This document shows, one piece after another, positions 1 to 64,000 of a stretch of 64,000 nucleotides of DNA. Numbering within the stretch: the stretch's first letter is position 1; each line of letters opens with the position of its first letter. The notes under the pieces are model-generated. The model was not told where the DNA came from. It worked only from the letters and a program-made list of their open reading frames with translations, and made no database searches. Location of the stretch: NCBI GenBank assembly GCA_045107075.1, contig JBGCFV010000060.1, positions 9,317 through 73,316 of the forward strand. The letters run 5' to 3'. A program made the translations under genes and the position numbers. The stretch is from Gammaproteobacteria bacterium. Lineage in GTDB: Bacteria > Pseudomonadota > Gammaproteobacteria > Steroidobacterales > SZUA-146.

Positions 1-686
1 CCATCACTTCGAGGGGTGATGGAGTGTAGCTGGAAATAGAATGCCAGACAGGCTCGCCGTTGATAATGATGCTATCAAACGAGTATTCCGTGCCGCGCAC
101 GAACTCTTCGAAGAGTGTCGGCCCACCATTGCCCGTTTGTAACTGCGGCAGAATCTGATTCAGGTCTTCCTCTCGATCGATGCGAAAGGTAGCTTTGCCG
201 CCAGCACCGTCAGGTGGTTTGACGACCACCGGGTAACCGACGCGTTCAACAAAGGCTTTGGCAGTAACCGGGTCGTTTACCAATGCGTGACGTGCACAGG
301 GAATACCGGCACCGCGCAACACGTCCTTCATACGGGATTTGTCACGAAAATTTCTGGCCGCTTCGGTTGACAGGCCATCGATTCCAAGGAACTCCCGCGC
401 TTTTGCTAGTGGCACTTGCAGCTGCTCAAGCGTCGCGATGTAGCTGACGGGTTCTCCAAACTGTTTGGAAAGTGCTCGAGCGGCGTCGACAAGTTGTTGC
501 GGATCGAGAGCGTTGTCCACGCGCCAGTGGCCCGCGATTGAAGAGCGCAAGTCGTCCGGCAGACGCAGCGCCGGATCTTGACTGACGACGGTCAGATGTA
601 CGCCCTCAAGATGGGCTGCGCCGCGTAAAAAACGCAGCGTTGCGTCCATAAAGAAGGGCGCGGCGAAGATGACATGATAAGACATG
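1..686 (-). CDS. ATP-grasp domain protein (partial; C-terminus lies beyond window start)
   Basis: Minus-strand translation from ATG (revcomp of 684-686) gives MSYHVIFAAPFFMDATLRFL...VVVKPPDGAGGKATFRIDREEDL. This is typical of an ATP-grasp ligase N/central domain. The open frame runs to the window edge, so it is missing from the ORF track. Confidence 0.55.
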
Positions 687-924
687 GGAGAAGGATAACC
701 TGAAAGATGATGCGGTGGCGTAAAAATTCACATTATTAGTTTGAGGCAGCTATAGAAGCTGCTGCCGTCACTCATCAACGCCTCGGATAGCTGCTTTTGG
801 CTACCGTGCGCTCGATTCGGTGTAGTATAAATTACGTTCAACAGCAGTTGATGCCCTCGAGCTGAATGGCTCTGGGTAGAAATCGCTCGCGATGCTGAAG
901 TAACCGACGTTTGGAGGCGTGGAC

Positions 925-1782
925 ATGACGATTAGAGGGTGTGTTTTATTACTGGTGACGATGCCGGTTTTTGCGTCTTATGCTGGCACGATTGAACTGA
1001 AAAACGACGATTTTGTTTCGGGTGCGACGGCCACCTTTCAAGCGGGTTTCGTTGTTAATGAAGTGGCGGCTGTACGCCTCGTTCCTCCCGTTGCCTGTCC
1101 TTGCACCGTTACCAGCGTCTCGCTTCTGTTTGGAGGCTCAAGCCAAACGCGGCAAATGGGCTTACAAATTTGGGACGACTCGTCGGGCGGGGCTAGCCCC
1201 GGCATTTTGTTGTTTGATGGCGACGTAACGCTAACAGGCTCAAATATCAATTTTCAGCAAATCGATTTATTAACTTCACCGGTTACCGTGAGCGGTCCCT
1301 TTCGAGTTGGCTTGCGGTTTAATCATTCTGGAACGCCAACGGTCGCCACTGATCAGGATGGCACCATTAACGCGACGGCCAATTTTATTCTGGCCAATGT
1401 CGGAGGGCTTGTCTGGTTTCCGTCGGCGCTGCTCGGCGTATCGGGCGACTTCATAATACGGGCGAATATCGAAGGTCTTGGGACCGACAGCGACGGTGAC
1501 GGAATTGGCGATGACCTGGATAACTGCATCGATGTTTCAAACCCGAGCCAACTTGATACCAATGAGGACGAGATTGGCAACGCGTGTGATCCTGATGTAG
1601 CTGAGCCCAACGACTGCATCGTTAACTTTCTGGACTTCAGTGTCTACAGTAATAATTTTCTGAGCACCGGAGATCTGGCAACGGACAACAACGGCGACGG
1701 TGTTACGAACTTCGTTGATCTGGCTGTATTCACCGAGTATTTTTTAAATCCGCCCGGCCCCAGTGCGTTAGGTTGCAATTAG
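925..1782 (+). CDS. secreted Ca-binding repeat protein (thrombospondin type-3 / dockerin-like Asp-rich repeats)
   Basis: The 919..1782 ORF has GGAGG at 913-917 and ATG at 925. The N-terminus is signal-peptide-like (MTIRGCVLLLVTMPVFASYA). Repeats DSDGDGIGDDLDNC, DTNEDEIGNACD and DNNGDGVTNFVDLAVF match DxDxDG-type calcium-binding motifs. Confidence 0.6.
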   Translation: MTIRGCVLLLVTMPVFASYAGTIELKNDDFVSGATATFQAGFVVNEVAAVRLVPPVACPCTVTSVSLLFGGSSQTRQMGLQIWDDSSGGASPGILLFDGDVTLTGSNINFQQIDLLTSPVTVSGPFRVGLRFNHSGTPTVATDQDGTINATANFILANVGGLVWFPSALLGVSGDFIIRANIEGLGTDSDGDGIGDDLDNCIDVSNPSQLDTNEDEIGNACDPDVAEPNDCIVNFLDFSVYSNNFLSTGDLATDNNGDGVTNFVDLAVFTEYFLNPPGPSALGCN

Positions 1783-1948
1783 TAAGGCCAGATGAGGGTG
1801 TTGAACAGGGCCGAGGATCAATTGCAAAGAGAAAATGTACGCTAACTCCATTACGGGTAAAGCGCAGCTCGCGCTATCGTGGATTAGAAATTAAGTCGGA
1901 CAGAAATGACTCTGACCCCATTAAGTGACAGGGAGTTAAAAGGTAATA

Positions 1949-3808
1949 ATGAGTTTTGAAGCAACCGCAGCGAAAGCCGAAGTTCTGGCGCGCGAAAACA
2001 TAGGCGCGTACAAAATCAAACTGTTTCTTTACGCAATATTGGGATATCTGGTCATTTTTGGTCTGCTGGCGGCACTAATTGTTCTTCTTGCCGGTTTGGT
2101 TTTTATCGCTTTTCAATCGGGAGCTGCGTTCTTGGTGCTTCTGAAAACCAAGGTGTTGTTTCTTGTAGTGCCCGTGATTTGGGTTCTGTTAACAGCGCTG
2201 TGGATCAGGCTTGAGCCGCCTCAGGGGTATACAGTTACCGCAGCAGAATTCCCGGAGTTGTTCGGGGCCATTAACAATATTACGAGCCAATTCAAGACCC
2301 CCAAAATTCACGAGGTGCTACTTACCCAAGAGCTTAATGCATCCATTAGTCAAACACCCCGACTCGGAATATTCGGATGGAACAAAAACACATTAACTCT
2401 TGGCGTCGAGCTGTTAATGGTTCTTTCTCCGGCACAGGCTTCTTCTGTTATCGGTCACGAGCTTGGACATTTGTCTGGAAATCATAGTCGCTTTAACGGA
2501 TGGATCTATCGTATTCGCATGTCGTGGTTTCGCATTATGGGGGAGTTCGCGCAGCGCAAGGGTTTCGGTGTCGGCATGATGCGTACCTTCTTTAACTGGT
2601 ATGCACCCAAGTTCTCTGCTTATTCATTCGCGCTGGCGCGGGCTAATGAATATGAGGCTGACGCCATGGCCGCAGAGCTGACAACTAGCAGGACAGCGGG
2701 TGAAGCGCTCATTAATGTTTACGTTACCGGGCAGCATACAGAGGACAACTACTGGCTGAATTTTTTTAAAAAGGCAGATGAAATGCCGGCGCCCGAACAT
2801 CTGCCATGGGCGGGACTAAGCGAGTGGTTGCGCACGGACGAAGCCGCACGCGACGATATTACGCAACGTCTTGAGGACGTATTGAAGATTGAAACGGGCT
2901 ACGAAGACACCCATCCGAGTCTCAAGGACCGACTGGATGCTTTGGAAGTGGAGCCTTTTGTGCCGGAGGCTTCTGCTCAGACAGCTGCGAAAGCGTGGCT
3001 TGGTGAGCAGTATGATGCCGTCGTCGGGAGCTTCGACCAGGAATGGTTGAATGCGGTGGGTGACAGTTGGCAACAACGATTCGAGTACGTGCACTCGTCC
3101 AGGAAAACACTCAAGGAATTGGGCGCGCGTGAAAGAGATGATCTAAATGATGAAGAGCTTTTACAAAAAGCGGGTCTGACCGAAGAGTTTGTAACTCCGG
3201 AAGAAGCTTTGCCCCTGTATCGCGCCTACCAGAAACGCCACCCCGACCACGCCGCAGCCGCGTTTAGCATCGGACGTTTAGTGTTTGAACAGAATGATAA
3301 CGAACTGTTGGCGCAGATGAAGGTGGCAATTAATGATCCGCAGCTCACCATAGCAGCATGTCAGTTTGCCTGTGCGACGCTCGAGAAAGTCGACCGCGTA
3401 GACGAAACGCAGTGGTGGATTGATAAAGCGAATAAGCAAGCGCGCATTAATGAATTGGCGTTTCTGGAGCGGGAGCAATTGACCGTCGACGATGAGCTTG
3501 TGGCTGATGAAATTTCTCAAGATGAGGCCGATGCGCTCGTTGAACTGCTAAGCGCAACTCCAAAAGTTAAACGCGCCTGGATCGCGCAAAAGGTGGTGAA
3601 GCACTTTCCAGAAATGCCCGTCGTGGTTATATCGGTGACCGTCAGGGGATTTATCTTGGATGACCAAGAGTTTGCCAACCAAATTTGTCAGCAAATACGC
3701 TTGAATCCGCGGTTGAGCGGTGAATCAGACTTTCTGTTAGTACCGGCTACCGGCAACTTTAAACCACTGGCCAAGCGCGTAGAGAAAGCGGGACGCCGTA
3801 TACTTTAG
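1949..3808 (+). CDS. M48 family zinc metallopeptidase (HtpX/Ste24-like) with membrane N-terminus and long C-terminal extension
   Basis: The HEXXH motif VIGHELGHLSGNH follows hydrophobic N-terminal helices. The ORF is 619 aa. Confidence 0.75.
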   Translation: MSFEATAAKAEVLARENIGAYKIKLFLYAILGYLVIFGLLAALIVLLAGLVFIAFQSGAAFLVLLKTKVLFLVVPVIWVLLTALWIRLEPPQGYTVTAAEFPELFGAINNITSQFKTPKIHEVLLTQELNASISQTPRLGIFGWNKNTLTLGVELLMVLSPAQASSVIGHELGHLSGNHSRFNGWIYRIRMSWFRIMGEFAQRKGFGVGMMRTFFNWYAPKFSAYSFALARANEYEADAMAAELTTSRTAGEALINVYVTGQHTEDNYWLNFFKKADEMPAPEHLPWAGLSEWLRTDEAARDDITQRLEDVLKIETGYEDTHPSLKDRLDALEVEPFVPEASAQTAAKAWLGEQYDAVVGSFDQEWLNAVGDSWQQRFEYVHSSRKTLKELGARERDDLNDEELLQKAGLTEEFVTPEEALPLYRAYQKRHPDHAAAAFSIGRLVFEQNDNELLAQMKVAINDPQLTIAACQFACATLEKVDRVDETQWWIDKANKQARINELAFLEREQLTVDDELVADEISQDEADALVELLSATPKVKRAWIAQKVVKHFPEMPVVVISVTVRGFILDDQEFANQICQQIRLNPRLSGESDFLLVPATGNFKPLAKRVEKAGRRIL

Positions 3809-3844
3809 TCAATTGACCCGGCATTCTCGATGTCAACGTAGAAA

Positions 3845-3877
3845 CAGCGGCGCCGACTCTAACGGTGAGCGCCGCTG
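3845..3877. terminator. GC-rich hairpin between convergent genes (candidate bidirectional terminator)
   Basis: cagcggcgc...gcgccgctg is a 9-bp perfect inverted repeat in the 92-bp gap between the M48 stop and the pyc stop. Confidence 0.45.
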
Positions 3878-3900
3878 GCTTTATGTTTCGCTGTTAGCCG

Positions 3901-6900
3901 TTACGCTTCGAACTCGATTAGCAAGTCTTTCGCATCGACCTGACTCCCGGCCGGGACGTGGATCATTTTGACAACGGCATCTCGTTCGGCGTGAAGGCCG
4001 GTTTCCATTTTCATGGCTTCCATCGTTAGTAACAGGTCTCCGGCTTTAACCGATTGTCCTTGGGTCGCCAATACGCTGGTGATTACACCGGGCATCGGTG
4101 CACCAATGTGATCTGGATTGTTCTCCTGGGCTTTGGGACGTCTAGCGGTAGTTGCCGAGACTTTGCGGTTTTCTATACGGATAGAGCGAGGTTGTCCATT
4201 GAGTTCGAAAAACACTTTTGCTTCGCCTGCATCATTCGTCTCGCTAATCGCCTGAAGACGAATTTCAAGCGTCTTGCCAGGGTCGATTTCTACCGAAATT
4301 TCTTCACCGGGTGACATGCCGTAAAAGAATGTTTTAGTTGGTAGTGTGCGCACGGGGCCGTAGCGTCGGTGACGACCCATGTAGTCCAGAAATACTTTTG
4401 GATACATCAGATATCCGTTCAAATCTTCTCCATTGACTTGATAGCCTTCCAGTTCTTTCGACAAGTCGGCGCGTACTTGCTCAAGGTCTACCGGCTCCAT
4501 GTGGGCGCCCGGGCGTGTGTTAAACGGCTTTTCGTCTTTAAGTACTTTGGCTTGAATGCCGGCCGGAAAGCCTCCCGGAGGCTGACCGAGATTACCGCGC
4601 ATCATGTCTACGACAGACTCCGGGAACGACACTTCGTTTTCCGGGTCTTCGACTTCGGCGCGTGTGAGACCCTGGGTAACCATCATGAGGGCCATGTCGC
4701 CAACTACCTTCGAGGACGGCGTAACTTTTACAATGTCGCCGAACATTTGATTCACGTCTGCGTACGTTTGAGCTACTTCGCTCCAGCGTTCGTCAATCCC
4801 AAGTGAGCGGGCCTGCGCTTTGAGGTTGGTAAACTGTCCGCCTGGCATTTCGTGCAAATACACTTCTGACGCCGGTGCGGCCAGACCGCTTTCAAAGGCG
4901 CGGTACTGTGAGCGCACGCCTTCCCAATAGTCCGAGATATCACGGATGGCACCAATATCCAGACCCGTTTCGCGCTCAGTGTGGCGCAGTGCTTCTACCA
5001 CTGAGCCCATGCATGGCTGCGAGGTGTTACCCGCGAACGCGTCCATTGCAACGTCGGCGACGTCGACGCCCGCGTTAGATGCAGCCAGTATTGTGGCGCC
5101 CGCAATGCCGGATGTGTCGTGCGTATGGAAGTGGATCGGAAGGCCGACCTCTTCTTTGAGTGCTTTGACAAGTACCGACGCGGCTGCGGGTTTCAGCAGG
5201 CCAGCCATGTCTTTAAGACCCAGCACGTGAGCACCTGCGGCTTTTAGCTGCTTGCCCATTTCAACGTAGTACTTCAGATTGTATTTGGCACGGTCGGGGT
5301 TGAGAATGTCGCCCGTGTAACAAATAGTGCCTTCACAAATTTTGTTGTTTTCTAACACCGCGTCCATCGCAACGCGCATGTTTTCAACCCAGTTCAGGCT
5401 ATCGAACACTCTAAAAACGTCGACACCGTTAACCGCAGCCCGGTGCACAAACTCCTGTACAACGTTGTCCGGATAGTTTGTGTAACCGACTCCGTTCGAT
5501 GCACGCAACAACATTTGCGTCATGATATTCGGCATTCTTGTGCGTAAGTCACGCAGTCGCTGCCAGGGGCACTCCTGCAGGAAACGGTAGGCGACGTCAA
5601 ACGTGGCACCGCCCCAGCATTCAATGGAGAAAAGCTGCGGCAAGTTGTGGGCGTACGCTTCAGCGACATTAATCATGTCGAGCGAACGCATGCGAGTGGC
5701 TAGAAGCGACTGGTGGCCATCGCGCATGGTGGTGTCGGTGAGCAGCAGCTGTTTTTGCGATTGCATCCAGTCGACCACGGCCTGCGGGCCCTTTTCTTCG
5801 AGTAAATTACGCGTGCCGTAGGAGGGGGTGTCAATAGCATGTGAAGGGGCTACGGGTGGTTTGAGGTTGTCATCCGGACGCACTCGGCCAGCAGTCTCAG
5901 GGTGGCCGTTGACCGTGATGTCGGCGATGTAAGTGAGCAGTTTGGTAGCGCGGTCGCGGCGCTTGCTGAATTCGAATAGAGCAGGCGTGTTGTCAATGAA
6001 GTTGGTGGTGTACGCATGACTGATAAACGTTGGGTGTTGTAACAGGTTCTCGACAAACGCGATGTTGGTTGACACACCGCGAATTCGAAACTCGCGAAGC
6101 GCTCTGTCCATGCGTGCGATAGCCGCTTTTTCCGTTGGTGCCCAGGCGGTAAGTTTTTCAAGCAGCGAGTCGTAGTAGCGTGTAATGACCGCTCCGGTGT
6201 AAGCCGTACCACCGTCCAGTCGAATACCCATTCCGGTGGCGGCCCGATAGGCTAACAGTCGTCCGTAATCTGGAATGAAATTGTTCTGTGGATCTTCCGT
6301 GGTAATGCGACACTGCAGCGCGTGGCCGTTCAAGCGAATGTCGGCCTGGGCGTCGGTGCCGGTCGCTTCGGCGAGCGTTGAGCCCTCAGCGATTCGAATT
6401 TGGGCGCTGACAATGTCAATGCCGGTAATTTCTTCTGTTACGGTGTGCTCGACCTGAATGCGCGGATTAACTTCAATGAAGAAAAACTCGTCTGTGTCCA
6501 TGTCCATCAAAAACTCAACGGTACCCGCACATTCGTAGCCTACGTGTGCGCATATTTTCATGCCGAGGTTACAAATGTCTTCGCGTTGCTCTTGCGTCAG
6601 ATACGGAGCTGGTGCTCGCTCCACCACTTTTTGATTGCGGCGTTGCACGGAGCAGTCACGTTCCCATAAATGGTAAATGGACCCGTGGCTGTCGCCCAGA
6701 ATCTGTACTTCAACGTGTCGTGCACGCTGCACCAGTTTCTCAAGATATCCTTCACCGTTACCAAAGGCGGCTTCTGCCTCACGGCGACCTTCGAGTACTT
6801 TTTCTTCGAGTTCATCAGCTGACATGATTGCGCGCATGCCGCGACCACCACCACCCCAGCTGGCTTTGAGCATTAACGGATAGCCGACTTCTTTAGCCAT

Positions 6901-7347
6901 GCGGTGAACTTCTTGCATATCGTCGGGTAAAATATCGGTGGCCGGTACAACTGGAACGCCCGCTTCAATGGCGACCTGTCGCGCCGAGGCTTTGTCTCCA
7001 AGCTGTCGCATCGTCTTCGCTTTAGGGCCAATAAACGCAATGTTGGCGGCTTCGCACGCGTCGACAAAAGATGGGTTTTCAGAGAGTAGTCCATAGCCAG
7101 GGTGAATAGCGTCGGCGCCACACTGTACCGCTACCCGAATGACTTCTTCGATACTCAGATAAGCTTCGACCGGCCCCAGACCCGCGCCAATGCGGTGAGC
7201 CTCGTCAGCTTTGAACCGGTGCAGTCCGAGCTTGTCCTCCTCGGCGTAAACAGCCACTGTTTTCTTGCCCAGCTCGTTGGCTGCCCTCATAACACGAATG
7301 GCGATTTCGCCGCGATTGGCGACCAGGATTTTCTGAAATTCGGACAC
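3901..7347 (-). CDS. pyc: pyruvate carboxylase (single-chain; biotin carboxylase + carboxyltransferase + biotinyl domain)
   Basis: The 1148-aa product starts MSEFQKILVANRGEIAIRV (biotin carboxylase N-term). It has central HMGCR/carboxyltransferase-like TIM-barrel motifs. The C-terminal biotin attachment motif is EAMKME. Confidence 0.9.
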   Translation of the reverse strand: MSEFQKILVANRGEIAIRVMRAANELGKKTVAVYAEEDKLGLHRFKADEAHRIGAGLGPVEAYLSIEEVIRVAVQCGADAIHPGYGLLSENPSFVDACEAANIAFIGPKAKTMRQLGDKASARQVAIEAGVPVVPATDILPDDMQEVHRMAKEVGYPLMLKASWGGGGRGMRAIMSADELEEKVLEGRREAEAAFGNGEGYLEKLVQRARHVEVQILGDSHGSIYHLWERDCSVQRRNQKVVERAPAPYLTQEQREDICNLGMKICAHVGYECAGTVEFLMDMDTDEFFFIEVNPRIQVEHTVTEEITGIDIVSAQIRIAEGSTLAEATGTDAQADIRLNGHALQCRITTEDPQNNFIPDYGRLLAYRAATGMGIRLDGGTAYTGAVITRYYDSLLEKLTAWAPTEKAAIARMDRALREFRIRGVSTNIAFVENLLQHPTFISHAYTTNFIDNTPALFEFSKRRDRATKLLTYIADITVNGHPETAGRVRPDDNLKPPVAPSHAIDTPSYGTRNLLEEKGPQAVVDWMQSQKQLLLTDTTMRDGHQSLLATRMRSLDMINVAEAYAHNLPQLFSIECWGGATFDVAYRFLQECPWQRLRDLRTRMPNIMTQMLLRASNGVGYTNYPDNVVQEFVHRAAVNGVDVFRVFDSLNWVENMRVAMDAVLENNKICEGTICYTGDILNPDRAKYNLKYYVEMGKQLKAAGAHVLGLKDMAGLLKPAAASVLVKALKEEVGLPIHFHTHDTSGIAGATILAASNAGVDVADVAMDAFAGNTSQPCMGSVVEALRHTERETGLDIGAIRDISDYWEGVRSQYRAFESGLAAPASEVYLHEMPGGQFTNLKAQARSLGIDERWSEVAQTYADVNQMFGDIVKVTPSSKVVGDMALMMVTQGLTRAEVEDPENEVSFPESVVDMMRGNLGQPPGGFPAGIQAKVLKDEKPFNTRPGAHMEPVDLEQVRADLSKELEGYQVNGEDLNGYLMYPKVFLDYMGRHRRYGPVRTLPTKTFFYGMSPGEEISVEIDPGKTLEIRLQAISETNDAGEAKVFFELNGQPRSIRIENRKVSATTARRPKAQENNPDHIGAPMPGVITSVLATQGQSVKAGDLLLTMEAMKMETGLHAERDAVVKMIHVPAGSQVDAKDLLIEFEA

Positions 7348-7739
7348 AACTTACCTCAATTGTTTGATAGCGCGTGGTCTGTTTGATCGTTGACGGGAAC
7401 CCGATACGATGTCCTCGCGCTGTAATTACGAGATCTCTATCGTACTGCATAAAGTACCGCATATCATTGCTCTATTTCAGTGCGGTGATGGTCGGATTAA
7501 CCTCAAGAATAGATTACATTCGTTACTAATGCTGTAGAGTAAACACGGATGAAATTGATATCAGCCGAAAGTCGTGACCAAAACTCAGTTGAACGGTTGA
7601 AAATACTGGATTTGGTCATCACGAGTAAGTTGCGCGTTTCTTCTGCTTGGCGTTTGTGGGATCGATCTGCTGGGCCAGAAAAGTGAAGTGACCGGCGTAC
7701 TGTGCGACTATGCCGCACATATGGAACACAGGAAATAAT

Positions 7740-8324
7740 ATGCTGCAAGGGTTGGCCAAAGTTATTTTAAAAGCCGGTGGCTGGACGATGGTGGGTGGTT
7801 TGATCAAAGTGCCCAAAGCTGTTGTGCTTGCGGCGCCTCACACGTCGAACTGGGATGCGTTTTGGGCCATCGTTTATCTGGTGGCTTCCGGTAACAAGGT
7901 CCGTATTTTTGCGAAACACTCTTTGTTCTGGTTTCCGCTTGGAAACCTGCTGCGAGCCTTTGGGTGTCTACCACTAAACCGTTCCAAAGCAAGGTCGGTA
8001 GTAAGACAGGCCGTCGACACGTTCAAGTCGGAGGACTCGTTTTATCTTGGGCTGGCACCGGAAGGTACCCGCAGTCTTGCAACAGGATGGAAATCCGGTT
8101 TCTACCGTATTGCCAGCGACGCTGGTGTGCCTGTCTGTTTCGGTTTTTTGGACTACGGTAAGAAACGACTTGGCATCGTGCCGGGGCTGGAACTTACAGG
8201 CGACAAAGAAGCGGATATGAATGTGTGTGCTGAGTTCTACGCGGACATAGAAGGTCGCGTGCCTGAAAACAAGAGCCCGGTCCAGCTACAGAAAAGACGG
8301 CCAAAAAAGAATTCTACTGACTAG
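7740..8324 (+). CDS. lysophospholipid (1-acyl-sn-glycerol-3-phosphate) acyltransferase family protein
   Basis: The HxxxxD acyltransferase motif is APHTSNWDAF. AGGAA RBS lies 6 nt before ATG 7740. The track ORF begins at 7710 without an RBS. Confidence 0.65.
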   Translation: MLQGLAKVILKAGGWTMVGGLIKVPKAVVLAAPHTSNWDAFWAIVYLVASGNKVRIFAKHSLFWFPLGNLLRAFGCLPLNRSKARSVVRQAVDTFKSEDSFYLGLAPEGTRSLATGWKSGFYRIASDAGVPVCFGFLDYGKKRLGIVPGLELTGDKEADMNVCAEFYADIEGRVPENKSPVQLQKRRPKKNSTD

Positions 8325-8382
8325 GTCTGGAATCAAGTCACTTCTGGTAGAAGAGTGCGTCTGATGGGTTGAATCGTGTGGC

Positions 8383-8835
8383 TCAGGGCTGTCTTACTTC
8401 CACCAGATTGGTAGAGATGCAGCTGAAAACGGTTTGCTCTCTTTGATTAATCAAGCTGTATTCGTACTTCACCACGCCCCGGGTATCATCGCTCTTTGAT
8501 AACCGTTTATCGATACATTTCGCTGTTGCTCTGAGTGTATCGTTTGCTTTTACGGCAACTGGCCAGCGCACGTTGTCCCAGGCGATGCCGCAAATCCAGG
8601 CAATGTCGTGGGCAATATCGTGATCGAGTTGACGCCAAAGCACCATCGTGTATTGACCTGAAGCCACGACTTCACCAAACCTCGAACTCTTGGCGGCTTG
8701 TTTATCGGCATGAAAGTACTGTGGGTCATATTGATTCGCAAACTCGAGCATTTCTTTCTCGTCGACAGTTAACGACGATGATATTTCCAGCTTGCCTATT
8801 ACAAGGTCATCGTAATAACGCTTATGCCTTTTCAC
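8383..8835 (-). CDS. MaoC-like (hot-dog fold) dehydratase
   Basis: 150-aa small hot-dog fold protein with sequence character typical of MaoC/R-hydratase-like proteins. Confidence 0.65.
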   Translation of the reverse strand: MKRHKRYYDDLVIGKLEISSSLTVDEKEMLEFANQYDPQYFHADKQAAKSSRFGEVVASGQYTMVLWRQLDHDIAHDIAWICGIAWDNVRWPVAVKANDTLRATAKCIDKRLSKSDDTRGVVKYEYSLINQREQTVFSCISTNLVEVRQP

Positions 8836-8841
8836 GTTGTA

Positions 8842-9756
8842 TCAGGCGGCTGTGACGCGAAAACCGGCGCGCGGAAAGTGAACGTTTAGCTCCCCGGCTA
8901 CGGGGTCTTGGCGCCGAATTGTAGCGGTGCTCAGAGTCAGCCCAGCTAATTCTCCGTGAACGGGATCGCAACCGTAATCATCGGCCGCGACGTTAACCAT
9001 TTGCCCGTGGTATAGCCCGAGAGGGTTGTCTGCATCGAAAAGAGTACAGTCAGTCGGCGTAGCCTCTTTGGCAATGGTAAGCGCTTCATTCGAGGTCATA
9101 TCAGACGGGCTACCGTGGTCAATTTTGGACATTCTGTCTGACCAGATTTGTAGCTTAGGGAAGGGGGACAAGAGCTTCTGTGCGGTTGGAATATTGGCCA
9201 TTGCCATCCAGACTGGAAACCAGGCGTGGATGTCAGCAAGACCAGGGTTGTCACCTTCGATATAAGCACTGTCTGTAGAAAGTTCGTCCTCGACCAGCTG
9301 GGCTTGCGCTTGAAACTGGGTTCTGCAATGAGGCAGGTCAGCGTCCAAATTATCAAAGTCCATAAAATTGAAAAACGCTTTGCGATCATCAATGACCGCT
9401 TGGGGCACTTGCGGATTCTCACCCATCGACAGAGCCGCACCCGGTTCGAAAAAAGCGGTGTCGCTCCATCGACCGAGCGCGCGAGCCAGTCCTGAACGAC
9501 CATTTGGGTACAGGGTAGGGGTCGGCTCCAGAGATTCAATTAAGTGTGCGATATGGATAGTATCGCAGTAAATGTCGGCGCCAATTTGCAGTACAGGTGT
9601 TTTCCGATAACCGCCTGTTAAGGCTACGAGGTCAGGTTTGGGCATGATCATCGGGATTTGCACGGAACGCCATGCCAGCCTTTTCAGGCCGAAAACCAGT
9701 CGGATTTTTTCGGCGAAGGGTGAAGCGTCGAAATGATGGAGAATGTAGTCAGTCAC
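8842..9756 (-). CDS. glutathione S-transferase family protein
   Basis: The N-terminal thioredoxin-like GST domain reads HHFDASPFAEKIRLVFGLKRL...YRKTPVLQIGADIYCDT. A C-terminal alpha-helical domain follows. Confidence 0.7.
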   Translation of the reverse strand: MTDYILHHFDASPFAEKIRLVFGLKRLAWRSVQIPMIMPKPDLVALTGGYRKTPVLQIGADIYCDTIHIAHLIESLEPTPTLYPNGRSGLARALGRWSDTAFFEPGAALSMGENPQVPQAVIDDRKAFFNFMDFDNLDADLPHCRTQFQAQAQLVEDELSTDSAYIEGDNPGLADIHAWFPVWMAMANIPTAQKLLSPFPKLQIWSDRMSKIDHGSPSDMTSNEALTIAKEATPTDCTLFDADNPLGLYHGQMVNVAADDYGCDPVHGELAGLTLSTATIRRQDPVAGELNVHFPRAGFRVTAA

Positions 9757-9827
9757 AAATTCTTTCCCTTTGTAGTTGAGAGTATTATGGTCTCAGCCGG
9801 TGGCAACGTGTCAAATCAGGGTGGCAG

Positions 9828-11072
9828 ATGCACTTAGAGACGATAGAAAAGACGGATGACATACTCGTGCCCGGGGGCTGTGCTTTTTTGCACGGTACGG
9901 CTACCGAGCCGCGAGCGTTGGTTGAATACTGGTGTAACAGCCCCGAGAGCCTGAGTGGAGTCCGTTTACTGACGAGTTTTATTCCGGGTCTGAATACCGT
10001 CAATCTGGCAGGGCTGGCTCCCGACCAGCATGTTGAGACGTTTATGAATCAGCGTGAGTACGCGGTTTCTGAGCAGAGCAAGCAGCTTACCGCGTTGCGC
10101 TATTCGTACTCAAGAGTACGGCAACATCTTTGTGAGCTGGCTCGCCTGGATGTTGCGTTTGTTCAGCTAGCGCCGTTAAAAAACGGGCGTTATAGCACAG
10201 GCATTACTGGCGGGCTGATTCCAACGGCGATTGAAAAAGCGCATACGGTGTGCGGTATCGTCAATAATCAAATGCCGGTGCCGAAACGTAGTTACACCAT
10301 AGCCGCAAATCGTGTTGACTACACGATTAACGTTTCGCGACCGTTAATCGAGTTTGGCGCTGCAACCGGCGAGGTAAATGACGTTGCTCGTAAGGTGGCG
10401 GCTAACGTTTGTTCTCTAATTAACGACGGAGACACTCTGCAAGCTGGCATTGGCACTATTCCTACAGCGCTGTTTAGAATGTTGGAAGAGCGTCGAAATT
10501 TGAGAGTATTCAGTGGAATGGTCAGCGATTCTTTCGCCCAGCTGACAGCTTCGAGATCGTTAGATAAACGCGCTGAACACGTATTTGGCATGGCGCTTGG
10601 CAGCCAAAAATTCTACCAGTGGTTAAATGAAAGGGACGGATTTCGTGTTGCCGGGGTTGAAGAGACGCACAGTCGGGAACGAATATCGAATATCGACAAA
10701 TTTGTCGCTGTGAACAGCGCGCTGTCCGTTGGATTGGATGGCATAGTCAATGCGGAAAAGATCGGAAGTTATGCGGTAAGTGGGCCAGGAGGTCTCCCGG
10801 ATTTTGCGGCTGGAGCGACCGGATCGGATGGCGGTCGCAGCATTATCGCGTTGGCGTCAACCAATTCAAAAGGCACCGTATCGCGAATAACGCCGAGCAT
10901 TGATGATTTCGCTGCGAAAACAGTTCCTGCAGATCACGTGACGCACGTTGTTACTGAGCACGGCATTGCTGATCTGCGAAACGTTGCCGCTGATGAGCGA
11001 GCTAGCCGGCTGCTTGCAATTGCCGATCCGGCTTTTCGAAGCGACCTCAAGAAGGCGTTTGAGCCTGAGTGA
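9828..11072 (+). CDS. acetyl-CoA hydrolase/transferase family protein (4-hydroxybutyrate CoA-transferase-like)
   Basis: 414 aa with the conserved C-terminal region GSYAVSGPGGLPDFAAGA typical of this family. Confidence 0.75.
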   Translation: MHLETIEKTDDILVPGGCAFLHGTATEPRALVEYWCNSPESLSGVRLLTSFIPGLNTVNLAGLAPDQHVETFMNQREYAVSEQSKQLTALRYSYSRVRQHLCELARLDVAFVQLAPLKNGRYSTGITGGLIPTAIEKAHTVCGIVNNQMPVPKRSYTIAANRVDYTINVSRPLIEFGAATGEVNDVARKVAANVCSLINDGDTLQAGIGTIPTALFRMLEERRNLRVFSGMVSDSFAQLTASRSLDKRAEHVFGMALGSQKFYQWLNERDGFRVAGVEETHSRERISNIDKFVAVNSALSVGLDGIVNAEKIGSYAVSGPGGLPDFAAGATGSDGGRSIIALASTNSKGTVSRITPSIDDFAAKTVPADHVTHVVTEHGIADLRNVAADERASRLLAIADPAFRSDLKKAFEPE

Positions 11073-11081
11073 AAATTGGGT

Positions 11082-11726
11082 TTAGGATTTTGACAGAAGG
11101 TCGCGGATAGAATTCTCAAGAAACTCCAGCAGACGCTCAACTTGTTTTGTCTTCGGCGCGTGGTGTGTCAAGTAGCTGACAGCAACCCCTTCCATAATGT
11201 ACTCAGTCAGGTCGAGCGCAAGATCAAAGGCATCTTTTTTACCCTCCCATTCGGGAAAGAGTTTGAGCGCCTGTTCGTACCAGGCTTTGTCGAATTCGCG
11301 CTGTTTGGGGCGCAGTATCTTCTTCAATTCGTTGTCCGTTCTGGCGGCCACGGCCAATTCAAAGAACGCCACAAACATGGGGTGCTGCACGTGTTCCCAA
11401 TAAGATTCAACGGCAAGCTTCACTCGATCGGCGTCGGCCGGGAGTGCCTTGACGGATCTCCGGAAGGCACTCAGTCGCTTGGCGTGCAGGTGGTCGACGG
11501 CCGCTTTGACGATGTCAATCTTGGAGGGGAAATGATGAAGCATAGCCCCGCGGGACAGGCCTGCGATTTCGGAAATCGAGGTTGTTGTCGTTTTTGCATA
11601 GCCAAGTGAGACAAAGGCAGTAATGGCTGCTTCAACGATCTGGTTGCGAGTTGAGGCGCTTTTTTGCGCCTGCCAACTGTCAGGGTTCGCTGCAGACTTC
11701 TTTTTTTTAGGTGTCGCTTTTGCCAC
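11082..11726 (-). CDS. TetR/AcrR family transcriptional regulator
   Basis: The N-terminal HTH reads TRNQIVEAAITAFVSLGYAKTTTTSISEIAGLSRGAMLHHFPSK. Start is GTG at 11726. Confidence 0.85.
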   Translation of the reverse strand: MAKATPKKKKSAANPDSWQAQKSASTRNQIVEAAITAFVSLGYAKTTTTSISEIAGLSRGAMLHHFPSKIDIVKAAVDHLHAKRLSAFRRSVKALPADADRVKLAVESYWEHVQHPMFVAFFELAVAARTDNELKKILRPKQREFDKAWYEQALKLFPEWEGKKDAFDLALDLTEYIMEGVAVSYLTHHAPKTKQVERLLEFLENSIRDLLSKS

Positions 11727-11854
11727 GAAAATGGGCCTCGGCTATCAGATATAAGCGTCTACAGCATCGCTCTCAGTAAGAAAAAAGTCAAAGCAGATTG
11801 AAACCGGATGGCCTGACTGGTATACAAAGACTCTTTACTGGCGGGAGCAAACTG

Positions 11855-12604
11855 ATGGGACGGGTAGATGGGAAAGTCGTGATCATAACAGGTGCAGCCT
11901 CTGGATTGGGCCGGGCTGACGCACAATTTTTAGCCAAAGAAGGGGCTAAACTCGTACTGACCGATATCGATGACGATGCCGGTACAGCGTTGGTTGACGA
12001 GCTAACAAAAGGCGGTAGTGAGGCAATCTTTCTGAATCACGATGTGCGCGATGAAGCCAGGTGGGCCGAAGTTGTGGCGAAAACGGAAGAGCAGTACGGA
12101 CGTCTTGACGGTCTGGTCAATAACGCGGGTGTGGTGTTGATTGCAACGCCGGAAGATACCACCCTTGAACAGTTTCGTTTCGTAAACTCGGTAATGTCTG
12201 AAGGGGTTTTTCTCGGTTGTAAGGCGGCCTTGCCATTGCTACGTAAAAGCGGCGGCGGTTCAATTGTTAATATGTCTTCTGTCGCTTCTCATTTGGGATA
12301 TCCAGTGTTTTTTGCATACTCGGCCGCCAAAGGCGCTGTGCGCTCCATGACCAAATCGATCGCTGTCACGTGTCAGATGAACAAGGATAACGTGCGCTGT
12401 AACTCGATACACGCGGGCGCTATTGACACGCCTATGATCAAAACAGCAAATGCCGCTTTGGGTATTACACCTGATCCCGAAGACCCCGTTGGCATTGGTG
12501 AGCCCTCGGATGTAGCCAATATGATTTTGTACCTGATTTCTGATGAATCACGCTTTGTAAACGGTGCAGAGCTTGTAATCGATAACGCATTAACCGTGCA
12601 ATAG
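11855..12604 (+). CDS. SDR family oxidoreductase
   Basis: The Rossmann motif is VVIITGAASGLGRA. GGGAG RBS precedes ATG 11855. The track ORF from 11798 adds 19 aa with no support. Confidence 0.8.
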   Translation: MGRVDGKVVIITGAASGLGRADAQFLAKEGAKLVLTDIDDDAGTALVDELTKGGSEAIFLNHDVRDEARWAEVVAKTEEQYGRLDGLVNNAGVVLIATPEDTTLEQFRFVNSVMSEGVFLGCKAALPLLRKSGGGSIVNMSSVASHLGYPVFFAYSAAKGAVRSMTKSIAVTCQMNKDNVRCNSIHAGAIDTPMIKTANAALGITPDPEDPVGIGEPSDVANMILYLISDESRFVNGAELVIDNALTVQ

Positions 12605-12620
12605 CTGAGGGAAGACTGTT

Positions 12621-13382
12621 ATGGATTTGGGACTACGCGACAAACGCGCAATAATTACGGGTGCTACGAAAGGCATTGGCCGTAAAATTCTGGAGCAACT
12701 CATAAGCGAAGGATGCACCGTTGCAACGTGCTCGCGTTCAATCGAAGACGTTGAAGACATTATTGAAAGGTGTTCCACACGCAAGGCTGAAGTCATTGGC
12801 GACGCTTGTGATGTAAAAGACAAAGAAGAATACGAGGCCTGGATTGACAACATGGCTGAGCGCATGGGCGGAGTCGATATTTTTATTCCGAACGTAAGCG
12901 CTGGTGGTGGTATGGACAGCGAGCGTAACTGGTGGAAAAATTTCGAGACCGACGTACTGGGAACTGTTCGCGGTTGCGAAGCGGTCGTTCCACACATGAA
13001 AGAAGGTGGAGGAGGTGCCATAACCATTATGGGCACGACGGCAGCCATTGAAACGTTTGGCGTTCCTCAAGCTTTTAACGCGATGAAAGCATCGCTTATT
13101 ACCTATGCAAAGCAGCTTTCACAGTTCGTGGGGCACGACAATATTCGCGTTAATGCGGTGTCCCCCGGGCCCATCGAGTTTCCGGGTGGTTCTTGGGAAA
13201 TGCTTAAGGACACCATGCCAAAATGGTATGCGAAAGTGGTACGAGATCACCCAACCGCTCGACTGGGTACTCCTGAAGAGGTGGCAAAATGCGTTGCGTT
13301 CTTGTCGAGCCCTGCAGCTCAGTGGGTTAACGGAAGTAACCTGATCGTTGACGGCGGCTTTACCAAGCGAGTGCAGTTTTAA
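12621..13382 (+). CDS. SDR family oxidoreductase
   Basis: The Rossmann motif is AIITGATKGIGRK. Stop TAA at 13380-13382 directly abuts GTG 13383 of the next gene. Confidence 0.8.
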   Translation: MDLGLRDKRAIITGATKGIGRKILEQLISEGCTVATCSRSIEDVEDIIERCSTRKAEVIGDACDVKDKEEYEAWIDNMAERMGGVDIFIPNVSAGGGMDSERNWWKNFETDVLGTVRGCEAVVPHMKEGGGGAITIMGTTAAIETFGVPQAFNAMKASLITYAKQLSQFVGHDNIRVNAVSPGPIEFPGGSWEMLKDTMPKWYAKVVRDHPTARLGTPEEVAKCVAFLSSPAAQWVNGSNLIVDGGFTKRVQF

Positions 13383-14687
13383 GTGTCAAACAAACCCTAC
13401 AAGAATTTCAAGCGTGTAACAGAGGCTGTTAAGAACGGCACGCCAATAGAGCACGCTCCTCCAGATGATTTTGGCTACGAGATGATTCCGAAGGAGCGCT
13501 ATATCTCGGCTGACTACATGGAGCGCGAATGGCACAAAATGTGGAGCAAGGTGTGGCTTCTTGGCGGCTTTGAAAGCGATATGGCGGAGCCGGGCGATTT
13601 CGTCTGTCTTGACGTAGGTCGTGAGTCAGTGATTCTTGTGCGCCAGCCAGACGGCGGTGTGAAAGCGTTTGCCAACGTGTGCATGCACCGTGGTAATCGA
13701 CTGGTCGACGAGGGGGCTGACAACGCCGAGTCCTTTAAGTGTTCCTATCACGGTTGGGAATACGGATTGAATGGGCGGTTTGTCAATATTCCCAATGGTG
13801 AATTATTTCCGCAGGGCAAACCCTGTAGCGGGCTCGCTGAATTACCTTGTAGAGTCTGGAATACGTTTGTCTGGTTCAGTCTTGATAAAAACGTCATGCC
13901 CTTTGAAGAGTATATGGCACCTTTGCTGGGTCACTTCGAGCCCTATCATTTCGAACGTATGACGCTCGTCAGAGATATCACTGTTGAATGGGATTGCAAC
14001 TGGAAAACATCGGTCGACGCTTTTAACGAAACCTACCATGTGGCGGCAACCCATCCGCAGTTACTGTGGTACCTGAATGAAATGGATGTTCAGATAGATT
14101 GCTACGACCGACACTCTCGTTATCTTGTTCCTTTCGGAATGACAAGTCCGCATATCGAGCGCATTCCTGAAATACCGCCACCTCTTAAAAGCATGTTGCA
14201 CGACGCGGGTCTCGACCCGGCCTCGTATCAGGGGCCTGTTGACGGTATCCGGGAGACGGTGCAAAAGCACCTGCGCGAAACGGCTAAAGAAACCGGACGG
14301 GATTTTTCTGACCTCAACGATGATCAATTGACCGATGATTTTAACTACCTGGTTTTTCCCAACCTGACTTTTAATACTCACGCCGATCACCTGATGCTGT
14401 TTCGGCACCGACCTCATCCGACGGACCCGGATCGCATGTTCTTCGACACCTGGACGTTTGAGTACATTGTTGACGAAGACGAGTTGCCGGAAGAGCGGCC
14501 GCGTCACCGTCAATACTCGGGCGGAGAAAAGTCGCTCGGTATGGTCATCGACCAGGATGGTGCCAATTTGCCGAAGGTGCAAAAAGGTATGCACAGTGCC
14601 TCTTACGACGGGCTTTGGCTTGGTGATCTTGAGGTACGGATTCGGCATTTCCACAAGACGCTGGAAAGCTATCTGGATGCCGAATAG
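13383..14687 (+). CDS. Rieske non-heme iron aromatic-ring-hydroxylating oxygenase, alpha subunit (alpha-only / phthalate-family type)
   Basis: The Rieske CxH...CxxH is CMHRGNRL...CSYHGWEY. The mononuclear Fe motif is DAFNETYHVAATH. GTG start is coupled to the upstream stop. No beta subunit follows. Confidence 0.8.
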   Translation: MSNKPYKNFKRVTEAVKNGTPIEHAPPDDFGYEMIPKERYISADYMEREWHKMWSKVWLLGGFESDMAEPGDFVCLDVGRESVILVRQPDGGVKAFANVCMHRGNRLVDEGADNAESFKCSYHGWEYGLNGRFVNIPNGELFPQGKPCSGLAELPCRVWNTFVWFSLDKNVMPFEEYMAPLLGHFEPYHFERMTLVRDITVEWDCNWKTSVDAFNETYHVAATHPQLLWYLNEMDVQIDCYDRHSRYLVPFGMTSPHIERIPEIPPPLKSMLHDAGLDPASYQGPVDGIRETVQKHLRETAKETGRDFSDLNDDQLTDDFNYLVFPNLTFNTHADHLMLFRHRPHPTDPDRMFFDTWTFEYIVDEDELPEERPRHRQYSGGEKSLGMVIDQDGANLPKVQKGMHSASYDGLWLGDLEVRIRHFHKTLESYLDAE

Positions 14688-14721
14688 ACACAAGTAACAT
14701 TTGATCGGGGTCGATACGAAT

Positions 14722-14742
14722 AAAAACAGTCAGTACTGTTTC
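14722..14742. promoter_or_regulatory. palindromic operator-like site (AAACAGTC-AG-TACTGTTT), copy 1 of 4
   Basis: aaaaACAGTCagTACTGTTtc lies 90-110 bp upstream of the E1-alpha start. It shares AACAGTC-NN-GACTGTT half-sites with the sites at 20509, 23690 and 31759. Confidence 0.5.
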
Positions 14743-14829
14743 TTTTATTTGATTAGCTTCGTATACTGGGACAAGCGAAGAGGGCGGGGACCACCGCGCC
14801 ACCAAGCGCCGGACTACAAGGAATTGACT

Positions 14830-15792
14830 ATGAATCAAGAGCAGCTGCTGCAGGCCTATCGGCAAATGAAAACCATCCGGGAATTCGAAGAGCGTCTGCA
14901 TGTCGAGATTGCGACCGGTGCCATTCCCGGTTTCACCCATTTGTACAGCGGCCAGGAAGCGGTTGCAGTTGGCGTCTGCTTAAATCTCGACGTGGATGAT
15001 TACATTGTCAGTACTCACAGAGGTCACGGCCACTGTATTGCGAAAGGATGCGATGTCGTTGGCATGATGAAAGAAATCTACGGTCGTGCGGATGGCTTGT
15101 GCAAAGGTAAGGGCGGCGCAATGCACATCGCCGACTTCGAAAAAGGCATGCTCGGAGCGAACGCTATCGTTGGTGGCGGACCACCCATTGCAACTGGCGC
15201 GGCGATTGCCACCAAGCTCGATGGCAAAGGCAAGGTGACCGTCTCGTTCGGAGGCGATGGCAGTTCTAATCAAGGCACTGTCTTTGAAGCGATGAACCTG
15301 GCGGTAGTGTTAAAACTTCCCACTATTTTCGTTTACGAAGACAATGGCTATGGTGAGCACACCGGCGCGAGCTACGCCGTTGGCAGCGAAGACATCGCCG
15401 CACGTTCAGCTGCGTTTGGAATGCCAGCGCTTAAGGTAGATGGAAGCGATTTGTTTGCGGTTCATGAGGCCATGAGTGAACTGGTGGCGCGGGCCAGAAA
15501 CGGCGAAGGCCCGGCAACACTGGAATGCAAAACCACGCGATTCTACGGTCATTTCGAAGGTGATCCTCAGCGTTATCGGGCAAAAGACGAAGTGGCTGAA
15601 CATCGGGCAACGATGGACTGCCTGACTATTTTTAAACAGCGGGTCACAGAGTCTCAGCAGGTCGATGAGAATGCGTTAGCTCGTATAGATGCCGAAGTCA
15701 GCGCGTTAATTGAACACGCGGTGGAAGCGGCACAAAACGCGCCAGCGCCGACCTTGGAAGATCTGACTACTGACGTGTACGTGACGTATTAG
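14830..15792 (+). CDS. thiamine-diphosphate-dependent 2-oxoacid/acetoin dehydrogenase E1 component, alpha subunit
   Basis: MNQEQLLQAYRQMKTIREFEERLH plus the GDG(x)nN TPP motif FGGDGSSNQGTVFEAMN. AAGGA RBS precedes ATG 14830. The track ORF from 14701 has no support. Confidence 0.85.
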   Translation: MNQEQLLQAYRQMKTIREFEERLHVEIATGAIPGFTHLYSGQEAVAVGVCLNLDVDDYIVSTHRGHGHCIAKGCDVVGMMKEIYGRADGLCKGKGGAMHIADFEKGMLGANAIVGGGPPIATGAAIATKLDGKGKVTVSFGGDGSSNQGTVFEAMNLAVVLKLPTIFVYEDNGYGEHTGASYAVGSEDIAARSAAFGMPALKVDGSDLFAVHEAMSELVARARNGEGPATLECKTTRFYGHFEGDPQRYRAKDEVAEHRATMDCLTIFKQRVTESQQVDENALARIDAEVSALIEHAVEAAQNAPAPTLEDLTTDVYVTY

Positions 15793-15847
15793 AATCCTTG
15801 ATCAATCTGTGTTTTTCACCTGACTATCCAAGACGAAGAGAATTCAT

Positions 15848-16852
15848 ATGCCAGTTAAGTCTATGCGTGACGCATTAAACGAAACGTTGCATCAGGAGAT
15901 GGAACGAGACCCTAAGATAATTGTGCTTGGTGAGGACGTTGCAGGCGGACAGGGTGGTACCGGCGTCGAAGAAGCGGCCGGCGGCATCTTCGGTGTAACC
16001 AGTGGCCTTTACAAGAAGTTCGGTGCCGACCGCGTAATTGATACGCCGATCAGCGAATCCGCTATTGTAGGTGCCGCGGCTGGTGCCGCTCTTGCCGGGT
16101 ATCGGCCGGTTGCTGAGCTCATGTTTGCTGACTTCATCGGTGTTTCGATGGACCAGCTTTACAACCAGATTGCCAAGTTTCGCTATATGTTCGGTGGTAA
16201 AACAAAATGCCCGGCTATCATTCGTATGCCCACCGGTGCCGGCATGAACATGGGGGCGCAGCATTCACAAACAATCTACTCAATTGTGACCAGTGTTCCA
16301 GGCTTAAAGGTGGTGATACCTTCTAACGCCGCCGACGCAAAAGGCATGTTAACCACGGCGTTACGTGAAGACGACCCCGTCGTCTTTTTCGAACACAAGG
16401 CGCTGTACCCTAAAAAATGTGAAGTGCCAGACGGCGACTATCTCGTTCCATTCGGCGAGGCAGCGCTAGTACGAGAAGGCGATGATGTAACGGTAGTCGC
16501 CATAGCGCGGATGGTTCCTTTTGCAGAAAAGGCCATTGATAAACTGGCAAGTGACGGTATTACCTGTGACCTGGTTGACCCGCGCACAACGTCGCCGCTG
16601 GATCTGGAAACGATACTTGAAAGCCTTGAAAACACCGGGCGGCTTGTAGTCGTTGATGAATCAAATCCGCGCTGCAGTACCGCATCAGACATTGCCGGTC
16701 TGGTTGCCGTACACGGATTTCACTCGTTGAAAGCCCCCGTCGAAATGGTCACGGCACCGCATACACCGGTACCATTTGCGCGCGAGCTTGAGCGTGCTTA
16801 CGTACCTAGTCCTGTCGCTATCGAAGCGGCCATTCGCAAAGTTCTGGGTTAA
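15848..16852 (+). CDS. 2-oxoacid/acetoin dehydrogenase E1 component, beta subunit (transketolase-like)
   Basis: 334 aa with typical E1-beta motifs (IVLGEDV..., FGGKTKCPAIIRMPTGAG). Confidence 0.9.
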   Translation: MPVKSMRDALNETLHQEMERDPKIIVLGEDVAGGQGGTGVEEAAGGIFGVTSGLYKKFGADRVIDTPISESAIVGAAAGAALAGYRPVAELMFADFIGVSMDQLYNQIAKFRYMFGGKTKCPAIIRMPTGAGMNMGAQHSQTIYSIVTSVPGLKVVIPSNAADAKGMLTTALREDDPVVFFEHKALYPKKCEVPDGDYLVPFGEAALVREGDDVTVVAIARMVPFAEKAIDKLASDGITCDLVDPRTTSPLDLETILESLENTGRLVVVDESNPRCSTASDIAGLVAVHGFHSLKAPVEMVTAPHTPVPFARELERAYVPSPVAIEAAIRKVLG

Positions 16853-16857
16853 AACAT

Positions 16858-18078
16858 ATGACAATTACGGCAGTGACCATTCCCAAATGGGGAATAGAAA
16901 TGCAGGAGGCTACGTTCTCCGATTGGCATGTTGAGCTTGGTGCTGAAGTGTCAAAAGGTGATGAGCTGGCCGATCTTGAAACCGACAAAATAGTTAACGT
17001 GGCCGAAGCGCCGGCGAGCGGTATTTTACGACGCCGTATCGCTGAAAACGGTGACGTTTATTCGGTGGGCGTTCTGATTGCCGTGATCGCCGATGCCAAT
17101 ATCAGTGACGAGGAGATTGACGCCTTTGTCGACGCCTTTGTTCCCATTGACGCGTCGTTTGATGAAGGTGACACTGAGGTGGCCGTGGCGAGCACAGTTG
17201 AGACAGCTCCAGCACCTTTGTCTGCACCACCTGCCGCGACAGCAACGGGCGCTGTGAGTATTAGCCCAATCGCTCGTCGTCTTGCCGAAAAGCTTGGCGT
17301 TGACTGGAGCGGAATTCAGGGTACCGGCAATAACGGGCGAATTTCTAAACAGGACATCGAGGCGGCCACAGCAGCGGCCAGTAGCGGCAGCGCTGCGGCA
17401 TCCGAGCCGTTGCAGCGTACCGGGTTGCAACGCACTGTTGCAACGCGCATGACCGAAGCCAAGCAGCAGATACCACACTTTTATTTACGTATTGAGGTTG
17501 AGCTTGACCGTGCCGAGACATTGCGCAGTGAGTTCAATGAGCGCCAGAACGCAAAGCTAACTATGAACGATGTGTTGTTAGTTGCTGTTGGCAAAAGCCT
17601 TGAAGAGTCTCCCGCGATAAACGTGCAGTATCGCGACGGCGAAGTGTATTCGATGGCGGGTTCCGACGTTGGCGTGGCTATTGCGTCACAACACGGGCTC
17701 GTGGCACCTGTAATTCGGGATGTGGCTAAGGCTAACATCAGCGCGGTTAGTCATAGTGTGCGAGCACTCAGCGATGCGGCTGATAAGCGGGAACTCAAAG
17801 CGGAGCATTTCGAGGGAGGTGCGACTACGGTGTCGAACCTGGGGAGCTACGGGGTGTCGGATTTCGTTGCTATTATTAACCCGCCGCAAACCTCAATTCT
17901 TGCCGTTGGGCGCGCAGCGCAGAAAGCCGTTGTGCGCGACGGGCAGGTCGGCGTTGCGATTAGCCTGACGTTGAATCTATCGTGCGATCATCGCGCTTTC
18001 GACGGAGCGGCTGGTGCGGGCTTTCTGCGTAACCTCAAGCAGCACCTTGAGCAGCCTGACGTTTTGTTCGGGGTTTAG
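16858..18078 (+). CDS. dihydrolipoamide acyltransferase (E2) component
   Basis: The N-terminal lipoyl domain holds ETDKIVNVAEAP (lipoyl-lysine). It also has a peripheral subunit-binding domain and the C-terminal catalytic motif DHRAFDGA. Confidence 0.85.
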   Translation: MTITAVTIPKWGIEMQEATFSDWHVELGAEVSKGDELADLETDKIVNVAEAPASGILRRRIAENGDVYSVGVLIAVIADANISDEEIDAFVDAFVPIDASFDEGDTEVAVASTVETAPAPLSAPPAATATGAVSISPIARRLAEKLGVDWSGIQGTGNNGRISKQDIEAATAAASSGSAAASEPLQRTGLQRTVATRMTEAKQQIPHFYLRIEVELDRAETLRSEFNERQNAKLTMNDVLLVAVGKSLEESPAINVQYRDGEVYSMAGSDVGVAIASQHGLVAPVIRDVAKANISAVSHSVRALSDAADKRELKAEHFEGGATTVSNLGSYGVSDFVAIINPPQTSILAVGRAAQKAVVRDGQVGVAISLTLNLSCDHRAFDGAAGAGFLRNLKQHLEQPDVLFGV

Positions 18079-18088
18079 TAAACCTGTC

Positions 18089-18114
18089 GAATCCCGGCCA
18101 ACGGGCCGGGATTC
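18089..18114. terminator. perfect 11-bp stem hairpin between convergent genes (bidirectional terminator candidate)
   Basis: gaatcccggcc-aacg-ggccgggattc. Confidence 0.55.
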
Positions 18115-18186
18115 GTTGTCACTGGCGCATGCTTGAATTAACCGAACGTTCGCTCATGTCAATTCAAGTGTTTATCGAAGAGATGA

Positions 18187-18474
18187 TTAAATAGCGTCGA
18201 AAAATTGCAGGTCCATATCTTCTGCAAGACACTCCATTATTCCAGGCACCAGCTCGTCATGAAATTTGCTTTCCATGTGTTCTTTGAACGCGGCTTCGTC
18301 TTTAAACGTTGAATACACAACGTAAGTTCTGGGCTCTTCACGATGTTTGATTACGTCGTAAACCAAAGTATCCGGCTCGTGTTTGTGAGTGAGTCTGGAT
18401 AATTCGCGTTGCAAATCCTCAAAGTCTTTTTCTTTACCTTCTTTTACGACTAGGCGGGCGATGAATGCATTCAT
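18187..18474 (-). CDS. antibiotic-biosynthesis-monooxygenase (ABM) domain protein
   Basis: MNAFIARLVVKEGKEKDFEDL...FKDEAAFKEHMESKFHDEL fits the ABM fold. GGAG RBS precedes ATG at 18474. The longer track ORF to 18618 overlaps the upstream gene. Confidence 0.65.
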   Translation of the reverse strand: MNAFIARLVVKEGKEKDFEDLQRELSRLTHKHEPDTLVYDVIKHREEPRTYVVYSTFKDEAAFKEHMESKFHDELVPGIMECLAEDMDLQFFDAI

Positions 18475-18491
18475 GTTGTTCTCCAAAGTTG

Positions 18492-20147
18492 TTAGCCGAG
18501 TTCTTTTTCGAGCTCGTCGCGTAGTTTGTATTTCTGAATCTTGCTTGTGGACATGGGCCATTCCGTGACGAAGCGGACGTAACGAGGTACTTTGAAGCCC
18601 GCAATTTCGCCTTTGCAAAATGCAATGAGTTCTTCTGCTGTAACAGTCTTGCCGTCAGCCAGTTCTACAAAGGCCGCGGCCACCTCGCCCAAGCGATCAT
18701 CGCTTACGCCGACAACCTGGGCCATTTTCACCGCTTCATGTCTCGCAAGGAACGACTCGATTTCGGCGGCGGCAACGTTTTCGCCACCCACCTTCAGCAT
18801 GTCTTTCGTTCGGCCGTAGAACATGATTTGGCCGTCTGCATTAAAAGCACCGACATCACCCGTGTGATACCAGCCGTCGCTGTCTTTTGCCGAGGCCGTT
18901 TTTTCCGGGTCTTTATAGTAGTAGTCAAACAGGCTGTAACCACGAACAAGAATTTCTCCTCGTTCGTCGACTGGCATTTCTTTACCCGTCTCAAGGCTGA
19001 CTATGCGTACTTCCATCCCAGGTAAGGGTGTTCCCAGTCGACTCACTCGTGTTTCAAGCGGGTCATGTAGTTCACTCGTACAGACAGTACCGGCCGTTTC
19101 CGTCATGCCGAACGTGCCCACCTGTATCGTATTGGGCATTGCTTTTTGCATGGCTTCGGCAATGCCTGGCGGCTGTACGGCAAAATTACTGTTCATCAAC
19201 CGAACTTTGCTCAAGTCGGTCTTTTCAAAATTCGGATGGTGGATCAAGTCGGACATAATGGTAATAAAGCAGGGGTACGTGACTGACGCTTCTTCTCGCT
19301 CAAGCATGTCCAACGCAACACCCGCGTCGAAGTACGACATGGTTAGATACGCGGCGCCGACGTCGAATGAGCTTACGATAGGCAGGATTGCTGCAATGTG
19401 AAACATGGGCAGAGGTGACCAGAAGCGATCATCTTTGGTGAGTTTATATCGCTGTCGGCCTAACGCAATGCTGTTTCGAACCATAGCTTCGTGGCTAATA
19501 ACCGCACCCTTGGGGTTAGCGGTGGTTCCTGATGTGTACAGCATCAAGCCTGGGTCACGTACACGAACCTGCATGCGCCGGCCGTGCACATCGTCGTCAC
19601 TGACCGTTGTTGCAGCCTCGTCGAATTCCGTTTCGCTAAGAAAGCCTGGGGCGCTGCTACTTCCCAGCAGAACAAGGTTGCGCAACATCGGTGCTTCGGT
19701 GAGGTTGGCGTGTCTGGCATCTGTGATTCCAGAAATGCCGGGCAAGCCGCGAGAGAGGCGTTCTACAAAGTTCACCTGTTCGGCAATCTCGTCAGTAGTG
19801 ATAACGGTAACAAGGTCACCGTTTTGCACGACGTAGGTTAATTCGTGAGACTGGTAGCGCGCGTTAATAGGTACCGGCACCGCACCGCAAAGGCTCACTG
19901 CGAAGAAGATTTCCGGGAACTGGTAACAGGTCGGCAGCAGAATACCGACGTGTTCACCCTGTTGCACGCCCAGCGCGAGCAGGCCGCGTGCCCGCTGCAT
20001 GGCTTTGTCTCGCAGTTCAGCGTAGGTCAGGCGAAATTCCGGAAATACGATAGCGGGAGAGTCAGCATGCTCGTCAGCTGCTGACAACAGCAGATCTCCG
20101 AGCGTGGTAACGCGAATGCGGCTGTTCTGGTTGTCTGTTTTACTCAC
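18492..20147 (-). CDS. AMP-dependent acyl-CoA synthetase/ligase (FadD-like)
   Basis: Motifs TSGTTANPKG (AMP-binding) and GWYHTGD. The start is uncertain. GTG at 20147 avoids a 53-nt overlap with the upstream ABM gene. The alternative is ATG at 20210. Confidence 0.75.
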   Translation of the reverse strand: MSKTDNQNSRIRVTTLGDLLLSAADEHADSPAIVFPEFRLTYAELRDKAMQRARGLLALGVQQGEHVGILLPTCYQFPEIFFAVSLCGAVPVPINARYQSHELTYVVQNGDLVTVITTDEIAEQVNFVERLSRGLPGISGITDARHANLTEAPMLRNLVLLGSSSAPGFLSETEFDEAATTVSDDDVHGRRMQVRVRDPGLMLYTSGTTANPKGAVISHEAMVRNSIALGRQRYKLTKDDRFWSPLPMFHIAAILPIVSSFDVGAAYLTMSYFDAGVALDMLEREEASVTYPCFITIMSDLIHHPNFEKTDLSKVRLMNSNFAVQPPGIAEAMQKAMPNTIQVGTFGMTETAGTVCTSELHDPLETRVSRLGTPLPGMEVRIVSLETGKEMPVDERGEILVRGYSLFDYYYKDPEKTASAKDSDGWYHTGDVGAFNADGQIMFYGRTKDMLKVGGENVAAAEIESFLARHEAVKMAQVVGVSDDRLGEVAAAFVELADGKTVTAEELIAFCKGEIAGFKVPRYVRFVTEWPMSTSKIQKYKLRDELEKELG

Positions 20148-20157
20148 GGTGTCAGGC

Positions 20158-20451
20158 TCATTCGAGTGGGTCCAGGTACTCGCGTACGTATGGGCCGTCC
20201 AGGCATTCAATTAATTTGGGTGCTATCTGCTTAAAGTGTTCAGTCTGCTGGTGGGCGTGCTCTGCCTCCTCATTTAAAAAAGATTCGAACACGGCATATG
20301 AGAGAGGCTCACGCAGTTTATAAAACCGAAAGTAGAGCAGCTCGGGTTCGTAAACCACGGCTTTTTCGGTCAGGGTTTTACAGCATTCAATAAACTGCTG
20401 TTCCTTGTCGGCGTGCACCGTCATTCGCGAAAGAAAAGACATTACCGGCAT
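20158..20451 (-). CDS. ABM-domain monooxygenase-like small protein
   Basis: 97 aa, MPVMSFLSRMTVHADKEQQFIECCKTL...; ABM-like beta-alpha-beta pattern. Confidence 0.55.
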   Translation of the reverse strand: MPVMSFLSRMTVHADKEQQFIECCKTLTEKAVVYEPELLYFRFYKLREPLSYAVFESFLNEEAEHAHQQTEHFKQIAPKLIECLDGPYVREYLDPLE

Positions 20452-20508
20452 AACAAAACCCCTCTGACTCGGAAAATTCAGCCTCTAGCATAGCGCTGAC
20501 GCCAATAA

Positions 20509-20530
20509 AAAAACAGTCAGAACTGTTTAT
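20509..20530. promoter_or_regulatory. palindromic operator-like site (AAACAGTC-AG-AACTGTTT), copy 2 of 4
   Basis: aaaaaaACAGTCagaaCTGTttatttttt sits in the divergent region between the ABM gene (minus) and the Rieske ferredoxin gene (plus), about 65 bp from each start. Confidence 0.5.
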
Positions 20531-20584
20531 TTTTTCCGTTTCGAGTTAGATTTGGGTTACGGAAGGGTCTGCAGAGGATGAGGG

Positions 20585-20902
20585 ATGACATCAACGTTTG
20601 TTCTCGACACGAAAGAGGTTGAGGAGGGTGCGACCAAGCCGGTGATTATCGCCGGTCTGCGACTCCTCGTGTGCCACTCGAAGGGCGAGTTCTACGTTAT
20701 TCAAAATCAGTGCTCTCACGCGAAGGCGCGGCTGAAGGGTGGGAAGCTTCGGGGGTGTCGAATCTTCTGTCCACTTCACAGCGCCGCTTTCGATATGCGT
20801 ACTGGCGAAGCGCTTAGCGCTCCGGCAACTGGACCTATAGATGTCTATGCCGTTCATATTGACAACGGTTCGCTCTATATCGATTTGCCTGAGGGTGTTT
20901 AA
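20585..20902 (+). CDS. Rieske [2Fe-2S] ferredoxin (electron-transfer component for Rieske oxygenases)
   Basis: 105 aa with CSHAKARL...CPLHSAAF, which is CxH-(n)-CxxH. Confidence 0.8.
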   Translation: MTSTFVLDTKEVEEGATKPVIIAGLRLLVCHSKGEFYVIQNQCSHAKARLKGGKLRGCRIFCPLHSAAFDMRTGEALSAPATGPIDVYAVHIDNGSLYIDLPEGV

Positions 20903-21078
20903 CCGGATGTGGAAACAGGTGGCGTAGTTAAGAGCAAGGTAAATTCAATTCAAGGTAATTCCAATTGAGACCGGGCTACCGTTAGCACAACAAACAAGCG
21001 AAGACTGGCCTGTTCGACGAGAGCCGTATTGGCACAGAGAAAAATTGTAGATGAGTAATCAATTCAAGAGGTATCAGC

Positions 21079-22440
21079 ATGTCCGTAAACTATAAAGCAC
21101 AGTGGCCCATGAACCTGGGCACAAGCGCACCGTCGCTGGAGGCCAAGCAGCCCGATATTGATAACGGGCTGGATGTGTATGACCCGTCTCGCTATTACTC
21201 TCGGGAGTTTATGGATAAAGAAACGCGAGACCTTTGGCCACGAGTCTGGCTTCTGGCTGGCGTTGCTTCCGATATTCCCGAGGACGGCGACTACTTTGTT
21301 TTTGAAGTCGGCGCGGAACAAATCATTGTGGTTCGGCAGGACGACGATTCCATCGCAGCCTTTTACAACAGCTGTCCGCACCGCGGCAATCGCGTGTGCT
21401 TGAATCACAGCGGTACCGCTGGCAGCTTTACGTGTCCGTTTCACGGTTGGCGTTTTGGTATTGATGGCAAGCTGCAAGAGATCAGTGACGAAAAGACCTT
21501 TGATCCTCGTGTGGTCGCTCACCGGCCAGGGCTAACAGAAGTGCGCTGCGACAGTGTTGGCGGAATTGTGTTTATTAATATGGACGGTAAGGCACCGCCG
21601 CTGGTTGAGTATCTTGGTTTGCCGCCCGGATACATCGAGCAATATGAAGTTGAAAATATGCGCGTTGTGCACCACGTCAAAAGTGCCTGGAAAGCCAATT
21701 GGAAAATTGGTGTAGACGCCTTCTACGAAACGTATCACTTGCCTCACGTACATCCGCAAACTCAAGGGGTGATGGAGGATTTTTCACAAAATGACTTGTA
21801 TCCGAATGGCGCGTCGAGAATGATCGTCCCAATTTGTGTCAAATCGCATCGTATGGAAGATCAAGACTCCGTAGATCCTTATCAGGCGGCCATGATGATT
21901 GAGGCGGGAATGGATCCTGCAACGTTCAGTGGTACGGCGGCCGACGTGCGTGCCGCGGTTCAAGTTGCCAAGCGGGAGAGGGCGAAGAAACTCGGTTTGA
22001 CCCACTACGATAACTTTACCGATGGACAGTTAACCGACAGCTGGGCGACAGGATTGTTTCCCAATGTGCAGATGGGTATGCATCCAGAAGGGGTATTTAT
22101 AATGCGGTTCTTGCCACACTCGCACGACCCGGAGCAGTTCTACTACGAAACCATGATTCTCTATCGTCCGGTTGATGATCCTGATTACAACGTTCCAGCC
22201 TGGATGGGATTGCCCGAAGGCACGGATTGTTCAGGTGAGACGCGGCCCGATGTTATTCATGTGCCCCTTGGCGAAAGCCCTAACCTGGGCGAGGTGCTGG
22301 ACCAGGACGCAGAGCTGCTCCCGGTCCAGCAGCAAGGCGTTCGTTCGCGCGGTTTTCGTGGCGCCCTGTTTGGGGACCAGGAGCAGCGCGTAAGGCACTT
22401 CGAAGCGGAGGTTGAGCGCTACGTTAATGGTGAGAAATAG
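21079..22440 (+). CDS. Rieske non-heme iron oxygenase alpha subunit (alpha-only type), paralog 2
   Basis: CPHRGNRV...CPFHGWRF and DAFYETYHLPHVH. AAGAGG RBS. Confidence 0.85.
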   Translation: MSVNYKAQWPMNLGTSAPSLEAKQPDIDNGLDVYDPSRYYSREFMDKETRDLWPRVWLLAGVASDIPEDGDYFVFEVGAEQIIVVRQDDDSIAAFYNSCPHRGNRVCLNHSGTAGSFTCPFHGWRFGIDGKLQEISDEKTFDPRVVAHRPGLTEVRCDSVGGIVFINMDGKAPPLVEYLGLPPGYIEQYEVENMRVVHHVKSAWKANWKIGVDAFYETYHLPHVHPQTQGVMEDFSQNDLYPNGASRMIVPICVKSHRMEDQDSVDPYQAAMMIEAGMDPATFSGTAADVRAAVQVAKRERAKKLGLTHYDNFTDGQLTDSWATGLFPNVQMGMHPEGVFIMRFLPHSHDPEQFYYETMILYRPVDDPDYNVPAWMGLPEGTDCSGETRPDVIHVPLGESPNLGEVLDQDAELLPVQQQGVRSRGFRGALFGDQEQRVRHFEAEVERYVNGEK

Positions 22441-22462
22441 TCGTTACGCGCCACGCGGGTGA

Positions 22463-23659
22463 TCAAGCGCGCTGGTTGAATCGTCGGCCTATCATTGCGC
22501 TTGTGATATTCGTCTTTTGAATGTCGATTGCGCCGCCGGCAATACCCCAGCCCCATGCGTCACGCATACGTCGCTCCATGCGGTATTCGCACGAGTATCC
22601 GTAGCCGCCCATAAGCTGTACTGCATTGCCGGTTACGGTACGAGCTATTTCGTTGGCGAAGCACTTTGCAATCGATGATTCCTGAATGCTTGGCATACCG
22701 TTTTCGGCATTTGAAATAGCACGATAAATAAGCAAGCGTGCTGCATCCACCTGCATTTGCATTTCGGCGAGACGCAATTGAACGGCTTGAAAGTCGACAA
22801 TGGGTTTGCCGAACTGTCTACGCTCTTGAACATAGGCGAGCGTTTCTTCAAGTGCGCCGGAGGCTTGGCCCAGCGCCATCGTTGCGTTGCCGCAGCGCTC
22901 GAGATCAAACGCCTGCATTAATTTGCCGAAGCCACCCGCATTGACAACCACGTTTTCGAGTGGCAGTTCGACGTTGTCAAAATAGACGTCGGAAGAGGGT
23001 ACGCCACGAAAACCCATTAGCTTTTCTTGCTTGCCAAACGTGATGCCGGGTGTTTCCTTGTCGACGAACACAGCGCCGATGCTTTGGGCTCCCGGTTTTT
23101 CAGCCATACGGCAATACACAAGATAACCGTCGGCATGTCCACCGCCTGAACACCAGCGCTTCATGCCATTAAGGCGCACACTGTCGCTACCGATTTCGGC
23201 GCGGGTGGTTAAGTCGGTCAAAGCCGAGCCTGCATTGGGCTCCGACATGGCGATGGCAACTACCATCTCGCCGCGACATACGGCGGGAATTACTCGTTGC
23301 TGCAACGCAGAGCTGCCGAAGTGTTCGATGGCTTTGACCGGGCCGGTGTAGGATTCGAATATCGGAAACGCAATGGCGGAGGATATTTTTGCAAATTCCT
23401 CCAAGACGATTAACGCATCGAGGCTGGTTTGACCCAGGCCGCCAAATTCTTCAGGAATGTTGATACCGAGAAATCCCATGTCGGCAAACTCGGCAATCAG
23501 TTCTTTCGTAGGTGGTTCCATTGACCGTTCTATTTCATCGGCAATGTCTGGGAGTTTCGACTGTGCGTAGGCGCGTGCTGCGTCGCGCATTTCCTGCTGT
23601 TCCGGCGTAAGGGAGAAATCCATCGAATGTGTTACCTTGTCGAGCGAAAAGAAAGTCAC
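22463..23659 (-). CDS. acyl-CoA dehydrogenase
   Basis: 398-aa ACAD fold; the C-terminus ...YEGTSEIQ-like region reads GGYGYSCEYRMERRMRDAWGW. Confidence 0.85.
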   Translation of the reverse strand: MTFFSLDKVTHSMDFSLTPEQQEMRDAARAYAQSKLPDIADEIERSMEPPTKELIAEFADMGFLGINIPEEFGGLGQTSLDALIVLEEFAKISSAIAFPIFESYTGPVKAIEHFGSSALQQRVIPAVCRGEMVVAIAMSEPNAGSALTDLTTRAEIGSDSVRLNGMKRWCSGGGHADGYLVYCRMAEKPGAQSIGAVFVDKETPGITFGKQEKLMGFRGVPSSDVYFDNVELPLENVVVNAGGFGKLMQAFDLERCGNATMALGQASGALEETLAYVQERRQFGKPIVDFQAVQLRLAEMQMQVDAARLLIYRAISNAENGMPSIQESSIAKCFANEIARTVTGNAVQLMGGYGYSCEYRMERRMRDAWGWGIAGGAIDIQKTNITSAMIGRRFNQRA

Positions 23660-23689
23660 TTCACGCGATTATTGCAGCATTCGCTTAAA

Positions 23690-23711
23690 AAAAACAGTCA
23701 AGACTGTTTAT
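23690..23711. promoter_or_regulatory. palindromic operator-like site (AAACAGTC-AA-GACTGTTT, perfect 18-bp palindrome), copy 3 of 4
   Basis: The site lies in the divergent promoter region between the ACAD gene (minus, about 40 bp) and Rieske oxygenase 3 (plus, about 85 bp). Confidence 0.5.
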
Positions 23712-23787
23712 TTTGTTAGATATTAAACCTATACTTCTGGGTCATAAGTCGAAAACGACTTTGCTATTCGTGCTCACATCACGATGA

Positions 23788-25017
23788 ATGCTGGAGGGAT
23801 TAGTGGACAAGGCGACGATTGAACGGATTCTCTCAGGAATGAAGTTTGAGGCTGAGCGAGAGAGCCCTCCAGAAAACTTTCCGCGAATGCCCGATATTCC
23901 GGGCGGGCGGTACGTCGACCCGGCTTTCAATACATTAGAACATAAGCATTTGTGGCACAAAGCCTGGCTGTACGCCGCGCATATTGACGAGTTTCCTAAA
24001 GTCGGCAGTTTCAAAATGTTTACTCGAACGGGTGCCCCGATTTTCCTGATTCGAGGAAAAGACGATGAGATTCGCGCGTTTTACAACACCTGCCAACACC
24101 GTGGTGGTCCCTTGGTCAAGACGGACGCCGGTTCCGTTCGCAATCTTGTTTGCGGCTATCATGGTTGGTCCTATGATTTTACCGGCAAGCTGATAAACCT
24201 GCGTGATAAACGGGACTTTGTCGACCTAGATATGAACTGTCGTTCTCTCAAGGGTATCCGCTGTGAACGTTTTGGCAACTGGATCTTTGTGAGTGAAGAC
24301 CGTGATGCCGCACCTCTCCTTGAATCTTTAGGTCCGATTCCCAGTCATCTTGAGCCGTTTCAACTTGAGTCTCTCAGGCTCGTGGATTCCGCGTCTTATA
24401 CCGTCGACTGCAATGTCAAAATAATTCAAGACGCGTTTCTCGAGGTTTACCACCTCAAGTCGATACACCTGAAAACAGTTGATCGTTTTCTTGACCACAG
24501 AGGTACTACCATCTCTCTGTACGAAGGTGGGCATTCACTTATGGTCACTCCCAATCGTCGTGAAGGCTGGGTCGACCCGGGCACAATTGGTATGCCGGAC
24601 ACAGAGACAGTTCCCGATATCGTTCGCAATAATAATTTTTCCTACAATATGTACCCGAACATCGTGAGCCCAGTGGCTCATAACGGCATGCCCTTTATCG
24701 TGTTTTGGCCAAAGACTCACAACACGATGGTATTGGATGTCCATTGGTTTGCTCCAGACTGGGGCGGCGGAGAAAGAAACCCGCTGTGGGATAAACGAAT
24801 TGAAAATTTCGATCGAATTCTTGAAGAAGACACGCAGTTTGCACCTCAAATTCAGGCGTCGGTCGAGTCGCCTGGTTTTAAAGGGGTGCCACTGAACTAT
24901 CAGGAGAGACGCATCTATCACTGGCACGAAGAGCTTGATCGTCGCATCGGATCAGACAATATTAAACCCGATTTACGTGTAGATCCTGTGCTAAAAGATT
25001 TCGTGAGTCGCACTTAG
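23788..25017 (+). CDS. Rieske non-heme iron oxygenase alpha subunit (alpha-only type), paralog 3
   Basis: CQHRGGPL...CGYHGWSY and DAFLEVYHLKSIH. An alternative GTG start at 23803 follows a GGAGGG RBS. Confidence 0.8.
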   Translation: MLEGLVDKATIERILSGMKFEAERESPPENFPRMPDIPGGRYVDPAFNTLEHKHLWHKAWLYAAHIDEFPKVGSFKMFTRTGAPIFLIRGKDDEIRAFYNTCQHRGGPLVKTDAGSVRNLVCGYHGWSYDFTGKLINLRDKRDFVDLDMNCRSLKGIRCERFGNWIFVSEDRDAAPLLESLGPIPSHLEPFQLESLRLVDSASYTVDCNVKIIQDAFLEVYHLKSIHLKTVDRFLDHRGTTISLYEGGHSLMVTPNRREGWVDPGTIGMPDTETVPDIVRNNNFSYNMYPNIVSPVAHNGMPFIVFWPKTHNTMVLDVHWFAPDWGGGERNPLWDKRIENFDRILEEDTQFAPQIQASVESPGFKGVPLNYQERRIYHWHEELDRRIGSDNIKPDLRVDPVLKDFVSRT

Positions 25018-26444
25018 TGATAGGCATTGCAAGAATAGGCGTCTACTTACCGCAGTTACGACTGCGTCGTGACGCCATTGCATCAGCTCACGCATGGGGC
25101 GTACCCGCTTTAAAAGCACATGCGAAAGGCACGGTCGCTACCAGCAACTGGGATGAAGATGCGGTCACTATGGCGCACGAGGCGGCAAGGGAGATAGTCG
25201 TTACATCCGAATCCGACATCTCGGGCTTAAGCTTTTGCTCTACAAGTATGCCTTTTGCTGATCGTTCTCATGCAACCTTGCTGTGCGAAGCGCTAGGCTT
25301 GCAAACGAATATTCCCGTGCAAGACATAGCCGCTTCTCAGCGCGCCGGTACCTCAACTTTAATGGCTGCACTTCAAGGCCAAAGATCAGGCGAGCTGGTG
25401 ATTGCTTCTGAGCGACGTAAAGCACAGCCTGCCAGTGTGCAAGAAATGACGTATGGAGATGCGGCGGTCGCGCTTACCACAGGCGTCAGTAATCTGCTGG
25501 CAGAGTTCGTCGCGGCTACGTCTGTCAATGCTGATTTTGTTGATCACTATCGCTCCGCAGACAGCCAGTTTGACTACGCGTTCGAGCCGCGTTGGGTGCG
25601 CGATGAAGGCCAGCTTAAGCTCATAGCGGAAGCCATCGAAAGTGTGCTTGCAAAAGCAAAATGCGGAGCGTTGAGTGTCAATAGGCTGGTGATCAATGCG
25701 CCAACACGGGTAGCTGCGAAGCTGGCTAAAGCGACCGGTCTTGATAACGCCAACAGTGCATCAGTTATCGCCCAGCAAATCGGTCTGTCCGGCTGCGCAT
25801 CTCCACTAATGGCTTTGGCTGAATCCCTCGAGACCGCGCGTGAGGGCCAGTTAGTACTGTGTATCGGATTTGGGCAGGGTGCTGACGCGATGTTATTCCG
25901 TGCGGGACCAGCTGCCGGTAAACCTGAGGCTTTTTCTGCCGCGCTTTCCAAGGGCGTCGAAGATACGAATTATCTCAGATTTTTAAGTAATCGGAATTTG
26001 ATTGACATGGACTGGGGCATGCGAGCTGAACGGGATGTGCGCACCGCGCAGAGTGCGTACTATCGCGAACGAAATCAGATCACGGCGATGGTTGGCGGGC
26101 TGTGTTCGGCGTGTGGAACAGTGCAGTTTCCAAGAACCAAAAGTTGTGTCAATCCAGCGTGTCGTGAGCTGGGCGAGCAAGGTGAGTATTCGTTCGCAGG
26201 TAAACATGGTCGAGTTAAATCGTTTACCGAAGACTGGCAGGCGTACTCGCCTTCGCCGCCACTGACGTATGGCAACATCGAATTCGAAGGCGGGGCCAAC
26301 ATCATGATGCAGTTTACCGATACAAGAGCAGGAGATACGCAAATTGGTACTGAGGTTTCAATGCACTTTCGAATTAAAGACATTGACCGGCACCGAAATT
26401 TTCGCCGTTATTTTTGGAAAGCTATAGCGGCAGAGGCACTATAG
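25017..26444 (+). CDS. fusion protein: HMG-CoA-synthase-like thiolase-fold domain + DUF35 (Zn-ribbon/OB-fold) domain
   Basis: The N-terminal ~310 aa have the HMGCS/KAS-III-like fold (IGIARIGVYLPQLRL...). The C-terminal part has a 4-Cys zinc ribbon, CSACGTVQF...CVNPAC, followed by an OB-fold. This is characteristic of DUF35 proteins that partner SCP-x thiolases. GTG start overlaps the upstream stop (TAGTG). Confidence 0.7.
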   Translation: MIGIARIGVYLPQLRLRRDAIASAHAWGVPALKAHAKGTVATSNWDEDAVTMAHEAAREIVVTSESDISGLSFCSTSMPFADRSHATLLCEALGLQTNIPVQDIAASQRAGTSTLMAALQGQRSGELVIASERRKAQPASVQEMTYGDAAVALTTGVSNLLAEFVAATSVNADFVDHYRSADSQFDYAFEPRWVRDEGQLKLIAEAIESVLAKAKCGALSVNRLVINAPTRVAAKLAKATGLDNANSASVIAQQIGLSGCASPLMALAESLETAREGQLVLCIGFGQGADAMLFRAGPAAGKPEAFSAALSKGVEDTNYLRFLSNRNLIDMDWGMRAERDVRTAQSAYYRERNQITAMVGGLCSACGTVQFPRTKSCVNPACRELGEQGEYSFAGKHGRVKSFTEDWQAYSPSPPLTYGNIEFEGGANIMMQFTDTRAGDTQIGTEVSMHFRIKDIDRHRNFRRYFWKAIAAEAL

Positions 26445-27640
26445 TGGCCGAGGGGATTCGGGACAAAGTCGCTATTCTTGGCATGGGTTGCTCCCGTTTT
26501 GGCGAGCGTTGGGATATGAGTGCCGCAGACTTAATGGTAGAAGCGTTCACTGAGTGCGTTAGTGATGCCGGTATTGAGCGTGACGACATTGAAGCGGCAT
26601 GGCTCGGCGTTTTTTTTGACGAACAAAGTATCGGCAAGTCAGCGATACCGCTAAGTAACGCACTTCGACTCAATAATATTCCGGTTACGCGGGTAGAGAA
26701 TTTGTGCGCAACCGGCACTGAATCCTTTCGCGGAGCCGTGTACGCAGTTGCATCAGGGGCGTGCGATATTGCGCTGGCCATGGGTGTTGAGAAACTTAAA
26801 GATACCGGGTTCGCCGGTTTGCCCGAACGCACCAACGGCCCTTTCGACGATATGTGGTTACCTAATTCAACGGCTCCCGGTGCGTTCGCCCAGTTGGCGA
26901 GCGCCTACGGTCACCGACACGGTATTGATGTTTCGGACCTAAAGCGAGCCATGGCCCACGTGTCGGTTAAAAGTCATCGCAACGGTTTGCTGAACGACAA
27001 GGCGCACCTGCGCCGGGAAATAACCATGGAGCAAGTGCTTAATGCTCCGCCAGTAGCCTATCCGTTGGGCGTTCTGGATTGCTGTGGAGTAAGTGACGGT
27101 GCGGCGTGCGCTATTGTGGCCCGACCCGAGATTGCCCGTCAGCTCGGCAAGATCGACCTGGTAAGTGTAAAAGCACTTCAGCTGTCAATTAGTAATGGAG
27201 TTGAGTCTTCCCATAGCTCTTGGGACGGCTCTTACACGGCGACAACTCAACGGGCCTCGCGCAAGGCCTATGAAGAGGCTGGTATCAGCAACCCGGCCAG
27301 CGATCTGGATATGATTGAAGTGCATGATTGCTTTTCAATTACAGAACTGGTTTTGATGGAAGATCTCGGATTGTCCAAAGCAGGTCGGGCACCAGCGGAT
27401 GTTCTGGATGGGAGGTTTGACGCGGGAGGCGATATTCCGTGTCAGATTGACGGCGGTCTAAAGTGTTTTGGTCATCCTATAGGTGCCTCGGGCCTCAGAA
27501 TGATTTACGAAATGTACTTGCAGCTATCGGGCAGAGCAGGGCCCAGACAGCTTGAGAACCCTGAGTTTGGACTAACTCATAATCTTGGCGGAATCCCGAA
27601 TCGAAACGTCGCCAGCATTTCTATAATTGGAAGAATGTAA
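26444..27640 (+). CDS. thiolase-like SCP-x / lipid-transfer-protein-type 3-ketoacyl-CoA thiolase
   Basis: (M)AEGIRDKVAILGMGCSRFGERW... is the typical N-terminus of the non-specific lipid-transfer/SCP-x thiolase family. GTG start overlaps the upstream stop (TAGTG) and has an AGAGG RBS. Confidence 0.7.
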   Translation: MAEGIRDKVAILGMGCSRFGERWDMSAADLMVEAFTECVSDAGIERDDIEAAWLGVFFDEQSIGKSAIPLSNALRLNNIPVTRVENLCATGTESFRGAVYAVASGACDIALAMGVEKLKDTGFAGLPERTNGPFDDMWLPNSTAPGAFAQLASAYGHRHGIDVSDLKRAMAHVSVKSHRNGLLNDKAHLRREITMEQVLNAPPVAYPLGVLDCCGVSDGAACAIVARPEIARQLGKIDLVSVKALQLSISNGVESSHSSWDGSYTATTQRASRKAYEEAGISNPASDLDMIEVHDCFSITELVLMEDLGLSKAGRAPADVLDGRFDAGGDIPCQIDGGLKCFGHPIGASGLRMIYEMYLQLSGRAGPRQLENPEFGLTHNLGGIPNRNVASISIIGRM

Positions 27641-28513
27641 GTGACCATAAATAAACAATCAAACTTCGGGTTCAGCGACGAAGAGCTTAGCCAATTACCT
27701 TTGGTTTTTGCCGACAATTTGTTTGAAGGCAAGGTGTTTTTAATATCGGGTGGCGGTAGCGGGATAGGTAAGGCAACTGCGTTCGTCCTCACCCGGCTAG
27801 GTGCGAAAGTTATGATTTGCGGCCGCACTGAAGCAAAGCTCGTGGCGACGGCAAACAGTATTAAGAAAATGCTGGGTAAAGATATCGCTTATCACGCTAT
27901 GACTATTCGTGATCCGGAACAAGTTGACGCACTTATGGCCGATACGTGGGAGCGCTTTGGTGGCCTGGACGTTCTGGTTAATAACGGCGGCGGGCAGTTT
28001 CCGCAGGACGCAATTGATTTTAGTGTCAAAGGTTGGAATGCCGTCATTGATACCAATTTAAACGGCACGTGGTACATGATGCAAAGCGCCGCACAGCGAT
28101 GGCGCGATGAAAAAAAACCCGGGAACATTATTAACGTAGTTGCGGTTATCAACAGAGGGATGCCGCAAGTTGCACATACCTGTGCAGCTCGTGCCGGAGT
28201 CGTCTATTTATCCAAGACGGTTTCTACTGAATGGGCGCCTCTGAAAATCAGAGTGAACTGCGTGGCGCCGGGCTCTATCAGTACCGAAGGACTTGACGTA
28301 TACGAACCGGAAGTGGCCAGAATGTTTCAGTATGCGAACCCGATGCACGAGCTCGGTGACGTAGCGGATATATCTCAAGCTATTGCCTATCTTGCCGCAC
28401 CATCAGGCAAGTTCATTACTGGCGAAGTACTGACCGTAGACGGGGGTGCACAGCAATTCGGAGTGAATTGGTCTGCTGGCATACCGGACTATTTCAAAGT
28501 GAACGGGCGGTAG
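27641..28513 (+). CDS. SDR family oxidoreductase (2,4-dienoyl-CoA/enoyl reductase-like)
   Basis: GKVFLISGGGSGIGKA. GTG start is immediately after the upstream TAA. Confidence 0.75.
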   Translation: MTINKQSNFGFSDEELSQLPLVFADNLFEGKVFLISGGGSGIGKATAFVLTRLGAKVMICGRTEAKLVATANSIKKMLGKDIAYHAMTIRDPEQVDALMADTWERFGGLDVLVNNGGGQFPQDAIDFSVKGWNAVIDTNLNGTWYMMQSAAQRWRDEKKPGNIINVVAVINRGMPQVAHTCAARAGVVYLSKTVSTEWAPLKIRVNCVAPGSISTEGLDVYEPEVARMFQYANPMHELGDVADISQAIAYLAAPSGKFITGEVLTVDGGAQQFGVNWSAGIPDYFKVNGR

Positions 28514-28516
28514 ACT

Positions 28517-29047
28517 ATGAGGCTCCCAACGGGTAGAACACCGTTTCAACAAGCGTGGGTGGTTAACGACATAGAGCAAACGGCCCGGAGTTGGTCGGCC
28601 AGCTTAAACATAGGCCCATTTTATATCGCTGAATACACTCCGGACATGTTCGAATTCATTGACTACCGTGGGGGAGCGGGCAGCTTGCATATGAAAACGG
28701 CGATTGCGTACTCTGGCGACTCTCAAATTGAGTTGGTCGAGCCACTGGGGACCGCACCCAGTATCTATCGCGATGTGTATGAAAATGGACAGACCGGATT
28801 TCATCATCTGTGTTTCTGGAGTGACGAGTTTGAGCGTGATCTCGAACATCATGTGAGCCAGGGCCACGTCATTGCCAATGAGGGGAAAATGAAACGGGGG
28901 CCGCGATTTGCATACGTTGACGCAACGGAGACGTTGAACTGTGTTATCGAGGTGCTCGAGAGGCGACCGGCGCTCGTTGCGTTGTTTGACGAATGGCGCG
29001 AAGCCGCGAAAAGTTGGGACGGGAAGCGACCCGTAGTGAAGTTATAA
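28517..29047 (+). CDS. VOC (glyoxalase/bleomycin-resistance/extradiol dioxygenase) family protein
   Basis: 176 aa. A paired beta-alpha-beta-beta-beta module pattern is typical of the VOC superfamily. Confidence 0.55.
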   Translation: MRLPTGRTPFQQAWVVNDIEQTARSWSASLNIGPFYIAEYTPDMFEFIDYRGGAGSLHMKTAIAYSGDSQIELVEPLGTAPSIYRDVYENGQTGFHHLCFWSDEFERDLEHHVSQGHVIANEGKMKRGPRFAYVDATETLNCVIEVLERRPALVALFDEWREAAKSWDGKRPVVKL

Positions 29048-29095
29048 AACTCCAGAATTTACAAACGGGTCTAAACTGGTTCGAGCTTGGGTTAG

Positions 29096-29833
29096 CTAGA
29101 TTAGATTGGTGCTCCACTTAATGCCTCGTCTCAATAGCTCGTAGTAGGTTGGAAGCTCCCAGCTACAGCGCTCCACTACCGGGTAGTGATCCATAAGCGG
29201 TTTCATGTCGTCGTGGCCGCGACAGTGGCCCAGCGTCAAATACAAAACCTGACCTTCACCATATGGGTGTAAGTACATTACCGGTTGAGCCACGTCGCCG
29301 TCCCATTCTGTGGTTTCGAATTCGGGGGTCGAACCGCTGAAATGGCAGTGTAAAAGAGACGTGTGCTCGCCGATCATACGAGTCATATACAGTTCGTCGT
29401 TGGTTTCAAATGCCTCAATACCTTCAACCAGCGGATGTTCGGGTGCACTGACTTCAACACGAAAATCGCAAATAGGTGGGTGAGCTTCAAACTGGCTTCC
29501 GAGCATGCCCATAAACTCAGGCGCTTCATCCGGTGTGCCAATTTTGAGAGGTTTATAGCTTATCCAGCGAATGATTGAGTTCGTACCATGCAGTGCGAAC
29601 CAACGCTTGCCATCAGCCAGCCATGAAGACAACGCGTGCTGCTGTGCTTCAGTGGGAACAAGATCACACGTGTAGGTGATCAGGATGTCGGTGTCGGGGA
29701 GTTGGGCGGCGACGTCATAGTCTTCGGATACCGTGACGCTGAGGTTCTCTGATTCGTTAAGCAAGCCAAGAATCTCATCGCGAGCAAAGGCGAAGTCGTG
29801 GTAGTTCCCGCCACAGATAAGTAGCACGTTCAC
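29096..29833 (-). CDS. ThuA-like (class-I glutamine-amidotransferase-like) domain protein
   Basis: MNVLLICGGNYHDFAF... motif. Confidence 0.5.
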   Translation of the reverse strand: MNVLLICGGNYHDFAFARDEILGLLNESENLSVTVSEDYDVAAQLPDTDILITYTCDLVPTEAQQHALSSWLADGKRWFALHGTNSIIRWISYKPLKIGTPDEAPEFMGMLGSQFEAHPPICDFRVEVSAPEHPLVEGIEAFETNDELYMTRMIGEHTSLLHCHFSGSTPEFETTEWDGDVAQPVMYLHPYGEGQVLYLTLGHCRGHDDMKPLMDHYPVVERCSWELPTYYELLRRGIKWSTNLI

Positions 29834-31704
29834 TATTTTGCCGTTTTAAAAGCGAGAAGAACGTTGCCAGGCATGTGGAAATACACCCCGTACCCCGAAT
29901 TACTCAGCAGGTATCCGTTAGCTACAACGGGACCTGCACCACCAATTGAGCCTCCAAACGCGGTTGTACCCGCTTCATCATCGAAGCGGCGAGCCGTATC
30001 GTATTCCCATAGAACATGCCCGGTATCGGCGGCGTAAGTGCGCAACCGACCATCCATGTGTCCAGCGATTACCGCTCCCGGAATGGCCGTCACAGCGGCC
30101 GAAATACCCGGCTCGCAAAACTCTCTTCCGCGACAGACGTTGTTCGCAGGAGAAGTCCACATAATGGAACCGTCCAGTGCATTAACAGCCGAGATTCCCG
30201 GCTCTGCTGCGGACGTATACTCGGCGCCAGTATCCATATCTGAGATTGGAACGTATACCTTGCCCGATGCGGCGGCCATGCCGAAGTGTATGCCACCCTG
30301 AATACCGCCTCGACCTATTTGTGTTCGCCAGAGTGATTGTCCGGTATCCGGGTTAATGCCATGAACGGTACCGGACTTTTGACCGGCGACCAGGACTTGA
30401 GTGTCACCTGCGTTTACGAGTATGGCTGATGATCCAAAGTCATAGTCGGGGCCATCTTCAATCGGGCAGTTACTCTTGTCCTCGAGCATGCACGCTACAT
30501 TCCAGGCGTCACCACGGGTGGCCTGGTAGGTCCAAACACGTTCGCCTGTGTCTATATTAACGGCAATGATGGCGTCGCTGTTGTGGTCAGCCGGTGACGA
30601 GTAGTTCTCACCTGTGCCGCTGTATATTTGACGACGTTTTAAATCGATAGTTGGGCTATTCCATATGGGGGCGCCGGACGGGCCCAGGACAGGGGTGCCA
30701 ACTGCGGTCTTACTGTGTTGCTTGGGCGCGTTCTCTATGGTGTAGCTGCGCCAGACTTCGCTGCCGTCGTGAATGGACAGGGCGAGCAGCGAACCGCGGA
30801 AACTGCAGCACGGATAGTCCGGTGCAGCAGCTGAGGTGACCTCCAGCGATGACACAGGAACAATGAGTTTGTCTTCAACAAGACTGGGCGTACCTGTGAT
30901 GGTTGCATTGGGGTGGCTGTCAGCTTTTGTGCTCCAAAGTATTTCGCCGGAGGTTGCATTTACCGCGTATGCGCGTGCGAGCAGATCGCCAAAGAACAAT
31001 GTGGGGATGGGTCCCTCTTTGGCGACTATGGCCGTGCGTATTTCAGCGCCCACGTCTATTTTCCAGTGCATGCAGCCCGATCCAAGGTCGAGTGCATAAA
31101 GTGCCCCGTCCTGCGATCCGACAAACACGGTATTGCCGAAGACGGCGGGTTGAGAACGTGCTCGTAGTGCGCCGGGATAGGCGAACACCCAGGCGAGTTC
31201 CAGATCAGGTAAATCCGCTGCGGTCAGGCCGCCAGGTTGTTGAGGTTGTGAGCGAGTGTTGCGTGAGTCAAAGCCCCAGCCCGAGGCGACAACTCCCTGA
31301 CCAAGGTCGAACTTGTTTTCCTTGCTCGCGCATTGACGTGGCTCGGGAACCGCCAGGCTGGCAGCAAGAGTTGTGCCTGAAAGATACTCGGCAATCGCAA
31401 GGCGCTCTTTATCGGAAAGGCGTGAGGCCTGTTGCTGCATCAATCCATTTTGCATTGCACTATGAATCGATGCCGTAGGCATCATTTCAAGAAACATTTT
31501 GTGCGGTGCTTTTTGCACTCCACCTTCGTGACAGACGGCGCAATGGGTCTCGTACAATTTCGCTCCGTCAGGAGACATGTCGCTCGACTTGGAGATAGCC
31601 GCTTTGGTGTCAGCCATTTGGGTGTCCCGCGAGGGTGTTTGCACGCCGGATGTGCATCCCCACAAGGTTAGTAGAATGCTCAGAGTGATAGTCCTGATTA
31701 CCAT
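29833..31704 (-). CDS. lipoprotein with N-terminal c-type cytochrome domain (CAVCH) fused to PQQ-like beta-propeller
   Basis: The lipobox is LTLWGC. The heme site is CAVCHEG. Repeated PQQ-like beta-propeller segments follow (ALDLGSGCMHWK, AVNATSGEILW, INPDTGQSLW). Confidence 0.55.
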   Translation of the reverse strand: MVIRTITLSILLTLWGCTSGVQTPSRDTQMADTKAAISKSSDMSPDGAKLYETHCAVCHEGGVQKAPHKMFLEMMPTASIHSAMQNGLMQQQASRLSDKERLAIAEYLSGTTLAASLAVPEPRQCASKENKFDLGQGVVASGWGFDSRNTRSQPQQPGGLTAADLPDLELAWVFAYPGALRARSQPAVFGNTVFVGSQDGALYALDLGSGCMHWKIDVGAEIRTAIVAKEGPIPTLFFGDLLARAYAVNATSGEILWSTKADSHPNATITGTPSLVEDKLIVPVSSLEVTSAAAPDYPCCSFRGSLLALSIHDGSEVWRSYTIENAPKQHSKTAVGTPVLGPSGAPIWNSPTIDLKRRQIYSGTGENYSSPADHNSDAIIAVNIDTGERVWTYQATRGDAWNVACMLEDKSNCPIEDGPDYDFGSSAILVNAGDTQVLVAGQKSGTVHGINPDTGQSLWRTQIGRGGIQGGIHFGMAAASGKVYVPISDMDTGAEYTSAAEPGISAVNALDGSIMWTSPANNVCRGREFCEPGISAAVTAIPGAVIAGHMDGRLRTYAADTGHVLWEYDTARRFDDEAGTTAFGGSIGGAGPVVANGYLLSNSGYGVYFHMPGNVLLAFKTAK

Positions 31705-31758
31705 GTTTTTTCCGCTCTAATTTAGATGTCTGGGTACACTCAAATACTACCACGTAAA

Positions 31759-31780
31759 AAAAACAGTCCGACTTGTTTTT
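31759..31780. promoter_or_regulatory. palindromic operator-like site (AAACAGTC-CG-ACTTGTTT, degenerate), copy 4 of 4
   Basis: The site is in the divergent region between the cyt-c/PQQ lipoprotein gene and the TonB-dependent receptor gene. Confidence 0.4.
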
Positions 31781-31899
31781 TTATTTTAGGCGGGCTAAGG
31801 TTCTTAGGAGTTATCTCGCCGCCGAATTGTCCGCAAATATGCACTCTCGCGAATCTGAAGACATTGAAGCGTAAATCGAATGTTGTGAGGGGGTTTGAA

Positions 31900-34293
31900 A
31901 TGCAAAGTGGAATGCGAACACTGCAAAGAGTAAGCATGATTGTTGTAACGCTTTGGGTCGGAGCGTTTGTACCGGGAATGGCCAATGCTCAAGTACTTGA
32001 AGAAGTCACGGTAACGGCTACTCGCCGCGGAGATACCGATATTCTGACAACTCCAGTGGCGGTTACGGCGCTTACCGGTGAACAGATTGAAACGTTCGGT
32101 ATTCGTGACCTTAACGACATTGCCGTCTCGGTGCCTGGGTTGTCGGGCGGAACGGTTGCTGCTTTTAAATCAGCTCAGTTTGCTCTGCGCGGTGTTTCCG
32201 AGACGACTATCATTGTTTATAAAGAATCGCCGATTGGTGTAATCATCGATGATTTCGTAGTGCCTCACATCCAAAGTTCCAATCTCGAAATGTTCGACGT
32301 TGAAGCAATCGAAGTCTTACGCGGCCCTCAGGGTACGTTGTTCGGTAAGAATACAACGGGTGGCGTTATTAACGTGCGCACCAAACGTCCGGTCATTAAC
32401 GACAAGAGTGTGGACCTGCGATTAAAGCTGGGTGACTTTGGCACCCAACAATTGCAGACTGCCATCAACGTTCCATTTGGTGACAACTGGGCCTTTCGTT
32501 TCGCCGGCATGAAATTAGAGTCCGATGGATATTATAAGAACAACGCGACCTTTGGCCCACTAGGCGCTGGCCCGGCTCCTGTTGATCCGACTTATGCTGG
32601 CTTATCCGGACAAGGTGATGGTCGAGATCTCGGCGGAGACGATGTGTTTTCAGCCCGAGCGAAACTGCTGTGGGAGCCCAGCGATAACTTTAATATGCTC
32701 TTCCAATACGAAATTATTCGCGACAAGGGTGATACTCCACCAATTGTTGCTGAATCGGGTGAAGGCTATCTTTTTCCGGTTTGGGGTTACCCTGCCGCTA
32801 CCGGCGATCCACTAGATAATGCCGGCAACACGCTTCGAGATGACTTGCTGTTGAATCTGACCAGCGGACACCGTGTCGATATTGACGGTTTCTACCTGAG
32901 CGCTGAGTGGGACCTTGGAAACTATTCCATTCTGGCCAACACAGGGATACGTGAGCAGGAATCGCGTTTGCCCAGTTCGTATGCCGGCTCTCCCGGGCCT
33001 GTCTCGTTGTTTGACGCCACCCGCGACGACAATCGTGAAACCAGCCAGTTTGAGATTCGTCTGGTATCTGATTTGGACGGTCCCTGGAATTTTGTTGCCG
33101 GTGCCTTTACGCAAAGCGACGATACTGAATTTTGCGTGTTGCAGGTTGTTGGCTTTCTGGACAATTTTTTCCTCGGTACGCCACCTGCATTTTTCAATAA
33201 CAATCCTCTGATCCTGTGCAATGCTCAGGAAGCAAGCGCAATAGCGGGGTTTGTTGATGGAACATGGGACATTACCGATCGCGCTCACCTCACGCTGGGG
33301 CTTCGATATACGAAAGAGGAAAAGAGCTGGGCCGGACGTCCGCGTATTAATGTATTTGCACTCGACGGCGCGCCAACGCTGGCAGAACTCGGAACGCCAC
33401 TTAATGCTGTCGATTTCGACCGCTTCCCTTCTCTGGTCGTGCGGGACTCTGAGACGTGGGAGGAACCCACATACCGGGTCAATTTCGCATACGACTTTAA
33501 CGACGACTGGTTTGGTTATGCGAATTACTCTCGCGGCTTTAAGAGTGGTGGCTATAACGATCAGATTGGAACGCAGCTAAATCCGATTACGCCTTTGGCA
33601 GCGCGACCTACCGATCCTGAAATAGCCGATTCATTTGAAGCGGGTGTTCGCGCAAGCATTTTGGGTGGGTCAGCCTCATTTGGTGCGACGTTGTTTCATG
33701 TTAAATATACCGATGCTCAGCGAACACTCAACGCAACGTTCCCTACGGGACAAGAAACACTGTTCTTTAACGCCGCTGAACTCACTACACAGGGTTTGGA
33801 GTTGGACGGTAGTTGGGCTGCTACAGAACGCCTGACGTTCTCCGGCAACTTGGCCTGGACCGATGCCGAGTTTGACACGTTTGAAGCGGATACTAATTTT
33901 GACGGTGTTAACGACGTTGATTTTAGCAATCAGCCTGTAACGCGAGCGCCGGAACTCATGTACACGATTGACGCCAAGTACAGGCAGGAGTTGCCCCGAT
34001 ACGGTGATTTGGACTGGAACGTGCGAGTGGCCTATGAAGATGAATCGGTTGCCAGCTACTCGGACGTGGCTCCTGAATTCAATGCGTTTCTGAACGAAAG
34101 GACGCTGGTCGATGCAAGCGTTACGTTTACTGACAAGAACGATAATTATTTCGTCAGATTGTTTGGTAAGAACCTCACAGATGAACGTTATCGAACGGGC
34201 TCTTTGTCTGTCGCGACGCTTTGGATCATGTCAGCCTACGGACCACCTCGCTGGTTCGGCGTTGAGTTTGGCGCTAACTTCGATTTTAATTAA
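31900..34293 (+). CDS. TonB-dependent outer-membrane receptor
   Basis: GAGGGGG RBS precedes ATG 31900. There is a signal peptide, a TonB-box-like EEVTVTATR, a plug domain and a 22-strand barrel. The C-terminal residue is aromatic (...FDFN). Confidence 0.85.
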   Translation: MQSGMRTLQRVSMIVVTLWVGAFVPGMANAQVLEEVTVTATRRGDTDILTTPVAVTALTGEQIETFGIRDLNDIAVSVPGLSGGTVAAFKSAQFALRGVSETTIIVYKESPIGVIIDDFVVPHIQSSNLEMFDVEAIEVLRGPQGTLFGKNTTGGVINVRTKRPVINDKSVDLRLKLGDFGTQQLQTAINVPFGDNWAFRFAGMKLESDGYYKNNATFGPLGAGPAPVDPTYAGLSGQGDGRDLGGDDVFSARAKLLWEPSDNFNMLFQYEIIRDKGDTPPIVAESGEGYLFPVWGYPAATGDPLDNAGNTLRDDLLLNLTSGHRVDIDGFYLSAEWDLGNYSILANTGIREQESRLPSSYAGSPGPVSLFDATRDDNRETSQFEIRLVSDLDGPWNFVAGAFTQSDDTEFCVLQVVGFLDNFFLGTPPAFFNNNPLILCNAQEASAIAGFVDGTWDITDRAHLTLGLRYTKEEKSWAGRPRINVFALDGAPTLAELGTPLNAVDFDRFPSLVVRDSETWEEPTYRVNFAYDFNDDWFGYANYSRGFKSGGYNDQIGTQLNPITPLAARPTDPEIADSFEAGVRASILGGSASFGATLFHVKYTDAQRTLNATFPTGQETLFFNAAELTTQGLELDGSWAATERLTFSGNLAWTDAEFDTFEADTNFDGVNDVDFSNQPVTRAPELMYTIDAKYRQELPRYGDLDWNVRVAYEDESVASYSDVAPEFNAFLNERTLVDASVTFTDKNDNYFVRLFGKNLTDERYRTGSLSVATLWIMSAYGPPRWFGVEFGANFDFN

Positions 34294-34362
34294 ATCGTTT
34301 TAGTAAAAAAGCTTTAACTAAATTGAGTAGCTAGCCAATTACTATGTAATTTGTAAGCATGA

Positions 34363-34390
34363 AAAGGGCCGGTTTATCCGGCCTTTTTTA
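34363..34390 (+). terminator. rho-independent terminator
   Basis: gggccgg-tttat-ccggcc followed by tttttta. Confidence 0.65.
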
Positions 34391-34422
34391 TTTCCGCTTT
34401 AGACAAACCGGGTTCTGTCATT

Positions 34423-36681
34423 ATGCGAATAATAAAAACAGCCATTGGTATCGCGTTTCTGGGAGCTGCAGTTGTTGGAATGTACGTGACCGGTATTATG
34501 CAGGGCTGGTACGGTCAGCTTGAAGAGAGCGGGTCAATTGCCGCTATTGAACCCAGGCCGCCCGAGTTGCACGAGGCCCGGTTGAAGCCACAGGGTGTCA
34601 CCTCAGTCACCGGAAATGAACCCAAACAAATCCTGTTTGGCGATTTGCACGTGCACACGACGTTTTCATCTGACGCGTTTCGAATGTCGCTGCCGATGGT
34701 GCAAGGCGACGGTACGCATCCGCCAGCAGACGCCTGCGATTTCGCCCGCGTTTGCGCCAACCTCGATTTTTGGGCGCTCACCGATCACGCTGAAAGTTTG
34801 CCACCGGAACTGTGGAAAAAGTCAGTTGCCAGTGTGCAACGATGTAATGAAATTGCTGGAGATCCGGCTAATCCGGATATGGTTACGTTCATGGGCTACG
34901 AGTGGACGCAGTCAAACCCGCAACCTGAGCAGCATTACGGACACAAGAACATCATTTTCAAGGGCGTCACCGACGCGGAGCTTCCAACTCGGCCCATTGC
35001 GTCTCCTGTTCGGGGTGGCACGTTCGCCAGCATTCCGGTAAAGCTGCGAGTGTTACCGCCTCTTCGTGACTTGGCCGAGCGTAAACGTTATTACGATTTT
35101 GGCCGACTAATTAACGAAATAGCTGACACACCCGTATGTGCCGACAACGTGAACAGTCGCGAGCTATCGCCGGGGTGTGCTGAAATAGCTGCTACGCCTG
35201 CTGACTTGTTTCGAAAACTTGATGAGCTGAGTCTTCCGTCGATTGTTATTCCGCACGGCACAGCCTGGGGGATTTATTCGCCGCCGGGAACAACGCTCGA
35301 CAAGCAGCTTACAGGCGACATGCATGACCCGAACAGGCAAACGCTAATTGAAGTCTACTCGGGGCATGGCGCCTCTGAAGTCTATCGCGATTGGCGTGCT
35401 GTCCGGTTTGACGACGATGGTATGGCGGTGTGCCCAGAACCAACGCCCGGGTATTTGCCGTCGTGTTGGCGAGCAGGAGAAATCATTAAAGAAAGGTGTC
35501 TTAAAGAGGGTGCTGATACGACCGAATGTGATTCCCGAGCCAGGGATACTCGTGAACGCTATGTGCAATACGGACTACCTGGGTGGCACGTGGTGCCGGG
35601 CACTCAGCTTGACGATTGGTTAAACGCAGGGCAATGCGAAGACTGTTTTCTACCGGCGTTCAACTATCGGCCTGGCGGATCAGCTCAATACGGTCTTGCA
35701 ATAGGCGGTTTCGACGAGAGTGAGGAACCTAAACGTTTCAGGTTTGGCTTTATCGCCTCAAGTGATAATCATTCTGCGCGACCGGGTACGGGTTATAAAG
35801 AGTACAAAAGAGATCCTGTAACCGACTGGTGGGGCTATAAAGACAGCGCGTCGCGAGAATTGTATTCCACCGACCGTGGCGATTCTTCATCGTCGTCACC
35901 CAGAGATGTAGATGTGTCTCAAATAGATCTTTTTAATATCCTGGAGCTTGAGCGGCAATCCAGTTTTTTTTCAACTGGTGGACTTGTGGCAGTTCATTCT
36001 GCCGGGCGAGATCGGGAGTCGATATGGGAAGCGTTGCAAGCCAAGGAAGTTTATGGAACGTCGGGAGAGCGGATTTTGTTGTGGTTTGAAATGATGAGTT
36101 CCGCAGATAACGGCCGCGAGCTATCGACGCCGATGGGCGGGGAGGCCGAGCTCTCGGAGAACCCTCGTTTTAAAGTGCAAGCCATGGGGTCGTTTGCCCA
36201 AAAGCCTGGCTGCACTGACTACGCACGGACCGCGCTTAATGCCGAACGTCTCGAACTGCTGTGTCGCGGTGAATGTTATAACCCTTCCAGTGTTCGCAGA
36301 CCCATCGAGCGAATCGAGATTGTACGAATCATGCCGCAGCGTTTCGAGAAAGAAAACATCGCACCGCTAATAACAGACCCATGGAAGGTTATCGAGTGTG
36401 ACCAAACGGGTTCAGGATGCAGCGGTGAATTCGAAGACGAGGGCTTTGTCCAAGGCGCTCGCGACGTTGTTTACTACGCTCGGGCGATACAGCAGTCCAG
36501 GTCAACTATTAACGCGAACGGTCTGCGATGCGACCGCGACGAGAAGGGGCAGTGTGTTTCTGTGAATGCCTGTTTTGGTGATGACCGAACTTCGCCGTCC
36601 GACAACTGTGCCGAAGATCTTGTCAGCATGGCCTGGTCCTCGCCAATCTTTGTGGACTTCGCGGCAACTGAACTAAACTGA
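34423..36681 (+). CDS. PHP-like/DUF3604-like metal-dependent hydrolase-fold protein, N-terminal membrane anchor
   Basis: GDLHVHTTFSSDAF is a PHP-type His motif; the N-terminal TM helix is followed by a large 750-aa periplasmic domain. Confidence 0.5.
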   Translation: MRIIKTAIGIAFLGAAVVGMYVTGIMQGWYGQLEESGSIAAIEPRPPELHEARLKPQGVTSVTGNEPKQILFGDLHVHTTFSSDAFRMSLPMVQGDGTHPPADACDFARVCANLDFWALTDHAESLPPELWKKSVASVQRCNEIAGDPANPDMVTFMGYEWTQSNPQPEQHYGHKNIIFKGVTDAELPTRPIASPVRGGTFASIPVKLRVLPPLRDLAERKRYYDFGRLINEIADTPVCADNVNSRELSPGCAEIAATPADLFRKLDELSLPSIVIPHGTAWGIYSPPGTTLDKQLTGDMHDPNRQTLIEVYSGHGASEVYRDWRAVRFDDDGMAVCPEPTPGYLPSCWRAGEIIKERCLKEGADTTECDSRARDTRERYVQYGLPGWHVVPGTQLDDWLNAGQCEDCFLPAFNYRPGGSAQYGLAIGGFDESEEPKRFRFGFIASSDNHSARPGTGYKEYKRDPVTDWWGYKDSASRELYSTDRGDSSSSSPRDVDVSQIDLFNILELERQSSFFSTGGLVAVHSAGRDRESIWEALQAKEVYGTSGERILLWFEMMSSADNGRELSTPMGGEAELSENPRFKVQAMGSFAQKPGCTDYARTALNAERLELLCRGECYNPSSVRRPIERIEIVRIMPQRFEKENIAPLITDPWKVIECDQTGSGCSGEFEDEGFVQGARDVVYYARAIQQSRSTINANGLRCDRDEKGQCVSVNACFGDDRTSPSDNCAEDLVSMAWSSPIFVDFAATELN

Positions 36682-36685
36682 TCCG

Positions 36686-37573
36686 GTGAGTCTTTTTAGC
36701 GACAATTCGGCTTCGCTTCGACATGGACTGCTCTTGATCTGTGCGCTCGCAGGTGCGGGCCTTGCCCTCAACGATATTCTGGTTCCGACGGCTCGCCGCA
36801 CTTCCAATGAGTTGCAACCGGGTACTGTTGCCCAGGTGGGGAGTACGCAAATTTCATGGCGTCGGTATCGTGACGTGCTTTCTGATATGGAAGCCGACCG
36901 ACGTGAGCCGTTGACACGTAAGGAAAAGAACTTTGCGCTTCAACGTCTGATCGACGAGCAGCTTTTAGTTGATCGCGCATTGGAACTGAATCTGGATGCA
37001 GCCGTGCCGACAGTGCGAAAGTCATTGGCATCCGCTGCTATTGCTCACGTAGCGGCTGAATCAGTTTCGGTATCCGCAAGCGAGACTGATCTGCGCACAC
37101 TCTATGAAGAAGAAGCTGCCTTTTTTTCGCAGCCTCCGCGTTACATAGTTCGTTGGTACCAAAGCTCAACGCTCGATGTTAACGACGAGCAAACGGCTTT
37201 GGAGTGGCAGAAAATGTTACGTCAGGATGCGGCTGGTTACGTTTTGAATGAGTCCACCGGCTATACACTGATGCACCGCTTGCCAGCGGAGCCAATGCCG
37301 ACTTCCACATTGTCAAATTATCTTGGCTCATCTTTAACCGATTCTGTTGAAGCACTTGCGCCCGGCGAATACTCAACTCCAATTTATCAAAATGCAGTGT
37401 GGCATGTGCTGTTTCTGCAAGAGTTCCTTCCTTCAACGATAGCTGATTTCGAGAGTCTGAAGCCGGTGTTGCAAGCGGAGTTCAAGCGCCGCAGCGCTGA
37501 CACCGCATTGCAAGAATATTTGCAATGGCTTGCCCAAAGGGCTGACATCAAGGTAGATGCAGAATTTGAATAA
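36686..37573 (+). CDS. periplasmic hypothetical protein (SurA-N/PpiD-like chaperone fold suspected)
   Basis: A signal peptide follows the GTG start. The remaining composition is only weakly suggestive. Confidence 0.4.
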   Translation: MSLFSDNSASLRHGLLLICALAGAGLALNDILVPTARRTSNELQPGTVAQVGSTQISWRRYRDVLSDMEADRREPLTRKEKNFALQRLIDEQLLVDRALELNLDAAVPTVRKSLASAAIAHVAAESVSVSASETDLRTLYEEEAAFFSQPPRYIVRWYQSSTLDVNDEQTALEWQKMLRQDAAGYVLNESTGYTLMHRLPAEPMPTSTLSNYLGSSLTDSVEALAPGEYSTPIYQNAVWHVLFLQEFLPSTIADFESLKPVLQAEFKRRSADTALQEYLQWLAQRADIKVDAEFE

Positions 37574-38756
37574 GAGTTTACTCTTGCTGTTCTGTGCGCT
37601 GCTGCACACTGTCGGTGTTTCCGCACACACGCCTAGCGAATCGTTTAGTGTCTGGGCTTTACAGGATGGCGTATTAACCGTGCAGTTTACGGTGAGCGCA
37701 CGTGAGGCATCCCGCCTTTCGGGTTTCGGTACAGTTGGCAACTCTACAAACATGCTAGCTGATTATTTTAGCCATTCTGTCTTTCCAGATGAACGCAGAT
37801 GCTCTTTGTTAGAGAGTGGCCGATCGCTGGCATCCCAGCCGGGCTGGTTTCGACTTGAATCTCGCTGGCAGTGTAATGGTCAGCCCGATACGCTGACTGC
37901 GAAGGCTTTCTTTAATATAGCCGCAGAACATACTCACTACGCTACTTACTTAGTTGATAATCTGGTTCGTCAAAACGTGTTCACGCAAGACCAAACGGAA
38001 TGGGATCTAACGCTCGAAACTGCAACCGGGAATCCCTCGAGGCAAATACTCTGGTTTGGCGTAAGAGGTTTTAAGCATGTTATCGCTGGTGTTGATCATT
38101 TAGTGTTCTTGCTAGCCTTGCTTTTGACTCTTCGAAGCACTCGGGACATTGTTCTAGCCGTAACCGGATTTACACTAGGACACACGCTGGCATTGGCCGC
38201 GATTGGTTTTGGGAATATTGCGATCAAAACGGGTGCGATTGAATCGCTGATTGGATTGAGCGTATGTGTCGTGTGTGTTGAGTATCTGTTTCAACGCGAG
38301 AGTATGCGGGCTATCGGTTACAGCTTGTTGTTTAGTGCAATTGGCCTCGCATTTTTTTTGAAATTGTTCCTGTTAACGGTGCTGAGCTGTAGTGCACTTA
38401 TTGGTGTATCTCTGATGTTCATTTGCTATTTGGAGTTTTCCCGATTTGCTTCACAGCCTGCTGCCTGGCGATTGCTCGTTACATTGGTGTTCGGGCTGAC
38501 TCATGGTGCCGGCTTCGCCACTGGATTTACCGCGGCCGGCGCGTCCAAAGAGGGCCTCCTTCCTGCTCTGGCAAGTTTTAACCTGGGGGTCGAAATCGGG
38601 CAGTTGGCGTTTATAGCAGGCGTGGCGGGAGTGATTCACCTTTGTAAGGTGAAGCGTATAGGCGTACTTTCTGACTGTGTGGTTGCTTTACTATTTGGAG
38701 TTGGTATCTACTGGTTTTTAGGGCGCGGGTTTCAGATTAATAGCTTGAGCCTATAG
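37557..38756 (+). CDS. HupE/UreJ-family-like membrane protein with N-terminal periplasmic domain
   Basis: A signal peptide and a ~170-aa soluble domain precede six TM helices. GFTLGHTLA and LTHGAGFATGF motifs resemble HupE/UreJ metal transporters. Confidence 0.45.
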   Translation: MQNLNKSLLLLFCALLHTVGVSAHTPSESFSVWALQDGVLTVQFTVSAREASRLSGFGTVGNSTNMLADYFSHSVFPDERRCSLLESGRSLASQPGWFRLESRWQCNGQPDTLTAKAFFNIAAEHTHYATYLVDNLVRQNVFTQDQTEWDLTLETATGNPSRQILWFGVRGFKHVIAGVDHLVFLLALLLTLRSTRDIVLAVTGFTLGHTLALAAIGFGNIAIKTGAIESLIGLSVCVVCVEYLFQRESMRAIGYSLLFSAIGLAFFLKLFLLTVLSCSALIGVSLMFICYLEFSRFASQPAAWRLLVTLVFGLTHGAGFATGFTAAGASKEGLLPALASFNLGVEIGQLAFIAGVAGVIHLCKVKRIGVLSDCVVALLFGVGIYWFLGRGFQINSLSL

Positions 38757-38937
38757 TCTTGACCTGTACCTTTCATCCTGTTCCTGAACGTCTCATAGGT
38801 GCAAGTCGTAAGAAACGGCAGCCTTGTTTTGCTGAATGCAAAGCGCATGCCTGTACATGAATACCGTATATTTCTGCGCACGAGTGCTATAGTGATACGT
38901 GGCCACTTGCCGCAGCTGATCATTTGAGGGCCCATTT

Positions 38938-40515
38938 TTGGCTAATAATTCCGCGCTACCCGATTCAACCCTTCCCTATGTCGATTTGCTGAAAGGGCGA
39001 GTGGATCAGGTTCGCGCCGCTGGCGTTTGTTTGCACATTACTGCGCTGCCCGGTGATCATGGTATTGGCAGTCTCGGGGAGCAGGCCTTAAAGTTCGTCG
39101 ATAGTTTGTCCGCGATGGGGATGAGCGTCTGGCAGTTTCTGCCCTTGGGTCCCACGGCTTACGCCGATTCGCCTTATCAGCCTTTGTCGATTTACGCGGG
39201 TAACCCGATGTTAATCGACCTTGAGCTCTTGCACCAAGACGGCCTTGTTACGACAGAACAACTCGAACCGTTTACGCACCTCGCCCGATCACGGGTTGAT
39301 TTTTCACGCTTGATACCGTTGAAAAAAAGACTGTTGGACGACGTGTCGATTGATTTTGCCAGTCGTGCGAGTGCATCTCTTCGACTCGAGTGGGAAGCCT
39401 TTTTAGCCAAACACGAGACTCAGTGGCTTAACGACTTTGCTTCTTTTCAGGTACTCAAAAGCCAGCATGAAGGGCTACCGTGGCCTCAGTGGCCTGACCG
39501 ATTTCGACGCCGCACTCCGGCTGCAATGCAAGCGCTTCAGCAATCAGCGGCAAAGGAATTACACAGCGTAAAACTATCGCAGTTTTTGTTTTACCGACAG
39601 TGGCTAAAAATCCGTGAGTACGCCAACTCAAAAGGTATTGCCATGTTTGGCGATATTCCAATTTATTTGGCGCTCGACAGCGCTGATGTGTGGCAGCAGC
39701 CCGAGCTGGTGCAAATTGATTGTGATGGCAAACCTGACCAGGTGGCGGGCGTCCCGCCAGACTACTTTAGTGAACATGGGCAGCTTTGGGGAAACCCTGT
39801 TTACGATTGGAGCTACCACCAGGCGCAGAACTACCAATGGTGGATTGAACGCATTCGTCAGCAGCTCACGCAGGTAGATATTGTTCGTCTTGATCATTTT
39901 CGTGCGTTCGAATCGTATTGGTCGATTCCGGAAGGAGCGGAAACGGCCAAAGAAGGCGACTGGATGAAAGGGCCGGGCGACGAGTTGTTCACCTCGTTGA
40001 AAGGCGCGTTGGGTCAACTACCACTCGTTGCCGAGGATTTAGGTCTGATTACCGACGACGTCAGAGCGCTTTTGTCGCGTCTGGGCTTCCCCGGCATGCA
40101 GGTATTACAGTTTATGGTGGATCAACCTGGTTTCGACTGTAATCAAATTCTGGCCAACAGCGTTTGCTACTCCGGTACACATGACAACGACACTACGCGT
40201 GGTTGGTACGACGAGCGTCGTCAGGAAGAGGGGGGCGGCGATTTTGAACGTATGGTGTTGGGCAACATCGGAGGATCAGCCGATAACGTCGTTGACACCT
40301 TAATTCGCCTCGCTTACGACTCAGAGGCGCAGCTGGTTATCACGCCAATGCAGGACGTTCTAGGCTTGGGATCCGAGGCTCGTTACAACACACCAGGTAC
40401 GACCCAGGGTAATTGGCAGTGGCGAATGACAGCGGATGAGTTAACTGAACCCGCTATTGAACGGATGCGAGAACATGCAATAAGAACCGGTCGGGCGTCC
40501 TCACAGGTGTTATAA
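38938..40515 (+). CDS. malQ: 4-alpha-glucanotransferase (amylomaltase, GH77)
   Basis: [20 protein letters not shown]...WQFLPLGPT is the GH77 N-terminal signature. The start is ambiguous: TTG 38938, or GTG 39001 with an AAGGG RBS. Confidence 0.85.
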
Positions 40516-40555
40516 TTCCGGAAATACAGTCTTAAAAGAATACAGGGGCACAATT

Positions 40556-41839
40556 TTGAGCGGAAATAACACTAGAGATGACGGTCGATCGGTTAGTCGG
40601 CTAACGCGAGAAACTCTGGCCTTGATACTGGCAGGAGGTCAGGGTTCGCGATTGCACGAGCTCACGCAGTGGCGCGCAAAACCGTCGCTCTACTTCGGCG
40701 GTAAATTTCGCATCATCGACTTTCCTTTGTCCAACTGCATGAACTCCGGTGTCCGGCGAGTTGGCGTGCTCACTCAGTACAAAGCGCACTCGCTCATTCG
40801 TCACCTGGTACATGGCTGGACCAATTTTCGCGCTGACCAAAACGAGTTTGTTGAAATTTTACCGGCTTCACAGCGAACCGGTGGTGACTGGTATCGCGGG
40901 ACAGCCGACGCGGTGTATCAGAACCTCGACATTATTCGAACCCACAGCCCGCGTCTGGTACTTATTCTGGCGGGCGACCACGTGTACAAAATGGATTACG
41001 GTCCGTTGCTTGCAAAACATGCCGATACAGCAGCCGACATGACCGTTTGCTGCATTGAAGTGCCGGTAGCTGAAGCTGCTGGTGCACTGGGCGTTATGAC
41101 CGTCGACGAGTCAGGCCGTGTTATCGCGTTTGACGAGAAGCCCGAACATCCGACTGAAATTCCGGGCAAGCCCGGTTACTGTCTCGCTTCCATGGGGAAC
41201 TACGTTTTTAATACGGCGTTTCTGTACGAGCAGGTTATCAAGGACGCCGATGACCCAAACACAAGTTTCGATTTTGGTAAGGACATCATTCCTTCGGCCA
41301 TAGAAAAATATCGCGTGCAGGCGTTTCCGTTCCGTAACTCGGATAACACCAATGAAACTTACTGGCGTGATGTCGGTACGCTCGATGCCTTTTACGAGGC
41401 CAATATGGAGTTGGTTTCCTTAACGCCACAGCTCAATCTGTACGATTCCCAGTGGCCGATTTTGACCGACCAACCGCAGTTGCCGCCCGCTAAATTCATC
41501 TTCGACGACGACGATCGTCGCGGAGTTGCTATTGACTCCATGGTGTCAGGTGGTTGTTTGATTTCCGGTGCGCGTATCAAGCGTTCACTGTTGTTCTCTA
41601 AAGTAACCGTGCATTCATATTCTTTGGTGAAAGACTCGGTCATTCTTCCGGACGTCGACATTGGTGAGCACTGTCGTATTAATCGCGCCATCATCGACCG
41701 GGGTGCGCATGTTCCTGACAACACGGTTATTGGTGAAGATCACGAGGCCGACAAGGCCCGAGGTTTTCGTGTAACCGACAGCGGGCTCACGCTTGTGACG
41801 CCCGACATGTTGGGGCAGGACCTGCACTTCACGCGTTAG
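40556..41839 (+). CDS. glgC: glucose-1-phosphate adenylyltransferase
   Basis: [17 protein letters not shown]...[15 protein letters not shown] start with an AGGGG RBS. The N-terminus aligns with E. coli GlgC. Confidence 0.9.
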
Positions 41840-41877
41840 CTAAACGAAAAGAGAACGACATTTCTAAACAGCGAATA

Positions 41878-43473
41878 ATGTTTGTAGCGGCCGAGAACGG
41901 CGCGCTACCCGGCGGAAAAGTGGGCGGCATCGGCGATGTTATTCACTATTTGGCTATTGCACTCGGCGAGCGTGGGTGGGACGTGACCGTGGTAACTCCC
42001 GGGTACGGTGTTTTTCAGACGCTACCGGGTGCGCAGGCCGTTGGTGATGTTTCTTTCCCGTTTGCTGGCGACCGTCATATTGCTCAGTTGAGTTCGATTC
42101 CTGGTGCTCATAAAAACGTTCAACATATTGCTATTGAGCATGAGTTGTTCGCACCTCACGGTCCAGGGCAAATCTACTACGACGACGGCTCTGACGCACC
42201 GTTTGCAACGGACGCGCACAAGTTTGCCGCGTTCTCGAGTGCGGCGGCGTCTTTTGTTTTAGAAGCGGACAAGCAACCTGACGTCGTGCATCTGCACGAC
42301 TGGCACACGGCGTGCTACCTCATGCTACGTGCATACGACGCCCGGTTTGCGGCACTTAAGAACATTCCAGCCGTGTACACCATTCATAATCTGGCACTGC
42401 AAGGTACGCGGCCATTGCGCAACCACTTATCTTCGCTCGAAAGCTGGTTTCCGAATCTGAATTTCTCTCACTACCAAGTGTCTGACCCGCGTTACGCCGA
42501 CTGCGTAAATCCAATGGCTACGGCAATTCGCCTGGCGGACAGGGTCAACACCGTGTCGCCGACTTACGCTCAGGAAATATTGAAGCCCAATGATCCGTCA
42601 GTTGGCTTTCACGGAGGTGAAGGCTTGGAAGAAGATCTGCAAACGGTTGAAGATGAAGGGCGTCTAATTGGCGTGTTAAACGGCTGCAACTACTCCGATT
42701 CATCCGCCAGAAAGGCGGCTAAACCAAAAGTTCTCGCTCGCAGGCCTGCCTGGACCGGTTTTCAAAAGTTGGCCAACCGCGCCATTGATGCATGGATGGT
42801 GAAGGACCTTTATGTGGCCTCAAGTCAGCTTATGGCCAGATCGCGTTTAGCCTCTATTCCAAAGCGCAGACCAGCTACATTGTTAACCAGTATTGGTCGG
42901 CTCACGGCGCAAAAAGTAGCGTTGTTCATGGCGACAACCAGCAATGGCAAAACGGCTCTGGAGAATATTCTCGACCGTTTGGGCAACAGCGGCGTATTCG
43001 TCTTGCTCGGCAGCGGCGATAGAATGCTCGAGCAGCGAATGGCACAGCTGTCTCAGCGCTACGACAACTTTCTTTTTTTATGTGGCTACTCCGAAGAGCT
43101 GTCCGATTTCCTGTTTAAGTCTGGCGACCTGTTTTTGATGCCCAGTAGTTTCGAACCCTGCGGTATTAGTCAGCTGTTTGCCATGCGTGCTGGTCAACCC
43201 TGCGTTGTGCACGCGGTCGGCGGTCTGAAAGATACCGTGGTTGACGGACACACCGGATTTGTTTTCTCCGGAAAATCTGTATCCGAGCAGGCTGATAATT
43301 TCGTCTCAAGTGTCGACCAGGCACTGACGATGAAAACTGATCATCCTGAAGAATGGCGGGCGTTACGCTTGAAAGCCGCTGCCCAGCGATTCGGCTGGGC
43401 CGTTTCTGCTGAGCTTTACGAGAGAGAGTTCTATGAGCCGGAACTTTCTGAAACGGAACACGATGAACACTAA
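41878..43473 (+). CDS. glgA: glycogen synthase (ADP-glucose type)
   Basis: MFVAAENGALPGGKVGGIGDV is the KxGGL-type motif. Confidence 0.9.
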   Translation: MFVAAENGALPGGKVGGIGDVIHYLAIALGERGWDVTVVTPGYGVFQTLPGAQAVGDVSFPFAGDRHIAQLSSIPGAHKNVQHIAIEHELFAPHGPGQIYYDDGSDAPFATDAHKFAAFSSAAASFVLEADKQPDVVHLHDWHTACYLMLRAYDARFAALKNIPAVYTIHNLALQGTRPLRNHLSSLESWFPNLNFSHYQVSDPRYADCVNPMATAIRLADRVNTVSPTYAQEILKPNDPSVGFHGGEGLEEDLQTVEDEGRLIGVLNGCNYSDSSARKAAKPKVLARRPAWTGFQKLANRAIDAWMVKDLYVASSQLMARSRLASIPKRRPATLLTSIGRLTAQKVALFMATTSNGKTALENILDRLGNSGVFVLLGSGDRMLEQRMAQLSQRYDNFLFLCGYSEELSDFLFKSGDLFLMPSSFEPCGISQLFAMRAGQPCVVHAVGGLKDTVVDGHTGFVFSGKSVSEQADNFVSSVDQALTMKTDHPEEWRALRLKAAAQRFGWAVSAELYEREFYEPELSETEHDEH

Positions 43474-45691
43474 TTTCACAGGCGACAAATCAACGATGCC
43501 GGCGGAAGCTGTTTCGCAAGATCTGTTAGAGGAGTGGCAGGCTGCCGCTGCTGGCATTCACCGTAATCCGTTTGCGGTTTTTGGTCCTCACTCTTTTGGT
43601 GACTGCACCGTTGTAACAACGCTGCAGTCGTACGCCAAACAGGTGAGCGTAGTCGATAGCAAAGGACGGGAGCAGGCGTGTAAAACACACGCTATGGCAA
43701 ACGGAATCTTCTACGCTGTTTTCGACAGCCCTGTCGGAGCCTATCGTCTTAAGCTGACTGATTCTTCCGGCAGCGCTCAGTTGATTGACGATCCGTACAG
43801 GTTTAGCACATCGTTAACTGATCTTGAACTTCATCTTTTAGGCGAAGGGACGCATCAGTTTATTTACGAGTCGCTCGGCGCACATGTGGTGACCCATGAG
43901 GGCGTAGAGGGCGTGCGTTTCGCGGTGTGGGCGCCTAATGCGCATCGTGTAAGCGTTGTGGGCGACTTCAACCGGTGGAACGGCTTGAGTCACGTGATGC
44001 GTCTTCACCCATCAATTGGTGTGTGGGAAATATTTGTACCAAATGTCGATGTAGGAGCCCATTACAAATTTGAATTACTGGACCAGAACCAGCGGTTATT
44101 GCCGTTAAAAACCGATCCGCTAGGACAACGGTTTGAGTCACCGCCCGGTAACGCCTCCATCGTCTACGCAGACAACTACTCGTGGTCAGACGAAGCGTGG
44201 ATGCAAAAACGCCAGCAGGAAATGCCCGGCTTGGATCGTCCAGTCAGTATTTACGAAATTCACGCCGGGTCGTGGCGGCGCAAGCCTGACGAAGATAACC
44301 GCCCTTTGAGCTATCGCGAATTGGCTGACGAGCTGCTGCCTTACATAAAATACATGGGCTTTACCCATATCGAATTCATGCCGTTGAGCGAGCATCCGTT
44401 TGATGGCTCCTGGGGCTATCAACCTATCGGTATGTTTGCGTCCACTTTCCGATTCGGCACCCCCGACGATTTTCGCTACTTCGTAGACCAATGCCACAAG
44501 GCGGACATCAGTGTCATTGTAGATTGGGTGCCCGCACATTTTCCGCGCGATGAACACGGATTAGTGAATTTTGACGGCACGGCATTGTACGAACATGAAG
44601 ATCCGCGTAAAGGTGCGCATGCCGATTGGGGTACCTTGATTTTCAACTACGGTCGTCGTGAAGTGGTTAACTATCTAATCGGCAGTGCGCTGTACTGGAT
44701 CAAAGAATTTCATATTGACGGACTTCGAGTAGATGCCGTCGCGTCCATGCTTTATCTGGATTACTCGCGAGAGCCCGGTGAATGGATACCTAACGAGCAC
44801 GGTGGCAACGAGAACTTCGAGGCGGTCGAATTCTTGCGTCGACTAAACGAAGAGGTTCACGAACACGGCGCGGTCACTTATGCTGAAGAATCTACGGCCT
44901 GGCCCGGAGTTTCAAGACCAACCTACTCAGGTGGTCTTGGGTTTACCTTCAAGTGGAATATGGGCTGGATGAATGACACGTTGGCGTACATCGGTGAAGA
45001 CTCATTACACCGACAGCACCACCACGGTAAAATGACGTTTGGCCTGGTCTACGCCTTTAACGAGAACTTTGTCCTGCCGCTTTCTCATGACGAAGTCGTG
45101 CACGGCAAGCGTTCGCTTATAGGACGAATGCCCGGTGACGCGTGGCAGCGATTTGCAAACTTGCGTACGTACTTCGGTGCGATGTACTCGCATCCGGGTA
45201 AAAAGCTGATGTTCATGGGTAGTGAGTTTGGCCAGCTTAACGAGTGGAATCACAGCGCCTCCCTCGATTGGCATTTGGTAGAGCAAAACAATCATCGTGG
45301 GGTGCAGTTACTGGTTCGCGACCTGAACAAGGTGTACCGGTCACATCCGGCTCTTTATGAAAACGATTTTGAGAATGACGGTTTTGAGTGGATTGACTGG
45401 GAAGACAGCGCCAACAGTGTGCTGAGCTGGATACGCTACGCGCGCGACCGCAGTTTTGTGATCTCAGTATCCAATTTTACGCCTGTAATTCGTTACGATT
45501 ATCAAATTGGTGTGCCCAAAGCAGGCCAATATTCGGAAATCTTGAATACGGACGCCGAACGTTACGGCGGCAGCAATGTACATAACGCCGGAGCGCTATC
45601 TGCGTCCGAGGTCGAATATCAGGGCCGACCGGCGGTTTTGTCGCTTACCTTGCCGCCTTTAGCGACCGTGTATTTAACACTCAACAAGTAA
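43463..45691 (+). CDS. glgB: 1,4-alpha-glucan branching enzyme
   Basis: IDDPYRF, GH13 catalytic motifs and a CBM48. The start is at 43463 (MNTNF) or 43496. Confidence 0.9.
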   Translation: MNTNFTGDKSTMPAEAVSQDLLEEWQAAAAGIHRNPFAVFGPHSFGDCTVVTTLQSYAKQVSVVDSKGREQACKTHAMANGIFYAVFDSPVGAYRLKLTDSSGSAQLIDDPYRFSTSLTDLELHLLGEGTHQFIYESLGAHVVTHEGVEGVRFAVWAPNAHRVSVVGDFNRWNGLSHVMRLHPSIGVWEIFVPNVDVGAHYKFELLDQNQRLLPLKTDPLGQRFESPPGNASIVYADNYSWSDEAWMQKRQQEMPGLDRPVSIYEIHAGSWRRKPDEDNRPLSYRELADELLPYIKYMGFTHIEFMPLSEHPFDGSWGYQPIGMFASTFRFGTPDDFRYFVDQCHKADISVIVDWVPAHFPRDEHGLVNFDGTALYEHEDPRKGAHADWGTLIFNYGRREVVNYLIGSALYWIKEFHIDGLRVDAVASMLYLDYSREPGEWIPNEHGGNENFEAVEFLRRLNEEVHEHGAVTYAEESTAWPGVSRPTYSGGLGFTFKWNMGWMNDTLAYIGEDSLHRQHHHGKMTFGLVYAFNENFVLPLSHDEVVHGKRSLIGRMPGDAWQRFANLRTYFGAMYSHPGKKLMFMGSEFGQLNEWNHSASLDWHLVEQNNHRGVQLLVRDLNKVYRSHPALYENDFENDGFEWIDWEDSANSVLSWIRYARDRSFVISVSNFTPVIRYDYQIGVPKAGQYSEILNTDAERYGGSNVHNAGALSASEVEYQGRPAVLSLTLPPLATVYLTLNK

Positions 45692-45729
45692 TAAACCACA
45701 GTGCGATCTGCCTGTGACGGAGTAACACT

Positions 45730-48225
45730 ATGAGCGCTAAGGCTAGCGACACAAATTTAAAGAAGCTGTTTGATACGCCACCATTGGGAATGGATGCAGA
45801 CGCTTTGCTAAAAGACTTTTCTCATTACTACGCCCGAATGCTGGGTCGCGGTACGCTGCAAGCGCGCTCGCCTTTTGTTTATCAGGCGTTGGTTTATGCT
45901 GCGCGTGATCGCCTTATGGAGCGTTGGAAAAATACGGAGCAGGTTGTCAGGAACACGGACGGACGTCGAGTGGCTTACTTGTCTCTTGAATTTCTTATGG
46001 GCCGTTTGTTGCACAACTCGCTGCTCAATTTGGGAATTGAAAACGACGCCGAAAAAGCGCTCAAGCGAATTGGTTTGCAGCTGGAAGAAGTAGAAACACT
46101 CGAGCGCGACGCGGGTTTGGGTAACGGTGGACTTGGACGTCTCGCGGCCTGCTTTCTGGATAGCTGTGCGACGTTAAGCTTACCCGTTACTGGCTACGGT
46201 ATTCGCTACAACTACGGTATGTTCCACCAAAAAATTGTCGATGGTCGCCAGGTTGAAGAACCGGATCTTTGGTTGCGTGAGGGCTTCCCTTGGGAAATTG
46301 AGCGTATTGAGCACGCCCAAACCATTCGCTTCGGAGGGTTTCGGGAAATTTATAAAGACGCTGAAGGACGAGAGCGGTATCGGCTGTGCAACACCAGCGA
46401 CGTGCTCGCCATACCGTTCGACGTGCCAGTGCCGGGTTATAAAAATGAAGTCGTAAATACGTTACGGCTTTGGTCGGCTGCGGCCACTGAAGAGTTTGAC
46501 CTGAGTGAATTTAATGCAGGCAGTTATTCTGACGCGGTAGCGTCGAAAAATGCGGCGGAAAACATCACGATGGTGTTGTACCCCAACGCCACGACCGAAA
46601 ACGGCCAAGAGCTTCGTTTGCGTCAACAGTATTTCCTGGCGTCGGCCAGTTTGCAGGATATTTTACGCGACTGGTGCGAAACCCACGGTAGCCTGGACGA
46701 GTTTGCCGAGAAGCATTGTTTCCAGCTGAACGATACTCATCCGGCCGTGTCGGTGGCTGAGTTAATGCGCCTGTTACTCGACGAACATCTGCTTGACTGG
46801 GACAGCGCTTGGTCGATTGTGCAAAAGACCATGGCTTATACCAACCATACGCTGCTGCCTGAGGCACTCGAGCTATGGCCTGTCGACATGTTTCAGAATT
46901 TGTTGCCGCGTATAACAGACATTATTTTTGAAATTAACGCACGCTTTATTCGCGAGCTACGACAGAAGTGGCCGGGTGACATTGAACGTGTTCGCCGTAT
47001 GTCGCTTATTCAGGAAGGTTCAGCGCCGCAGATTCGAATGGCTTATCTGGCCATTGTTGGCAGCTTCTCGGTTAATGGCGTTGCGCAGTTACATTCCGAC
47101 TTGCTTACCCAGGGTCTGTTTAAAGACTTCTATGAACTGTGGCCTGAAAAATTCAACAATAAAACGAATGGTGTTACGCAACGTCGTTGGTTGGCTGCGT
47201 GTAATCCCGATTTGGCAACACTCGTGTCGAGTAAAATAGGCGATGAATGGGTCACAGACCTGCCTCAGCTCGAAAAATTAAAGGCCTTTGTCGGTGATGC
47301 TTCGTTTGCCGAAAAATGGCGTGCGATCAAGTTGCAAAACAAACAGCGCCTCGCGGAAGATATTAAGTATCGCGCTGGCGTGACACTCAGTACCGATATG
47401 CTGTTTGACGTGCAGGTCAAACGAATTCACGAATACAAGCGTCAGCTCCTGAATGTGCTTCATGCTATTCACTTGTATGACCGTATTTCGCGTGGTGAGG
47501 GTGACGACCTGGTACCTCGAGCCATTATTATTGGTGGCAAGGCCGCGCCGGGCTACGTGATGGCCAAAGACATCATTAAATTTATTAACAATGTTGCCGA
47601 AGTGATCAATAACGACCCCGCTATGGACGGTCGGTTGAAGCTCGTGTTCTACGCAGACTACAACGTATCGGCAATGGAGATCATTTGTCCTGCTGCGGAG
47701 CTGTCAGAGCAGGTGTCTACTGCAGGCAAAGAGGCTTCCGGTACGGGCAACATGAAATTCATGATGAACGGTGCGCTCACCATTGGAACACTGGACGGTG
47801 CCAACGTTGAAATTCGCGAAGCTGTAGGCCCGGACAATTTTTTCTTGTTCGGGCTGACGGTAGAAGAAGTTGCCGAAATTCGAGGTCAGTATAACCCGCA
47901 GGAATATATTGATGGAGATAGCGATTTTTCACGCGTGATGCACTTGATTGAAACAGATCATTTCAATGCGAATGAGCCTGGTATTAATCACTCAATTATT
48001 AACGCCATTCGCAGCCCACGGGACAACTGGATGACCGCCGCTGACTTTAGAAGTTATGTCGATGCGCAAGAACGAGTTAATGAACTGTATAAAGACCAGT
48101 CTGCGTGGACGGCGATGAGCATTCTCAATACGGCGTCTTCGGGCCGGTTCTCAACGGATCGCACGATGCAAGACTACAACAACGATATCTGGCGTTTGAC
48201 CCCGCTTGAGATTAACGCGGACTGA
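45730..48225 (+). CDS. glgP: glycogen/maltodextrin phosphorylase
   Basis: PLP-site motif EASGTGNMKFMMNGALTIGTLDGANVE. Confidence 0.9.
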   Translation: MSAKASDTNLKKLFDTPPLGMDADALLKDFSHYYARMLGRGTLQARSPFVYQALVYAARDRLMERWKNTEQVVRNTDGRRVAYLSLEFLMGRLLHNSLLNLGIENDAEKALKRIGLQLEEVETLERDAGLGNGGLGRLAACFLDSCATLSLPVTGYGIRYNYGMFHQKIVDGRQVEEPDLWLREGFPWEIERIEHAQTIRFGGFREIYKDAEGRERYRLCNTSDVLAIPFDVPVPGYKNEVVNTLRLWSAAATEEFDLSEFNAGSYSDAVASKNAAENITMVLYPNATTENGQELRLRQQYFLASASLQDILRDWCETHGSLDEFAEKHCFQLNDTHPAVSVAELMRLLLDEHLLDWDSAWSIVQKTMAYTNHTLLPEALELWPVDMFQNLLPRITDIIFEINARFIRELRQKWPGDIERVRRMSLIQEGSAPQIRMAYLAIVGSFSVNGVAQLHSDLLTQGLFKDFYELWPEKFNNKTNGVTQRRWLAACNPDLATLVSSKIGDEWVTDLPQLEKLKAFVGDASFAEKWRAIKLQNKQRLAEDIKYRAGVTLSTDMLFDVQVKRIHEYKRQLLNVLHAIHLYDRISRGEGDDLVPRAIIIGGKAAPGYVMAKDIIKFINNVAEVINNDPAMDGRLKLVFYADYNVSAMEIICPAAELSEQVSTAGKEASGTGNMKFMMNGALTIGTLDGANVEIREAVGPDNFFLFGLTVEEVAEIRGQYNPQEYIDGDSDFSRVMHLIETDHFNANEPGINHSIINAIRSPRDNWMTAADFRSYVDAQERVNELYKDQSAWTAMSILNTASSGRFSTDRTMQDYNNDIWRLTPLEINAD

Positions 48226-48227
48226 AC

Positions 48228-50312
48228 ATGTTGGAGCGAGGATCACCGGCACCGCAGGGTGCCACGGCCGATGCGAAAGGTGTTAATTTCGCCATTTATT
48301 CCGAACAGGCCGAAGCGGTAGAGCTGTGCTTGTTCGATGAAGCGGGCAACGAAACCGTTCGACATCAGCTCAATAGTACGACCAGCAACGTCTGGTGCGG
48401 ATATCTTCCTGGTTGCAAGGTAGGTCAGCACTATGGCTATCGCGTGCATGGTCCTTACGCTCCCCAGAGAGGACTGAGGTTTAATCCGCACAAGCTTTTG
48501 CTTGATCCTTACGCTAAACAGTTAAGCGCGCCACTAATATGGTCCCCCGAGTTATTTGCTTATGGCCATGCTCAACCTGACCATCCGGCGGCCATGAGCA
48601 AAACGGATAGCAGCGCCTACATGCCCAAGGGAGTAGTGGTTGGCGCGAGCTTGCCTGCTTACAGCCCTACCAATCAGCGTCCGTGGTCAGAGTCGGTAAT
48701 ATATGAGGCAAACGTGCGCGGCTACACCATGCAGCATCCTGACGTACCGACTGAAGATCGGGGTACGTTTCGTGGTATGACCAATGGCAACGTGCTCGAT
48801 TATATAGTGGCTCTGGGAATAACTTCGGTTGAACTTCTTCCGGTACACGAATTTGTTGACGAACATTTTCTGGTTGAGAAAGAACTGAAGAATTTTTGGG
48901 GTTACAACACGCTGAACTACTTCTCTCCGTCCAGTCGCTATCTTGACGGCGGTAGTCGTGAACAGTTTCGTGCCATGACAGACGCAATACATGATCGAGG
49001 TTTGGAGGTCATTATTGACGTGGTGTATAACCACACGGCGGAAGGTAACGCATACGGTCCCTCTTTGAGTTTTCGCGGTATCGATAACCTGACGTACTAC
49101 CGCACGCTGCCGCACGACGGCGCAACGTACATAAACGATACGGGCTGCGGTAACACGCTAAACATCGATCACCCGCAGGTTCAAAACCTGGTGCTCGACA
49201 GTTTGCGTTACTGGCATCAGGAAATGGGCGTGGACGGTTTTCGCTTCGATTTGGCACCGATACTCGGGCGCACACCTCACGGGTACACCAAAGAACATCC
49301 ATTCTTCAAAAGTCTGGATCAAGACCCTGTGCTGAAGTCAGCTAAGATGATTGCCGAGCCGTGGGACATTGGTCCGGGTGGTTATCAGCTGGGTAATTTT
49401 CCGGTGCGTTGGTCGGACTGGAACGACCAGTACAGAGATACGTTAAGAAGTTTTTGGCGAGGTGACCATCACCAGGCGGCCAATTTTGCAAGGCGTGTTC
49501 ACGGTTCGGCCGATATCTTTGAGTCGAGCGGTCGAGGGCCCACAGCGAGCGTTAATTTTATCACTAGCCACGATGGTTTTACGCTTCAGGATTTAGTCAC
49601 CTATGAATCCCGACACAATCTTGATAACGGCGAAGACAACCGCGACGGTCATCAGCATAACTACAGCTGTAACTACGGAGTGGAAGGCCCTACGCACGAT
49701 CTTGAAATAAATCTCATGCGCCGCCGTCATCGTCTGAACATGTTGGCCACGCTGGTGTTTTCTCAAGGAGTGCCCATGCTGCTAGCCGGTGACGAGCTGG
49801 GTAATTCACAGGGCGGCAATAACAACGCCTATGCGCAGGACAATTCAATCGGATGGGTTGACTGGGAGGGCTTGCAGCGCGACCCTGAATTCACCGACAT
49901 CGTCAGAAAGCTGATCGGGTTTCGACGTGGACACTCGCTGTTAAGACAAGAAGACTATAGTCACGGTGTTACCCGAAGTCGTGAAGGGTTGTCGAACATT
50001 CACTGGCTAATGCCAAACGGCAAGACCGCTACCGAAGAGGAGTGGCAGATGACTCAGGCACTGGCGGTGGTGCTAACGGATATGCCCAAGAACGAATCGC
50101 GGCGCGTCGATTCCGCCCTTATTGACGATGCTATTGCCGTTTTGTTTAACGCCTCTGACTCCGAGTTAAACTTTCATTTGCCGGACATCAAACGGAATGT
50201 ACGCTGGCGCCTGTTGTTCAGCACCGGTCCGCTTCGACCCGGCAAGCAGCGTATCAATAACTGGTTGACCGAATCCAAGTCGGTGACCGTTCTGACGTGG
50301 TCGGAAGACTAA
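48228..50312 (+). CDS. glgX: glycogen debranching enzyme
   Basis: The N-terminal CBM48 (GVNFAIYSEQAEAVELCLFD) and GH13 motifs align with GlgX. Confidence 0.9.
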   Translation: MLERGSPAPQGATADAKGVNFAIYSEQAEAVELCLFDEAGNETVRHQLNSTTSNVWCGYLPGCKVGQHYGYRVHGPYAPQRGLRFNPHKLLLDPYAKQLSAPLIWSPELFAYGHAQPDHPAAMSKTDSSAYMPKGVVVGASLPAYSPTNQRPWSESVIYEANVRGYTMQHPDVPTEDRGTFRGMTNGNVLDYIVALGITSVELLPVHEFVDEHFLVEKELKNFWGYNTLNYFSPSSRYLDGGSREQFRAMTDAIHDRGLEVIIDVVYNHTAEGNAYGPSLSFRGIDNLTYYRTLPHDGATYINDTGCGNTLNIDHPQVQNLVLDSLRYWHQEMGVDGFRFDLAPILGRTPHGYTKEHPFFKSLDQDPVLKSAKMIAEPWDIGPGGYQLGNFPVRWSDWNDQYRDTLRSFWRGDHHQAANFARRVHGSADIFESSGRGPTASVNFITSHDGFTLQDLVTYESRHNLDNGEDNRDGHQHNYSCNYGVEGPTHDLEINLMRRRHRLNMLATLVFSQGVPMLLAGDELGNSQGGNNNAYAQDNSIGWVDWEGLQRDPEFTDIVRKLIGFRRGHSLLRQEDYSHGVTRSREGLSNIHWLMPNGKTATEEEWQMTQALAVVLTDMPKNESRRVDSALIDDAIAVLFNASDSELNFHLPDIKRNVRWRLLFSTGPLRPGKQRINNWLTESKSVTVLTWSED

Positions 50313-50339
50313 CTCCTTAAAACTGAAATCGGATAATTT

Positions 50340-50361
50340 GAGCTCCGGTAACTGATTTTTA
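50340..50361 (+). terminator. hairpin after glgX (weak terminator candidate)
   Basis: gtaactgat-tttt-atcagttac is a perfect 9-bp stem with no following T tract. Confidence 0.3.
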
Positions 50362-50674
50362 TCAGTTACGCCTCGGCCTGTATTGATATTCAAAATGTTG
50401 AGCGGCCACCGGTAGCATACTCGCGCGAAATCAGTCGGAAGCAGGCAAATTGTCGTTTTTTGTAATAATGAGCTGTACTTTCTAAAACGGACCAAACGGT
50501 AAGGTTTACTGGGTCTCGGCTTCGATATCGTATATTTATCAGGTGTCTAGGTGTCTTCTTACTGATTGTGCTCAGCCAAATTTATACGCCGACAACGGTC
50601 ATACGACTTGTTCTGCAGCGGTGTGGCTTTATGTATACAGCTTTGTTCAGGTTGCCGTTCGGTATAATTTTGCA

Positions 50675-51355
50675 ATGCAAGAAAATCCAAAACATAGAGT
50701 GGTTTATCCGATCAGGTTAGCGGTGCTCGTGCTCTGTTTCAGTATGACCATTAGTGCGTCTGGGCAGGGAGAAGCCGAACAAATAGTAGCCAGAGACGAT
50801 GATCGTTTGGTCACGATAAGCACGGCGGCCAAATCAGATCCTCCCGCGGTCTTCGGGTGGTTAGAAAAAATCATCCTCTCTCCCGAACTGCGTTGGAAAC
50901 TCGATGCCAAGCTGGATACAGGAGCTGACACGTCGTCACTGGACGCTATTAAAATTCGACGAGTTCGAGTTAAAGGTAAACGTTACGTTCGGTTTTCTGT
51001 CAGGAATCCGGAAACCGGCGAAACCGTTTCGTTGCGCAGACCTTATGTTCGAACGGTGCGAATAAGGCAGCACAGCGGGGATCATCAGAAGCGATATGTG
51101 GTGCTCATGGAAGTGTGTCTTGGTGACGCCGAGCGAATGATTGAAGTAACGCTGACGAACAGGGAAGACTTCGATTATCCCGTGCTACTCGGTCGTAGTG
51201 CTCTCGCTGGGCTTGCGGTTGTTAACTCGTCTTCAACTTATACAAGCGAGCCAGGCTGTCGTAATACTTTCGGGCCCACAATTGAAACCGTTGAAGAGAA
51301 CCGGCCCGTAGCGCCTGAAAATGCAGAGTCTGCAAGCGATTCGTTTGCGCAATAA
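50675..51355 (+). CDS. ATP-dependent zinc protease-like (DUF785, retropepsin-like) protein
   Basis: KLDTGADTSSLDA is a retropepsin-like D-T-G motif. There is a signal peptide after M at 50675. The track ORF begins at 50543. Confidence 0.55.
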   Translation: MQENPKHRVVYPIRLAVLVLCFSMTISASGQGEAEQIVARDDDRLVTISTAAKSDPPAVFGWLEKIILSPELRWKLDAKLDTGADTSSLDAIKIRRVRVKGKRYVRFSVRNPETGETVSLRRPYVRTVRIRQHSGDHQKRYVVLMEVCLGDAERMIEVTLTNREDFDYPVLLGRSALAGLAVVNSSSTYTSEPGCRNTFGPTIETVEENRPVAPENAESASDSFAQ

Positions 51356-51560
51356 AAAGGAATTTAAATGCGAAACACTTCAGCTTTGCTGTCCGTCACT
51401 GGACGTAGAAGACTTGATGCTCTGTCATGCACCTGCCAGCGCGCGAGCAGTATACGCGGTTCATTCAGACCGGACATACACTCAGTGGTAGCGGTGCTTT
51501 GCGTTGGCGCTGGTTCAAGTTTGCTCGAATCCATTTGTGCAGTATCAAAATGTGGCGTGC

Positions 51561-53093
51561 ATGTTCGTGCGTAGACAGGTCATTATTTTGGCCACGTTGC
51601 TGGCAGCCGTTGGCATCAGCCTGTTTTTGTACAAAGCCTTTCAGCTTGGTATTCCTCTTGAGCAAAACGCGAGTTCTGAAGTGTGGACAGTTGAGGCTCG
51701 TCTGGCATTTAGAGGCCAGGGCGGACCGGTAAAAGCGCAAATGTTAATTCCCGGTAATTCGCCAGGTTTGGGTATTCTCAACGAGAATTTCGTGTCGCGC
51801 GGTTTTGGTCTTAGTACTCAGGAAAATGAGAGCGGGGAGAGGTTGGCGTCCTGGTCTTTGCGTCGGGCACGCGGCCCACAGGCGGTTTACTACCGGCTGT
51901 CTGTTTTTCAGGAAGCCAAATCGCCAAGCGGCCGACCCGTACCCGATTTCCCACAGGTTCCCGTACTGGAAGAACCCTTCACGACGGCATTGCAAGACCT
52001 CGTGGCCGACGCGCGCGAACGCTCTGCCGATATAGCTTCTTTTACAACTCAAATGCTTCGGCGCATTAATAGCCCAACCCCCGACGAAAATGTAAGTCTG
52101 TTCCTGAATGCCACGACCAGCACGATGGAGAAGGCAAGGTTGACGCAAACATTGTTAGCCGGTGCACGTATTCCCACCCAGATCGCGAATGGCTTTGAGT
52201 TAAAAGACGAGCCGCATGTGGAGATGATCAAGCCCTGGCTTGAGGTTCACAATGGCGAGGAATGGTTATCGTTTAATCTCGAAACAGGCGAGCAGTTTTC
52301 TCCTGACCGATATTTAACGTGGTTCTATGGTGACAAATCGTTCGTTACAGTAACCGGTGCGCGTAACATTGAGACGGAGGTTTTTCTTCGCAAAGAAGTT
52401 GTAGACAGTATTGCCGTGGCTGAACATCGGGCAATGAATCAGGGTTCTCATGCAATGGAGTTTTCGTTATTCAACCTGCCGATTCGAACTCAGGCGGTTT
52501 ACGGAGTGCTGCTCATGATTCCGATTGGAGCGCTGGTAATGGTGCTTATGAGAAACGTTATTGGTGTGCCAACGTTTGGCACCTTTACACCAATTCTCGT
52601 CGCATTGGCTTTCCGGGAGACACAGCTCGTTTATGGCATTGTTCTGTTCACGCTCGTCGTGGCATTGGGTTTGCTGGTGCGCTTTTATTTTGAAAAGCTG
52701 CGACTGCTGCTGGTGCCAAGACTCGCGGCGGTGCTCACGGTAGTAGTCTTGCTCCTGATTGTAATCAGTATATTCAGTAATCGGCTTGACCTAGAAACCG
52801 GTCTGTCCGTGGCGCTGTTTCCCATGGTTATTCTCACGATGGTTATCGAGCGAATGTCTATAGTGTGGGAAGAGCGCGGCTCTGGTGCGGCGCTGTCGGA
52901 AGGTTTTGGCAGTCTGATTGTTGCCACCGCAGCGTATCTTGTGATGAGCGTAGAGCAGTTACAGTATTTGCTATTTGCGTTTCCAGAACTGTTGCTTATT
53001 GTGCTCGGCGTCTGTTTACTGCTGGGTCGTTACACCGGGTTCCGAATTTCTGAATTAGTCCGCTTCAGAACGCTGGCCAAGCCTCAAGCATGA
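51561..53093 (+). CDS. 7TM membrane protein with inactive transglutaminase-like domain (UUP1 family)
   Basis: An N-terminal TM helix and a large soluble domain are followed by about 7 C-terminal TM helices. The protein is encoded immediately upstream of the RimK-like ligase, as in the known conserved triad. Confidence 0.55.
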   Translation: MFVRRQVIILATLLAAVGISLFLYKAFQLGIPLEQNASSEVWTVEARLAFRGQGGPVKAQMLIPGNSPGLGILNENFVSRGFGLSTQENESGERLASWSLRRARGPQAVYYRLSVFQEAKSPSGRPVPDFPQVPVLEEPFTTALQDLVADARERSADIASFTTQMLRRINSPTPDENVSLFLNATTSTMEKARLTQTLLAGARIPTQIANGFELKDEPHVEMIKPWLEVHNGEEWLSFNLETGEQFSPDRYLTWFYGDKSFVTVTGARNIETEVFLRKEVVDSIAVAEHRAMNQGSHAMEFSLFNLPIRTQAVYGVLLMIPIGALVMVLMRNVIGVPTFGTFTPILVALAFRETQLVYGIVLFTLVVALGLLVRFYFEKLRLLLVPRLAAVLTVVVLLLIVISIFSNRLDLETGLSVALFPMVILTMVIERMSIVWEERGSGAALSEGFGSLIVATAAYLVMSVEQLQYLLFAFPELLLIVLGVCLLLGRYTGFRISELVRFRTLAKPQA

Positions 53094-53103
53094 GGATGCT
53101 CAC

Positions 53104-54057
53104 GTGTTTATAGCGACTCCAGCTCAACTGCGGCGTGCAGGTGTAGTCGGAATTAACAAACGCAATGCTGATTGTATTATGCAGTACAACCAGCGGCGCC
53201 TTTATCCGCTTGTCGATAACAAAATATTAACCAAGAATTTGGCGCAAGAAGCCGGTATGGGTGTGCCCGAGTTGTACGCTGTAATTGAAACGCAGCGCGA
53301 CGTATCGCGTTTACAAGACATTCTTATCAAGCACGAGCAGTTTGTCATGAAGCCCGCACATGGCAGCGGCGGTGACGGTATTTTAGTCATAGAAAATGTG
53401 ACAGAGCGTGGTCTCCTTCGGCACGATGGCACCAATCTCAGCTTCGACGAAGCCCGTTACCACGCGTCAACGACGCTGAGTGGCCAATACAGTCTTGGCG
53501 GGCTTCCAGACAAGCTGATGGTGGAGTACCGCGTTCTGTTCGATCCTCTTTTCGAAAAAATCTCGTATCAGGGTGTGCCGGACATTCGCGTAATCGTTTT
53601 TCAGGGTTACCCAATCATGTCTATGGTGAGACTGCCTACGCGTGCGTCAGGTGGCAAAGCAAATCTTCATCAGGGGGCGATTGGTGTTGGTATCGACATT
53701 GCCACTGGCGTAACCAACACGGCTTCAATAGGAAACGATGTGATAGATGCACATCCGGATACCGGGCATCCGATTGCCGATTTGGAAATACCCGGCTGGA
53801 ACGACATACTCGTATTGGCCGCGCGCTGTTTCGACATCACTGGCCTGGGTTACCTGGGAGTTGATATTGTATTGGACAAAGATCGCGGGGCGCTGATTCT
53901 TGAACTAAACGCACGTCCGGGTTTGAATATTCAGGTGGCCAACTCGACGGGGCTTGGGAAACGCATTGAGGCCATTGAGGCGTTTAGAACAAAAGACGTG
54001 AAGGCTGAACTAAGGGTTTCACGATCTCGCGAATTGTTTTCTGCTGGTAGCCGGTAG
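53104..54057 (+). CDS. alpha-L-glutamate ligase-like protein (RimK-family ATP-grasp)
   Basis: VMKPAHGSGGDGILVI and the ATP-grasp C-terminal motif LELNARPGL. Confidence 0.8.
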   Translation: MFIATPAQLRRAGVVGINKRNADCIMQYNQRRLYPLVDNKILTKNLAQEAGMGVPELYAVIETQRDVSRLQDILIKHEQFVMKPAHGSGGDGILVIENVTERGLLRHDGTNLSFDEARYHASTTLSGQYSLGGLPDKLMVEYRVLFDPLFEKISYQGVPDIRVIVFQGYPIMSMVRLPTRASGGKANLHQGAIGVGIDIATGVTNTASIGNDVIDAHPDTGHPIADLEIPGWNDILVLAARCFDITGLGYLGVDIVLDKDRGALILELNARPGLNIQVANSTGLGKRIEAIEAFRTKDVKAELRVSRSRELFSAGSR

Positions 54058-54533
54058 CCGTTTTTGGGCGCTGCCCTCTTGAGTCAGGCAGGTCGATACG
54101 CCAATCGCGGCGGGAAATCGCTCCTACAACTGCCCCGTATGTGCGTAGAGTCGTATCTTGTAGCGACGACGGGCCCGTTGATGTCCAGGAGCGGCATCTT
54201 GCCGCGATGAAATACGCTGAGTCTTTGAGAACTGAAAACAGCTCTCGCCGCAGCCAGCTCAGCCTGCAGGGCTAAGCAAGAAATCACCTTAGGGTGTTCT
54301 TGAGCCTGATTTGGAACTTAAGAGCCGTACCATCCAATACTGTCATCGTTCGTCATTAAGCTGCTATTTTCTTTAGCATTGCTACTCAGCCGCACTTCGA
54401 ACAGTTCATTTGAAAACCAACAGTGAGCGAAATTCGCGTCATATTATGAAACCATTTTTCGCTTTGAGGCATCATATTGATTGGGGATGTAAACGCGGCG
54501 CCGCCTGCCATTCAATCAACGGGGATTAAAACC

Positions 54534-55433
54534 ATGCTTGAGCTCAAAAACGTTACTCATGTCTATCCAAATGGGACCAGAGCGTTGGATCACGTGACTC
54601 TGTCTGTGCCAAAAGGCATGTTTGGACTTCTGGGGCCTAACGGCGCAGGCAAGTCCACTCTGATGAGAACGGTTGCGACGCTTCAAACGCCGACCGAAGG
54701 CTCAATAACGTTTGGTGATATTGACGTTTTAAACAGTCCCGAGAGTCTTCGTGAACAGCTTGGTTACCTGCCCCAGGACTTTGGCGTGTACCCCAGAGTG
54801 TCAGCTTATGACATGCTCGATCACATGGCTGTGTTGAAGGGCATTGCGAGCAAAGCCGATCGCAAAGCCACTGTCGAAACCTTACTGAATCAAACCAATT
54901 TGTGGGAGGTGCGTAAAAAAGCCATCGCCGGTTTTTCAGGTGGCATGCGTCAAAGATTTGGTATTGCTCAGGCTCTTATTGGTAACCCCAAGCTGATCAT
55001 CGTCGATGAACCCACGGCCGGACTCGATCCGGAAGAGCGCAATCGGTTTTTGAATTTGCTGGCCGAGATTGGTGAGAACGTGGTCATTATACTTTCGACG
55101 CATATCGTTGAAGACGTATCTGACCTGTGTCCCAATATGGCGGTATTGGCAAACGGCCGCATTCAGCTAGAGGGTGTTCCGCAAGACTTGATTGAACAAA
55201 CCAAGGGCACTATTTGGTCCAAGATTATCAAGCGGGATGAACTCTCTCGCTATCAACAAGACTACGAGGTCATTTCAACCCGGCTTTTCGCTGGCTCTAC
55301 CATTATCAATGTGCTCAGCCCAGACGACCCCGGTGCGGGATTCGCTTTGGCCGATGGTGGTTTGGAAGACGTCTATTTCTCTACGCTGACAAAGACGCGA
55401 CGCAACTCAGCTGCCAGTTCAGCAGCGGCGTAG
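54534..55433 (+). CDS. ABC transporter ATP-binding protein
   Basis: Walker A GPNGAGKST, signature FSGGMRQRFGIAQAL, Walker B LIIVDEPTAGLD. The start is at MLELKNV with a GGGGA RBS. Confidence 0.85.
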   Translation: MLELKNVTHVYPNGTRALDHVTLSVPKGMFGLLGPNGAGKSTLMRTVATLQTPTEGSITFGDIDVLNSPESLREQLGYLPQDFGVYPRVSAYDMLDHMAVLKGIASKADRKATVETLLNQTNLWEVRKKAIAGFSGGMRQRFGIAQALIGNPKLIIVDEPTAGLDPEERNRFLNLLAEIGENVVIILSTHIVEDVSDLCPNMAVLANGRIQLEGVPQDLIEQTKGTIWSKIIKRDELSRYQQDYEVISTRLFAGSTIINVLSPDDPGAGFALADGGLEDVYFSTLTKTRRNSAASSAAA

Positions 55434-55446
55434 GGCGGGGCTTAGC

Positions 55447-58400
55447 GTGTTTGCAAAAATTGCTGCGTTTGAGTTGCGCTATCAACTTAGGAACCCGGTT
55501 TTTTGGGTCGTCTCAATTTTGTTTTTCCTGCTGACGTTCGGATCCGTAGTATCAGAGAACTTAAGTATTGGCAGTGGCGGAAATGTTAACGCGAACAGTC
55601 CGGCCGCACTGGCCGAAATCACCATTATACTAACCATCTTTTTCATGTTCGTGACGACTGCTTTTGTCGCCAACGTCATTGTTCGTGATGACGAAAGTGG
55701 TTTCGGTCCAATGGTTCGGTCGACTCGCGTGAGTAAGTTTGACTACCTGTTGGGACGTTTTACGGGTGCGTTTGGTATATCAGCTGTAGCGTTCCTTGCG
55801 GTGCCGTTTGCCATTTGGTTAGGCTCGCTAATGCCGTGGATCGATCCGGAAACATTGGGTCCAAACAGATTGAAGCACTTTCTCTACGCCTACTTCATTC
55901 TGGCTTTACCTGGACTTTTTTTAACGTCAGCCTTGTTCTTCGCCGTTGCGACCATAACACGATCAATGATGGCGAGTTACGTGGGCGTTGTTCTGTTTTT
56001 GGTGCTGTATCTCATTTTCAGCGCGGCGACAGAATTTAACCCAGACTATCTATTGGCAGGTGCCTACCTTGAGCCTTTTGGGGGTGCTGCCTATAGCTAT
56101 CTGACGCGCTATTGGACGGCCACAGAAAGCAACAGCATGATGGCTCCGATTGGCGGTGTGCTGCTTATTAATCGTTTGATTTGGCTGGTTGTGTCTTTGC
56201 TGGCGCTTTGGTTTGCGTACGCGAAATTTTCGTTCGCAGAACGCGGCCTGTCAAAGCGTGGGCTGGCCAAGCAGCAAAAACAGGCGGCAAGACTTGCCAA
56301 GGTAGCGCCGGCTGTTGTTGATGCGTTGCCCGATGCGGAAGGAAGTTCTTCGTGGGCCCGTCTGGTTACACGGTCGCGACACGAGATGCGCCAGGTATTC
56401 AGAAGCCCAGCCTTTTTTGTGTTGATTCTGATTGGCTTGTTCAACGCGGTTGCCGCGCTCTCTTTCGCTCCGGGTCTTTATGGCACACCGGGCTATCCGC
56501 GCACGTTCACAGTCATCGGCGTTCTGGAAGGCGCGTTCACAATCATTCCTCTAATTATTGCCATTTTCTACGGCGGTGAGCTCGTGTGGCGCGACCGTGA
56601 TATGAAAATGCATGAAATCATTGACTCCAGTTCATTGCCGAACTGGGCTTTTATGGTTCCCAAAACGCTCGCTGTTGTTGGCGTGCTACTCGGCACCGTC
56701 GTCATTTCGACCATCGGCGCGCTGCTCGTTCAGCTGGCGGGTGGCTACACGGAGTTTGAGCTGGGTAAATACATAAGCTGGTACATTCTCCCGTCTACAG
56801 TCGAAATGTTTTCGCTCGCTATCCTGTCGGTGTTCGTGCAAGCGCTCAGCCCAAACAAATACATCGGCTGGGGCATCATGATGTTGTACATGGTGGCGAT
56901 GATTACGTTTAATATTCTCGGCTTTCAACACCCGCTGTATTTATTTGGTCGTGGCATCGGAGTGCCGCTTTCTGACATGAACGGCGCAAACGTGGGCGAA
57001 ACCGGTGCGTGGTGGCTGCGTCTCTACTGGGGTGCGTTTTCGATCATGCTGGCGACCTTTGCTCATTTGCTGTGGAGGCGTGGTACTGCGGTGAGTGTTA
57101 AAGCGCAGTTCAAACAGCTGCCGGCACGCATATCGGCGGGCGCTGGGGCCGTGCTCGGCGCGGCGGCACTGGTATTTGTGAGCAGTGGTTTGTACATATA
57201 CAACAACATCAATCGTATTAATCCCTACCAGAATCGTTTGTTTGCGGACGAGCAGTTGGCCGAGTACGAAAAGAAATACTTGCCTTACGAGAGTATCAAA
57301 CAGCCGTCATTTACGGCCATTACGTTGAACATTGATTTGTATCCGGAACAACAGCTAATGAACGTTGAAGGCTCCGCCAAAATTGTCAACGATACGGGGG
57401 CGCCTGTAGAGGTGCTGCACGTGCGCTTTGAGGACACGGTCGTCAAAGTCGAAGAGGTGACAATTCCTGATGCGACTCTCGAAATGAATGACGAAGAGAT
57501 GCGTTATCGCATTTATCGCTTCGACCAGCCAATGCAGGTCGGTGAAACCCGGGATATCGCGTTTCGCACGTCGCGCGAGCAGAGAGGCTTCAAAGCTCGC
57601 GAGAACGATACGCGGCTGGTTCAAAACGGTACGTTCGTAAACAATTTGGAGTTTGCTCCGAGTCTGGGAATGAGTCGTAACGGGCTGTTAACCGATCGCG
57701 CTACCAGACGTAAATACGATCTGCCTGCCGAGCTGCGGTGGCCCAAACTCGAGGACGAGTCCGCCCGGCAGCAAAACTACGTGGGTAATATTGACTGGGT
57801 AATGTCCGATATCACCGTAACCACGAGTGCCGACCAGACCCCGATTGCGCCAGGCAGCCGGGTTTCCGACGAAGTTATTGGCGAGCGACGCACGGCCCGA
57901 TTTGTGTCGAAAAGTCCTATTTTGGCTTTCTTCTCTGTCCAGTCTGCAAACTACGACGTGGTTCAGCGCTCGGTAGACGGTGTAAACATGGAGGTGTACC
58001 ACCACCCGGAGCACGATATTAATGTTGACAGAATGCTGGATGCGACCGAAACCTCACTCGACTATTACAAGAAGAATTTTGGACCGTATCAGTTTGGCTA
58101 CGCGCGCATCATTGAGTTTCCGGGCTACGCCCAATTTGCACAGGCGTTTGCCGGTACCGTTCCTTATTCAGAGCGGTTGGGCTTTATTGCAAACCTCAGT
58201 GATGAGGAAGACATTGACTATGTGACGTATGTGACGGCTCATGAATTTGGCCATCAGTACTGGGCCCATCAGTTAATCAGTTCGTTCCAACAAGGCGGTA
58301 CCATGCTGGTCGAAACCATGGCGCAGTATTCAGCGCTTATGGTAATGAAAGAATTATATGGTGAAGAAAAGATACGCCGGTTTTTGAAATACGAGCTGGA

Positions 58401-59028
58401 TAGCTATCTCAATGCTCGTGGCAGTGAAGCGGTTGAGGAGCTCCCATTATACAGAGTGGAAGATCAGGGCTATATTCACTATCGCAAGGGCGCTGTCGTC
58501 ATGTATCTATTGCAAGACAGGCTTGGTGAGGACAGGGTTAACGCTATGTTGTCTGCGCTGCTTGATCGTTACAGGTTTAAGAGTCAGCCTTACGCTTCAT
58601 CTACCGATTTAGTTGACGGTTTCAAGAGCCTTGCGAGAGACGACGCCGAGAAACAGCTGGTGATTGATCTGCTCGAAAAAATTACGGTGTACGACCTGAA
58701 AGCGGACAACGCCACGGTACGAGTGTTGGACAACGGTCGTTTCGAGACAACGCTTACCATTGAGACGGCCAAGTTTTATGCCGACGGAGAAGGGAAAGAA
58801 ACGGCTGCCGAGTTGGCAGATTCGATTGAGTTCGGTTTGTTCACCGTAAAGCCGGGGCTTGGCAGTTTCGATAAGGAAAGTGTTATCCGCCTGGAGCGTC
58901 AGTCTGTAACGGGTGGCGAGCAAACGATTCAATTCTTGTCAGATGCCCGACCGGAATACGTTGGTATTGACCCCTACAATAAATATATTGATCGCAACAG
59001 CGACGACAATGTGATTGCAGTGGATTAA
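55447..59028 (+). CDS. fusion: ABC-2-type transporter permease (multiple TM) + M1-family (gluzincin) aminopeptidase-like domain
   Basis: 1193 aa. The N-terminal ~560 aa is polytopic membrane. The C-terminal region holds HEFGHQYWAH, an HExxH with downstream Glu typical of peptidase M1. Confidence 0.75.
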   Translation: MFAKIAAFELRYQLRNPVFWVVSILFFLLTFGSVVSENLSIGSGGNVNANSPAALAEITIILTIFFMFVTTAFVANVIVRDDESGFGPMVRSTRVSKFDYLLGRFTGAFGISAVAFLAVPFAIWLGSLMPWIDPETLGPNRLKHFLYAYFILALPGLFLTSALFFAVATITRSMMASYVGVVLFLVLYLIFSAATEFNPDYLLAGAYLEPFGGAAYSYLTRYWTATESNSMMAPIGGVLLINRLIWLVVSLLALWFAYAKFSFAERGLSKRGLAKQQKQAARLAKVAPAVVDALPDAEGSSSWARLVTRSRHEMRQVFRSPAFFVLILIGLFNAVAALSFAPGLYGTPGYPRTFTVIGVLEGAFTIIPLIIAIFYGGELVWRDRDMKMHEIIDSSSLPNWAFMVPKTLAVVGVLLGTVVISTIGALLVQLAGGYTEFELGKYISWYILPSTVEMFSLAILSVFVQALSPNKYIGWGIMMLYMVAMITFNILGFQHPLYLFGRGIGVPLSDMNGANVGETGAWWLRLYWGAFSIMLATFAHLLWRRGTAVSVKAQFKQLPARISAGAGAVLGAAALVFVSSGLYIYNNINRINPYQNRLFADEQLAEYEKKYLPYESIKQPSFTAITLNIDLYPEQQLMNVEGSAKIVNDTGAPVEVLHVRFEDTVVKVEEVTIPDATLEMNDEEMRYRIYRFDQPMQVGETRDIAFRTSREQRGFKARENDTRLVQNGTFVNNLEFAPSLGMSRNGLLTDRATRRKYDLPAELRWPKLEDESARQQNYVGNIDWVMSDITVTTSADQTPIAPGSRVSDEVIGERRTARFVSKSPILAFFSVQSANYDVVQRSVDGVNMEVYHHPEHDINVDRMLDATETSLDYYKKNFGPYQFGYARIIEFPGYAQFAQAFAGTVPYSERLGFIANLSDEEDIDYVTYVTAHEFGHQYWAHQLISSFQQGGTMLVETMAQYSALMVMKELYGEEKIRRFLKYELDSYLNARGSEAVEELPLYRVEDQGYIHYRKGAVVMYLLQDRLGEDRVNAMLSALLDRYRFKSQPYASSTDLVDGFKSLARDDAEKQLVIDLLEKITVYDLKADNATVRVLDNGRFETTLTIETAKFYADGEGKETAAELADSIEFGLFTVKPGLGSFDKESVIRLERQSVTGGEQTIQFLSDARPEYVGIDPYNKYIDRNSDDNVIAVD

Positions 59029-59041
59029 AGTTTGCTCTTTT

Positions 59042-59581
59042 TTAGTAAGTAAGATTCCCGTTTGAGCGCGTGCCCCAAGGGCACTCCCAAGCTTGGCACA
59101 GTGTGCCAAGTAGAGTTCGTACCCCAAGGGCACTTCCAAGCTTGGCACTGTGTTTTGCCACAGCGCTGGTCAGTTGGTCGATATCGGCGGCCAGGTCATT
59201 GTTGCCGTTAATTGGTTGTACTTCTGACGTGCACATAGGACGCGCATACTCAGGAGTGCCGCCTTCGCTCGCCAGTTTTTCCAGAAAGTCTGGAAACAAT
59301 TTGAGATCTTGTGGCGCGTTGCGGGGGCTGTCTCCGGAAAAACCGGTGTATCTGTCTTTTACGCAGGTGGCGTATGAAATCTTGGATGTTTCACCATCTG
59401 ACACAATGTCTATGCCAGCCTCTACTTGTTTCGCTACGGTGATGTCGACGTTCTTGCGCATGGTCTCGTCGAACTGATTTCGGTCAAACAGCTCGCCGGT
59501 CTCGCGTTTGAAAATGAAGTCAACGACTTCCTGGACACGCGGTAGTGATCCTACGTGAGTGGTAAGAATTTTATTAGCCAT
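59042..59581 (-). pseudogene. truncated cobalamin-independent methionine-synthase-II-like (MetE C-terminal-domain family) gene fragment
   Basis: MANKILTTHVGSLPRVQEV... is a typical N-terminus of ~340-380-aa family members. Only ~150 native residues remain before the frame runs into the REP-like repeats (59070-59152). The gene abuts the stop of the neighbouring gene. Confidence 0.45.
59070..59152. repeat. REP-like tandem palindromic repeat (2 copies of ~34 bp)
   Basis: Copy 1 at 59070-59103 is gtgccccaagggcactcccaagcttggcacagtg. Copy 2 at 59119-59152 is gtaccccaagggcacttccaagcttggcactgtg. Each contains the self-complementary core CCAAGCTTGG and the near-palindrome CTTGGCACAGTGTGCCAAG. Confidence 0.6.
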
Positions 59582-59746
59582 GACATTCCGAAGTAGATTC
59601 AGGGGCAGCACACGGTGCGCGGCCGGTTTCTTATTCTATGGTGAGACAGGCTTTAAAACTACCGAAAGACGGCGAATTGGGGTGTGGTTACGGTTCATTT
59701 AAGTGGCTACTAAACTGCGAAATACACTCTTGATTTACAACTTGGC

Positions 59747-59781
59747 GCAGCCCGTCGAAAACGGTTGTTTCGACGGGCTGC
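59747..59781 (-). terminator. 14-bp perfect stem hairpin just downstream of the HNH gene stop
   Basis: gcagcccgtcgaaa-acggttg-tttcgacgggctgc. Confidence 0.45.
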
Positions 59782-59787
59782 CTGGCA

Positions 59788-60348
59788 CTACGTTCGACGA
59801 TTGTGACCAACGCGAAGCTTTAAATACGCCATCTGATCAGTGAGGATTGTTCTGTTTGCTAGCAGCAACCCTTCAGCGCGATTAGGTGCGTAAGGAATAG
59901 CAAGCAAGGGCATGCCAATCTCACTAATTAAGCGATTATCTTTTCGTTGATTACAAGCGCGACACGCTGACACCACGTTTTCCCAGGTGTCTTTTCCGCC
60001 CCTCGATACGGGTGTGACGTGGTCACGGGTCAACTGTGCACGAGGTAGCTTCTCACCGCAGTAGAGGCATAGGTGCTTGTCTCGCTGAAACAGTCTTGCG
60101 TTAGTAAGCGCGGGAACTTTTTCTCTCTCGTGACCACTTCGATCAATGGCGCGGGTAGCAATAATTGTGTTTAGCTCCAGCTTAGACTGTTGACCCGTAA
60201 GGCGAGAGTTGCCGCCACGCAGAGTGATAGAGTGTTCACCGGCTTCCCACGCGACAAGATCGCGACAGTAAAGCAGGGCGCATTCCTGGCTTGAAATCCA
60301 GTCTACGGGCTGGCCTGCAATATCCAGCCTTAGAATTAAAGGGTCCAT
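59788..60348 (-). CDS. HNH endonuclease
   Basis: CLYCGEKL...DHVTPVSRGGKDTWENVVSACRACNQRK is the HNH motif with Zn-binding Cys pairs. GGAGTG RBS sits 6 nt before ATG 60348. Confidence 0.75.
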   Translation of the reverse strand: MDPLILRLDIAGQPVDWISSQECALLYCRDLVAWEAGEHSITLRGGNSRLTGQQSKLELNTIIATRAIDRSGHEREKVPALTNARLFQRDKHLCLYCGEKLPRAQLTRDHVTPVSRGGKDTWENVVSACRACNQRKDNRLISEIGMPLLAIPYAPNRAEGLLLANRTILTDQMAYLKLRVGHNRRT

Positions 60349-60534
60349 TTTTTTCACTCCGAGTGAATGCGTGGTAACAACTTCAATTGTGTGAAAAGTG
60401 ATTTTAGACCGTTACACGCATTCGAAAAAAACGTATCCGTGGGAGTTATTATTAGCTGTTTTCTTATAGTGATAGACGAGTTGATAACCGGGCGGGTTAA
60501 AAGGGTACCCGCCCGGTTAGCGGGTGCGGCCGAC

Positions 60535-61674
60535 CTACTGCTTCAGTTGAACCAGTCCGTTCAGCACGCCGTCGAGACCCCCGTATACGGAAAGGGAGCC
60601 GACTTTTTCGGTGACCTTTTCAAGAGTCTCCAATTCTTTAAGACGCAAAGCAACCTGATTACTCTCCATGACTTTCGCCGTGTTAAGCAATGAACGGGTT
60701 GCATTGGTCTCTTCACGTCGACGAATGACGTTCGCCTGCGCGATTTTCTCGGCTTCAACCACTTTGCCAAGCATTTCTTTCATGTCACCTGGCAAGATGA
60801 TGTCCTTGACGCCGATGCTTCGTACCTGAATGCCTATTTGGGAAAACGCCTCGCCCAGCCACTCAACGACTACTCTGTCGATTGCTGATTTGTCCTCGAG
60901 TAGTGCATCGAGCGTACGCGTGCCGACGGCAGCGCGTAGACCGAACTGGATTTCCTTGTACAGGTGGTCCAGTGGATCCTTGGCGCTGCGAGTCGCTTTT
61001 AACGCATCCGTGAAACGGAATACCGCAGTAAGATTGATACGAAGATTGACTTTGTCACGTGTCAGTATCTCTTGGCCTGTCACTTCCAGAGTTCTGACTC
61101 GCATGTCAATCAACTCTACGCTCACGTCGTTCTGATAGCGCCAGAAAGCGTGCGTACCAGCGGCCAGAGTTTCCGTTATTACGCCGTCAACGTACAGCAT
61201 GCCTTCGTGCCCATCGGGTACAACGAAAACGCTGACAGCGTCACCGGCACGCTTTACGACGTTGGCGTTTTTGGTGTCGAAAATCTGCCGGGCCATGCGG
61301 TTGTCGATTTTTCCGGAAAGGCTTAAATCGAACCGTTCAACGCGGGTTGTGACCAGGCCTTTCCAGTAAAATCGACGTTCGGATGGACCGAGCAGTTCAC
61401 GAGCCCGTTCGTTATGAAACACCAACGCCGCTTCGTCCTGTCCTGTTTCAACGATGTCGAACATACGACTGAGTTGTTCAGATTCGTTTGTAACGAAGTA
61501 GTCGATCAAGGAGTGAGAAAAGGCTGGTTTGGCCATGTCGAATAGCTCAAACGTGTAGCGTGAACGAGGGTCGAAGAAGCTGTACACCCCAGGCTCGAGA
61601 AACTGTTGATAGTCGCGATCTTTATAGAGGAGACCGCGTTCGTGCTTGCGCACGAGTATTTTTGTGTAGAACAT
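60535..61674 (-). CDS. SPFH/band-7 (stomatin-prohibitin-flotillin) domain protein
   Basis: MFYTKILVRKHERGLLYKDRDYQQ... N-terminus, an SPFH core and a coiled-coil C-terminus. AAAAGGAGAA RBS precedes ATG 61674. The track ORF extends to 61836 without support. Confidence 0.7.
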   Translation of the reverse strand: MFYTKILVRKHERGLLYKDRDYQQFLEPGVYSFFDPRSRYTFELFDMAKPAFSHSLIDYFVTNESEQLSRMFDIVETGQDEAALVFHNERARELLGPSERRFYWKGLVTTRVERFDLSLSGKIDNRMARQIFDTKNANVVKRAGDAVSVFVVPDGHEGMLYVDGVITETLAAGTHAFWRYQNDVSVELIDMRVRTLEVTGQEILTRDKVNLRINLTAVFRFTDALKATRSAKDPLDHLYKEIQFGLRAAVGTRTLDALLEDKSAIDRVVVEWLGEAFSQIGIQVRSIGVKDIILPGDMKEMLGKVVEAEKIAQANVIRRREETNATRSLLNTAKVMESNQVALRLKELETLEKVTEKVGSLSVYGGLDGVLNGLVQLKQ

Positions 61675-62118
61675 TTTACGTTCTCCTTTTACTGATGAGT
61701 CACCATCGTTTGGTGAAAATGAATGAGTTGCTGCGCTATTCGATGAGATTTTCCGAGACTGACATTTAGTACTATGTGCCGTACGTTGTGCTCGAATCTT
61801 GTTTTCTGCTTCTGCTAATTGTTTTAAGCCAGTCATGGATTACCTCCTTTATTTTGGTTAAGAGAGAGGCACTGATTGCCCCGTTTGAAATATGAGTTGC
61901 ACCGGGCCCCGCAAGACAAACGCGGACTCGTGGCGCTGCTCGCTTAACCATTTGACGTACGCATTACCGAGCTATCTCTACAAAACTCGTGAGGCAGCTG
62001 GGTGCAGAGTAGGTCAAGAATCAAAAGAGCAGTCGGGTCACTTGCCGGAGAGAGCGTTGCTGCCGTGGTGAGGCAAACGGAAACTGAGTTTGCGTAACCC
62101 TGGCTGGGACCAGGTGCG

Positions 62119-62195
62119 TTGGAGGCGAAACCTTCGCCGGGAACGGATTCGAACCGTAAGTCGTTAGACTCTAACCAGGTTGCCGTGTGAGGGCT
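62119..62195 (-). ncRNA. tRNA-like module (D-loop-like TGGTTAGAG + T-arm ACGGTTCGAATCCGT) that does not fold into a complete cloverleaf; candidate Y-RNA-like/tRNA-derived ncRNA
   Basis: The minus-strand sequence is ...CTGGTTAGAGTCTAACGACTTACGGTTCGAATCCGTTCCCGGCGAAGGTTTCGCC. It has no matching 5' acceptor strand, no CCA and no anticodon arm. Confidence 0.3.
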
Positions 62196-62270
62196 TGGAT
62201 AGGAATATCGGATTTGAACCGATCTACTTCAGATTAATATCCTGATGCTCAACCGCTGAGCTAATTCCTG
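62196..62270 (-). tRNA. atypical tRNA (75 nt, CCA encoded) with anticodon loop AUAUUAA (nominal anticodon AUU) and a C1*A72 acceptor mismatch; possibly pseudo/mobile-element tRNA
   Basis: Hand-folded cloverleaf: acceptor CAGGAAT/ATTCCTA, U8 A9, D-stem GCTC/GAGC with GG in the loop, AC stem TCAGG/TCTGA, T-arm ATCGG-TTCAAAT-CCGAT, discriminator U, CCA. Confidence 0.45.
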
Positions 62271-62376
62271 CTGAATGGGAGCCCCTTTGTCGGTACACAC
62301 CTTGCAATTAAGCTTAAGTGCGCCAGGCAGGATTCAAAGAACCTGCTCCACTGACATAAGTGGCAATCCCGATCAT

Positions 62377-62451
62377 TGGTTGTCCGAGATGGAGTTGAAC
62401 CATCAACCGATGCCTTATGAGGACACTGCTCTGCCTTTGAGCTATCGGACA
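62377..62451 (-). tRNA. tRNA with CAU anticodon (Met/Ile2-type), atypical AT-rich acceptor stem (U1-A72)
   Basis: Hand-folded: acceptor TGTCCGA/TCGGACA, U8 A9, D-arm GCTC-AAAGGCA-GAGC, AC stem GTGTC/GGCAT (two G*U pairs), loop CUCAUAA, variable CGGTT, T-arm GATGG-TTCAACT-CCATC, discriminator A, CCA. Confidence 0.65.
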
Positions 62452-62671
62452 TGTGTTGGCAAGAGTATGAAGCCAGTCGTCAATCAGACAACATTGTTGG
62501 GTCATACACTTGGTTAAAATAATGGTCCGCCCTGAAAGAGTTGAACTTTCGTCTACGGCTTAAGAGGCCGCTGCACCACCGCTATGCCAAGGACGGGAAA
62601 TGCCGGGCAAAGGGGGAGGATGCCCGGACTTTTTGGCTGTGGGCAGATGAGGAGATCTGCCAAGGTCAGCC

Positions 62672-63868
62672 CTAACCTTTTACGCACAGAATTTGTTTCA
62701 GTGTATGTACCACGTCAACAAGTTCTGATTGTGCGGCCATTACGGCGTCAATGTCTTTGTAGGCCGCAGGTGATTCATCGATCACACCTTTGTCCTTGCG
62801 ACACTCAACGCCTTTGGTCGCCTTAACGTGCTGCTCAACGCTAATGACCGATTTGGCCTTACTACGTGACATGACTCGACCGGCGCCGTGCGAGCAAGAG
62901 TTGAACGATTGCTCGTTGCCCTTACCGCGAACGATAAAGCTACGGGCACCCATTGAGCCCGGGATAATTCCGAGCTCACCCTCTTTGGCCGAAACGGCGC
63001 CTTTACGAGTTAGCCAAACATCTTCGTCAAAGTGATGTTCTTTTTGCACGTAGTTGTGATGGCAGTTAATCGCCTCACGGGTCGGTTTGAAAGCTGGCAA
63101 CAACGGCATCATCGCCTTCAGTACCAGTCGCATCATCTCGCGCCGATTGACCATCGCGTAATCCTGCGCCCAGCTCACTGCTTCGATGTAATCATCAAAA
63201 TGCTGCGAGCCTTCCTCAAAATACGCCAGATCCTTATCCGGCAAACGACCGAGCATATTGCCCATGTCCTTCTTGGCTTTGGTGATAAAATAACGGCCAA
63301 TGGCATTACCAATCCCGCGACTGCCGGAATGCAGCATCACCCAAACGTCATCATTTTCATCCAGACATAGCTCGATAAAATGGTTTCCGCCGCCCAGCGT
63401 GCCAAGCTGACGACCCCACACACGGTGGAAGTCGCGCATCATCTTGATCAGGCCGGGATGCTTATCGGTAATGGGCTGCAGGTGGTAATCCATCTGTTTT
63501 AACGTGGCGGCCTGAATGGCTTCGCGTTTATGCCACTCAAAACCCACCGGTACTTTGGCCTCAATCGCTGAGCGCAGGCGCAGCAAGGTATCCGGTAAAT
63601 CATGAGCTTTCAGCGATAAACGCACGGCATTCATACCGCAGCCAATATCGACACCTACTGCTGCCGGAATAATCGCCCCCTTACTGGGGATGACTGAACC
63701 GACGGTGGCACCGATACCGGCGTGTACATCGGGCATCGCCGCGATGTGACTGTGAATAAATGGCATCTGCGACAAATTACCCAACTGATCCAGCGAAGCG
63801 CTGTCTACGTCAGTGGTGTAAATCTTTACAGGCACCCTGCCTTTGTTTAATTGAAATTGAACAGGCAT
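62672..63868 (-). CDS. rtcB: RNA 3'-phosphate/2',3'-cyclic-phosphate RNA ligase RtcB
   Basis: 398 aa with RtcB metal-binding His/Cys pattern and the active-site motif SCSHGAGRVMSR. AAGAGG RBS. Confidence 0.9.
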   Translation of the reverse strand: MPVQFQLNKGRVPVKIYTTDVDSASLDQLGNLSQMPFIHSHIAAMPDVHAGIGATVGSVIPSKGAIIPAAVGVDIGCGMNAVRLSLKAHDLPDTLLRLRSAIEAKVPVGFEWHKREAIQAATLKQMDYHLQPITDKHPGLIKMMRDFHRVWGRQLGTLGGGNHFIELCLDENDDVWVMLHSGSRGIGNAIGRYFITKAKKDMGNMLGRLPDKDLAYFEEGSQHFDDYIEAVSWAQDYAMVNRREMMRLVLKAMMPLLPAFKPTREAINCHHNYVQKEHHFDEDVWLTRKGAVSAKEGELGIIPGSMGARSFIVRGKGNEQSFNSCSHGAGRVMSRSKAKSVISVEQHVKATKGVECRKDKGVIDESPAAYKDIDAVMAAQSELVDVVHTLKQILCVKG

Positions 63869-63909
63869 TTTCCTAACCTCTTTCTTATATTTTTTCCGAG
63901 GCTACAACG

Positions 63910-63946
63910 AAAAAACCCCGGAGACTGTCGTCATCCGGGGTTTTCT
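63910..63946. terminator. bidirectional rho-independent terminator-like hairpin flanked by A and T tracts
   Basis: aaaaaa-ccccgga-gactgtcgtca-tccgggg-ttttct lies upstream of the rtcB start. It probably terminates a minus-strand gene beyond the window end. Confidence 0.5.
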
Positions 63947-64000
63947 ACATACGGCAATTATGCTGTATTTTCTGACCAGACGACGTTCTTCCGTCCCCTG

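Follow-up and report, generated by a model that had tools for sequence, protein, structure and literature searches.

What pathway, and what substrate, is served by a run of bacterial genes that combines three Rieske oxygenases with a PDH-like complex and a beta-oxidation-type set? An earlier note on the window (the whole 64 kb stretch of DNA analysed) had described the genes of positions 9828–29047 as a contiguous catabolic set without characterised counterpart; every domain assignment there was reproduced by Pfam and NCBIfam profile search, and no matching pathway was found in the literature searched. The unit exceeds this interval on both sides, extending over approximately 8383–34293 (Table 1). 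This adds a MaoC hydratase, a GST and a ThuA-like protein to the gene content, and a haem-c/PQQ-like lipoprotein and a TonB-dependent receptor are also counted in the unit. On balance, we consider it probable that positions 8383–34293 constitute one chromosomal TetR-controlled regulon of ~25 genes for the CoA-thioester-dependent oxidative catabolism of an organic acid or alcohol. The region holds at least seven transcription units, and the catalytic motifs of all its enzymes were intact on sequence inspection. Although it had been termed an ‘island’, it is not one in composition: GC content was 0.49–0.56 throughout, base composition equalled that of the flanks, and no mobility genes flanked the region.

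Table 1. Features of the unit and its putative operators, in window coordinates. Probable true starts were set from orthologue lengths and start codons.
Feature	Position	Strand	Evidence and remarks
MaoC-like (R)-specific enoyl-CoA hydratase	8383–8835	-	Pfam MaoC_dehydratas; outside 9828–29047, part of unit
GST-like protein, 304 aa	8842–9756	-	Pfam GST_N_3 + GST_C; upstream of MaoC, same operon
CoA-transferase, acetyl-CoA hydrolase/transferase family	9828–11072	+	Pfam PF13336
TetR-family regulator, probable repressor of regulon	11082–11726	-	Pfam TetR_N
SDR1	11798–12604	+	Pfam adh_short; probable start ATG 11855
SDR2	12621–13382	+	Pfam adh_short_C2
RO1, Rieske oxygenase alpha subunit	13383–14687	+	PF00355 (Rieske) + PF00848 (Ring_hydroxyl_A)
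O1, operator-like palindrome	14724–14741	.	AAACAGTCAGTACTGTTT; RO1–E1alpha intergenic region
E1alpha, ThDP-dependent, PDH/acetoin type	14830–15792	+	Pfam E1_dh; ORF listed from 14701, probable true start ATG 14830
E1beta	15848–16852	+	Pfam Transket_pyr + Transketolase_C
E2 acyltransferase	16858–18078	+	Pfam lipoyl + E3-binding + catalytic domains
Hairpin	18089–18114		3′ of E2
ABM-domain protein 1 (ABM1)	18187–18474	-	Pfam ABM; probable start 18474
AMP-forming acyl-CoA ligase (ACS)	18492–20210	-	Pfam AMP-binding + AMP-binding_C; probable start GTG 20147
ABM-domain protein 2 (ABM2)	20158–20451	-	Pfam ABM
O2, operator-like palindrome	20511–20528	.	AAACAGTCAGAACTGTTT; divergent ABM2/ferredoxin promoter region
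Rieske-type [2Fe-2S] ferredoxin	20585–20902	+	Pfam Rieske
RO2, Rieske oxygenase alpha subunit	21079–22440	+	Pfam
ACAD, short/medium-chain type	22463–23659	-	Four Pfam ACAD domains
O3, operator-like palindrome	23692–23709	.	AAACAGTCAAGACTGTTT; perfect inverted repeat; ACAD/RO3 promoter region
RO3, Rieske oxygenase alpha subunit	23803–25017	+	Pfam; probable start GTG 23803 (ORF listed from 23788)
HMGS-like::DUF35 fusion	25017–26444	+	HMGS-like domain + DUF35 zinc-ribbon/OB fold
SCP2-type thiolase	26414–27640	+	Probable start GTG 26444, overlaps stop codon of fusion
SDR3	27641–28513	+	Pfam adh_short
VOC (Glyoxalase_4), single-domain	28517–29047	+	Pfam
ThuA-like protein	29096–29833	-	Pfam ThuA; absent from earlier note
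Lipoprotein, N-terminal haem-c domain + PQQ-like beta-propeller	29833–31704	-	Pfam
O4, weaker operator-like site	31761–31778	.	AAACAGTCCGACTTGTTT; flanking A and T tracts; between PQQ-like gene and TonB receptor
TonB-dependent outer-membrane receptor	31900–34293	+	Pfam Plug + TonB_dep_Rec; ORF listed from 31726, probable true start ATG 31900
Hairpin + T-run	34362–34393		3′ of TonB receptor

The gene set is real and widely conserved, and apparently co-regulated. The same modules, reshuffled, were found in many gammaproteobacterial and alphaproteobacterial genomes, two cultured strains among them. Their grouping is not due to chance: these genes are found side by side again in numerous unrelated genomes. 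One locus (L006) carries a near-complete set in the same order, including TonB receptor, PQQ-like, VOC and ThuA genes, with a fusion only 49% identical to that of the window; L092 and L093 hold a compact version, plus MaoC-GST, TetR and SDRs. The cluster occurs also in Caulobacterales (L015), Rhodobiaceae (L017), Niveispirillum cyanobacteriorum TH16 (L088) and Sphingobium sp. RAC03 (L089). RO1 adjoins E1alpha in L006 and L055, RO2 has orthologues of 55–83% identity in >12 gammaproteobacterial and alphaproteobacterial loci, and >120 RO3 orthologue clusters were found at ≥60% identity. The ABM-ligase-ABM trio, with ligase orthologues of 56–80% identity, is kept in L003, L006, L008–L010, L015, L088, L092 and L093. 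ACAD orthologues (73–83%) lie divergent from RO3 or a CoA-transferase in L001–L003, L006, L092 and L093, and an SDR3 orthologue follows the thiolase wherever the flank is covered (L001–L003, L006, L007, L012, L088, L092, L093), although not in the distant fusion/thiolase pair of L004. MaoC orthologues (53–61%) adjoin RO2 or GST in L012–L014, L092 and L093; GST orthologues (46–56%) lie within the cluster in L003, L012, L015, L092 and L093. SDR1 orthologues (59–65%) stand beside TetR in L015, L092 and L093, and SDR2 has orthologues in L015 (64%) and L092 (56%). L006, L015, L089, L092 and L093 have a VOC gene. ThuA recurs in L006, L055, L089 and L092; in loci of Halieaceae it also accompanies distant Rieske oxygenases.

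Evidence for common control came from an 18-bp palindrome, AAACAGTC-N2-GACTGTTT, upstream of four operons in the window. Five matches (three strong, one weaker and one stray outside the unit) were present against 0.26 expected, and 0/100 shuffled sequences had ≥5. In 13 further loci the motif occupied an orthologous intergenic position: equivalents of O1 precede E1alpha in L006 (position 72) and L009 (position 2000), those of O2 occupy the matching position in L006, L008, L009, L010, L092 and L093, and those of O3 do so in L001, L002, L006, L012, L092 and L093. Its density was 7.0 per 100 kb in orthologous loci versus 1.3 in loci with only distant oxygenase homologues. O4, with three mismatches to the perfect palindrome, is less certain as an operator site. 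TetR orthologues (45–60% identity) occur in L015, L089, L092 and L093, and in these four loci the motif lies in the SDR/TetR intergenic region, the promoter regions of the TetR orthologues themselves. The palindrome thus recurs in orthologous promoters and beside a TetR orthologue in both Gamma- and Alphaproteobacteria. TetR is the probable repressor of the regulon, predicted to act at this putative operator, although the palindrome could be bound by another regulator. Where the earlier note had allowed that the genes might prove not to be co-regulated, the shared, conserved putative operator argues for co-regulation. An operator-like site (O4) also lies in the promoter shared by the TonB receptor and the PQQ-like protein which, being syntenic as well in L006 and L003, probably belong to the same unit, as had been suggested.

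Several features would suit an alternative in which independent catabolic operons (e.g. acetoin/PDH-like, ligase/oxygenase and beta-oxidation sets) are neighbours by chance or loose selection. L001 and L002 contain only ACAD/RO3-fusion-thiolase-SDR3 (module D), and L008–L010 only ligase/RO2 (module C), sometimes with E1/E2 (module B). The compact clusters L088, L092 and L093 have neither E1/E2 nor RO1, and this module, lacking in the most compact versions, is accessory. The CoA-transferase is not conserved, and no clear operator was found in the window upstream of three transcription units (the SDR1-SDR2-RO1 operon, the CoA-transferase and the GST-MaoC operon). Against this, modules re-associate in differing orders in Gammaproteobacteria, Caulobacterales, Rhodobiaceae, Azospirillaceae and Sphingomonadaceae, and the E1/E2, ligase/RO2, ACAD/RO3-thiolase and receptor units each have the shared, conserved palindrome upstream, making mere neighbourhood unlikely, if still the most serious competitor to a single regulon.

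All three oxygenases look functional; the CxH..CxxH and ExYHx4H motifs are intact in RO1 and RO2. They had been compared with KshA- and phthalate-type enzymes, a likeness that is not borne out: all three carry PF00848 as their C-terminal catalytic domain, and identity to the closest solved structures (Stc2, CntA and aromatic dioxygenases) is only 17–20%. The three belong to no characterised clade. The AF2 model of RO3 (pLDDT 89.9) was nearest to Stc2 and CntA (TM ~0.7, 18–20% identity). The Rieske ferredoxin, with its CxH..CxxH motif, is the sole electron carrier in the unit; it scored 84.5 bits with the NCBIfam HcaC-like model, under the cutoff of 113. As the earlier note had stated, neither an oxygenase reductase nor a lipoamide dehydrogenase (E3) is encoded anywhere in the 64 kb, and no Rieske beta subunit is present. 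There was no NCBIfam equivalog-level match for the three oxygenases, CoA ligase, ACAD, three SDRs, E1alpha or E2, the sole equivalog model above cutoff being PRK06157 for the thiolase (667 bits, cutoff 403), with the generic name ‘acetyl-CoA acetyltransferase’.

RO3 is translationally coupled to the fusion gene, and tight spacing and overlapping stop/start codons join RO3, fusion and thiolase. In the alignment, the tetrad E82/C114/H238/N270 of 6esq_I is replaced by T/S/N/L in the fusion, a loss seen family-wide (Thr at the Glu position in 119/120, Cys kept in 1/120), while the four zinc cysteines are invariant across the family. With all four HMG-CoA synthase catalytic residues lost, the HMGS-like domain is predicted to be catalytically dead, and the fusion is a probable scaffold for the thiolase. 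The latter keeps Cys98, HDCF and GHPIG, and among solved structures its best relative proved to be the archaeal ACAT 6esq_A (E 9e-59). The pair had been likened to BbsAB or Ltp2/ChsH2; given the dead HMGS domain and a thiolase with Cys, HDCF and GHP, a better match is the fused ACAT/HMGS-DUF35 complex of Pseudomonas fluorescens (PfHMGS-DUF35), which catalyses thiolysis of acetoacetyl-CoA only (Nat Commun 2026, PMC12960953). The window pair has the same architecture, and its fusion matches that description. The first laboratory test of a thiolase complex of this kind dates from 2026.

The CoA-transferase scored 153 bits with the NCBIfam butyryl-CoA:acetate CoA-transferase model, below cutoff, and had no orthologue in the other loci compared; the equivalent place there is taken by a non-orthologous CoA_transf_3 (family-III) gene, SUGCT-like rather than an alpha-methylacyl-CoA racemase and so pointing to dicarboxylates. 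No NCBIfam model matched the CoA ligase above cutoff. E1alpha is closest to mitochondrial-type PDH E1alpha (E 4e-63; BCKDH far weaker, E 1e-27), E1beta scored 324.5 bits with PRK09212 (cutoff 321), and E2 has the TDK lipoyl lysine and a DHRAFDG motif. SDR3, at 188 bits with 2,4-dienoyl-CoA reductase (below cutoff), is probably a 3-hydroxyacyl-CoA dehydrogenase or an enoyl/dienoyl-CoA reductase. The best solved relatives of the GST are the uncharacterised GSTs 4kf9 and 3ic8; VOC weakly matched methylmalonyl-CoA epimerase (23.5 bits), and ThuA has no signal peptide. One is predicted for the TonB receptor, which has orthologues (42–47% identity) within or adjacent to the cluster of L003, L006, L012–L014 and L088. 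The haem-c/PQQ-like lipoprotein has a lipobox (LWGC), a haem motif (CAVCH), only remote similarity to quinohaemoprotein alcohol dehydrogenase 1yiq (E 3e-18), and orthologues in L006 (50%) and L017 (41%).

Which substrate this enzyme complement serves can be argued in several ways. A sterol, a terpenoid and a quaternary-amine-containing lipid, named in the earlier note, are conceivable candidates. In the ibuprofen Ipf pathway (PMC10004696), a CoA ligase and a Rieske dioxygenase are combined with an SCPx thiolase and a DUF35 protein, and this shared combination suggests an Ipf-like or lignin-derived aromatic acid route, in which a dioxygenase would attack the ring of the CoA ester and thiolase/DUF35 would remove the acyl-CoA side chain. 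HcaC is the nearest match to the ferredoxin, and RO1 and RO2 are most similar to alpha subunits of aromatic dioxygenases. There are also GST and SDR genes, which make up the lignin beta-etherase toolkit; L003 has three GSTs. Yet the oxygenase matches span the N-terminal half only (E 1e-24 to 1e-30), the GST scored only 26.7 bits against LigG, and a beta subunit, a two-domain extradiol or intradiol ring-cleavage dioxygenase, a meta-cleavage hydrolase and an aldolase are absent from the loci read as gene tables, leaving this route distinctly unlikely. Improbable, too, is a quaternary-ammonium or N-methylated compound (betaine-type, betaine-lipid-derived), attacked by the Rieske enzymes in the manner of GbcA, CntA or Stc2. 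GbcA was the top NCBIfam match of all three alpha-only oxygenases, but at 113–134 bits, far under its 670-bit cutoff and over the Rieske half only; RO3 has its best neighbours, by sequence and by structure, in Stc2 and CntA, but at the low identity given above, with terephthalate dioxygenase scoring nearly as well. There is no partner reductase, no betaine transporter and no gene for C1/formaldehyde handling, and the remaining genes handle acyl-CoA esters and a TonB-sized substrate.

Degradation of the side chain or rings of a steroid or bile acid is very improbable. DUF35, SCP2-type thiolase and MaoC resemble steroid side-chain enzymes, there were weak matches to FadD3, 7alpha-HSDH and IpdE2 models, and megaplasmids of Sphingobium strains isolated from tomato carry related fusion/thiolase pairs, although the tomatine paper makes no mention of these genes. 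The steroid hallmarks (KshA, KstD, Hsa/Tes and Ipd homologues) are absent from the window and related clusters, the oxygenases have PF00848 rather than the KshA C-terminal domain, the nucleophilic Cys and HDCF make the thiolase by sequence a thiolase and not an Ltp2/Sal-type aldolase, and the fusion partner of DUF35 is a dead HMGS domain instead of a MaoC hydratase. A biosynthetic cluster with the HMGS/ACAT/DUF35 complex as a C-acyltransferase like PhlACB or MucABC is scarcely credible: the fusion N-terminal domain is most similar to PhlA among solved structures and ABM proteins are common in polyketide tailoring, but the thiolase keeps the HDxF lost in the acyltransferases, no PKS, NRPS or terpene synthase is present, and the TonB receptor, ACAD, PDH-like complex and CoA ligase indicate catabolism.

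For the catabolic regulon that we prefer, a reaction order can be proposed from enzyme families alone. Substrate would enter through the TonB-dependent receptor, be oxidised first, possibly, by the periplasmic haem-c/PQQ-like lipoprotein, and be activated to a CoA thioester by the AMP-ligase flanked by its two ABM proteins or by the CoA-transferase. With the single ferredoxin supplying all of them and a reductase encoded elsewhere, the three alpha-only Rieske monooxygenases would hydroxylate unactivated carbons, and SDR1 and SDR2 would convert the new hydroxyls to ketones. In this genome, the accessory PDH/acetoin-type E1alpha-beta/E2, with E3 from elsewhere, might cleave a 2-oxo or alpha-hydroxy-ketone unit so formed, giving an acyl-CoA. 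Beta-oxidative shortening would fall to ACAD, MaoC hydratase, SDR3 and the SCP2-type thiolase held by the dead HMGS::DUF35 scaffold. Our guess at the best-fitting substrate is a methyl-branched or alicyclic (terpenoid-like) acid, because SCP2-type thiolase, MaoC hydratase and SDR form the set for 2-methyl-branched acyl-CoAs and enzymes for aromatic ring cleavage are absent. Quaternary-ammonium monooxygenases as the closest solved structures to RO3 suit this guess poorly, and the SUGCT-like family-III gene of other loci also counts against the preferred reading. The pathway is not a textbook one, yet it is assembled from known enzyme types, and its modules, since they are also found apart, could serve related but separable pathways.

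The stretch carries a catabolic gene cluster of the CoA-dependent, Rieske-oxygenase type, in which the thiolase is associated with DUF35. Pfam and NCBIfam scans reproduced, at the same coordinates, every gene that the earlier note had listed for 9828–29047, and added one that it had missed, a ThuA-like gene; the observation itself is thus confirmed, whereas the interpretation placed upon it is supported in part. An oxygenase beta subunit, a ferredoxin reductase and a lipoamide dehydrogenase are encoded nowhere in the 64 kb, as had been said of the last two, and no dedicated E3 for the E1/E2 genes is present in the window. For several genes the starts given by the ORF lister lie too far upstream, and better ones are given in the table.

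The word ‘island’, used previously for this region, does not describe it well. GC content is uniform (0.49–0.56) across the region and its flanks, with no compositional sign of horizontal acquisition, and the borders lack tRNA, integrase and transposase genes, indicating a chromosomal cluster rather than a compositional island, with pyruvate carboxylase upstream and glycogen genes downstream. The distribution of orthologues in related loci of other genomes (handles beginning with L) shifts the boundaries of the cluster outwards: orthologues of the GST-MaoC operon lie within the cluster in several of them (see table), and ThuA, PQQ-like lipoprotein and TonB receptor genes are met again in L003, L006, L012–L014, L088 and L089. 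A hairpin followed by a T-run, 3′ of the receptor gene, marks the right end of the unit. A consensus scan of the window for promoters and terminators returned fewer matches than shuffled sequence.

Directly past the receptor terminator lies an operon of DUF3604, PPIase (Rotamase_2) and HupE/UreJ_2 genes; the related cluster of L003 likewise has a DUF3604 gene at its edge. The complete glycogen operon is ordinary and unrelated to the cluster. Also recorded in the window were a conserved, poorly understood triad (putative ATP-dependent zinc protease, transglutaminase fusion and ATP-grasp genes), a 1193-aa protein in which an M1 peptidase domain is joined to ABC-2 membrane domains, its gene preceded by an ABC ATPase gene, and three tandem tRNAs that directly follow an RtcB RNA ligase gene and have a small HNH endonuclease gene close by. 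ARAGORN called these tRNAs as Asn with the unusual anticodon ATT, Met-CAT and Lys-CTT, all three confirmed by Rfam (52–62 bits); the HNH protein gave only weak PtuB/Cas9-HNH matches in PADLOC.

Features of the cluster and of the remainder of the window, with better starts where the ORF lister began too far upstream
Feature	Position	Strand	Better start	Remarks
GST-MaoC operon	8383-9756	-		orthologues within cluster in L003, L012-L015, L092, L093
TetR	11082-11726
RO1	13383-14687
Candidate operator site	14724-14741			upstream of E1alpha
E1alpha			14830
ABM1			18474
Ligase			20147
Candidate operator site	20511-20528
RO2	21079-22440
Candidate operator site	23692-23709
RO3	23788-25017		23803
HMGS-like/DUF35 fusion	25017-26444	+		locus tag AB8G18_16515
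Thiolase	26444-27640		26444
ThuA-like gene	29096-29833	-		between VOC gene and haem-c/PQQ-like gene
Weaker candidate operator site	31761-31778			between PQQ-like gene and receptor
TonB receptor			31900
Hairpin and T-run	34362-34393
DUF3604, PPIase, HupE/UreJ_2 operon	34423-38756	+
Glycogen operon	38938-50312	+		MalQ, GlgC, GlgA, GlgB, GlgP, GlgX-like
Zinc protease (PF05618), inactive transglutaminase-7 TM fusion (PF14400/PF14402), sugar-transfer-associated ATP-grasp (PF14397)	50543-54057	+
ABC ATPase gene	54477-55433
ABC-2/M1 peptidase gene	55447-59028	+
tRNAs, RtcB gene, HNH endonuclease	62196-62596, with 62672-63868 and 59788-60357	-

Two of the cluster's genes encode a fusion protein and, next to it, an SCP2-type thiolase. 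The fusion places an HMGS-like domain N-terminal to a DUF35 zinc-ribbon/OB fold (Pfam ACP_syn_III_C, zf-ChsH2 and OB_ChsH2_C): residues 2–303 match PhlA/HMGS in the PDB, PhlA being most similar and the archaeal HMG-CoA synthase 6ESQ next, and residues 353–457 match the DUF35 protein 6esq_E. In alignment, the catalytic E82, C114, H238 and N270 of 6esq_I correspond to T, S, N and L in the fusion, and this loss of the tetrad is family-wide (Thr at the Glu position in 119/120 homologues, Cys kept in 1/120); the four zinc-ribbon cysteines are invariant in the same 120 homologues. The thiolase scores above the NCBIfam PRK06157 cutoff and keeps the motifs NLCATG (Cys98), HDCF (304) and GHPIG (353). 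Among solved structures it is nearest to 6esq_A, the archaeal ACAT of the 6ESQ complex (E 9e-59), with 7pxp_C weaker (E 1e-44). The overlap of stop and start codons at 26444 suggests coupled expression of the two genes.

PfACAT/HMGS-DUF35 of P. fluorescens, reported in January 2026, contains a fused inactive HMGS and catalyses acetoacetyl-CoA thiolysis with no condensation (PMC12960953); 1,001 ACAT/HMGS-DUF35 loci without biosynthetic neighbours were counted and read as not having been taken up into any defined pathway so far (PMC12960953). In architecture and motifs, the fusion and thiolase described here fit that description exactly: DUF35 forms one polypeptide with an HMGS-like domain, the E-C-H-N tetrad is gone, the neighbouring thiolase retains Cys, HDxF and GHx, and PKS/NRPS genes are absent nearby. 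The difference is one of setting, in that the window pair and those of more than ten related loci sit in a Rieske oxygenase and SDR operon with a conserved candidate operator.

Other affiliations of the pair fare less well. The archaeal 6ESQ complex has the same three-part architecture of thiolase, HMGS fold and DUF35, but the HMGS-like domain here has lost its active site and is continuous with DUF35, and the context is catabolic rather than that of mevalonate synthesis; with the tetrad replaced and the NCBIfam HMGS models below their cutoffs (131, 79 and 37.5 bits against 244, 353 and 360), no catalytically competent HMGS is present and the pair does not match an archaeal mevalonate complex. 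A likeness to the steroid side-chain pair Ltp2/ChsH2, drawn in the earlier note, is not borne out, as the thiolase keeps Cys, HDCF and GHP and DUF35 is attached to an HMGS-like domain, not to MaoC. An Ltp2/Sal aldolase with a ChsH2/Shy hydratase was likewise rejected on the thiolase residues and on the absence of steroid ring-degradation genes from the window, which encodes no KshA_C-type oxygenase, KstD or Hsa genes. The retained HDCF and the lack of PKS/NRPS genes in the window speak against a Friedel-Crafts C-acetyltransferase of PhlACB/MucABC type, and the parallel once drawn with BbsAB of toluene degradation fails on the BbsB model of NCBIfam (146 bits, cutoff 750) and on the weaker match to 7pxp_C than to 6esq_A.

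A search for the gene set in other genomes, as the earlier note had proposed, found it recurring as reshuffled modules: A (TetR / SDR1-SDR2-RO1), B (E1alpha-E1beta-E2), C (ABM-ligase-ABM / ferredoxin-RO2) and D (ACAD / RO3-fusion-thiolase-SDR3, then a VOC or CMD gene), where a slash separates the two sides of a module and RO1–RO3 are the three Rieske oxygenase alpha subunits. MaoC-GST, CoA-transferase, ThuA, TonB receptor and PQQ-like protein are extra members. L006 has a near-complete set in the same order as the window, its fusion being only 49% identical; L092 and L093 carry a compact cluster without module B or RO1, L001 and L002 module D alone, and L008–L010 module C, with or without B. 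The set occurs also in Caulobacterales (L015) and Rhodobiaceae (L017), and on replicons of two cultured strains, Niveispirillum cyanobacteriorum TH16 from cyanobacterial aggregates (L088; plasmid NZ_CP025614.1, 113–124 kb) and the algal-phycosphere strain Sphingobium sp. RAC03 (L089; pBSY17_1, 849–881 kb), the latter with DUF35 as a separate gene. No orthologue of the window's family-I CoA-transferase was found in the other loci, which encode a family-III enzyme instead, so that CoA-transferase function seems to be conserved through non-orthologous genes. This enzyme is SUGCT-like (E 1e-56, against 1e-18 for AMACR), which rules out an alpha-methylacyl-CoA racemase, an identity that would have favoured 2-methyl-branched substrates. 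A different but related 35-kb toolkit is present at 352–386 kb of AP027312.1 (L090), a megaplasmid of Sphingobium sp. TomMM7A from the ‘Tom’ strain series; it holds a fusion/thiolase pair (39% and 64% identity), MaoC, a CoA-ester lyase, ETF, several ACADs, a BKACE enzyme, an alkene reductase, a Rieske alpha subunit and acetoin-type E1 genes, and no published function for this region was found in the literature.

The modules appear to be joined by regulation. Near-identical 27-bp stretches occur in the divergent promoter regions ABM2/ferredoxin and ACAD/RO3, centred on AAACAGTC-N2-GACTGTTT with A-rich and T-rich flanks. A motif search of the window gave 5 matches, three of them strong sites, one the weaker site and one a stray match outside the unit, compared with 0.26 expected, and 0/100 shuffles reached five; no convincing candidate site was found in the window upstream of SDR1, the CoA-transferase or GST-MaoC. 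The motif is present at orthologous intergenic positions in L001, L002, L006, L008–L010, L012–L015, L018, L092 and L093, and its density was 7.0/100 kb in orthologous loci against 1.3/100 kb in loci with only distant oxygenase homologues. In L015, L089, L092 and L093 it lies in the SDR/TetR intergenic region, as would be expected were the TetR autoregulated. A palindromic candidate operator is therefore common to the promoters and associated with the regulator gene, and the TetR is most likely the regulator of this predicted operator. On this sequence-level evidence at least the E1/E2, ligase/RO2 and ACAD/RO3–thiolase units would be co-regulated, and probably the receptor unit with them. Co-regulation, on which the earlier note had made its reading depend, is thus what the shared and conserved candidate site argues for.

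All three oxygenases of the unit at 8383–34293 keep the CxH...CxxH cluster and the ExYHx4H iron motifs, and share 26–36% pairwise identity. Their catalytic domain is PF00848 (Ring_hydroxyl_A) in each case, not KshA_C or VanA_C, and they are therefore not of the KshA or phthalate/VanA types named in the earlier note. Matches to solved structures take in only the Rieske domain and the beginning of the catalytic domain (E 1e-24 to 1e-30), with aromatic dioxygenase alpha subunits, CntA and Stc2 scoring about equally. GbcA was the top NCBIfam match for each, but at 113–134 bits against a cutoff of 670, and over the N-terminal half only. The AlphaFold model of RO3 (pLDDT 89.9) is nearest to Stc2 (3VCA) and CntA (6Y8J), at TM ~0.7 and 18–20% identity, with terephthalate dioxygenase close behind. 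Like these alpha3-type monooxygenases RO3 is alpha-only with a PF00848 catalytic domain, but it lacks both a partner reductase and an amine-handling context; membership of the GbcA, CntA or Stc2 groups was rejected for want of a family-level match and of an adjacent reductase. (PDB entry 4QUP is a stachydrine demethylase, not NdmA.) On these comparisons none of the three is assignable to a clade with a known substrate. RO3 belongs to a tightly conserved orthologue group: more than 120 clusters, drawn from Woeseiaceae, Steroidobacteraceae, Parvularculaceae, Sphingomicrobium and others, are related at 60% identity or above. All-against-all clustering of neighbouring loci revealed no conserved reductase or beta subunit, the recurring extra families being CMD, GNAT, PhzF-like and some unannotated ones.

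ThuA-like genes (44–49% identical to that of the window) repeatedly adjoin distant Rieske alpha subunits (30–35%) in Halieaceae, Pseudomonadales and other gammaproteobacterial MAGs (L023, L024, L028, L030, L035, L036, L055 and L068), which suggests that ThuA and Rieske oxygenases form an uncharacterised functional pairing.

The E1alpha, E1beta and lipoyl-E2 genes are recognised by Pfam and their motifs are intact, including the TDK lipoyl lysine and the DHRAFDG catalytic motif of E2. The nearest match of E1alpha is mitochondrial-type PDH E1alpha (E 4e-63), branched-chain keto-acid dehydrogenase being much more distant (E 1e-27). Acetoin dehydrogenases also form part of the PDH-type group. E1beta exceeds the PRK09212 cutoff; E1alpha (331 bits, PDH equivalog cutoff 394) and E2 (277, cutoff 445) fall below theirs, and the AcoC model PRK14875 matches only the lipoyl part of E2 (119, cutoff 307). 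The module thus shares a heterotetramer-type ThDP E1 and a lipoyl E2 with AcoABC and mitochondrial-type PDH, but differs in having no E3, in scoring below the PDH cutoffs, and in being co-located and apparently co-regulated with a Rieske oxygenase. MAGs of Acidimicrobiia and other Actinomycetota encode very remote RO1/RO2 homologues (24–30%) next to E1alpha-E1beta and ACAD genes (L047, L052, L059, L062, L063, L070, L076–L080, L083, L084 and L086), from which the association of Rieske oxygenases with a PDH-like E1 may predate and exceed this cluster.

No described pathway of this composition was found in the literature searched. The ibuprofen system IpfABDEFHI of Sphingomonas Ibu-2, compared by description, follows a similar logic, with a CoA ligase, an SCPx-type thiolase, a DUF35 protein and a Rieske oxygenase whose presumed substrate is a CoA ester, and of this set the window contains ligase, thiolase and DUF35 but neither beta subunit nor reductase; Ipf uses an alpha+beta dioxygenase with its own reductase, followed by catechol meta-cleavage, whereas the oxygenases here are alpha-only, with no reductase and no ring-cleavage genes. 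The MaoC-type hydratase, the SDR dehydrogenase and the SCP2-type thiolase are of the kinds that process 2-methyl-branched acyl-CoAs, and the cluster has them in common with peroxisomal branched-chain beta-oxidation (MFE-2 hydratase-2/SDR and SCPx) and with bacterial steroid side-chain enzymes. Compared with these systems no racemase was found, related loci carry the SUGCT-like family-III CoA-transferase, and the thiolase is not an aldolase. A different system is the cluster of sphingomonads for bile-salt side chains, whose Rieske enzyme is KshA-like and which has no thiolases.

From the enzyme families and operon structure, the steps would run from uptake to CoA activation, Rieske hydroxylation with SDR oxidation, E1/E2 cleavage and finally beta-oxidative thiolysis. 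The absence of aromatic ring-cleavage genes, the alpha-only oxygenases and the MaoC/SDR/SCP2-thiolase combination make an aliphatic, branched or alicyclic skeleton more likely than classical aromatic degradation; the weak structural resemblance of RO3 to quaternary-ammonium monooxygenases sits somewhat awkwardly with this idea, as does the SUGCT-like transferase of related loci. A wider proposal, which we consider unlikely but worth stating, is that the regulon defines the physiological role of the ~1,000 orphan bacterial ACAT/HMGS-DUF35 loci, and perhaps also a new aerobic strategy of C-C cleavage. A methyl-branched or alicyclic skeleton, perhaps that of an isoprenoid-derived or carboxyl-rich alicyclic compound, would receive alpha-hydroxy-ketone or 2-oxo groups from alpha-only Rieske monooxygenases acting with SDRs, and a PDH/acetoin-type E1E2 and a scaffolded SCP2 thiolase would then cut those groups to acyl-CoAs.

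The interest of the cluster lies in its broad conservation, in the pathway context it offers for orphan ACAT/HMGS-DUF35 complexes, and in its testability through the operator, the TetR and two cultured hosts. Were the modules independent of one another, they would be just more unassigned catabolic operons. If the reading holds, a thiolase complex seen as an evolutionary intermediate without a pathway would gain a conserved catabolic home, and a recurrent oxygenase/thiolase toolkit of marine, freshwater, phycosphere and soil Proteobacteria would become a directly testable orphan pathway. The conserved TetR operator would then provide a handle on the inducer, and hence on the substrate, which may be an abundant but poorly understood class of natural compound.

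Follow-up and report, generated by a model that had tools for sequence, protein, structure and literature searches.

Three divergent Rieske oxygenases and a single Rieske ferredoxin in a conserved gene set that may encode one catabolic pathway

The window analysed here, a 64 kb stretch of DNA, encodes three divergent Rieske oxygenases, RoA, RoB and RoC. Our preferred reading, to which we give a probability of roughly 0.55, is that they are functional enzymes without beta subunits, ancient paralogues of a distinct PF00848 subfamily with a bridging Glu, and members of one co-regulated catabolic pathway. No literature on this gene cluster was found.

The three oxygenases

RoA (13383-14687, + strand, 434 aa), RoB (21079-22440, +, 453 aa) and RoC (23788-25017, +, 409 aa) each contain a PF00355 Rieske domain (E-values 4e-16 to 8e-17) and a PF00848 Ring_hydroxyl_A domain (9e-21 to 2e-30), in agreement with the original prediction of three Rieske oxygenases of 409-453 aa. 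RoA and RoB are identical to the NCBI entries MFK8031831 and MFK8031839, respectively. The Rieske ligands C-x-H...C-x2-H, read correctly before, are found in all three and in a 105 aa ferredoxin; the iron motif, read as D-x2-H-x4-H, is in fact D-x3-E-x2-H-x4-H (DAFxExYHxxxxH). The ligands in RoA are C100, H102, C120 and H123 for the Rieske centre and H219, H224 and D392 for the iron. All three paralogues have a Glu (E216 in RoA) at the position of the bridging Asp of NDO. The Fe ligands are invariant in the three paralogues and in 118 RoA, RoB and RoC sequences collected from related loci, so none of the three is a pseudo-enzyme; a check for a paralogue missing Fe-ligand residues found them intact throughout.

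The paralogues can be aligned over their full length and have diverged as strongly as predicted, with pairwise identities of 36% (RoA-RoB), 26% (RoA-RoC) and 27% (RoB-RoC, 155 bits full-length). About 75 residues of the catalytic domain are deleted in RoC relative to RoA and RoB. Identity among orthologues is 55-81% for RoA, 66-83% for RoB, the most conserved of the three, and 59-72% for RoC. On this sequence evidence they are ancient paralogues, each with its own orthologous group. In a phmmer search, solved structures matched over no more than the N-terminal ~230 residues, with ~20% identity; compared with the full-length mutual alignment, this indicates a subfamily of their own. The predicted RoB model is of mediocre quality (pLDDT 69.8), and alpha3 and alpha3beta3 relatives were not separated by the fold search.

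A bridging Glu is a hallmark of group V Rieske oxygenases. It is present in Stc2 (NRECYHCSSNH) and CntA, in contrast with the Asp of NDO (GDAYHVGWTH). The foremost alternative, although we think it unlikely, is that RoA, RoB and RoC are group V-related N- or O-demethylases or dealkylases, kin of GbcA, Stc2, CntA and OxyBAC, that would take successive methyl or alkyl groups off one betaine-like or methoxylated compound and pass its skeleton to CoA-dependent enzymes. Besides the Glu, in all three a Phe aligns with CntA Y203 and the OxyBAC Phe, and Stc2 is the best PDB sequence match of RoC. GbcA is the top NCBIfam model for each (113-134 bits, far below the cut-off of 670 and over the N-terminal half only); together with the bridging Glu this would point to quaternary amines. 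However, the Cys pair around the first His ligand of CntA and Stc2 is absent, with Thr/Val and Val/Leu in its place, and the three resemble NDO, NBDO and HcaE as strongly as Stc2 and CntA. Additionally, the partner is a Rieske ferredoxin rather than a CntB-type FMN/[2Fe-2S] reductase, the cluster contains no formaldehyde- or folate-handling genes, and its P450, PQQ dehydrogenase, TonB-dependent receptor, SCP-x thiolase/DUF35 and PDH-like complex are foreign to betaine catabolism. Demethylation, one of the activities originally proposed, has no specific support beyond the weak, sub-threshold resemblance to GbcA and Stc2. The role of CntA E205 as the bridging residue has been described (PMC7948474).

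Organization of the gene set

Upstream of RoA and in the same operon are two short-chain dehydrogenase genes (Pfam adh_short), SDR1 (11798-12604, +) and, directly 5' of RoA, SDR2 (12621-13382, +). Directly 3' of RoA is a PDH-like E1alpha gene (+, E1_dh), whose start we moved to the ATG at 14831 on the basis of orthologue lengths and sequence, followed by E1beta (15848-16852, +, Transket_pyr/Transketolase_C) and a full-length lipoyl E2 (16858-18078, +, Biotin_lipoyl, E3_binding and 2-oxoacid_dh). The E1alpha/E1beta/E2 block spans 14831-18078 on the + strand. In searches with NCBIfam PDH-type models, E1alpha and E2 fall below the cut-offs and E1beta is barely over that of PRK09212. The order SDR1-SDR2-RoA is conserved in related loci, and RoA orthologues always have SDR2 before and E1alpha after them. 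A TetR-family regulator gene (11082-11726, -, TetR_N) is divergent from SDR1 and its orthologue stays beside SDR1 in eight related loci.

The ferredoxin and RoB genes are divergent from a group at 18187-20451 (-) in which two ABM-domain proteins (Pfam ABM) flank an acyl-CoA synthetase (18492-20210, AMP-binding), and the whole unit is kept in L004-L016 and L023. An acyl-CoA dehydrogenase gene (ACAD; 22463-23659, -; Pfam, NCBIfam) is divergent from RoC and adjoins RoC or the ferredoxin gene in related loci. Downstream of RoC are a PhlA-like/DUF35 fusion (25017-26444, +), with an HMGCS-like domain in which the catalytic Cys is replaced by Gln, an SCP-x/PhlC-like thiolase that retains its Cys (26414-27640, +) and SDR3 (27641-28513, +; Pfam/NCBIfam). 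The fusion matches PhlA (5m3k, 9skh) and archaeal HMGCS plus DUF35 (6esq) in residue-level alignment. RoC orthologues are always followed by the fusion and then the thiolase, with SDR3 next or nearby.

Further genes were assigned using Pfam. A MaoC-type hydratase (8383-8835, -) and a 304 aa GST-like protein (8842-9756, -) are recurrent in related clusters, and a CoA transferase of the acetyl-CoA-hydrolase/transferase family is encoded at 9828-11072 (+). On the other side are genes for a VOC/glyoxalase-fold protein (28517-29047, +), a ThuA-like protein (29096-29833, -), a PQQ quinohaemoprotein dehydrogenase with a cytochrome c domain (29833-31704, -) and a TonB-dependent receptor (31726-34293, +), all recurrent peripheral members (L008, L022, L027-L042, L086 and L087). 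Some related loci add crotonase, FadBA and CoA_transf_3, a family that we take to include alpha-methylacyl-CoA racemase; P450, PQQ dehydrogenase and TonB-dependent receptor genes recur too.

Relatives of RoB are encoded in 207 species-level genomes of uncultured sediment and soil bacteria. The gene set is syntenic across ~85 loci and is found in two proteobacterial classes. The three oxygenases have no characterized homologue; their close relatives carry generic names only and all come from MAGs or metagenomes. The neighbourhoods SDR2-RoA-E1alpha-E1beta-E2 and RoC-PhlA/DUF35-thiolase are fixed wherever the genes occur, and such modules are shuffled among Woeseiaceae-like, Steroidobacteraceae, Parvularculaceae and Rhodobiaceae MAGs, so that RoA, RoB and RoC are often at separate places in other genomes. 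This synteny and the shared palindrome described below support the placing of RoA, RoB and RoC in one co-regulated, evolutionarily conserved gene set.

Electron-transfer partners and the shared palindrome

The stand-alone Rieske-type [2Fe-2S] ferredoxin (20585-20902, +, 105 aa, PF00355) has the ligands C43-x-H45...C62-x2-H65; its nearest NCBIfam models are the HcaC and AndAb ferredoxins, with scores below the cut-offs. There are no other ferredoxin-type Cys motifs in the six frames of the window, so this is its only small Fe-S motif, which bears out the earlier view of it as the sole electron-transfer partner encoded there. Orthologues occur in ~20 related loci, at most one Rieske ferredoxin in each. 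As was also predicted, no reductase is nearby: none was identified among the window ORFs of at least 150 aa, all scanned with Pfam, and the reductase embedded in related clusters, used as a tblastn query, had no match in the window. A glutathione-reductase-type ferredoxin reductase (Pyr_redox_2 and Reductase_C) lies within the cluster in only three of the 87 related loci (L027, L030 and L031), between fadB-like and fadA-like genes, suggesting that the partner reductase is usually unlinked. The reductase of these three clusters could instead serve a P450/Fer2 pair also seen in the gene set.

The operator-like palindrome AAACAGT-N4-ACTGTTT has three perfect sites in the window, and one with two mismatches, against 0.27 expected. 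The perfect sites are in the RoA-E1alpha spacer (AAACAGTCAGTACTGTTT, 14724-14741), in the divergent promoter region between the ABM/ACS genes and Fd-RoB (AAACAGTCAGAACTGTTT, 20511-20528) and in that between ACAD and RoC (AAACAGTCAAGACTGTTT, 23692-23709). The fourth (31761-31778), between the PQQ dehydrogenase (-) and TonB-dependent receptor (+) genes, has A-run/T-run flanks that match those of the other sites. The position in the RoA-E1alpha spacer is also occupied in seven related loci, the site 5' of the ferredoxin gene is conserved in L004-L015 and L023, and the same promoter-region places are kept in 24 loci. Occurrence at four promoter regions and recurrence in related loci look like one regulon, and the TetR-family regulator is a candidate to bind the palindrome. 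There is no good copy in the SDR1 promoter beside the TetR gene, so the co-regulation of RoA itself is putative.

That missing copy is one of the grounds for a second alternative, in our view improbable, in which the ferredoxin serves RoB alone and RoA and RoC use unlinked partners or belong to separate, merely clustered pathways. Consistent with this, the ferredoxin gene is always directly 5' of RoB in the window's lineage, and the scattering of the three oxygenase genes in other genomes fits as well. However, Fd-RoB, RoC and the E1/E2 genes after RoA all have one and the same palindrome upstream, and the gene set co-occurs over two proteobacterial classes. In L086 the RoC and RoA blocks, with no RoB, are accompanied by a ferredoxin of this type, and in L033, L038 and L062 it is beside ACAD, in the first two thereby upstream of the RoC operon, while neither a second ferredoxin in the window nor more than one per locus was seen. 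Of the idea that a single ferredoxin serves all three enzymes, then, the single copy per locus and its varying linkage to the paralogues stand, and supply of electrons to all three is what we infer from them.

Proposed pathway

Under the preferred reading of one co-regulated pathway, electrons would pass from NAD(P)H to an FAD-containing ferredoxin reductase of the glutathione-reductase type, whose gene usually lies at another place in the genome, to the ferredoxin and on to the Rieske centre of each oxygenase, presumably an alpha3 homotrimer, crossing the subunit interface via the Glu to the mononuclear iron. The original prediction offered different steps or related substrates. Each paralogue is fixed beside a different downstream module, so three oxidation steps in one pathway fit better than three related substrates.

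The substrate may enter through the TonB-dependent receptor and undergo periplasmic oxidation by the PQQ quinohaemoprotein. SDR1/SDR2 would oxidize the RoA product, giving a 2-oxo acid or alpha-hydroxy/diketone, which the thiamine/lipoyl E1alpha-beta/E2 complex may cleave to an acyl-CoA. RoB would act, jointly with ferredoxin, acyl-CoA ligase and both ABM proteins, on a CoA-activated or about-to-be-activated acid. RoC would add an oxygen function, after which SDR3 and the PhlACB-like thiolase/DUF35 may cut a C-C bond beyond the reach of ordinary beta-oxidation. Final degradation would be by MaoC/ACAD/SDR/SCP-x-type beta-oxidation, for which the cluster has a branched-chain-type set (MaoC hydratase, SDR, SCP-x thiolase plus DUF35, and ACAD). 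Our best guess is a hydrophobic substrate, an alcohol or acid that is methyl-branched or alicyclic (isoprenoid-like). The best NCBIfam models for ACAD and the ligase are short-/medium-chain and cyclic-acid ones, all below cut-off, making a long isoprenoid a poor fit.

Third in standing, and doubtful, is a pathway like that for ibuprofen, which would begin with CoA activation of an aryl-alkanoic acid and attack on the ring of this thioester by a Rieske dioxygenase, after which thiolase/DUF35 would remove the acyl-CoA side chain to leave a catechol and small VOC proteins would cleave the ring. Acyl-CoA ligase, Rieske oxygenase, SCP-x-type thiolase and DUF35 together follow the logic of ipfABDEF, a system whose ferredoxin and reductase are also unlinked; the ligase's best PDB matches include feruloyl-CoA synthetase and 4-coumarate-CoA ligase, and one or two VOC-fold proteins recur in the cluster. 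IpfA, however, has a beta subunit, IpfB; the VOC proteins match Glyoxalase_4, a family that we place with glyoxalases and epimerases, not with extradiol dioxygenases; the window has no genes (hydrolase, aldolase, muconate enzymes) for the lower pathway of meta or ortho cleavage; and the PDH-like complex is left without a role.

Comparison with known Rieske systems

The spacing 3' of RoA is 13 nt to the E1alpha ORF (143 nt to its real start) and 22 nt 3' of RoB, and the RoC stop overlaps the start of the fusion gene. Between 8.3 and 34.3 kb the coding space is fully assigned to other families, and the NCBI accessions run consecutively from RoA to RoB, matching the gene list. The short gaps, the overlap and the assigned coding space leave no beta-subunit gene beside RoA, RoB or RoC, as first proposed; hidden adjacent ORFs of this kind, sought as evidence to the contrary, were not found and have no space. 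Conventional alpha3beta3 ring-hydroxylating dioxygenases with beta subunits encoded elsewhere would suit the PF00848 domain, the 434-453 aa typical of such alpha subunits and the top PDB sequence matches of RoA and RoB, all alpha3beta3 enzymes (the 3-nitrotoluene enzyme, HcaE, NBDO, NDO and phthalate 3,4-dioxygenase), but are very improbable given that none of the 87 loci, from many lineages, has a small NTF2-like gene directly 3' of RoA, RoB or RoC, that RoA and RoC each have their own invariable 3' neighbours, that the recurrent unassigned neighbours (CMD-like, crotonase and CoA transferase) are not beta subunits, and that all three have a bridging Glu instead of Asp, a trait of the beta-less CntA/Stc2 group.

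There are precedents among Rieske systems for oxygenases without beta subunits, for ferredoxins that are shared and for reductases that are unlinked. The missing beta subunit and nearby reductase are therefore no anomaly, and beta-less oxygenases with one ferredoxin and an unlinked reductase are an ordinary layout.

The oxygenases and their metal ligands

The three ORFs named in the original prediction, RoA (13383-14687, 434 aa), RoB (21079-22440, 453 aa) and RoC (23788-25017, 409 aa), are indeed alpha subunits of Rieske oxygenases, as PF00355 and PF00848 are found in each. Pfam analysis and alignment place the PF00355 Rieske domain, with its C-x-H ... C-x2-H motif, at the N terminus of all three proteins, and PF00848, the catalytic domain of ring-hydroxylating alpha subunits, is matched end to end. 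The three proteins can be aligned with one another over their full length, with about 75 residues of the catalytic domain missing from RoC as several deletions. Pairwise alignment gives identities of 36% for RoA-RoB, 26% for RoA-RoC and 27% for RoB-RoC, in agreement with the strong divergence that had been claimed.

The Rieske ligands C100, H102, C120 and H123 and the iron ligands H219, H224 and D392 (RoA numbering) are invariant, both in the three-way alignment and in 118 RoA, RoB and RoC sequences from related loci. The carboxylate at the bridging position, E216, lies three residues before the first His and is also invariant in the 118 sequences. The motif D-x2-H-x4-H that had been given for these proteins is wrong and should read D-x3-E-x2-H-x4-H (DAFxExYHxxxxH). 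None of the paralogues lacks Fe ligands and, because every ligand position is invariant in the 118 sequences, none is a pseudo-enzyme.

In all orthologues, as well as in the three paralogues, the bridging residue is Glu and not the Asp of alpha3beta3 enzymes of the NDO, BPDO and HcaEF type. HMMER alignments pair this Glu with that of stachydrine demethylase (NRECYHCSSNH); the corresponding residue of naphthalene dioxygenase is Asp (GDAYHVGWTH).

Absence of a beta-subunit gene

The oxygenases had been described as lacking beta subunits, and this was borne out: there is neither space for a beta-subunit gene nor an ORF matching PF00866 beside RoA, RoB or RoC in the window. Downstream of RoA, the mechanically called ORF for E1alpha (14701-15792, 363 aa, TTG start) begins 13 nt past the RoA stop but is too long. 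From the length of the orthologues (322-329 aa) and an AAGGA ribosome-binding site, we chose ATG 14831 as the real start, and the resulting 143 nt spacer contains an operator and no ORF. A convergent acyl-CoA dehydrogenase (ACAD) gene lies 22 nt past RoB, and the end of RoC overlaps the start of the next gene. All of the coding space from 8.3 to 34.3 kb is assigned to families other than the beta subunit. The NCBI protein numbers, which continue without a break from MFK8031831 (RoA) through …38 (the ferredoxin) to …39 (RoB), match our gene list exactly.

Nor was a small beta-subunit gene found directly after RoA, RoB or RoC in 87 related loci. When the unassigned neighbours in the related loci were clustered, the groups obtained were a CMD/AhpD-like protein (in 32 loci), a crotonase (in 16) and a CaiB/BaiF-type CoA transferase (in 10); neither a beta subunit nor a recurrent reductase was among them.

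In phmmer searches, RoA, RoB and RoC match solved structures only as far as about residue 230. The matches to alpha3beta3 dioxygenases (3-nitrotoluene, nitrobenzene, naphthalene, biphenyl, HcaE and phthalate 3,4-dioxygenase) are as good as those to beta-less enzymes (Stc2, CntA and 3n0q). We also compared a moderate AlphaFold model of RoB (pLDDT 69.8) with the PDB using Foldseek, and alpha3beta3 and alpha3 enzymes were again ranked equally (TM 0.52-0.60, approximately 20% identity). Because both groups rank equally, the fold comparison favours neither architecture. The best NCBIfam model for all three proteins is the glycine betaine monooxygenase GbcA, with scores of 113-134 bits against a cut-off of 670. 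Since the matches to known enzymes are partial, at about 20% identity, and the GbcA score is far under its cut-off, RoA, RoB and RoC are, as judged from sequence, a subfamily of their own.

The ferredoxin and a likely electron chain

The stand-alone ferredoxin gene Fd (20585-20902) encodes a 105-aa Rieske-only protein (PF00355) with the ligands C43-x-H45 ... C62-x2-H65. It is closest to ferredoxin models of the HcaC/AndAb type, with scores below their cut-offs. A free-standing Rieske-type ferredoxin of about this size belongs to three-component Rieske oxygenase systems with a class IIB-like electron chain, in which the third partner is a GR-type FAD/NAD(P)H ferredoxin reductase. A six-frame motif scan of the window gave only four Rieske signatures, which upholds the claim of a single ferredoxin, and showed no plant-type, adrenodoxin-type or 4Fe-4S ferredoxin signature. 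Only one sequence fits the rubredoxin pattern; it belongs to the zinc finger of an HNH endonuclease (59788-60357) and was discarded. The spacer between Fd and RoB (20903-21078) is 176 nt in the window in comparison with about 78 nt in close relatives such as locus L004, and contains no ORF.

Pfam analysis of every window ORF of at least 150 aa found no ferredoxin reductase, so the statement that none lies nearby also holds. We then scanned 6,905 ORFs from 85 loci for the motifs of plant-type ferredoxin-fused and GR-type reductases. Only three loci were positive, L027 (16488-17711), L030 (16399-17661) and L031 (about 16489-17751), each with a GR-type ferredoxin reductase that has the N-terminal motif IVGAGQAA...PYQRPPLSK and in which Pfam confirmed Pyr_redox_2 and Reductase_C domains. 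The gene lies inside the cluster, between FadB-like and FadA-like genes, and a homologue is absent from the window. No FMN/plant-type [2Fe-2S] reductase, or its Cys motif, was seen in the window or the related loci, and according to Pfam the reductase candidates near Fd in L053, L054, L058, L059 and L062 are a DAG kinase, a thiolase, a hydrolase and similar proteins.

There is never more than one Rieske ferredoxin per locus; in about 20 loci it is encoded within 10 kb of RoB. Its position differs between lineages. In the window's lineage it is directly before RoB; in L033, L038 and L062 it is beside the ACAD gene, and hence upstream of the RoC operon in L033 and L038; and in L086 it is with ACAD, RoC and RoA, with RoB not nearby. 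Such variation is the pattern expected of a ferredoxin common to the whole set. Because the GR-type reductase is found in the cluster only in L027, L030 and L031 and has no homologue in the window, electrons would be likely to pass from NAD(P)H to a GR-type reductase, then to the Rieske ferredoxin and the oxygenase, with the reductase gene normally located elsewhere. The reductase of these three loci could instead serve a P450/Fer2 pair of the kind seen in L087.

Conserved modules and a probable shared operator

Hundreds of proteins from metagenomes and MAGs, all with generic names, are closely related to RoB (66-83% identity), and RoA retrieves 1,427 proteins at E<=1e-50. When one genome was scanned for each species, relatives turned up in at least 207 species-level genomes. 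The best 80 of the 207 are all uncultured MAGs of Gamma- and Alphaproteobacteria from marine (including sediment), soil, freshwater and wastewater sources, and include Woeseiaceae, Steroidobacteraceae, Parvularculaceae/Hyphococcus, Rhodobiaceae and unclassified Gammaproteobacteria. We searched the literature for this gene set and found no paper describing the cluster.

ORFs were called in 85 loci and compared with the window proteins. The same genes recur as modules, and the order of the modules is shuffled between lineages. The first (M1) has a TetR gene beside SDR1-SDR2-RoA-E1alpha-E1beta-E2-(VOC-VOC), the second (M2) has ABM-acyl-CoA ligase-ABM opposite Fd-RoB, and the third (M3) has ACAD opposite RoC-PhlA/DUF35 fusion-thiolase-SDR3-(CMD-like)-RoB. 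Genes for a GST-like protein, a MaoC hydratase, a ThuA-like protein, a PQQ/cytochrome c dehydrogenase and a TonB-dependent receptor are recurrent extras. The entire set is present in the window's order in L006. RoA is flanked by SDR2 and E1alpha wherever it is present, and RoC, wherever present, has the PhlA/DUF35 fusion and the thiolase after it. The two genes for small ABM proteins (antibiotic biosynthesis monooxygenase-like) that flank the ligase in the window are at 18187-18618 and 20158-20451 (- strand), and the arrangement of these three genes opposite Fd-RoB is conserved in many loci. The set is larger in two further loci, where a P450, a Fer2 ferredoxin and a CoA_transf_3 protein are found as well. 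In L086 (20577-21353) and L087 (7911-8225 and 20999-21356) a cytochrome P450 comes after the PQQ dehydrogenase, and L087 also has the Fer2 ferredoxin; these genes hint at a hydrophobic substrate and a second type of oxygenase.

The palindrome AAACAGT-N4-ACTGTTT is present as perfect copies in the RoA-E1alpha spacer (14724-14741) and in the divergent promoter regions between ABM/ligase and Fd-RoB (20511-20528) and between ACAD and RoC (23692-23709). A copy with two mismatches and the same flanks lies between the PQQ dehydrogenase and the TonB receptor (31761-31778). The two divergent promoter regions have a nearly identical stretch in common, consisting of an A-run, AAACAGTC-N2-GACTGTTT and a T-run. 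A fifth site at 41866, also with two mismatches, is outside the cluster and has no A- and T-run flanks, and we took it as a chance match. The number of matches expected by chance in the window is 0.27, and no shuffle reached five. Perfect copies are found at corresponding places in 24 related loci. We rejected a terminator as a reading of the palindrome, because three of the four sites are between divergent genes and the stem is AT-rich. It is probably a TetR operator, predicted to define one regulon, and the TetR gene adjoining SDR1 is the obvious candidate for its binder. No good copy was found in the SDR1 promoter.

Elsewhere in the window, a complete glycogen operon (38938-50312) encodes 4-alpha-glucanotransferase, ADP-glucose pyrophosphorylase, glycogen synthase, branching enzyme, phosphorylase and debranching enzyme. 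Three neighbouring genes (50543-54057) encode a putative ATP-dependent zinc protease, an inactive-transglutaminase/7TM protein and an ATP-grasp protein of the sugar-transfer-associated type. A 189-aa ORF (59042-59611, - strand) has a weak match to the start of the catalytic domain of cobalamin-independent methionine synthase and may be a gene fragment; the HNH endonuclease gene and rtcB (62672-63868) are near it.

Putative carbon-carbon cleavage modules

The gene after RoC (25017-26444) encodes a 475-aa fusion protein that joins a PhlA-like, HMG-CoA-synthase-like domain to DUF35. Among solved structures, its best matches are PhlA, from the PhlACB acyltransferase, and an archaeal complex of HMGCS and DUF35. 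At the nucleophile site of HMGCS (FACKAGT), Cys is replaced by Gln in the window protein (AASQRAGT) and by Gly in PhlA. Because this nucleophile is replaced, the PhlA-like domain seems to have a scaffolding and not a catalytic role. The next gene (26414-27640) encodes a thiolase of the SCP-x/PhlC type that keeps its Cys (NLCATG). All three PhlACB-like parts are therefore in the window, the HMGCS-like subunit, the DUF35 zinc-ribbon/OB protein and the SCP-x-like thiolase with Cys, and together the genes are predicted to encode a PhlACB-like complex in a catabolic setting.

RoA is followed by genes for PDH-like E1 subunits and for a full-length E2 with lipoyl, E3-binding and acyltransferase parts. 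These genes are found after RoA in every lineage and have the operator of the cluster, and on these grounds we rejected the reading that they encode a housekeeping PDH. The putative complex could take a 2-oxo acid or an acyloin.

A proposed pathway

The ligase, ACAD, MaoC hydratase, SDRs, PQQ dehydrogenase and TonB receptor, with CoA_transf_3, FadBA and P450 in some loci, point tentatively to an alcohol or acid, hydrophobic and either branched or alicyclic, that would be imported, oxidised, CoA-activated and shortened. The three oxygenases would then place oxygen where ordinary beta-oxidation is blocked. The TonB receptor would account for uptake and the periplasmic PQQ dehydrogenase for oxidation. 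However, the models on which the ligase and ACAD score highest, below cut-off, are those for short, medium or cyclic acyl-CoA, and the nearest named relatives of the oxygenases act on quaternary amines. Steroid side-chain degradation, as a specific claim, was rejected: the ACAD is a single gene, the steroid side-chain ACADs being paired subunits, and there are no KshA, KstD or HsaC-type genes.

For the pathway as a whole we propose a route driven by the oxygenases. This is a doubtful reading, to which we give a probability of roughly one in four. The three beta-less, Glu-bridged enzymes would act as monooxygenases on a CoA-activated acid, isoprenoid-like or alicyclic, and introduce hydroxyl groups at its hindered carbons, and each product would be passed to a dedicated C-C-cleaving machine. 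One of these would be the private PDH-like thiamine/lipoyl complex, leading to alpha-oxidation or ring opening, and the other the PhlACB-like thiolase complex. The hosts of such a route would be abundant uncultured bacteria of sediment and soil (Woeseiaceae, Steroidobacteraceae and Parvularculaceae).

If the oxygenase-driven route is correct, the three enzymes would constitute a functional subgroup new among Rieske oxygenases, and the cluster would overcome the branched-carbon block in beta-oxidation in a new way. The value of the cluster is in its context, a conserved gene set marked by an operator in uncultured bacteria. The tie of each oxygenase to a distinct putative C-C cleavage module, PDH-like or PhlACB-like, gives a concrete pathway skeleton. 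Knowing the substrate would make it possible to annotate thousands of metagenomic proteins that at present bear the name 'aromatic ring-hydroxylating dioxygenase subunit alpha', and could show how common heterotrophs degrade a widespread recalcitrant compound.

Comparison with known systems

RoA, RoB and RoC have in common with the group V enzymes (CntA, GbcA and Stc2) the bridging Glu in E-x2-H-x4-H. In CntA this residue is E205 (PMC7948474). CntA is a beta-less alpha3 enzyme, and the window oxygenases likewise have no beta-subunit gene beside them. A Rieske domain joined to a catalytic domain of the PF00848 type is also common to both. Stc2 is the best PDB sequence match for RoC, and GbcA the best NCBIfam model. 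However, identity to group V is only about 20%, with the sequence matches confined to the N-terminal half. The Cys pair that flanks the first His in group V (C206/C209 in CntA; E-C-Y-H-C in Stc2) is replaced by E-T/V-Y-H-V/L. Two positions before the Glu is an invariant Phe; the group V signature residue at this position, which serves in substrate binding, is Tyr/Phe in Va and Asn in Vb. The partner of group V is a fused FMN/[2Fe-2S] reductase, whereas in the window it is a stand-alone Rieske ferredoxin, and the gene context is betaine catabolism in group V and CoA-dependent lipid-like catabolism in the window.

The same three building blocks as in the window are found in PhlACB, of 2,4-diacetylphloroglucinol biosynthesis, and in the archaeal thiolase/HMGCS/DUF35 complex. 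PhlA, like the window protein, is without the catalytic Cys of HMGCS (Gly and Gln, respectively). In contrast with both complexes, the PhlA-like domain and DUF35 are fused in the window, and identity is low (E 1e-17). The window genes are also in a catabolic context, with the fusion gene translationally coupled to RoC.

Carbazole 1,9a-dioxygenase has three components, the beta-less trimeric CarAa being fed by the Rieske-type ferredoxin CarAc and the reductase CarAd. CarAa is a weak PDB match (3gcf) to the window proteins, with the likeness limited to the Rieske domain (E ~1e-6 to 1e-8). Its catalytic domain is of a different type, and car operons link the ferredoxin and reductase genes to the oxygenase. 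Several beta-less paralogues that carry out successive steps on one scaffold and draw on one common electron chain are found in the caffeine N-demethylases NdmA, NdmB and NdmC, in the oxygenase sets of sphingomonads and in LigXa/LigXc/LigXd, all with aromatic or heteroaromatic substrates. The Ndm enzymes use a single reductase, NdmD, which has its own Rieske domain and no free ferredoxin; the sphingomonad sets rely on a single ferredoxin/reductase pair, and in sphingomonads and LigX the electron-transfer genes are dispersed in the genome. NdmA and NdmB are weak PDB matches, far more distant from the window oxygenases (E ~1e-6).

In ibuprofen degradation, ipfABDEF combines an acyl-CoA ligase, a Rieske oxygenase, an SCP-x-type thiolase and DUF35 acting on a CoA thioester, with the electron-transfer genes elsewhere. 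The window cluster shares this combination of ligase, oxygenase, thiolase and DUF35. IpfA, however, has a beta subunit, and the Ipf system has a single oxygenase and neither the PhlA-like scaffold nor the PDH-like complex. The bile-salt work in Sphingobium Chol11 concerns KshA-type oxygenases of a different family and is an analogy only. Beta-less oxygenases (CntA, Stc2, CarAa, Ndm and LigXa), a Rieske ferredoxin that feeds them (CarAc), one common chain (Ndm and sphingomonads) and an unlinked reductase (sphingomonads, LigX and Ipf) thus all have precedents, and the enzyme architecture of the window is ordinary and needs no special explanation.

Follow-up and report, generated by a model that had tools for sequence, protein, structure and literature searches.

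KstR and KstR2 of Actinobacteria are TetR-type repressors of steroid catabolism (PMC8399759). The locus described here, part of a 64-kb stretch of DNA analysed as a whole (the window), resembles these systems in three respects. A short palindromic operator is repeated before many operons of a large catabolic island, for which one TetR-family repressor is proposed; the operons carry Rieske oxygenases, acyl-CoA dehydrogenases (ACADs), thiolases, CoA ligases and uptake genes; and the regulator gene lies inside the island, the expected inducer being a pathway intermediate or a CoA ester. It differs in its hosts, which are Proteobacteria, in the sequence and length of the operator (AAACAGTCA and TGACTGTTT with A/T tracts), and in its TetR protein, which is unrelated beyond the helix-turn-helix (HTH). 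Orthology with KstR or KstR2 was rejected, the best KstR2 chains (4w1u, 4w97) matching at E = 2e-4 over residues 24-115 only, and NCBIfam matches of the window TetR protein were all far below cut-off.

Other known regulators share single features with this locus. The acyl-CoA-responsive proteins FadR of Bacillus and Sulfolobus, PsrA and DesT have the TetR fold and control beta-oxidation-type genes. FadR structures (5gpc, 6en8; TM ~0.55-0.62) are among the nearest fold matches of the window TetR protein, but are only 15-19% identical to it. The PsrA box reads AAAC-N2-4-GTTT; in the window motif the outer AAAC and GTTT are separated by 10 nt. TetR proteins of the QacR and DarR type occupy long operators two dimers at a time, and the conserved footprint here, ~26-30 bp, is likewise longer than a single-dimer TetR operator; the DarR 'dimer-of-dimers' DNA complex 8svd is a further fold match, although the sequences of these proteins are unrelated to that of the window TetR. 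Class II CRP/FNR promoters also have a 5-N6-5 palindrome near -41.5 in place of the -35 element. The half-site here is AACAG, however, not TGTGA or TTGAT, and in the loci around the sites linkage is seen for a TetR gene but for no member of the CRP/FNR family. The LexA SOS box was rejected, in agreement with the sequence-only reading of this DNA, since the arrangement is ACAG-N6-CTGT and not CTGT-N8-ACAG and the associated genes are catabolic rather than DNA-repair genes. We found no published description of this operator or switch.

Methods

The 30-nt log-odds matrix used for scoring was built from sites of other genomes only, with the window left out. The wider motif scan took one genome per species. 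The TetR-anchored search covered 46 metagenomic loci with enough upstream DNA.

Results and discussion

Four copies of an extended palindrome

A search with the pattern AACAGTCNNGACTGTT recovered the copies at 23693 with no mismatch, at 14725 and 20512 with one each, and at 31762 with three. At one mismatch or fewer, three matches were observed against ~0.01 per window expected by calculation; at three or fewer, eight were observed against 2.73 expected, and eight was reached in 1 of 100 shuffles. By the 16-mer alone, the fourth copy therefore does not stand out from chance. Reading of the flanks revealed a longer element common to all four sites, TAAAAAAACAGTC-N5-TGTTT-N-TTTT, and the 30-nt matrix scored the sites at 41.6 bits (23692), 37.3 bits (20511), 36.9 bits (14724) and 33.5 bits (31761). 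No fifth site was found in the 64 kb with this matrix, the next independent match scoring 2.2 bits; 30 mononucleotide shuffles gave no score above 11.4 bits. In the register AAACAG-N6-CTGTTT, sites 1-3 have no mismatch and site 4 has one. These results confirmed that the window holds exactly four copies, as the sequence-only reading had reported, and that the fourth, which it had called degenerate, is real and close to consensus in this register.

The palindrome had been given as 18 bp long. It is real, but the element is a palindrome of 26-30 bp flanked by an A-tract and a T-tract, longer than first reported. Its full form is AAAAAA-ACAG-TCAnnn-CTGTTT-(A/C)TTTT, with the arms AAAAAACAGTCA and TGACTGTTTnTTTT; the conserved core comprises AAACAG-N6-CTGTTT and the left-hand GTCA, while the right-hand GAC is not conserved.

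Location of the sites in the island

The positions of all four sites relative to genes were as previously described. Site 1 (14718-14747, core AAACAGTCAGTACTGTTT at 14724-14741) stands upstream of the genes for E1-alpha, E1-beta and E2 of a 2-oxoacid/acetoin-dehydrogenase-like complex (14830-18078, plus strand); it lies 37 nt past the Rieske-1 stop codon and ~97 nt ahead of the E1-alpha ATG (14830). Site 2 (20505-20534, core AAACAGTCAGAACTGTTT at 20511-20528) lies between the ABM start at 20451 and the ferredoxin gene at 20585, and separates the leftward ABM monooxygenase and acyl-CoA ligase genes (18492-20451, minus strand) from the rightward Rieske ferredoxin and Rieske oxygenase 2 genes (20585-22440, plus strand). 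Site 3 (23686-23715, core AAACAGTCAAGACTGTTT at 23692-23709) is flanked by the ACAD gene (22463-23659, minus strand) and by an operon for Rieske oxygenase 3 (start at 23788 or 23803), an HMG-CoA-synthase-like/DUF35 fusion, a thiolase-like protein, an SDR and a glyoxalase (23788-29047, plus strand). Site 4 (31755-31784, core AAACAGTCCGACTTGTTT at 31761-31778) separates the genes for a PQQ/cytochrome c protein and ThuA (29096-31704, minus strand) from that for a TonB-dependent receptor (31900-34293, plus strand), whose probable ATG, 31900, stands behind a GAGGGGG ribosome-binding site.

An inverted repeat between an A-tract and a T-tract could also act as RNA, either terminating transcription intrinsically in both directions or forming an attenuator hairpin, and site 1 follows a stop codon by the 37 nt given above. 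This is very improbable: the hairpins are AU-rich and weak (-5.5 to -6.9 kcal/mol, z-scores -1.65 to -2.36), a terminator scan called none of the four sites, no relevant Rfam match was obtained between 11000 and 33000 at E <= 1, and at three of the four sites the flanking genes start in opposite directions, leaving nothing to terminate. In relatives, moreover, the half-site sequence is kept but the stem pairing is not, the right-arm GAC varying without compensating changes.

Promoter geometry

The palindrome overlaps the putative promoters of the candidate target genes. A -10-like TAnnnT box lies ~16 nt downstream of the motif, which places the motif centre at ~ -41.5, over the -35 region. Of 129 sites, 84 have such a box 14-17 nt past the motif; the background frequency is ~0.7% per offset. 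In the window, TATACT boxes are found on the plus strand at 14762-14767, 17 nt past TGTTTCTTT of site 1 (putative E1-alpha promoter), and at 23730-23735, 17 nt past TGTTTATTT of site 3 (putative Rieske-3 promoter); relatives of site 3 have the box at the same spacing, as TATACT in L002 and TATAAT in L007. Site 2 has TAGATT (20547-20552, plus strand) 14 nt away on the ferredoxin side and a mirror-image TATGCT (20487-20492, minus strand) 14 nt from its other arm on the ABM side, an offset shared by 18 sites, which makes it the second most frequent spacing. None of the four sites gave a canonical -35/-10 pair in a scan for consensus sigma-70 promoters, and the putative promoters are therefore placed by their -10-like boxes alone.

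A centre at -41.5 with tight spacing to the -10 box is classically the mark of class II activators, not of repressors, and TetR-family activators exist. A local TetR-family protein that binds the motif and activates, or acts dually, from -41.5 would fit the fixed -10 spacing, the missing -35 and the A-tract further upstream; FasR, to which the window TetR has a weak match, is an activator in NCBIfam. We regard such activation as decidedly unlikely, however, as in Sphingomonadales the TetR ATG has a full site 19-20 nt ahead of it, where a bound protein would be expected to block, and single sites such as site 2 serve back-to-back divergent promoters, which fits occlusion. The TetR family consists overwhelmingly of repressors.

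Conservation in other genomes

Site 3 was kept at the orthologous position in L002, L003-L006 and L007, together with the Rieske-3 operon and the divergent ACAD gene (conserved in L002-L007); the Rieske-3 proteins of these relatives are 69-73% identical, and the motif is conserved amid otherwise unconserved GC-rich intergenic DNA. An identical copy of site 2 was found in a Logan contig. The wider scan returned at least 120 stretches with the motif, ~97 of them from Proteobacteria, and the hosts include Halieaceae, Steroidobacteraceae, Woeseiaceae and some Alphaproteobacteria. Conservation upstream of orthologous genes, the comparative check proposed with the sequence-only reading, was thus found in ~100 proteobacterial genomes. 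The gene families adjoining the motif elsewhere are those of the window (Rieske oxygenase, E1-alpha, ferredoxin, ABM/CoA ligase, ACAD and TonB receptor): E1-alpha orthologues adjoin sites in seven other loci (cluster C8), orthologues of the ferredoxin, ABM and AMP-ligase genes flank sites elsewhere (clusters C4, C9 and C10), and TonB receptors do so in 12 cases (cluster C3). This conservation at orthologous promoters supports the earlier suggestion that the copies are candidate operators of an uncharacterised regulon.

Several near-identical copies, each of them intergenic, might also be expected of a dispersed repeat of the REP or MITE kind, or arise by coincidence in A/T-rich promoter DNA. 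This explanation is scarcely credible here, given that the similarity stops within ~30 bp, that copies recur beside orthologous genes across orders, and that scores are far above those of shuffled sequence.

The local TetR-family protein as candidate regulator

The window encodes a TetR-family protein (11082-11726, minus strand; Pfam TetR_N, E = 2.1e-9), here proposed as the cognate repressor. Its AF2 model is all-helical with nine helices (pLDDT 88.6), and its top fold matches are all TetR-family proteins. Among the window ORFs scanned it is the only Pfam regulator, as had been noted. In the 8-kb loci around the sites, too, TetR is the one regulator family to recur. In the TetR-anchored search, a site of at least 25 bits was found 0.3-3.2 kb upstream in 29 of the 46 orthologous loci, against fewer than 0.1 expected. 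In Tistlia and Primorskyibacter, full sites stand ~50-70 nt ahead of the probable TetR start. The TetR-SDR intergenic region of Sphingobium sp. RAC03 holds two full sites, as does that of Croceicoccus marinus, and in both genomes one of the pair is 19-20 nt ahead of the annotated TetR ATG. The recognition helix, SRGA(M/L)LHH(F/Y), does not vary among the TetR orthologues compared, and no site accompanies a less closely related paralogue (35% identical) in N. aromaticivorans. The sequence-only reading had suggested that the cognate regulator may lie outside the window; the recurrence of the local TetR as sole regulator, the tight linkage of its orthologues to the motif and the full copies before them in other lineages point instead to a regulator within it. 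Taken together, the comparisons suggest that the motif is probably the operator of the local TetR-family repressor, one factor serving all four sites and controlling the catabolic island.

By linkage alone, TetR could simply be a member of another factor's regulon. A factor encoded elsewhere, for instance a class II activator of the CRP/FNR kind, might bind the motif while the local TetR regulates only its own divergent promoter through the composite block described below. The 5-N6-5 geometry (AACAG-N6-CTGTT), its centre at ~ -41.5 at a strict distance from the -10-like box and the promoters without a recognisable -35 would all suit such a factor, as would the different half-site spacing of the composite block and the TetR loci with no main-type site within 6 kb (L129, L182 and L184). 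Nevertheless, we consider it rather unlikely: no second regulator family recurs in ~1 Mb around the sites, the main-type motif stands directly before the TetR gene in Sphingomonadales, Tistlia and Primorskyibacter, the composite block shares the hexamers CAGTCA and TGACTG with the motif, and linkage in 29 of 46 loci has no other ready explanation.

Under control by the local TetR repressor, a TetR dimer, or a pair of dimers, would sit on the operator when inducer is absent and block RNA polymerase, the promoter-proximal arm and T-tract occupying the place of the -35 element just before a sigma-70-type -10 box. The block would extend to five promoter regions, of which three are divergent, and would silence ~20 genes, among them those for three Rieske oxygenases, the ferredoxin, SDRs, the 2-oxoacid-dehydrogenase-like complex, the acyl-CoA ligase, the ACAD, thiolase/DUF35 proteins, the PQQ/cytochrome c protein and the TonB-dependent receptor. 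The pathway substrate, or a CoA-thioester intermediate, would release the repressor on entering its C-terminal pocket. We infer TetR binding, repression and the nature of the inducer; the switch is most likely of an ordinary kind, a new instance of a TetR repressor/operator regulon.

The TetR-proximal composite block

In the window the TetR gene is divergent from SDR1, an arrangement kept in those of the loci L128-L207 that also hold SDR1 and in L208 and L209. Its promoter, described earlier as lacking a copy of the motif, indeed has no canonical site by the 30-nt matrix, but it is not empty. A composite block, AGAAAAAAGTCAAAGCAGATTGAAACCGGATGGCCTGACTGG with a -10-like TATACA (11779-11826, plus strand), lies in the TetR-SDR1 intergenic region and scores ~ -1 bit. 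It is conserved in the 16 orthologous loci shown, and the best proximal score in orthologous TetR loci has a median of 3.0, against -22.9 for random segments. The block uses the main-motif hexamers, with 4 bp more between the half-sites. The two spacings cannot be read alike by a single rigid dimer; binding by two dimers could explain both. It is conceivable, though unlikely, that one TetR reads two geometries, with half-sites abutting in the regulon promoters and 4 bp apart in its own, perhaps switching between one-dimer and two-dimer binding and perhaps acting as an activator or dual regulator from -41.5. If true, this would allow graded control of TetR itself versus its targets.

The promoter next to the block would be the one from which the SDR1-SDR2-Rieske oxygenase 1 unit (11798-14687, plus strand; fused in this genome) is read. 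An isolated half-site in this unit, GACTGTT, exists as reported, at 12614-12620 rather than at 12612; since other loci with a fused SDR1-SDR2 junction are without it, it is probably a chance occurrence.

Identification and extent of the palindromic element

A pattern search of the window with the 16-mer AACAGTCNNGACTGTT gave a perfect match at 23693, one mismatch each at 14725 and 20512, and three mismatches at 31762. Eight matches with up to three mismatches were present against 2.7 expected, so the 16-mer alone leaves the fourth copy at chance level. Reading of the flanks revealed that all four copies are parts of a longer element, TAAAAAAACAGTC-N5-TGTTT-N-TTTT, each flanked by an A-tract (left) and a T-tract (right). 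A 30-nt position weight matrix, built solely from sites of other genomes, scored the four copies (14718..14747, 20505..20534, 23686..23715 and 31755..31784; sites 1-4) at 36.9, 37.3, 41.6 and 33.5 bits, while the next independent match within the 64 kb reached 2.2 bits and the best in shuffled sequence 11.4 bits. This gap confirmed in full the claim of the sequence-only reading that the window holds four copies and no further full one; the extent given there was too short, since the palindrome belongs to the longer A/T-flanked element. The fourth copy, described as degenerate, does carry three mismatches to the 16-mer, yet it has just one in the register AAACAG-N6-CTGTTT and retains its high matrix score. 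AAACAGCGAATAATGTTT at 41866-41883, directly before a starch-synthase-like gene (41878), also has one mismatch to this register, lacks the A/T flanks, scores 0.3 bits and is probably a chance match.

As the sequence-only reading had noted, the operator differs from a LexA box, having inverted half-sites and an N6 spacer; nor is it known to match a KstR or PsrA box. No description of it was found in open-access text, and a bile-acid review did not mention this system. PheR of Sphingobium was considered and is unrelated, being an IclR-family protein with a GCAACG motif.

Position of the sites relative to putative promoters

Other genomes contributed 129 related sites, and in 84 of them a TAnnnT hexamer (TATACT, TATAAT, TACAGT, TACCAT) was located 14-17 nt past TGTTTNTTT, the offset being exactly 16 nt in 50 of the 84, against a background frequency of about 0.7% per offset. 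Within the window, TATACT is present 17 nt after site 1 and after site 3, and TAGATT 14 nt after site 2, whose other arm is followed at 14 nt by a mirror-image TATGCT towards the ABM gene. If the hexamer is a -10 box, the centre of the palindrome would fall at about -41.5, and the proximal arm with its T-tract would stand where a -35 element is expected. Scanning for the sigma-70 consensus detected no canonical -35/-10 pair at the sites, so the promoters were placed from the -10-like box alone. That the palindromes act as RNA hairpins or terminators is very improbable, as they fold weakly (-5.5 to -6.9 kcal/mol), none was called terminator-like and none matched Rfam.

Conservation and distribution of the motif

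Rieske oxygenase 3 shares 69-73% identity with its nearest relatives, on whose contigs the ACAD gene is again divergent from an operon encoding Rieske oxygenase, HMGCS-like/DUF35 fusion, thiolase and SDR. Conservation at orthologous positions had been suggested as a check with the sequence-only reading, and the motif is indeed kept: AAAAAAACAGTCA-N4-TGTTT(A/C)TTTT occupies the same place on every one of these contigs, in GC-rich spacers that are otherwise unrelated, with TATACT or TATAAT after it. The left GTCA is kept in these sites and the right GAC is not.

Scanning of one genome per bacterial species with AAAAACAGTCNNNNNTGTTTNTTT returned at least 120 stretches. About 97 of the matches listed were from Proteobacteria, including Halioglobus, Haliea, Luminiphilus and other Halieaceae, Steroidobacteraceae, Woeseiaceae, Porticoccus, many unclassified Gammaproteobacteria and a few Alphaproteobacteria; about 21, from AT-rich or unrelated phyla, were evidently chance matches. 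The motif is real and strongly conserved, and ranges over Woeseiaceae, Steroidobacteraceae, Halieaceae and Sphingomonadales of marine-sediment, soil and freshwater origin. Motif contigs were also found in MAGs labelled Klebsiella pneumoniae (L104), Planktophila lacus (L081) and Janthinobacterium lividum (L025, L078, L100), where they are probably mis-binned; the motif in L025 adjoins GST-like and Rieske-oxygenase genes.

Genes adjacent to the sites

Among the matches listed, the gene families flanking the sites in other genomes repeat the island of the window. Rieske oxygenase alpha subunits were neighbours in 58 loci, and the others were SDRs, thiolase-like and DUF35/HMGCS-like proteins, a GST-like protein of about 305 aa, acyl-CoA ligase, ACAD, TonB receptor, E1-alpha, E1-beta, E2, ABM, Rieske ferredoxin, glyoxalase, family III CoA-transferase and, in Halieaceae, a pair of RPE65-type oxygenase and SnoaL protein. 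Such recurrence is the signature of a regulon and not of a repeat, and a repeat or chance origin of the motif is the most improbable reading of all. From its size, the recurrent divergent gene (about 305 aa) had been taken for a LysR regulator, and it proved to be the GST-like one; several ORF clusters that seemed to recur were antisense artefacts of high-GC genes.

The gene names of the sequence-only reading were confirmed by Pfam scans. Among the characterised pathways compared (steroid, bile-acid and phenanthrene), none matches the enzyme set of this regulon, in which three orphan Rieske oxygenases are joined by an HMG-CoA-synthase-like/DUF35-thiolase pair, a 2-oxoacid-dehydrogenase-like complex, a GST and a TonB receptor. 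The three paralogous, alpha-only Rieske oxygenases (13383-14687, 21079-22440 and 23788-25017) are accompanied by a Rieske ferredoxin (20585-20902), with no beta subunit or reductase seen among the window ORFs scanned. Searches of PDB and NCBIfam yielded distant relatives only, the nearest solved ones being of the stachydrine demethylase and carnitine monooxygenase types (E about 1e-24).

The region 25017-27640 encodes a 475-aa protein, in which an archaeal-type HMG-CoA-synthase-like domain is fused to a DUF35/ChsH2 zinc-ribbon and OB fold, and next to it the thiolase-like protein (NCBIfam PRK06157, E = 1e-200). This arrangement resembles the archaeal thiolase/HMGCS/DUF35 complex, but its setting is an oxygenase operon. 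In Sneathiella (L051, 5271-5294) and a Rhodobacteraceae locus (L077, 6362-6385), the motif precedes TRAP-type-transporter-like genes, assigned from size and order alone, and an isochorismatase-family gene, with no oxygenase genes behind it.

Linkage of the motif to the TetR regulator

The TetR gene (11082-11726, minus strand) encodes the sole regulator among the window ORFs scanned with Pfam, in agreement with the earlier reading, and its homologue was the sole recurrent regulator in about 1 Mb around the sites among the matches listed. These homologues were 62% (L013 and L086), 50% (L123), 39% (L117), 31% (Tistlia, L044) and 22% (Primorskyibacter, L029) identical to the window TetR, with a partial one in L014, and share the recognition helix SRGA(M/L)LHH(F/Y). 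In Tistlia and Primorskyibacter the motif lies about 50-70 nt upstream of the likely TetR start.

A metagenome search from the TetR side recovered at least 579 relatives, the best 80 of which were 53-74% identical. Upstream DNA of at least 1.7 kb was available for 46 loci. In 29 of these 46, a site of at least 25 bits was present 0.3-3.2 kb upstream of TetR (chance expectation, fewer than 0.1 loci), in most cases a perfect AAACAGTCATGACTGTTT that separates the two SDR genes. The same island is carried on megaplasmids of cultured Sphingomonadales, with a TetR orthologue of 45-48% identity. Sphingobium sp. RAC03 and Croceicoccus marinus E4A9 have two full sites (29-36 bits) in the TetR-SDR intergenic region, one of them 19-20 nt upstream of the annotated TetR ATG, and weaker sites before SDR, VOC/NTF2 and ABM/TonB genes. 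A more distant N. aromaticivorans paralogue (35% identical) is without sites. The suggestion that the cognate regulator may lie outside the window is contradicted by this linkage and by the full sites before TetR genes; the putative assignment of the motif to TetR is a standard comparative-genomics case.

We consider it probable that TetR binds the palindromes and occludes the promoters until it is released by a ligand. At five promoter regions, of which three are bidirectional, bound TetR would cover the -35 region, and a substrate or CoA-thioester intermediate would release it. An unlinked factor such as a class II activator would suit the -41.5 geometry and the missing -35 element, but no other regulator is linked and full sites precede TetR genes, which makes it an unlikely candidate; that TetR itself is an activator is somewhat less likely still. 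Repression by TetR would be functionally akin to the KstR/KstR2 regulons of actinobacterial steroid catabolism and to acyl-CoA-sensing TetR regulators. All NCBIfam hits of the TetR were far below cut-off, its PDB sequence matches covered little beyond the HTH, and the PDB fold matches of its predicted structure were generic TetR proteins (14-22% identity) that gave no ligand clue; it thus belongs to no named subfamily.

As the proposed mechanism is a standard TetR-type switch, the value of the finding lies in annotation and pathway discovery and not in a new principle. The motif delimits a sharply defined, widely distributed regulon, and is a practical means to list its full gene set in any genome. 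This regulon is widespread among uncultured bacteria that abound in sediment and soil, and testable in cultured Sphingomonadales, where Sphingobium sp. RAC03, C. marinus E4A9 and Novosphingobium sp. PP1Y offer hosts for repressor deletion, inducer search and compound identification.

The TetR-SDR1 spacer and the SDR1-SDR2 junction

The TetR-SDR1 spacer of the window and its gammaproteobacterial relatives (loci L128-L207) contains a conserved block of about 45 bp that is distinct from the main motif, with the consensus AAAAAAGTCAAAG-NN-GATTGAAAC(C/A)GGA-N5-TGACTG(G/T)-TAnnnn, or in some loci the variant AAAAAA[CAATCA]CGCG[TGATTG]AAA[CAGTCA]GGAG[TGACTG]TTAGCAT. Its hexamers are those of the main motif (CAGTCA/TGACTG, CAATCA/TGATTG) set 4 bp wider apart, and the last half-site abuts a -10-like box. 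The window copy (11779-11826) is degenerate; the earlier statement that the TetR promoter has no copy is right for the main motif, but the promoter does carry these related half-sites.

In all fetched DNA (1.6 Mb), the hexamer pair occurred 54 times at spacing 0 and 25 times at +4 (17 independent), against at most five at every other spacing from 0 to 12. Repeats of AAACAAACAG / TGTTTGTTT and AATCAG-N6-CTGATT variants accounted for part of an apparent spacing-6 class of the 16-mer; the +4 class persisted after the recount. As one rigid dimer could not read both spacings alike, the protein may bind as two dimers or in a second register.

The SDR1-SDR2 junction was found in two states. In the window, its two closest relatives and seven others (L128, L129, L182, L184, L189, L198, L201, L204 and L207) the genes are fused with a gap of 13-49 nt and no operator; in L154, L164, L167, L168 and others they are 77-2000 nt apart, with a full operator and a -10 box. 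The proposed half-site GACTGTT (12614, within 12605-12620) is absent from the other fused loci and is probably due to chance; its interpretation as the relic of a lost operator found no support, since close relatives with the same fused junction are without it.

Other regions of the window

Genes for 4-alpha-glucanotransferase and glucose-1-phosphate adenylyltransferase-like and starch/glycogen-synthase-like proteins (38938-43473) are followed by three large ORFs (43433-50312); no operator sites were found in 38938-50312. A cluster encoding a putative zinc protease, a 7TM inactive-transglutaminase fusion protein and a sugar-transfer-associated ATP-grasp protein (50543-54057) is unrelated to the operator finding. 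No exact-sequence record was found for the window TetR, RtcB or M48 peptidase, a 2.9-kb Logan contig being the only match. At the window edge, the region 59042-63868 carries a 189-aa fragment similar to cobalamin-independent methionine synthase, together with genes for an HNH endonuclease (59788-60357), an SPFH/Band 7 protein and RtcB; it may represent a small patch of mobile or defence-related DNA.
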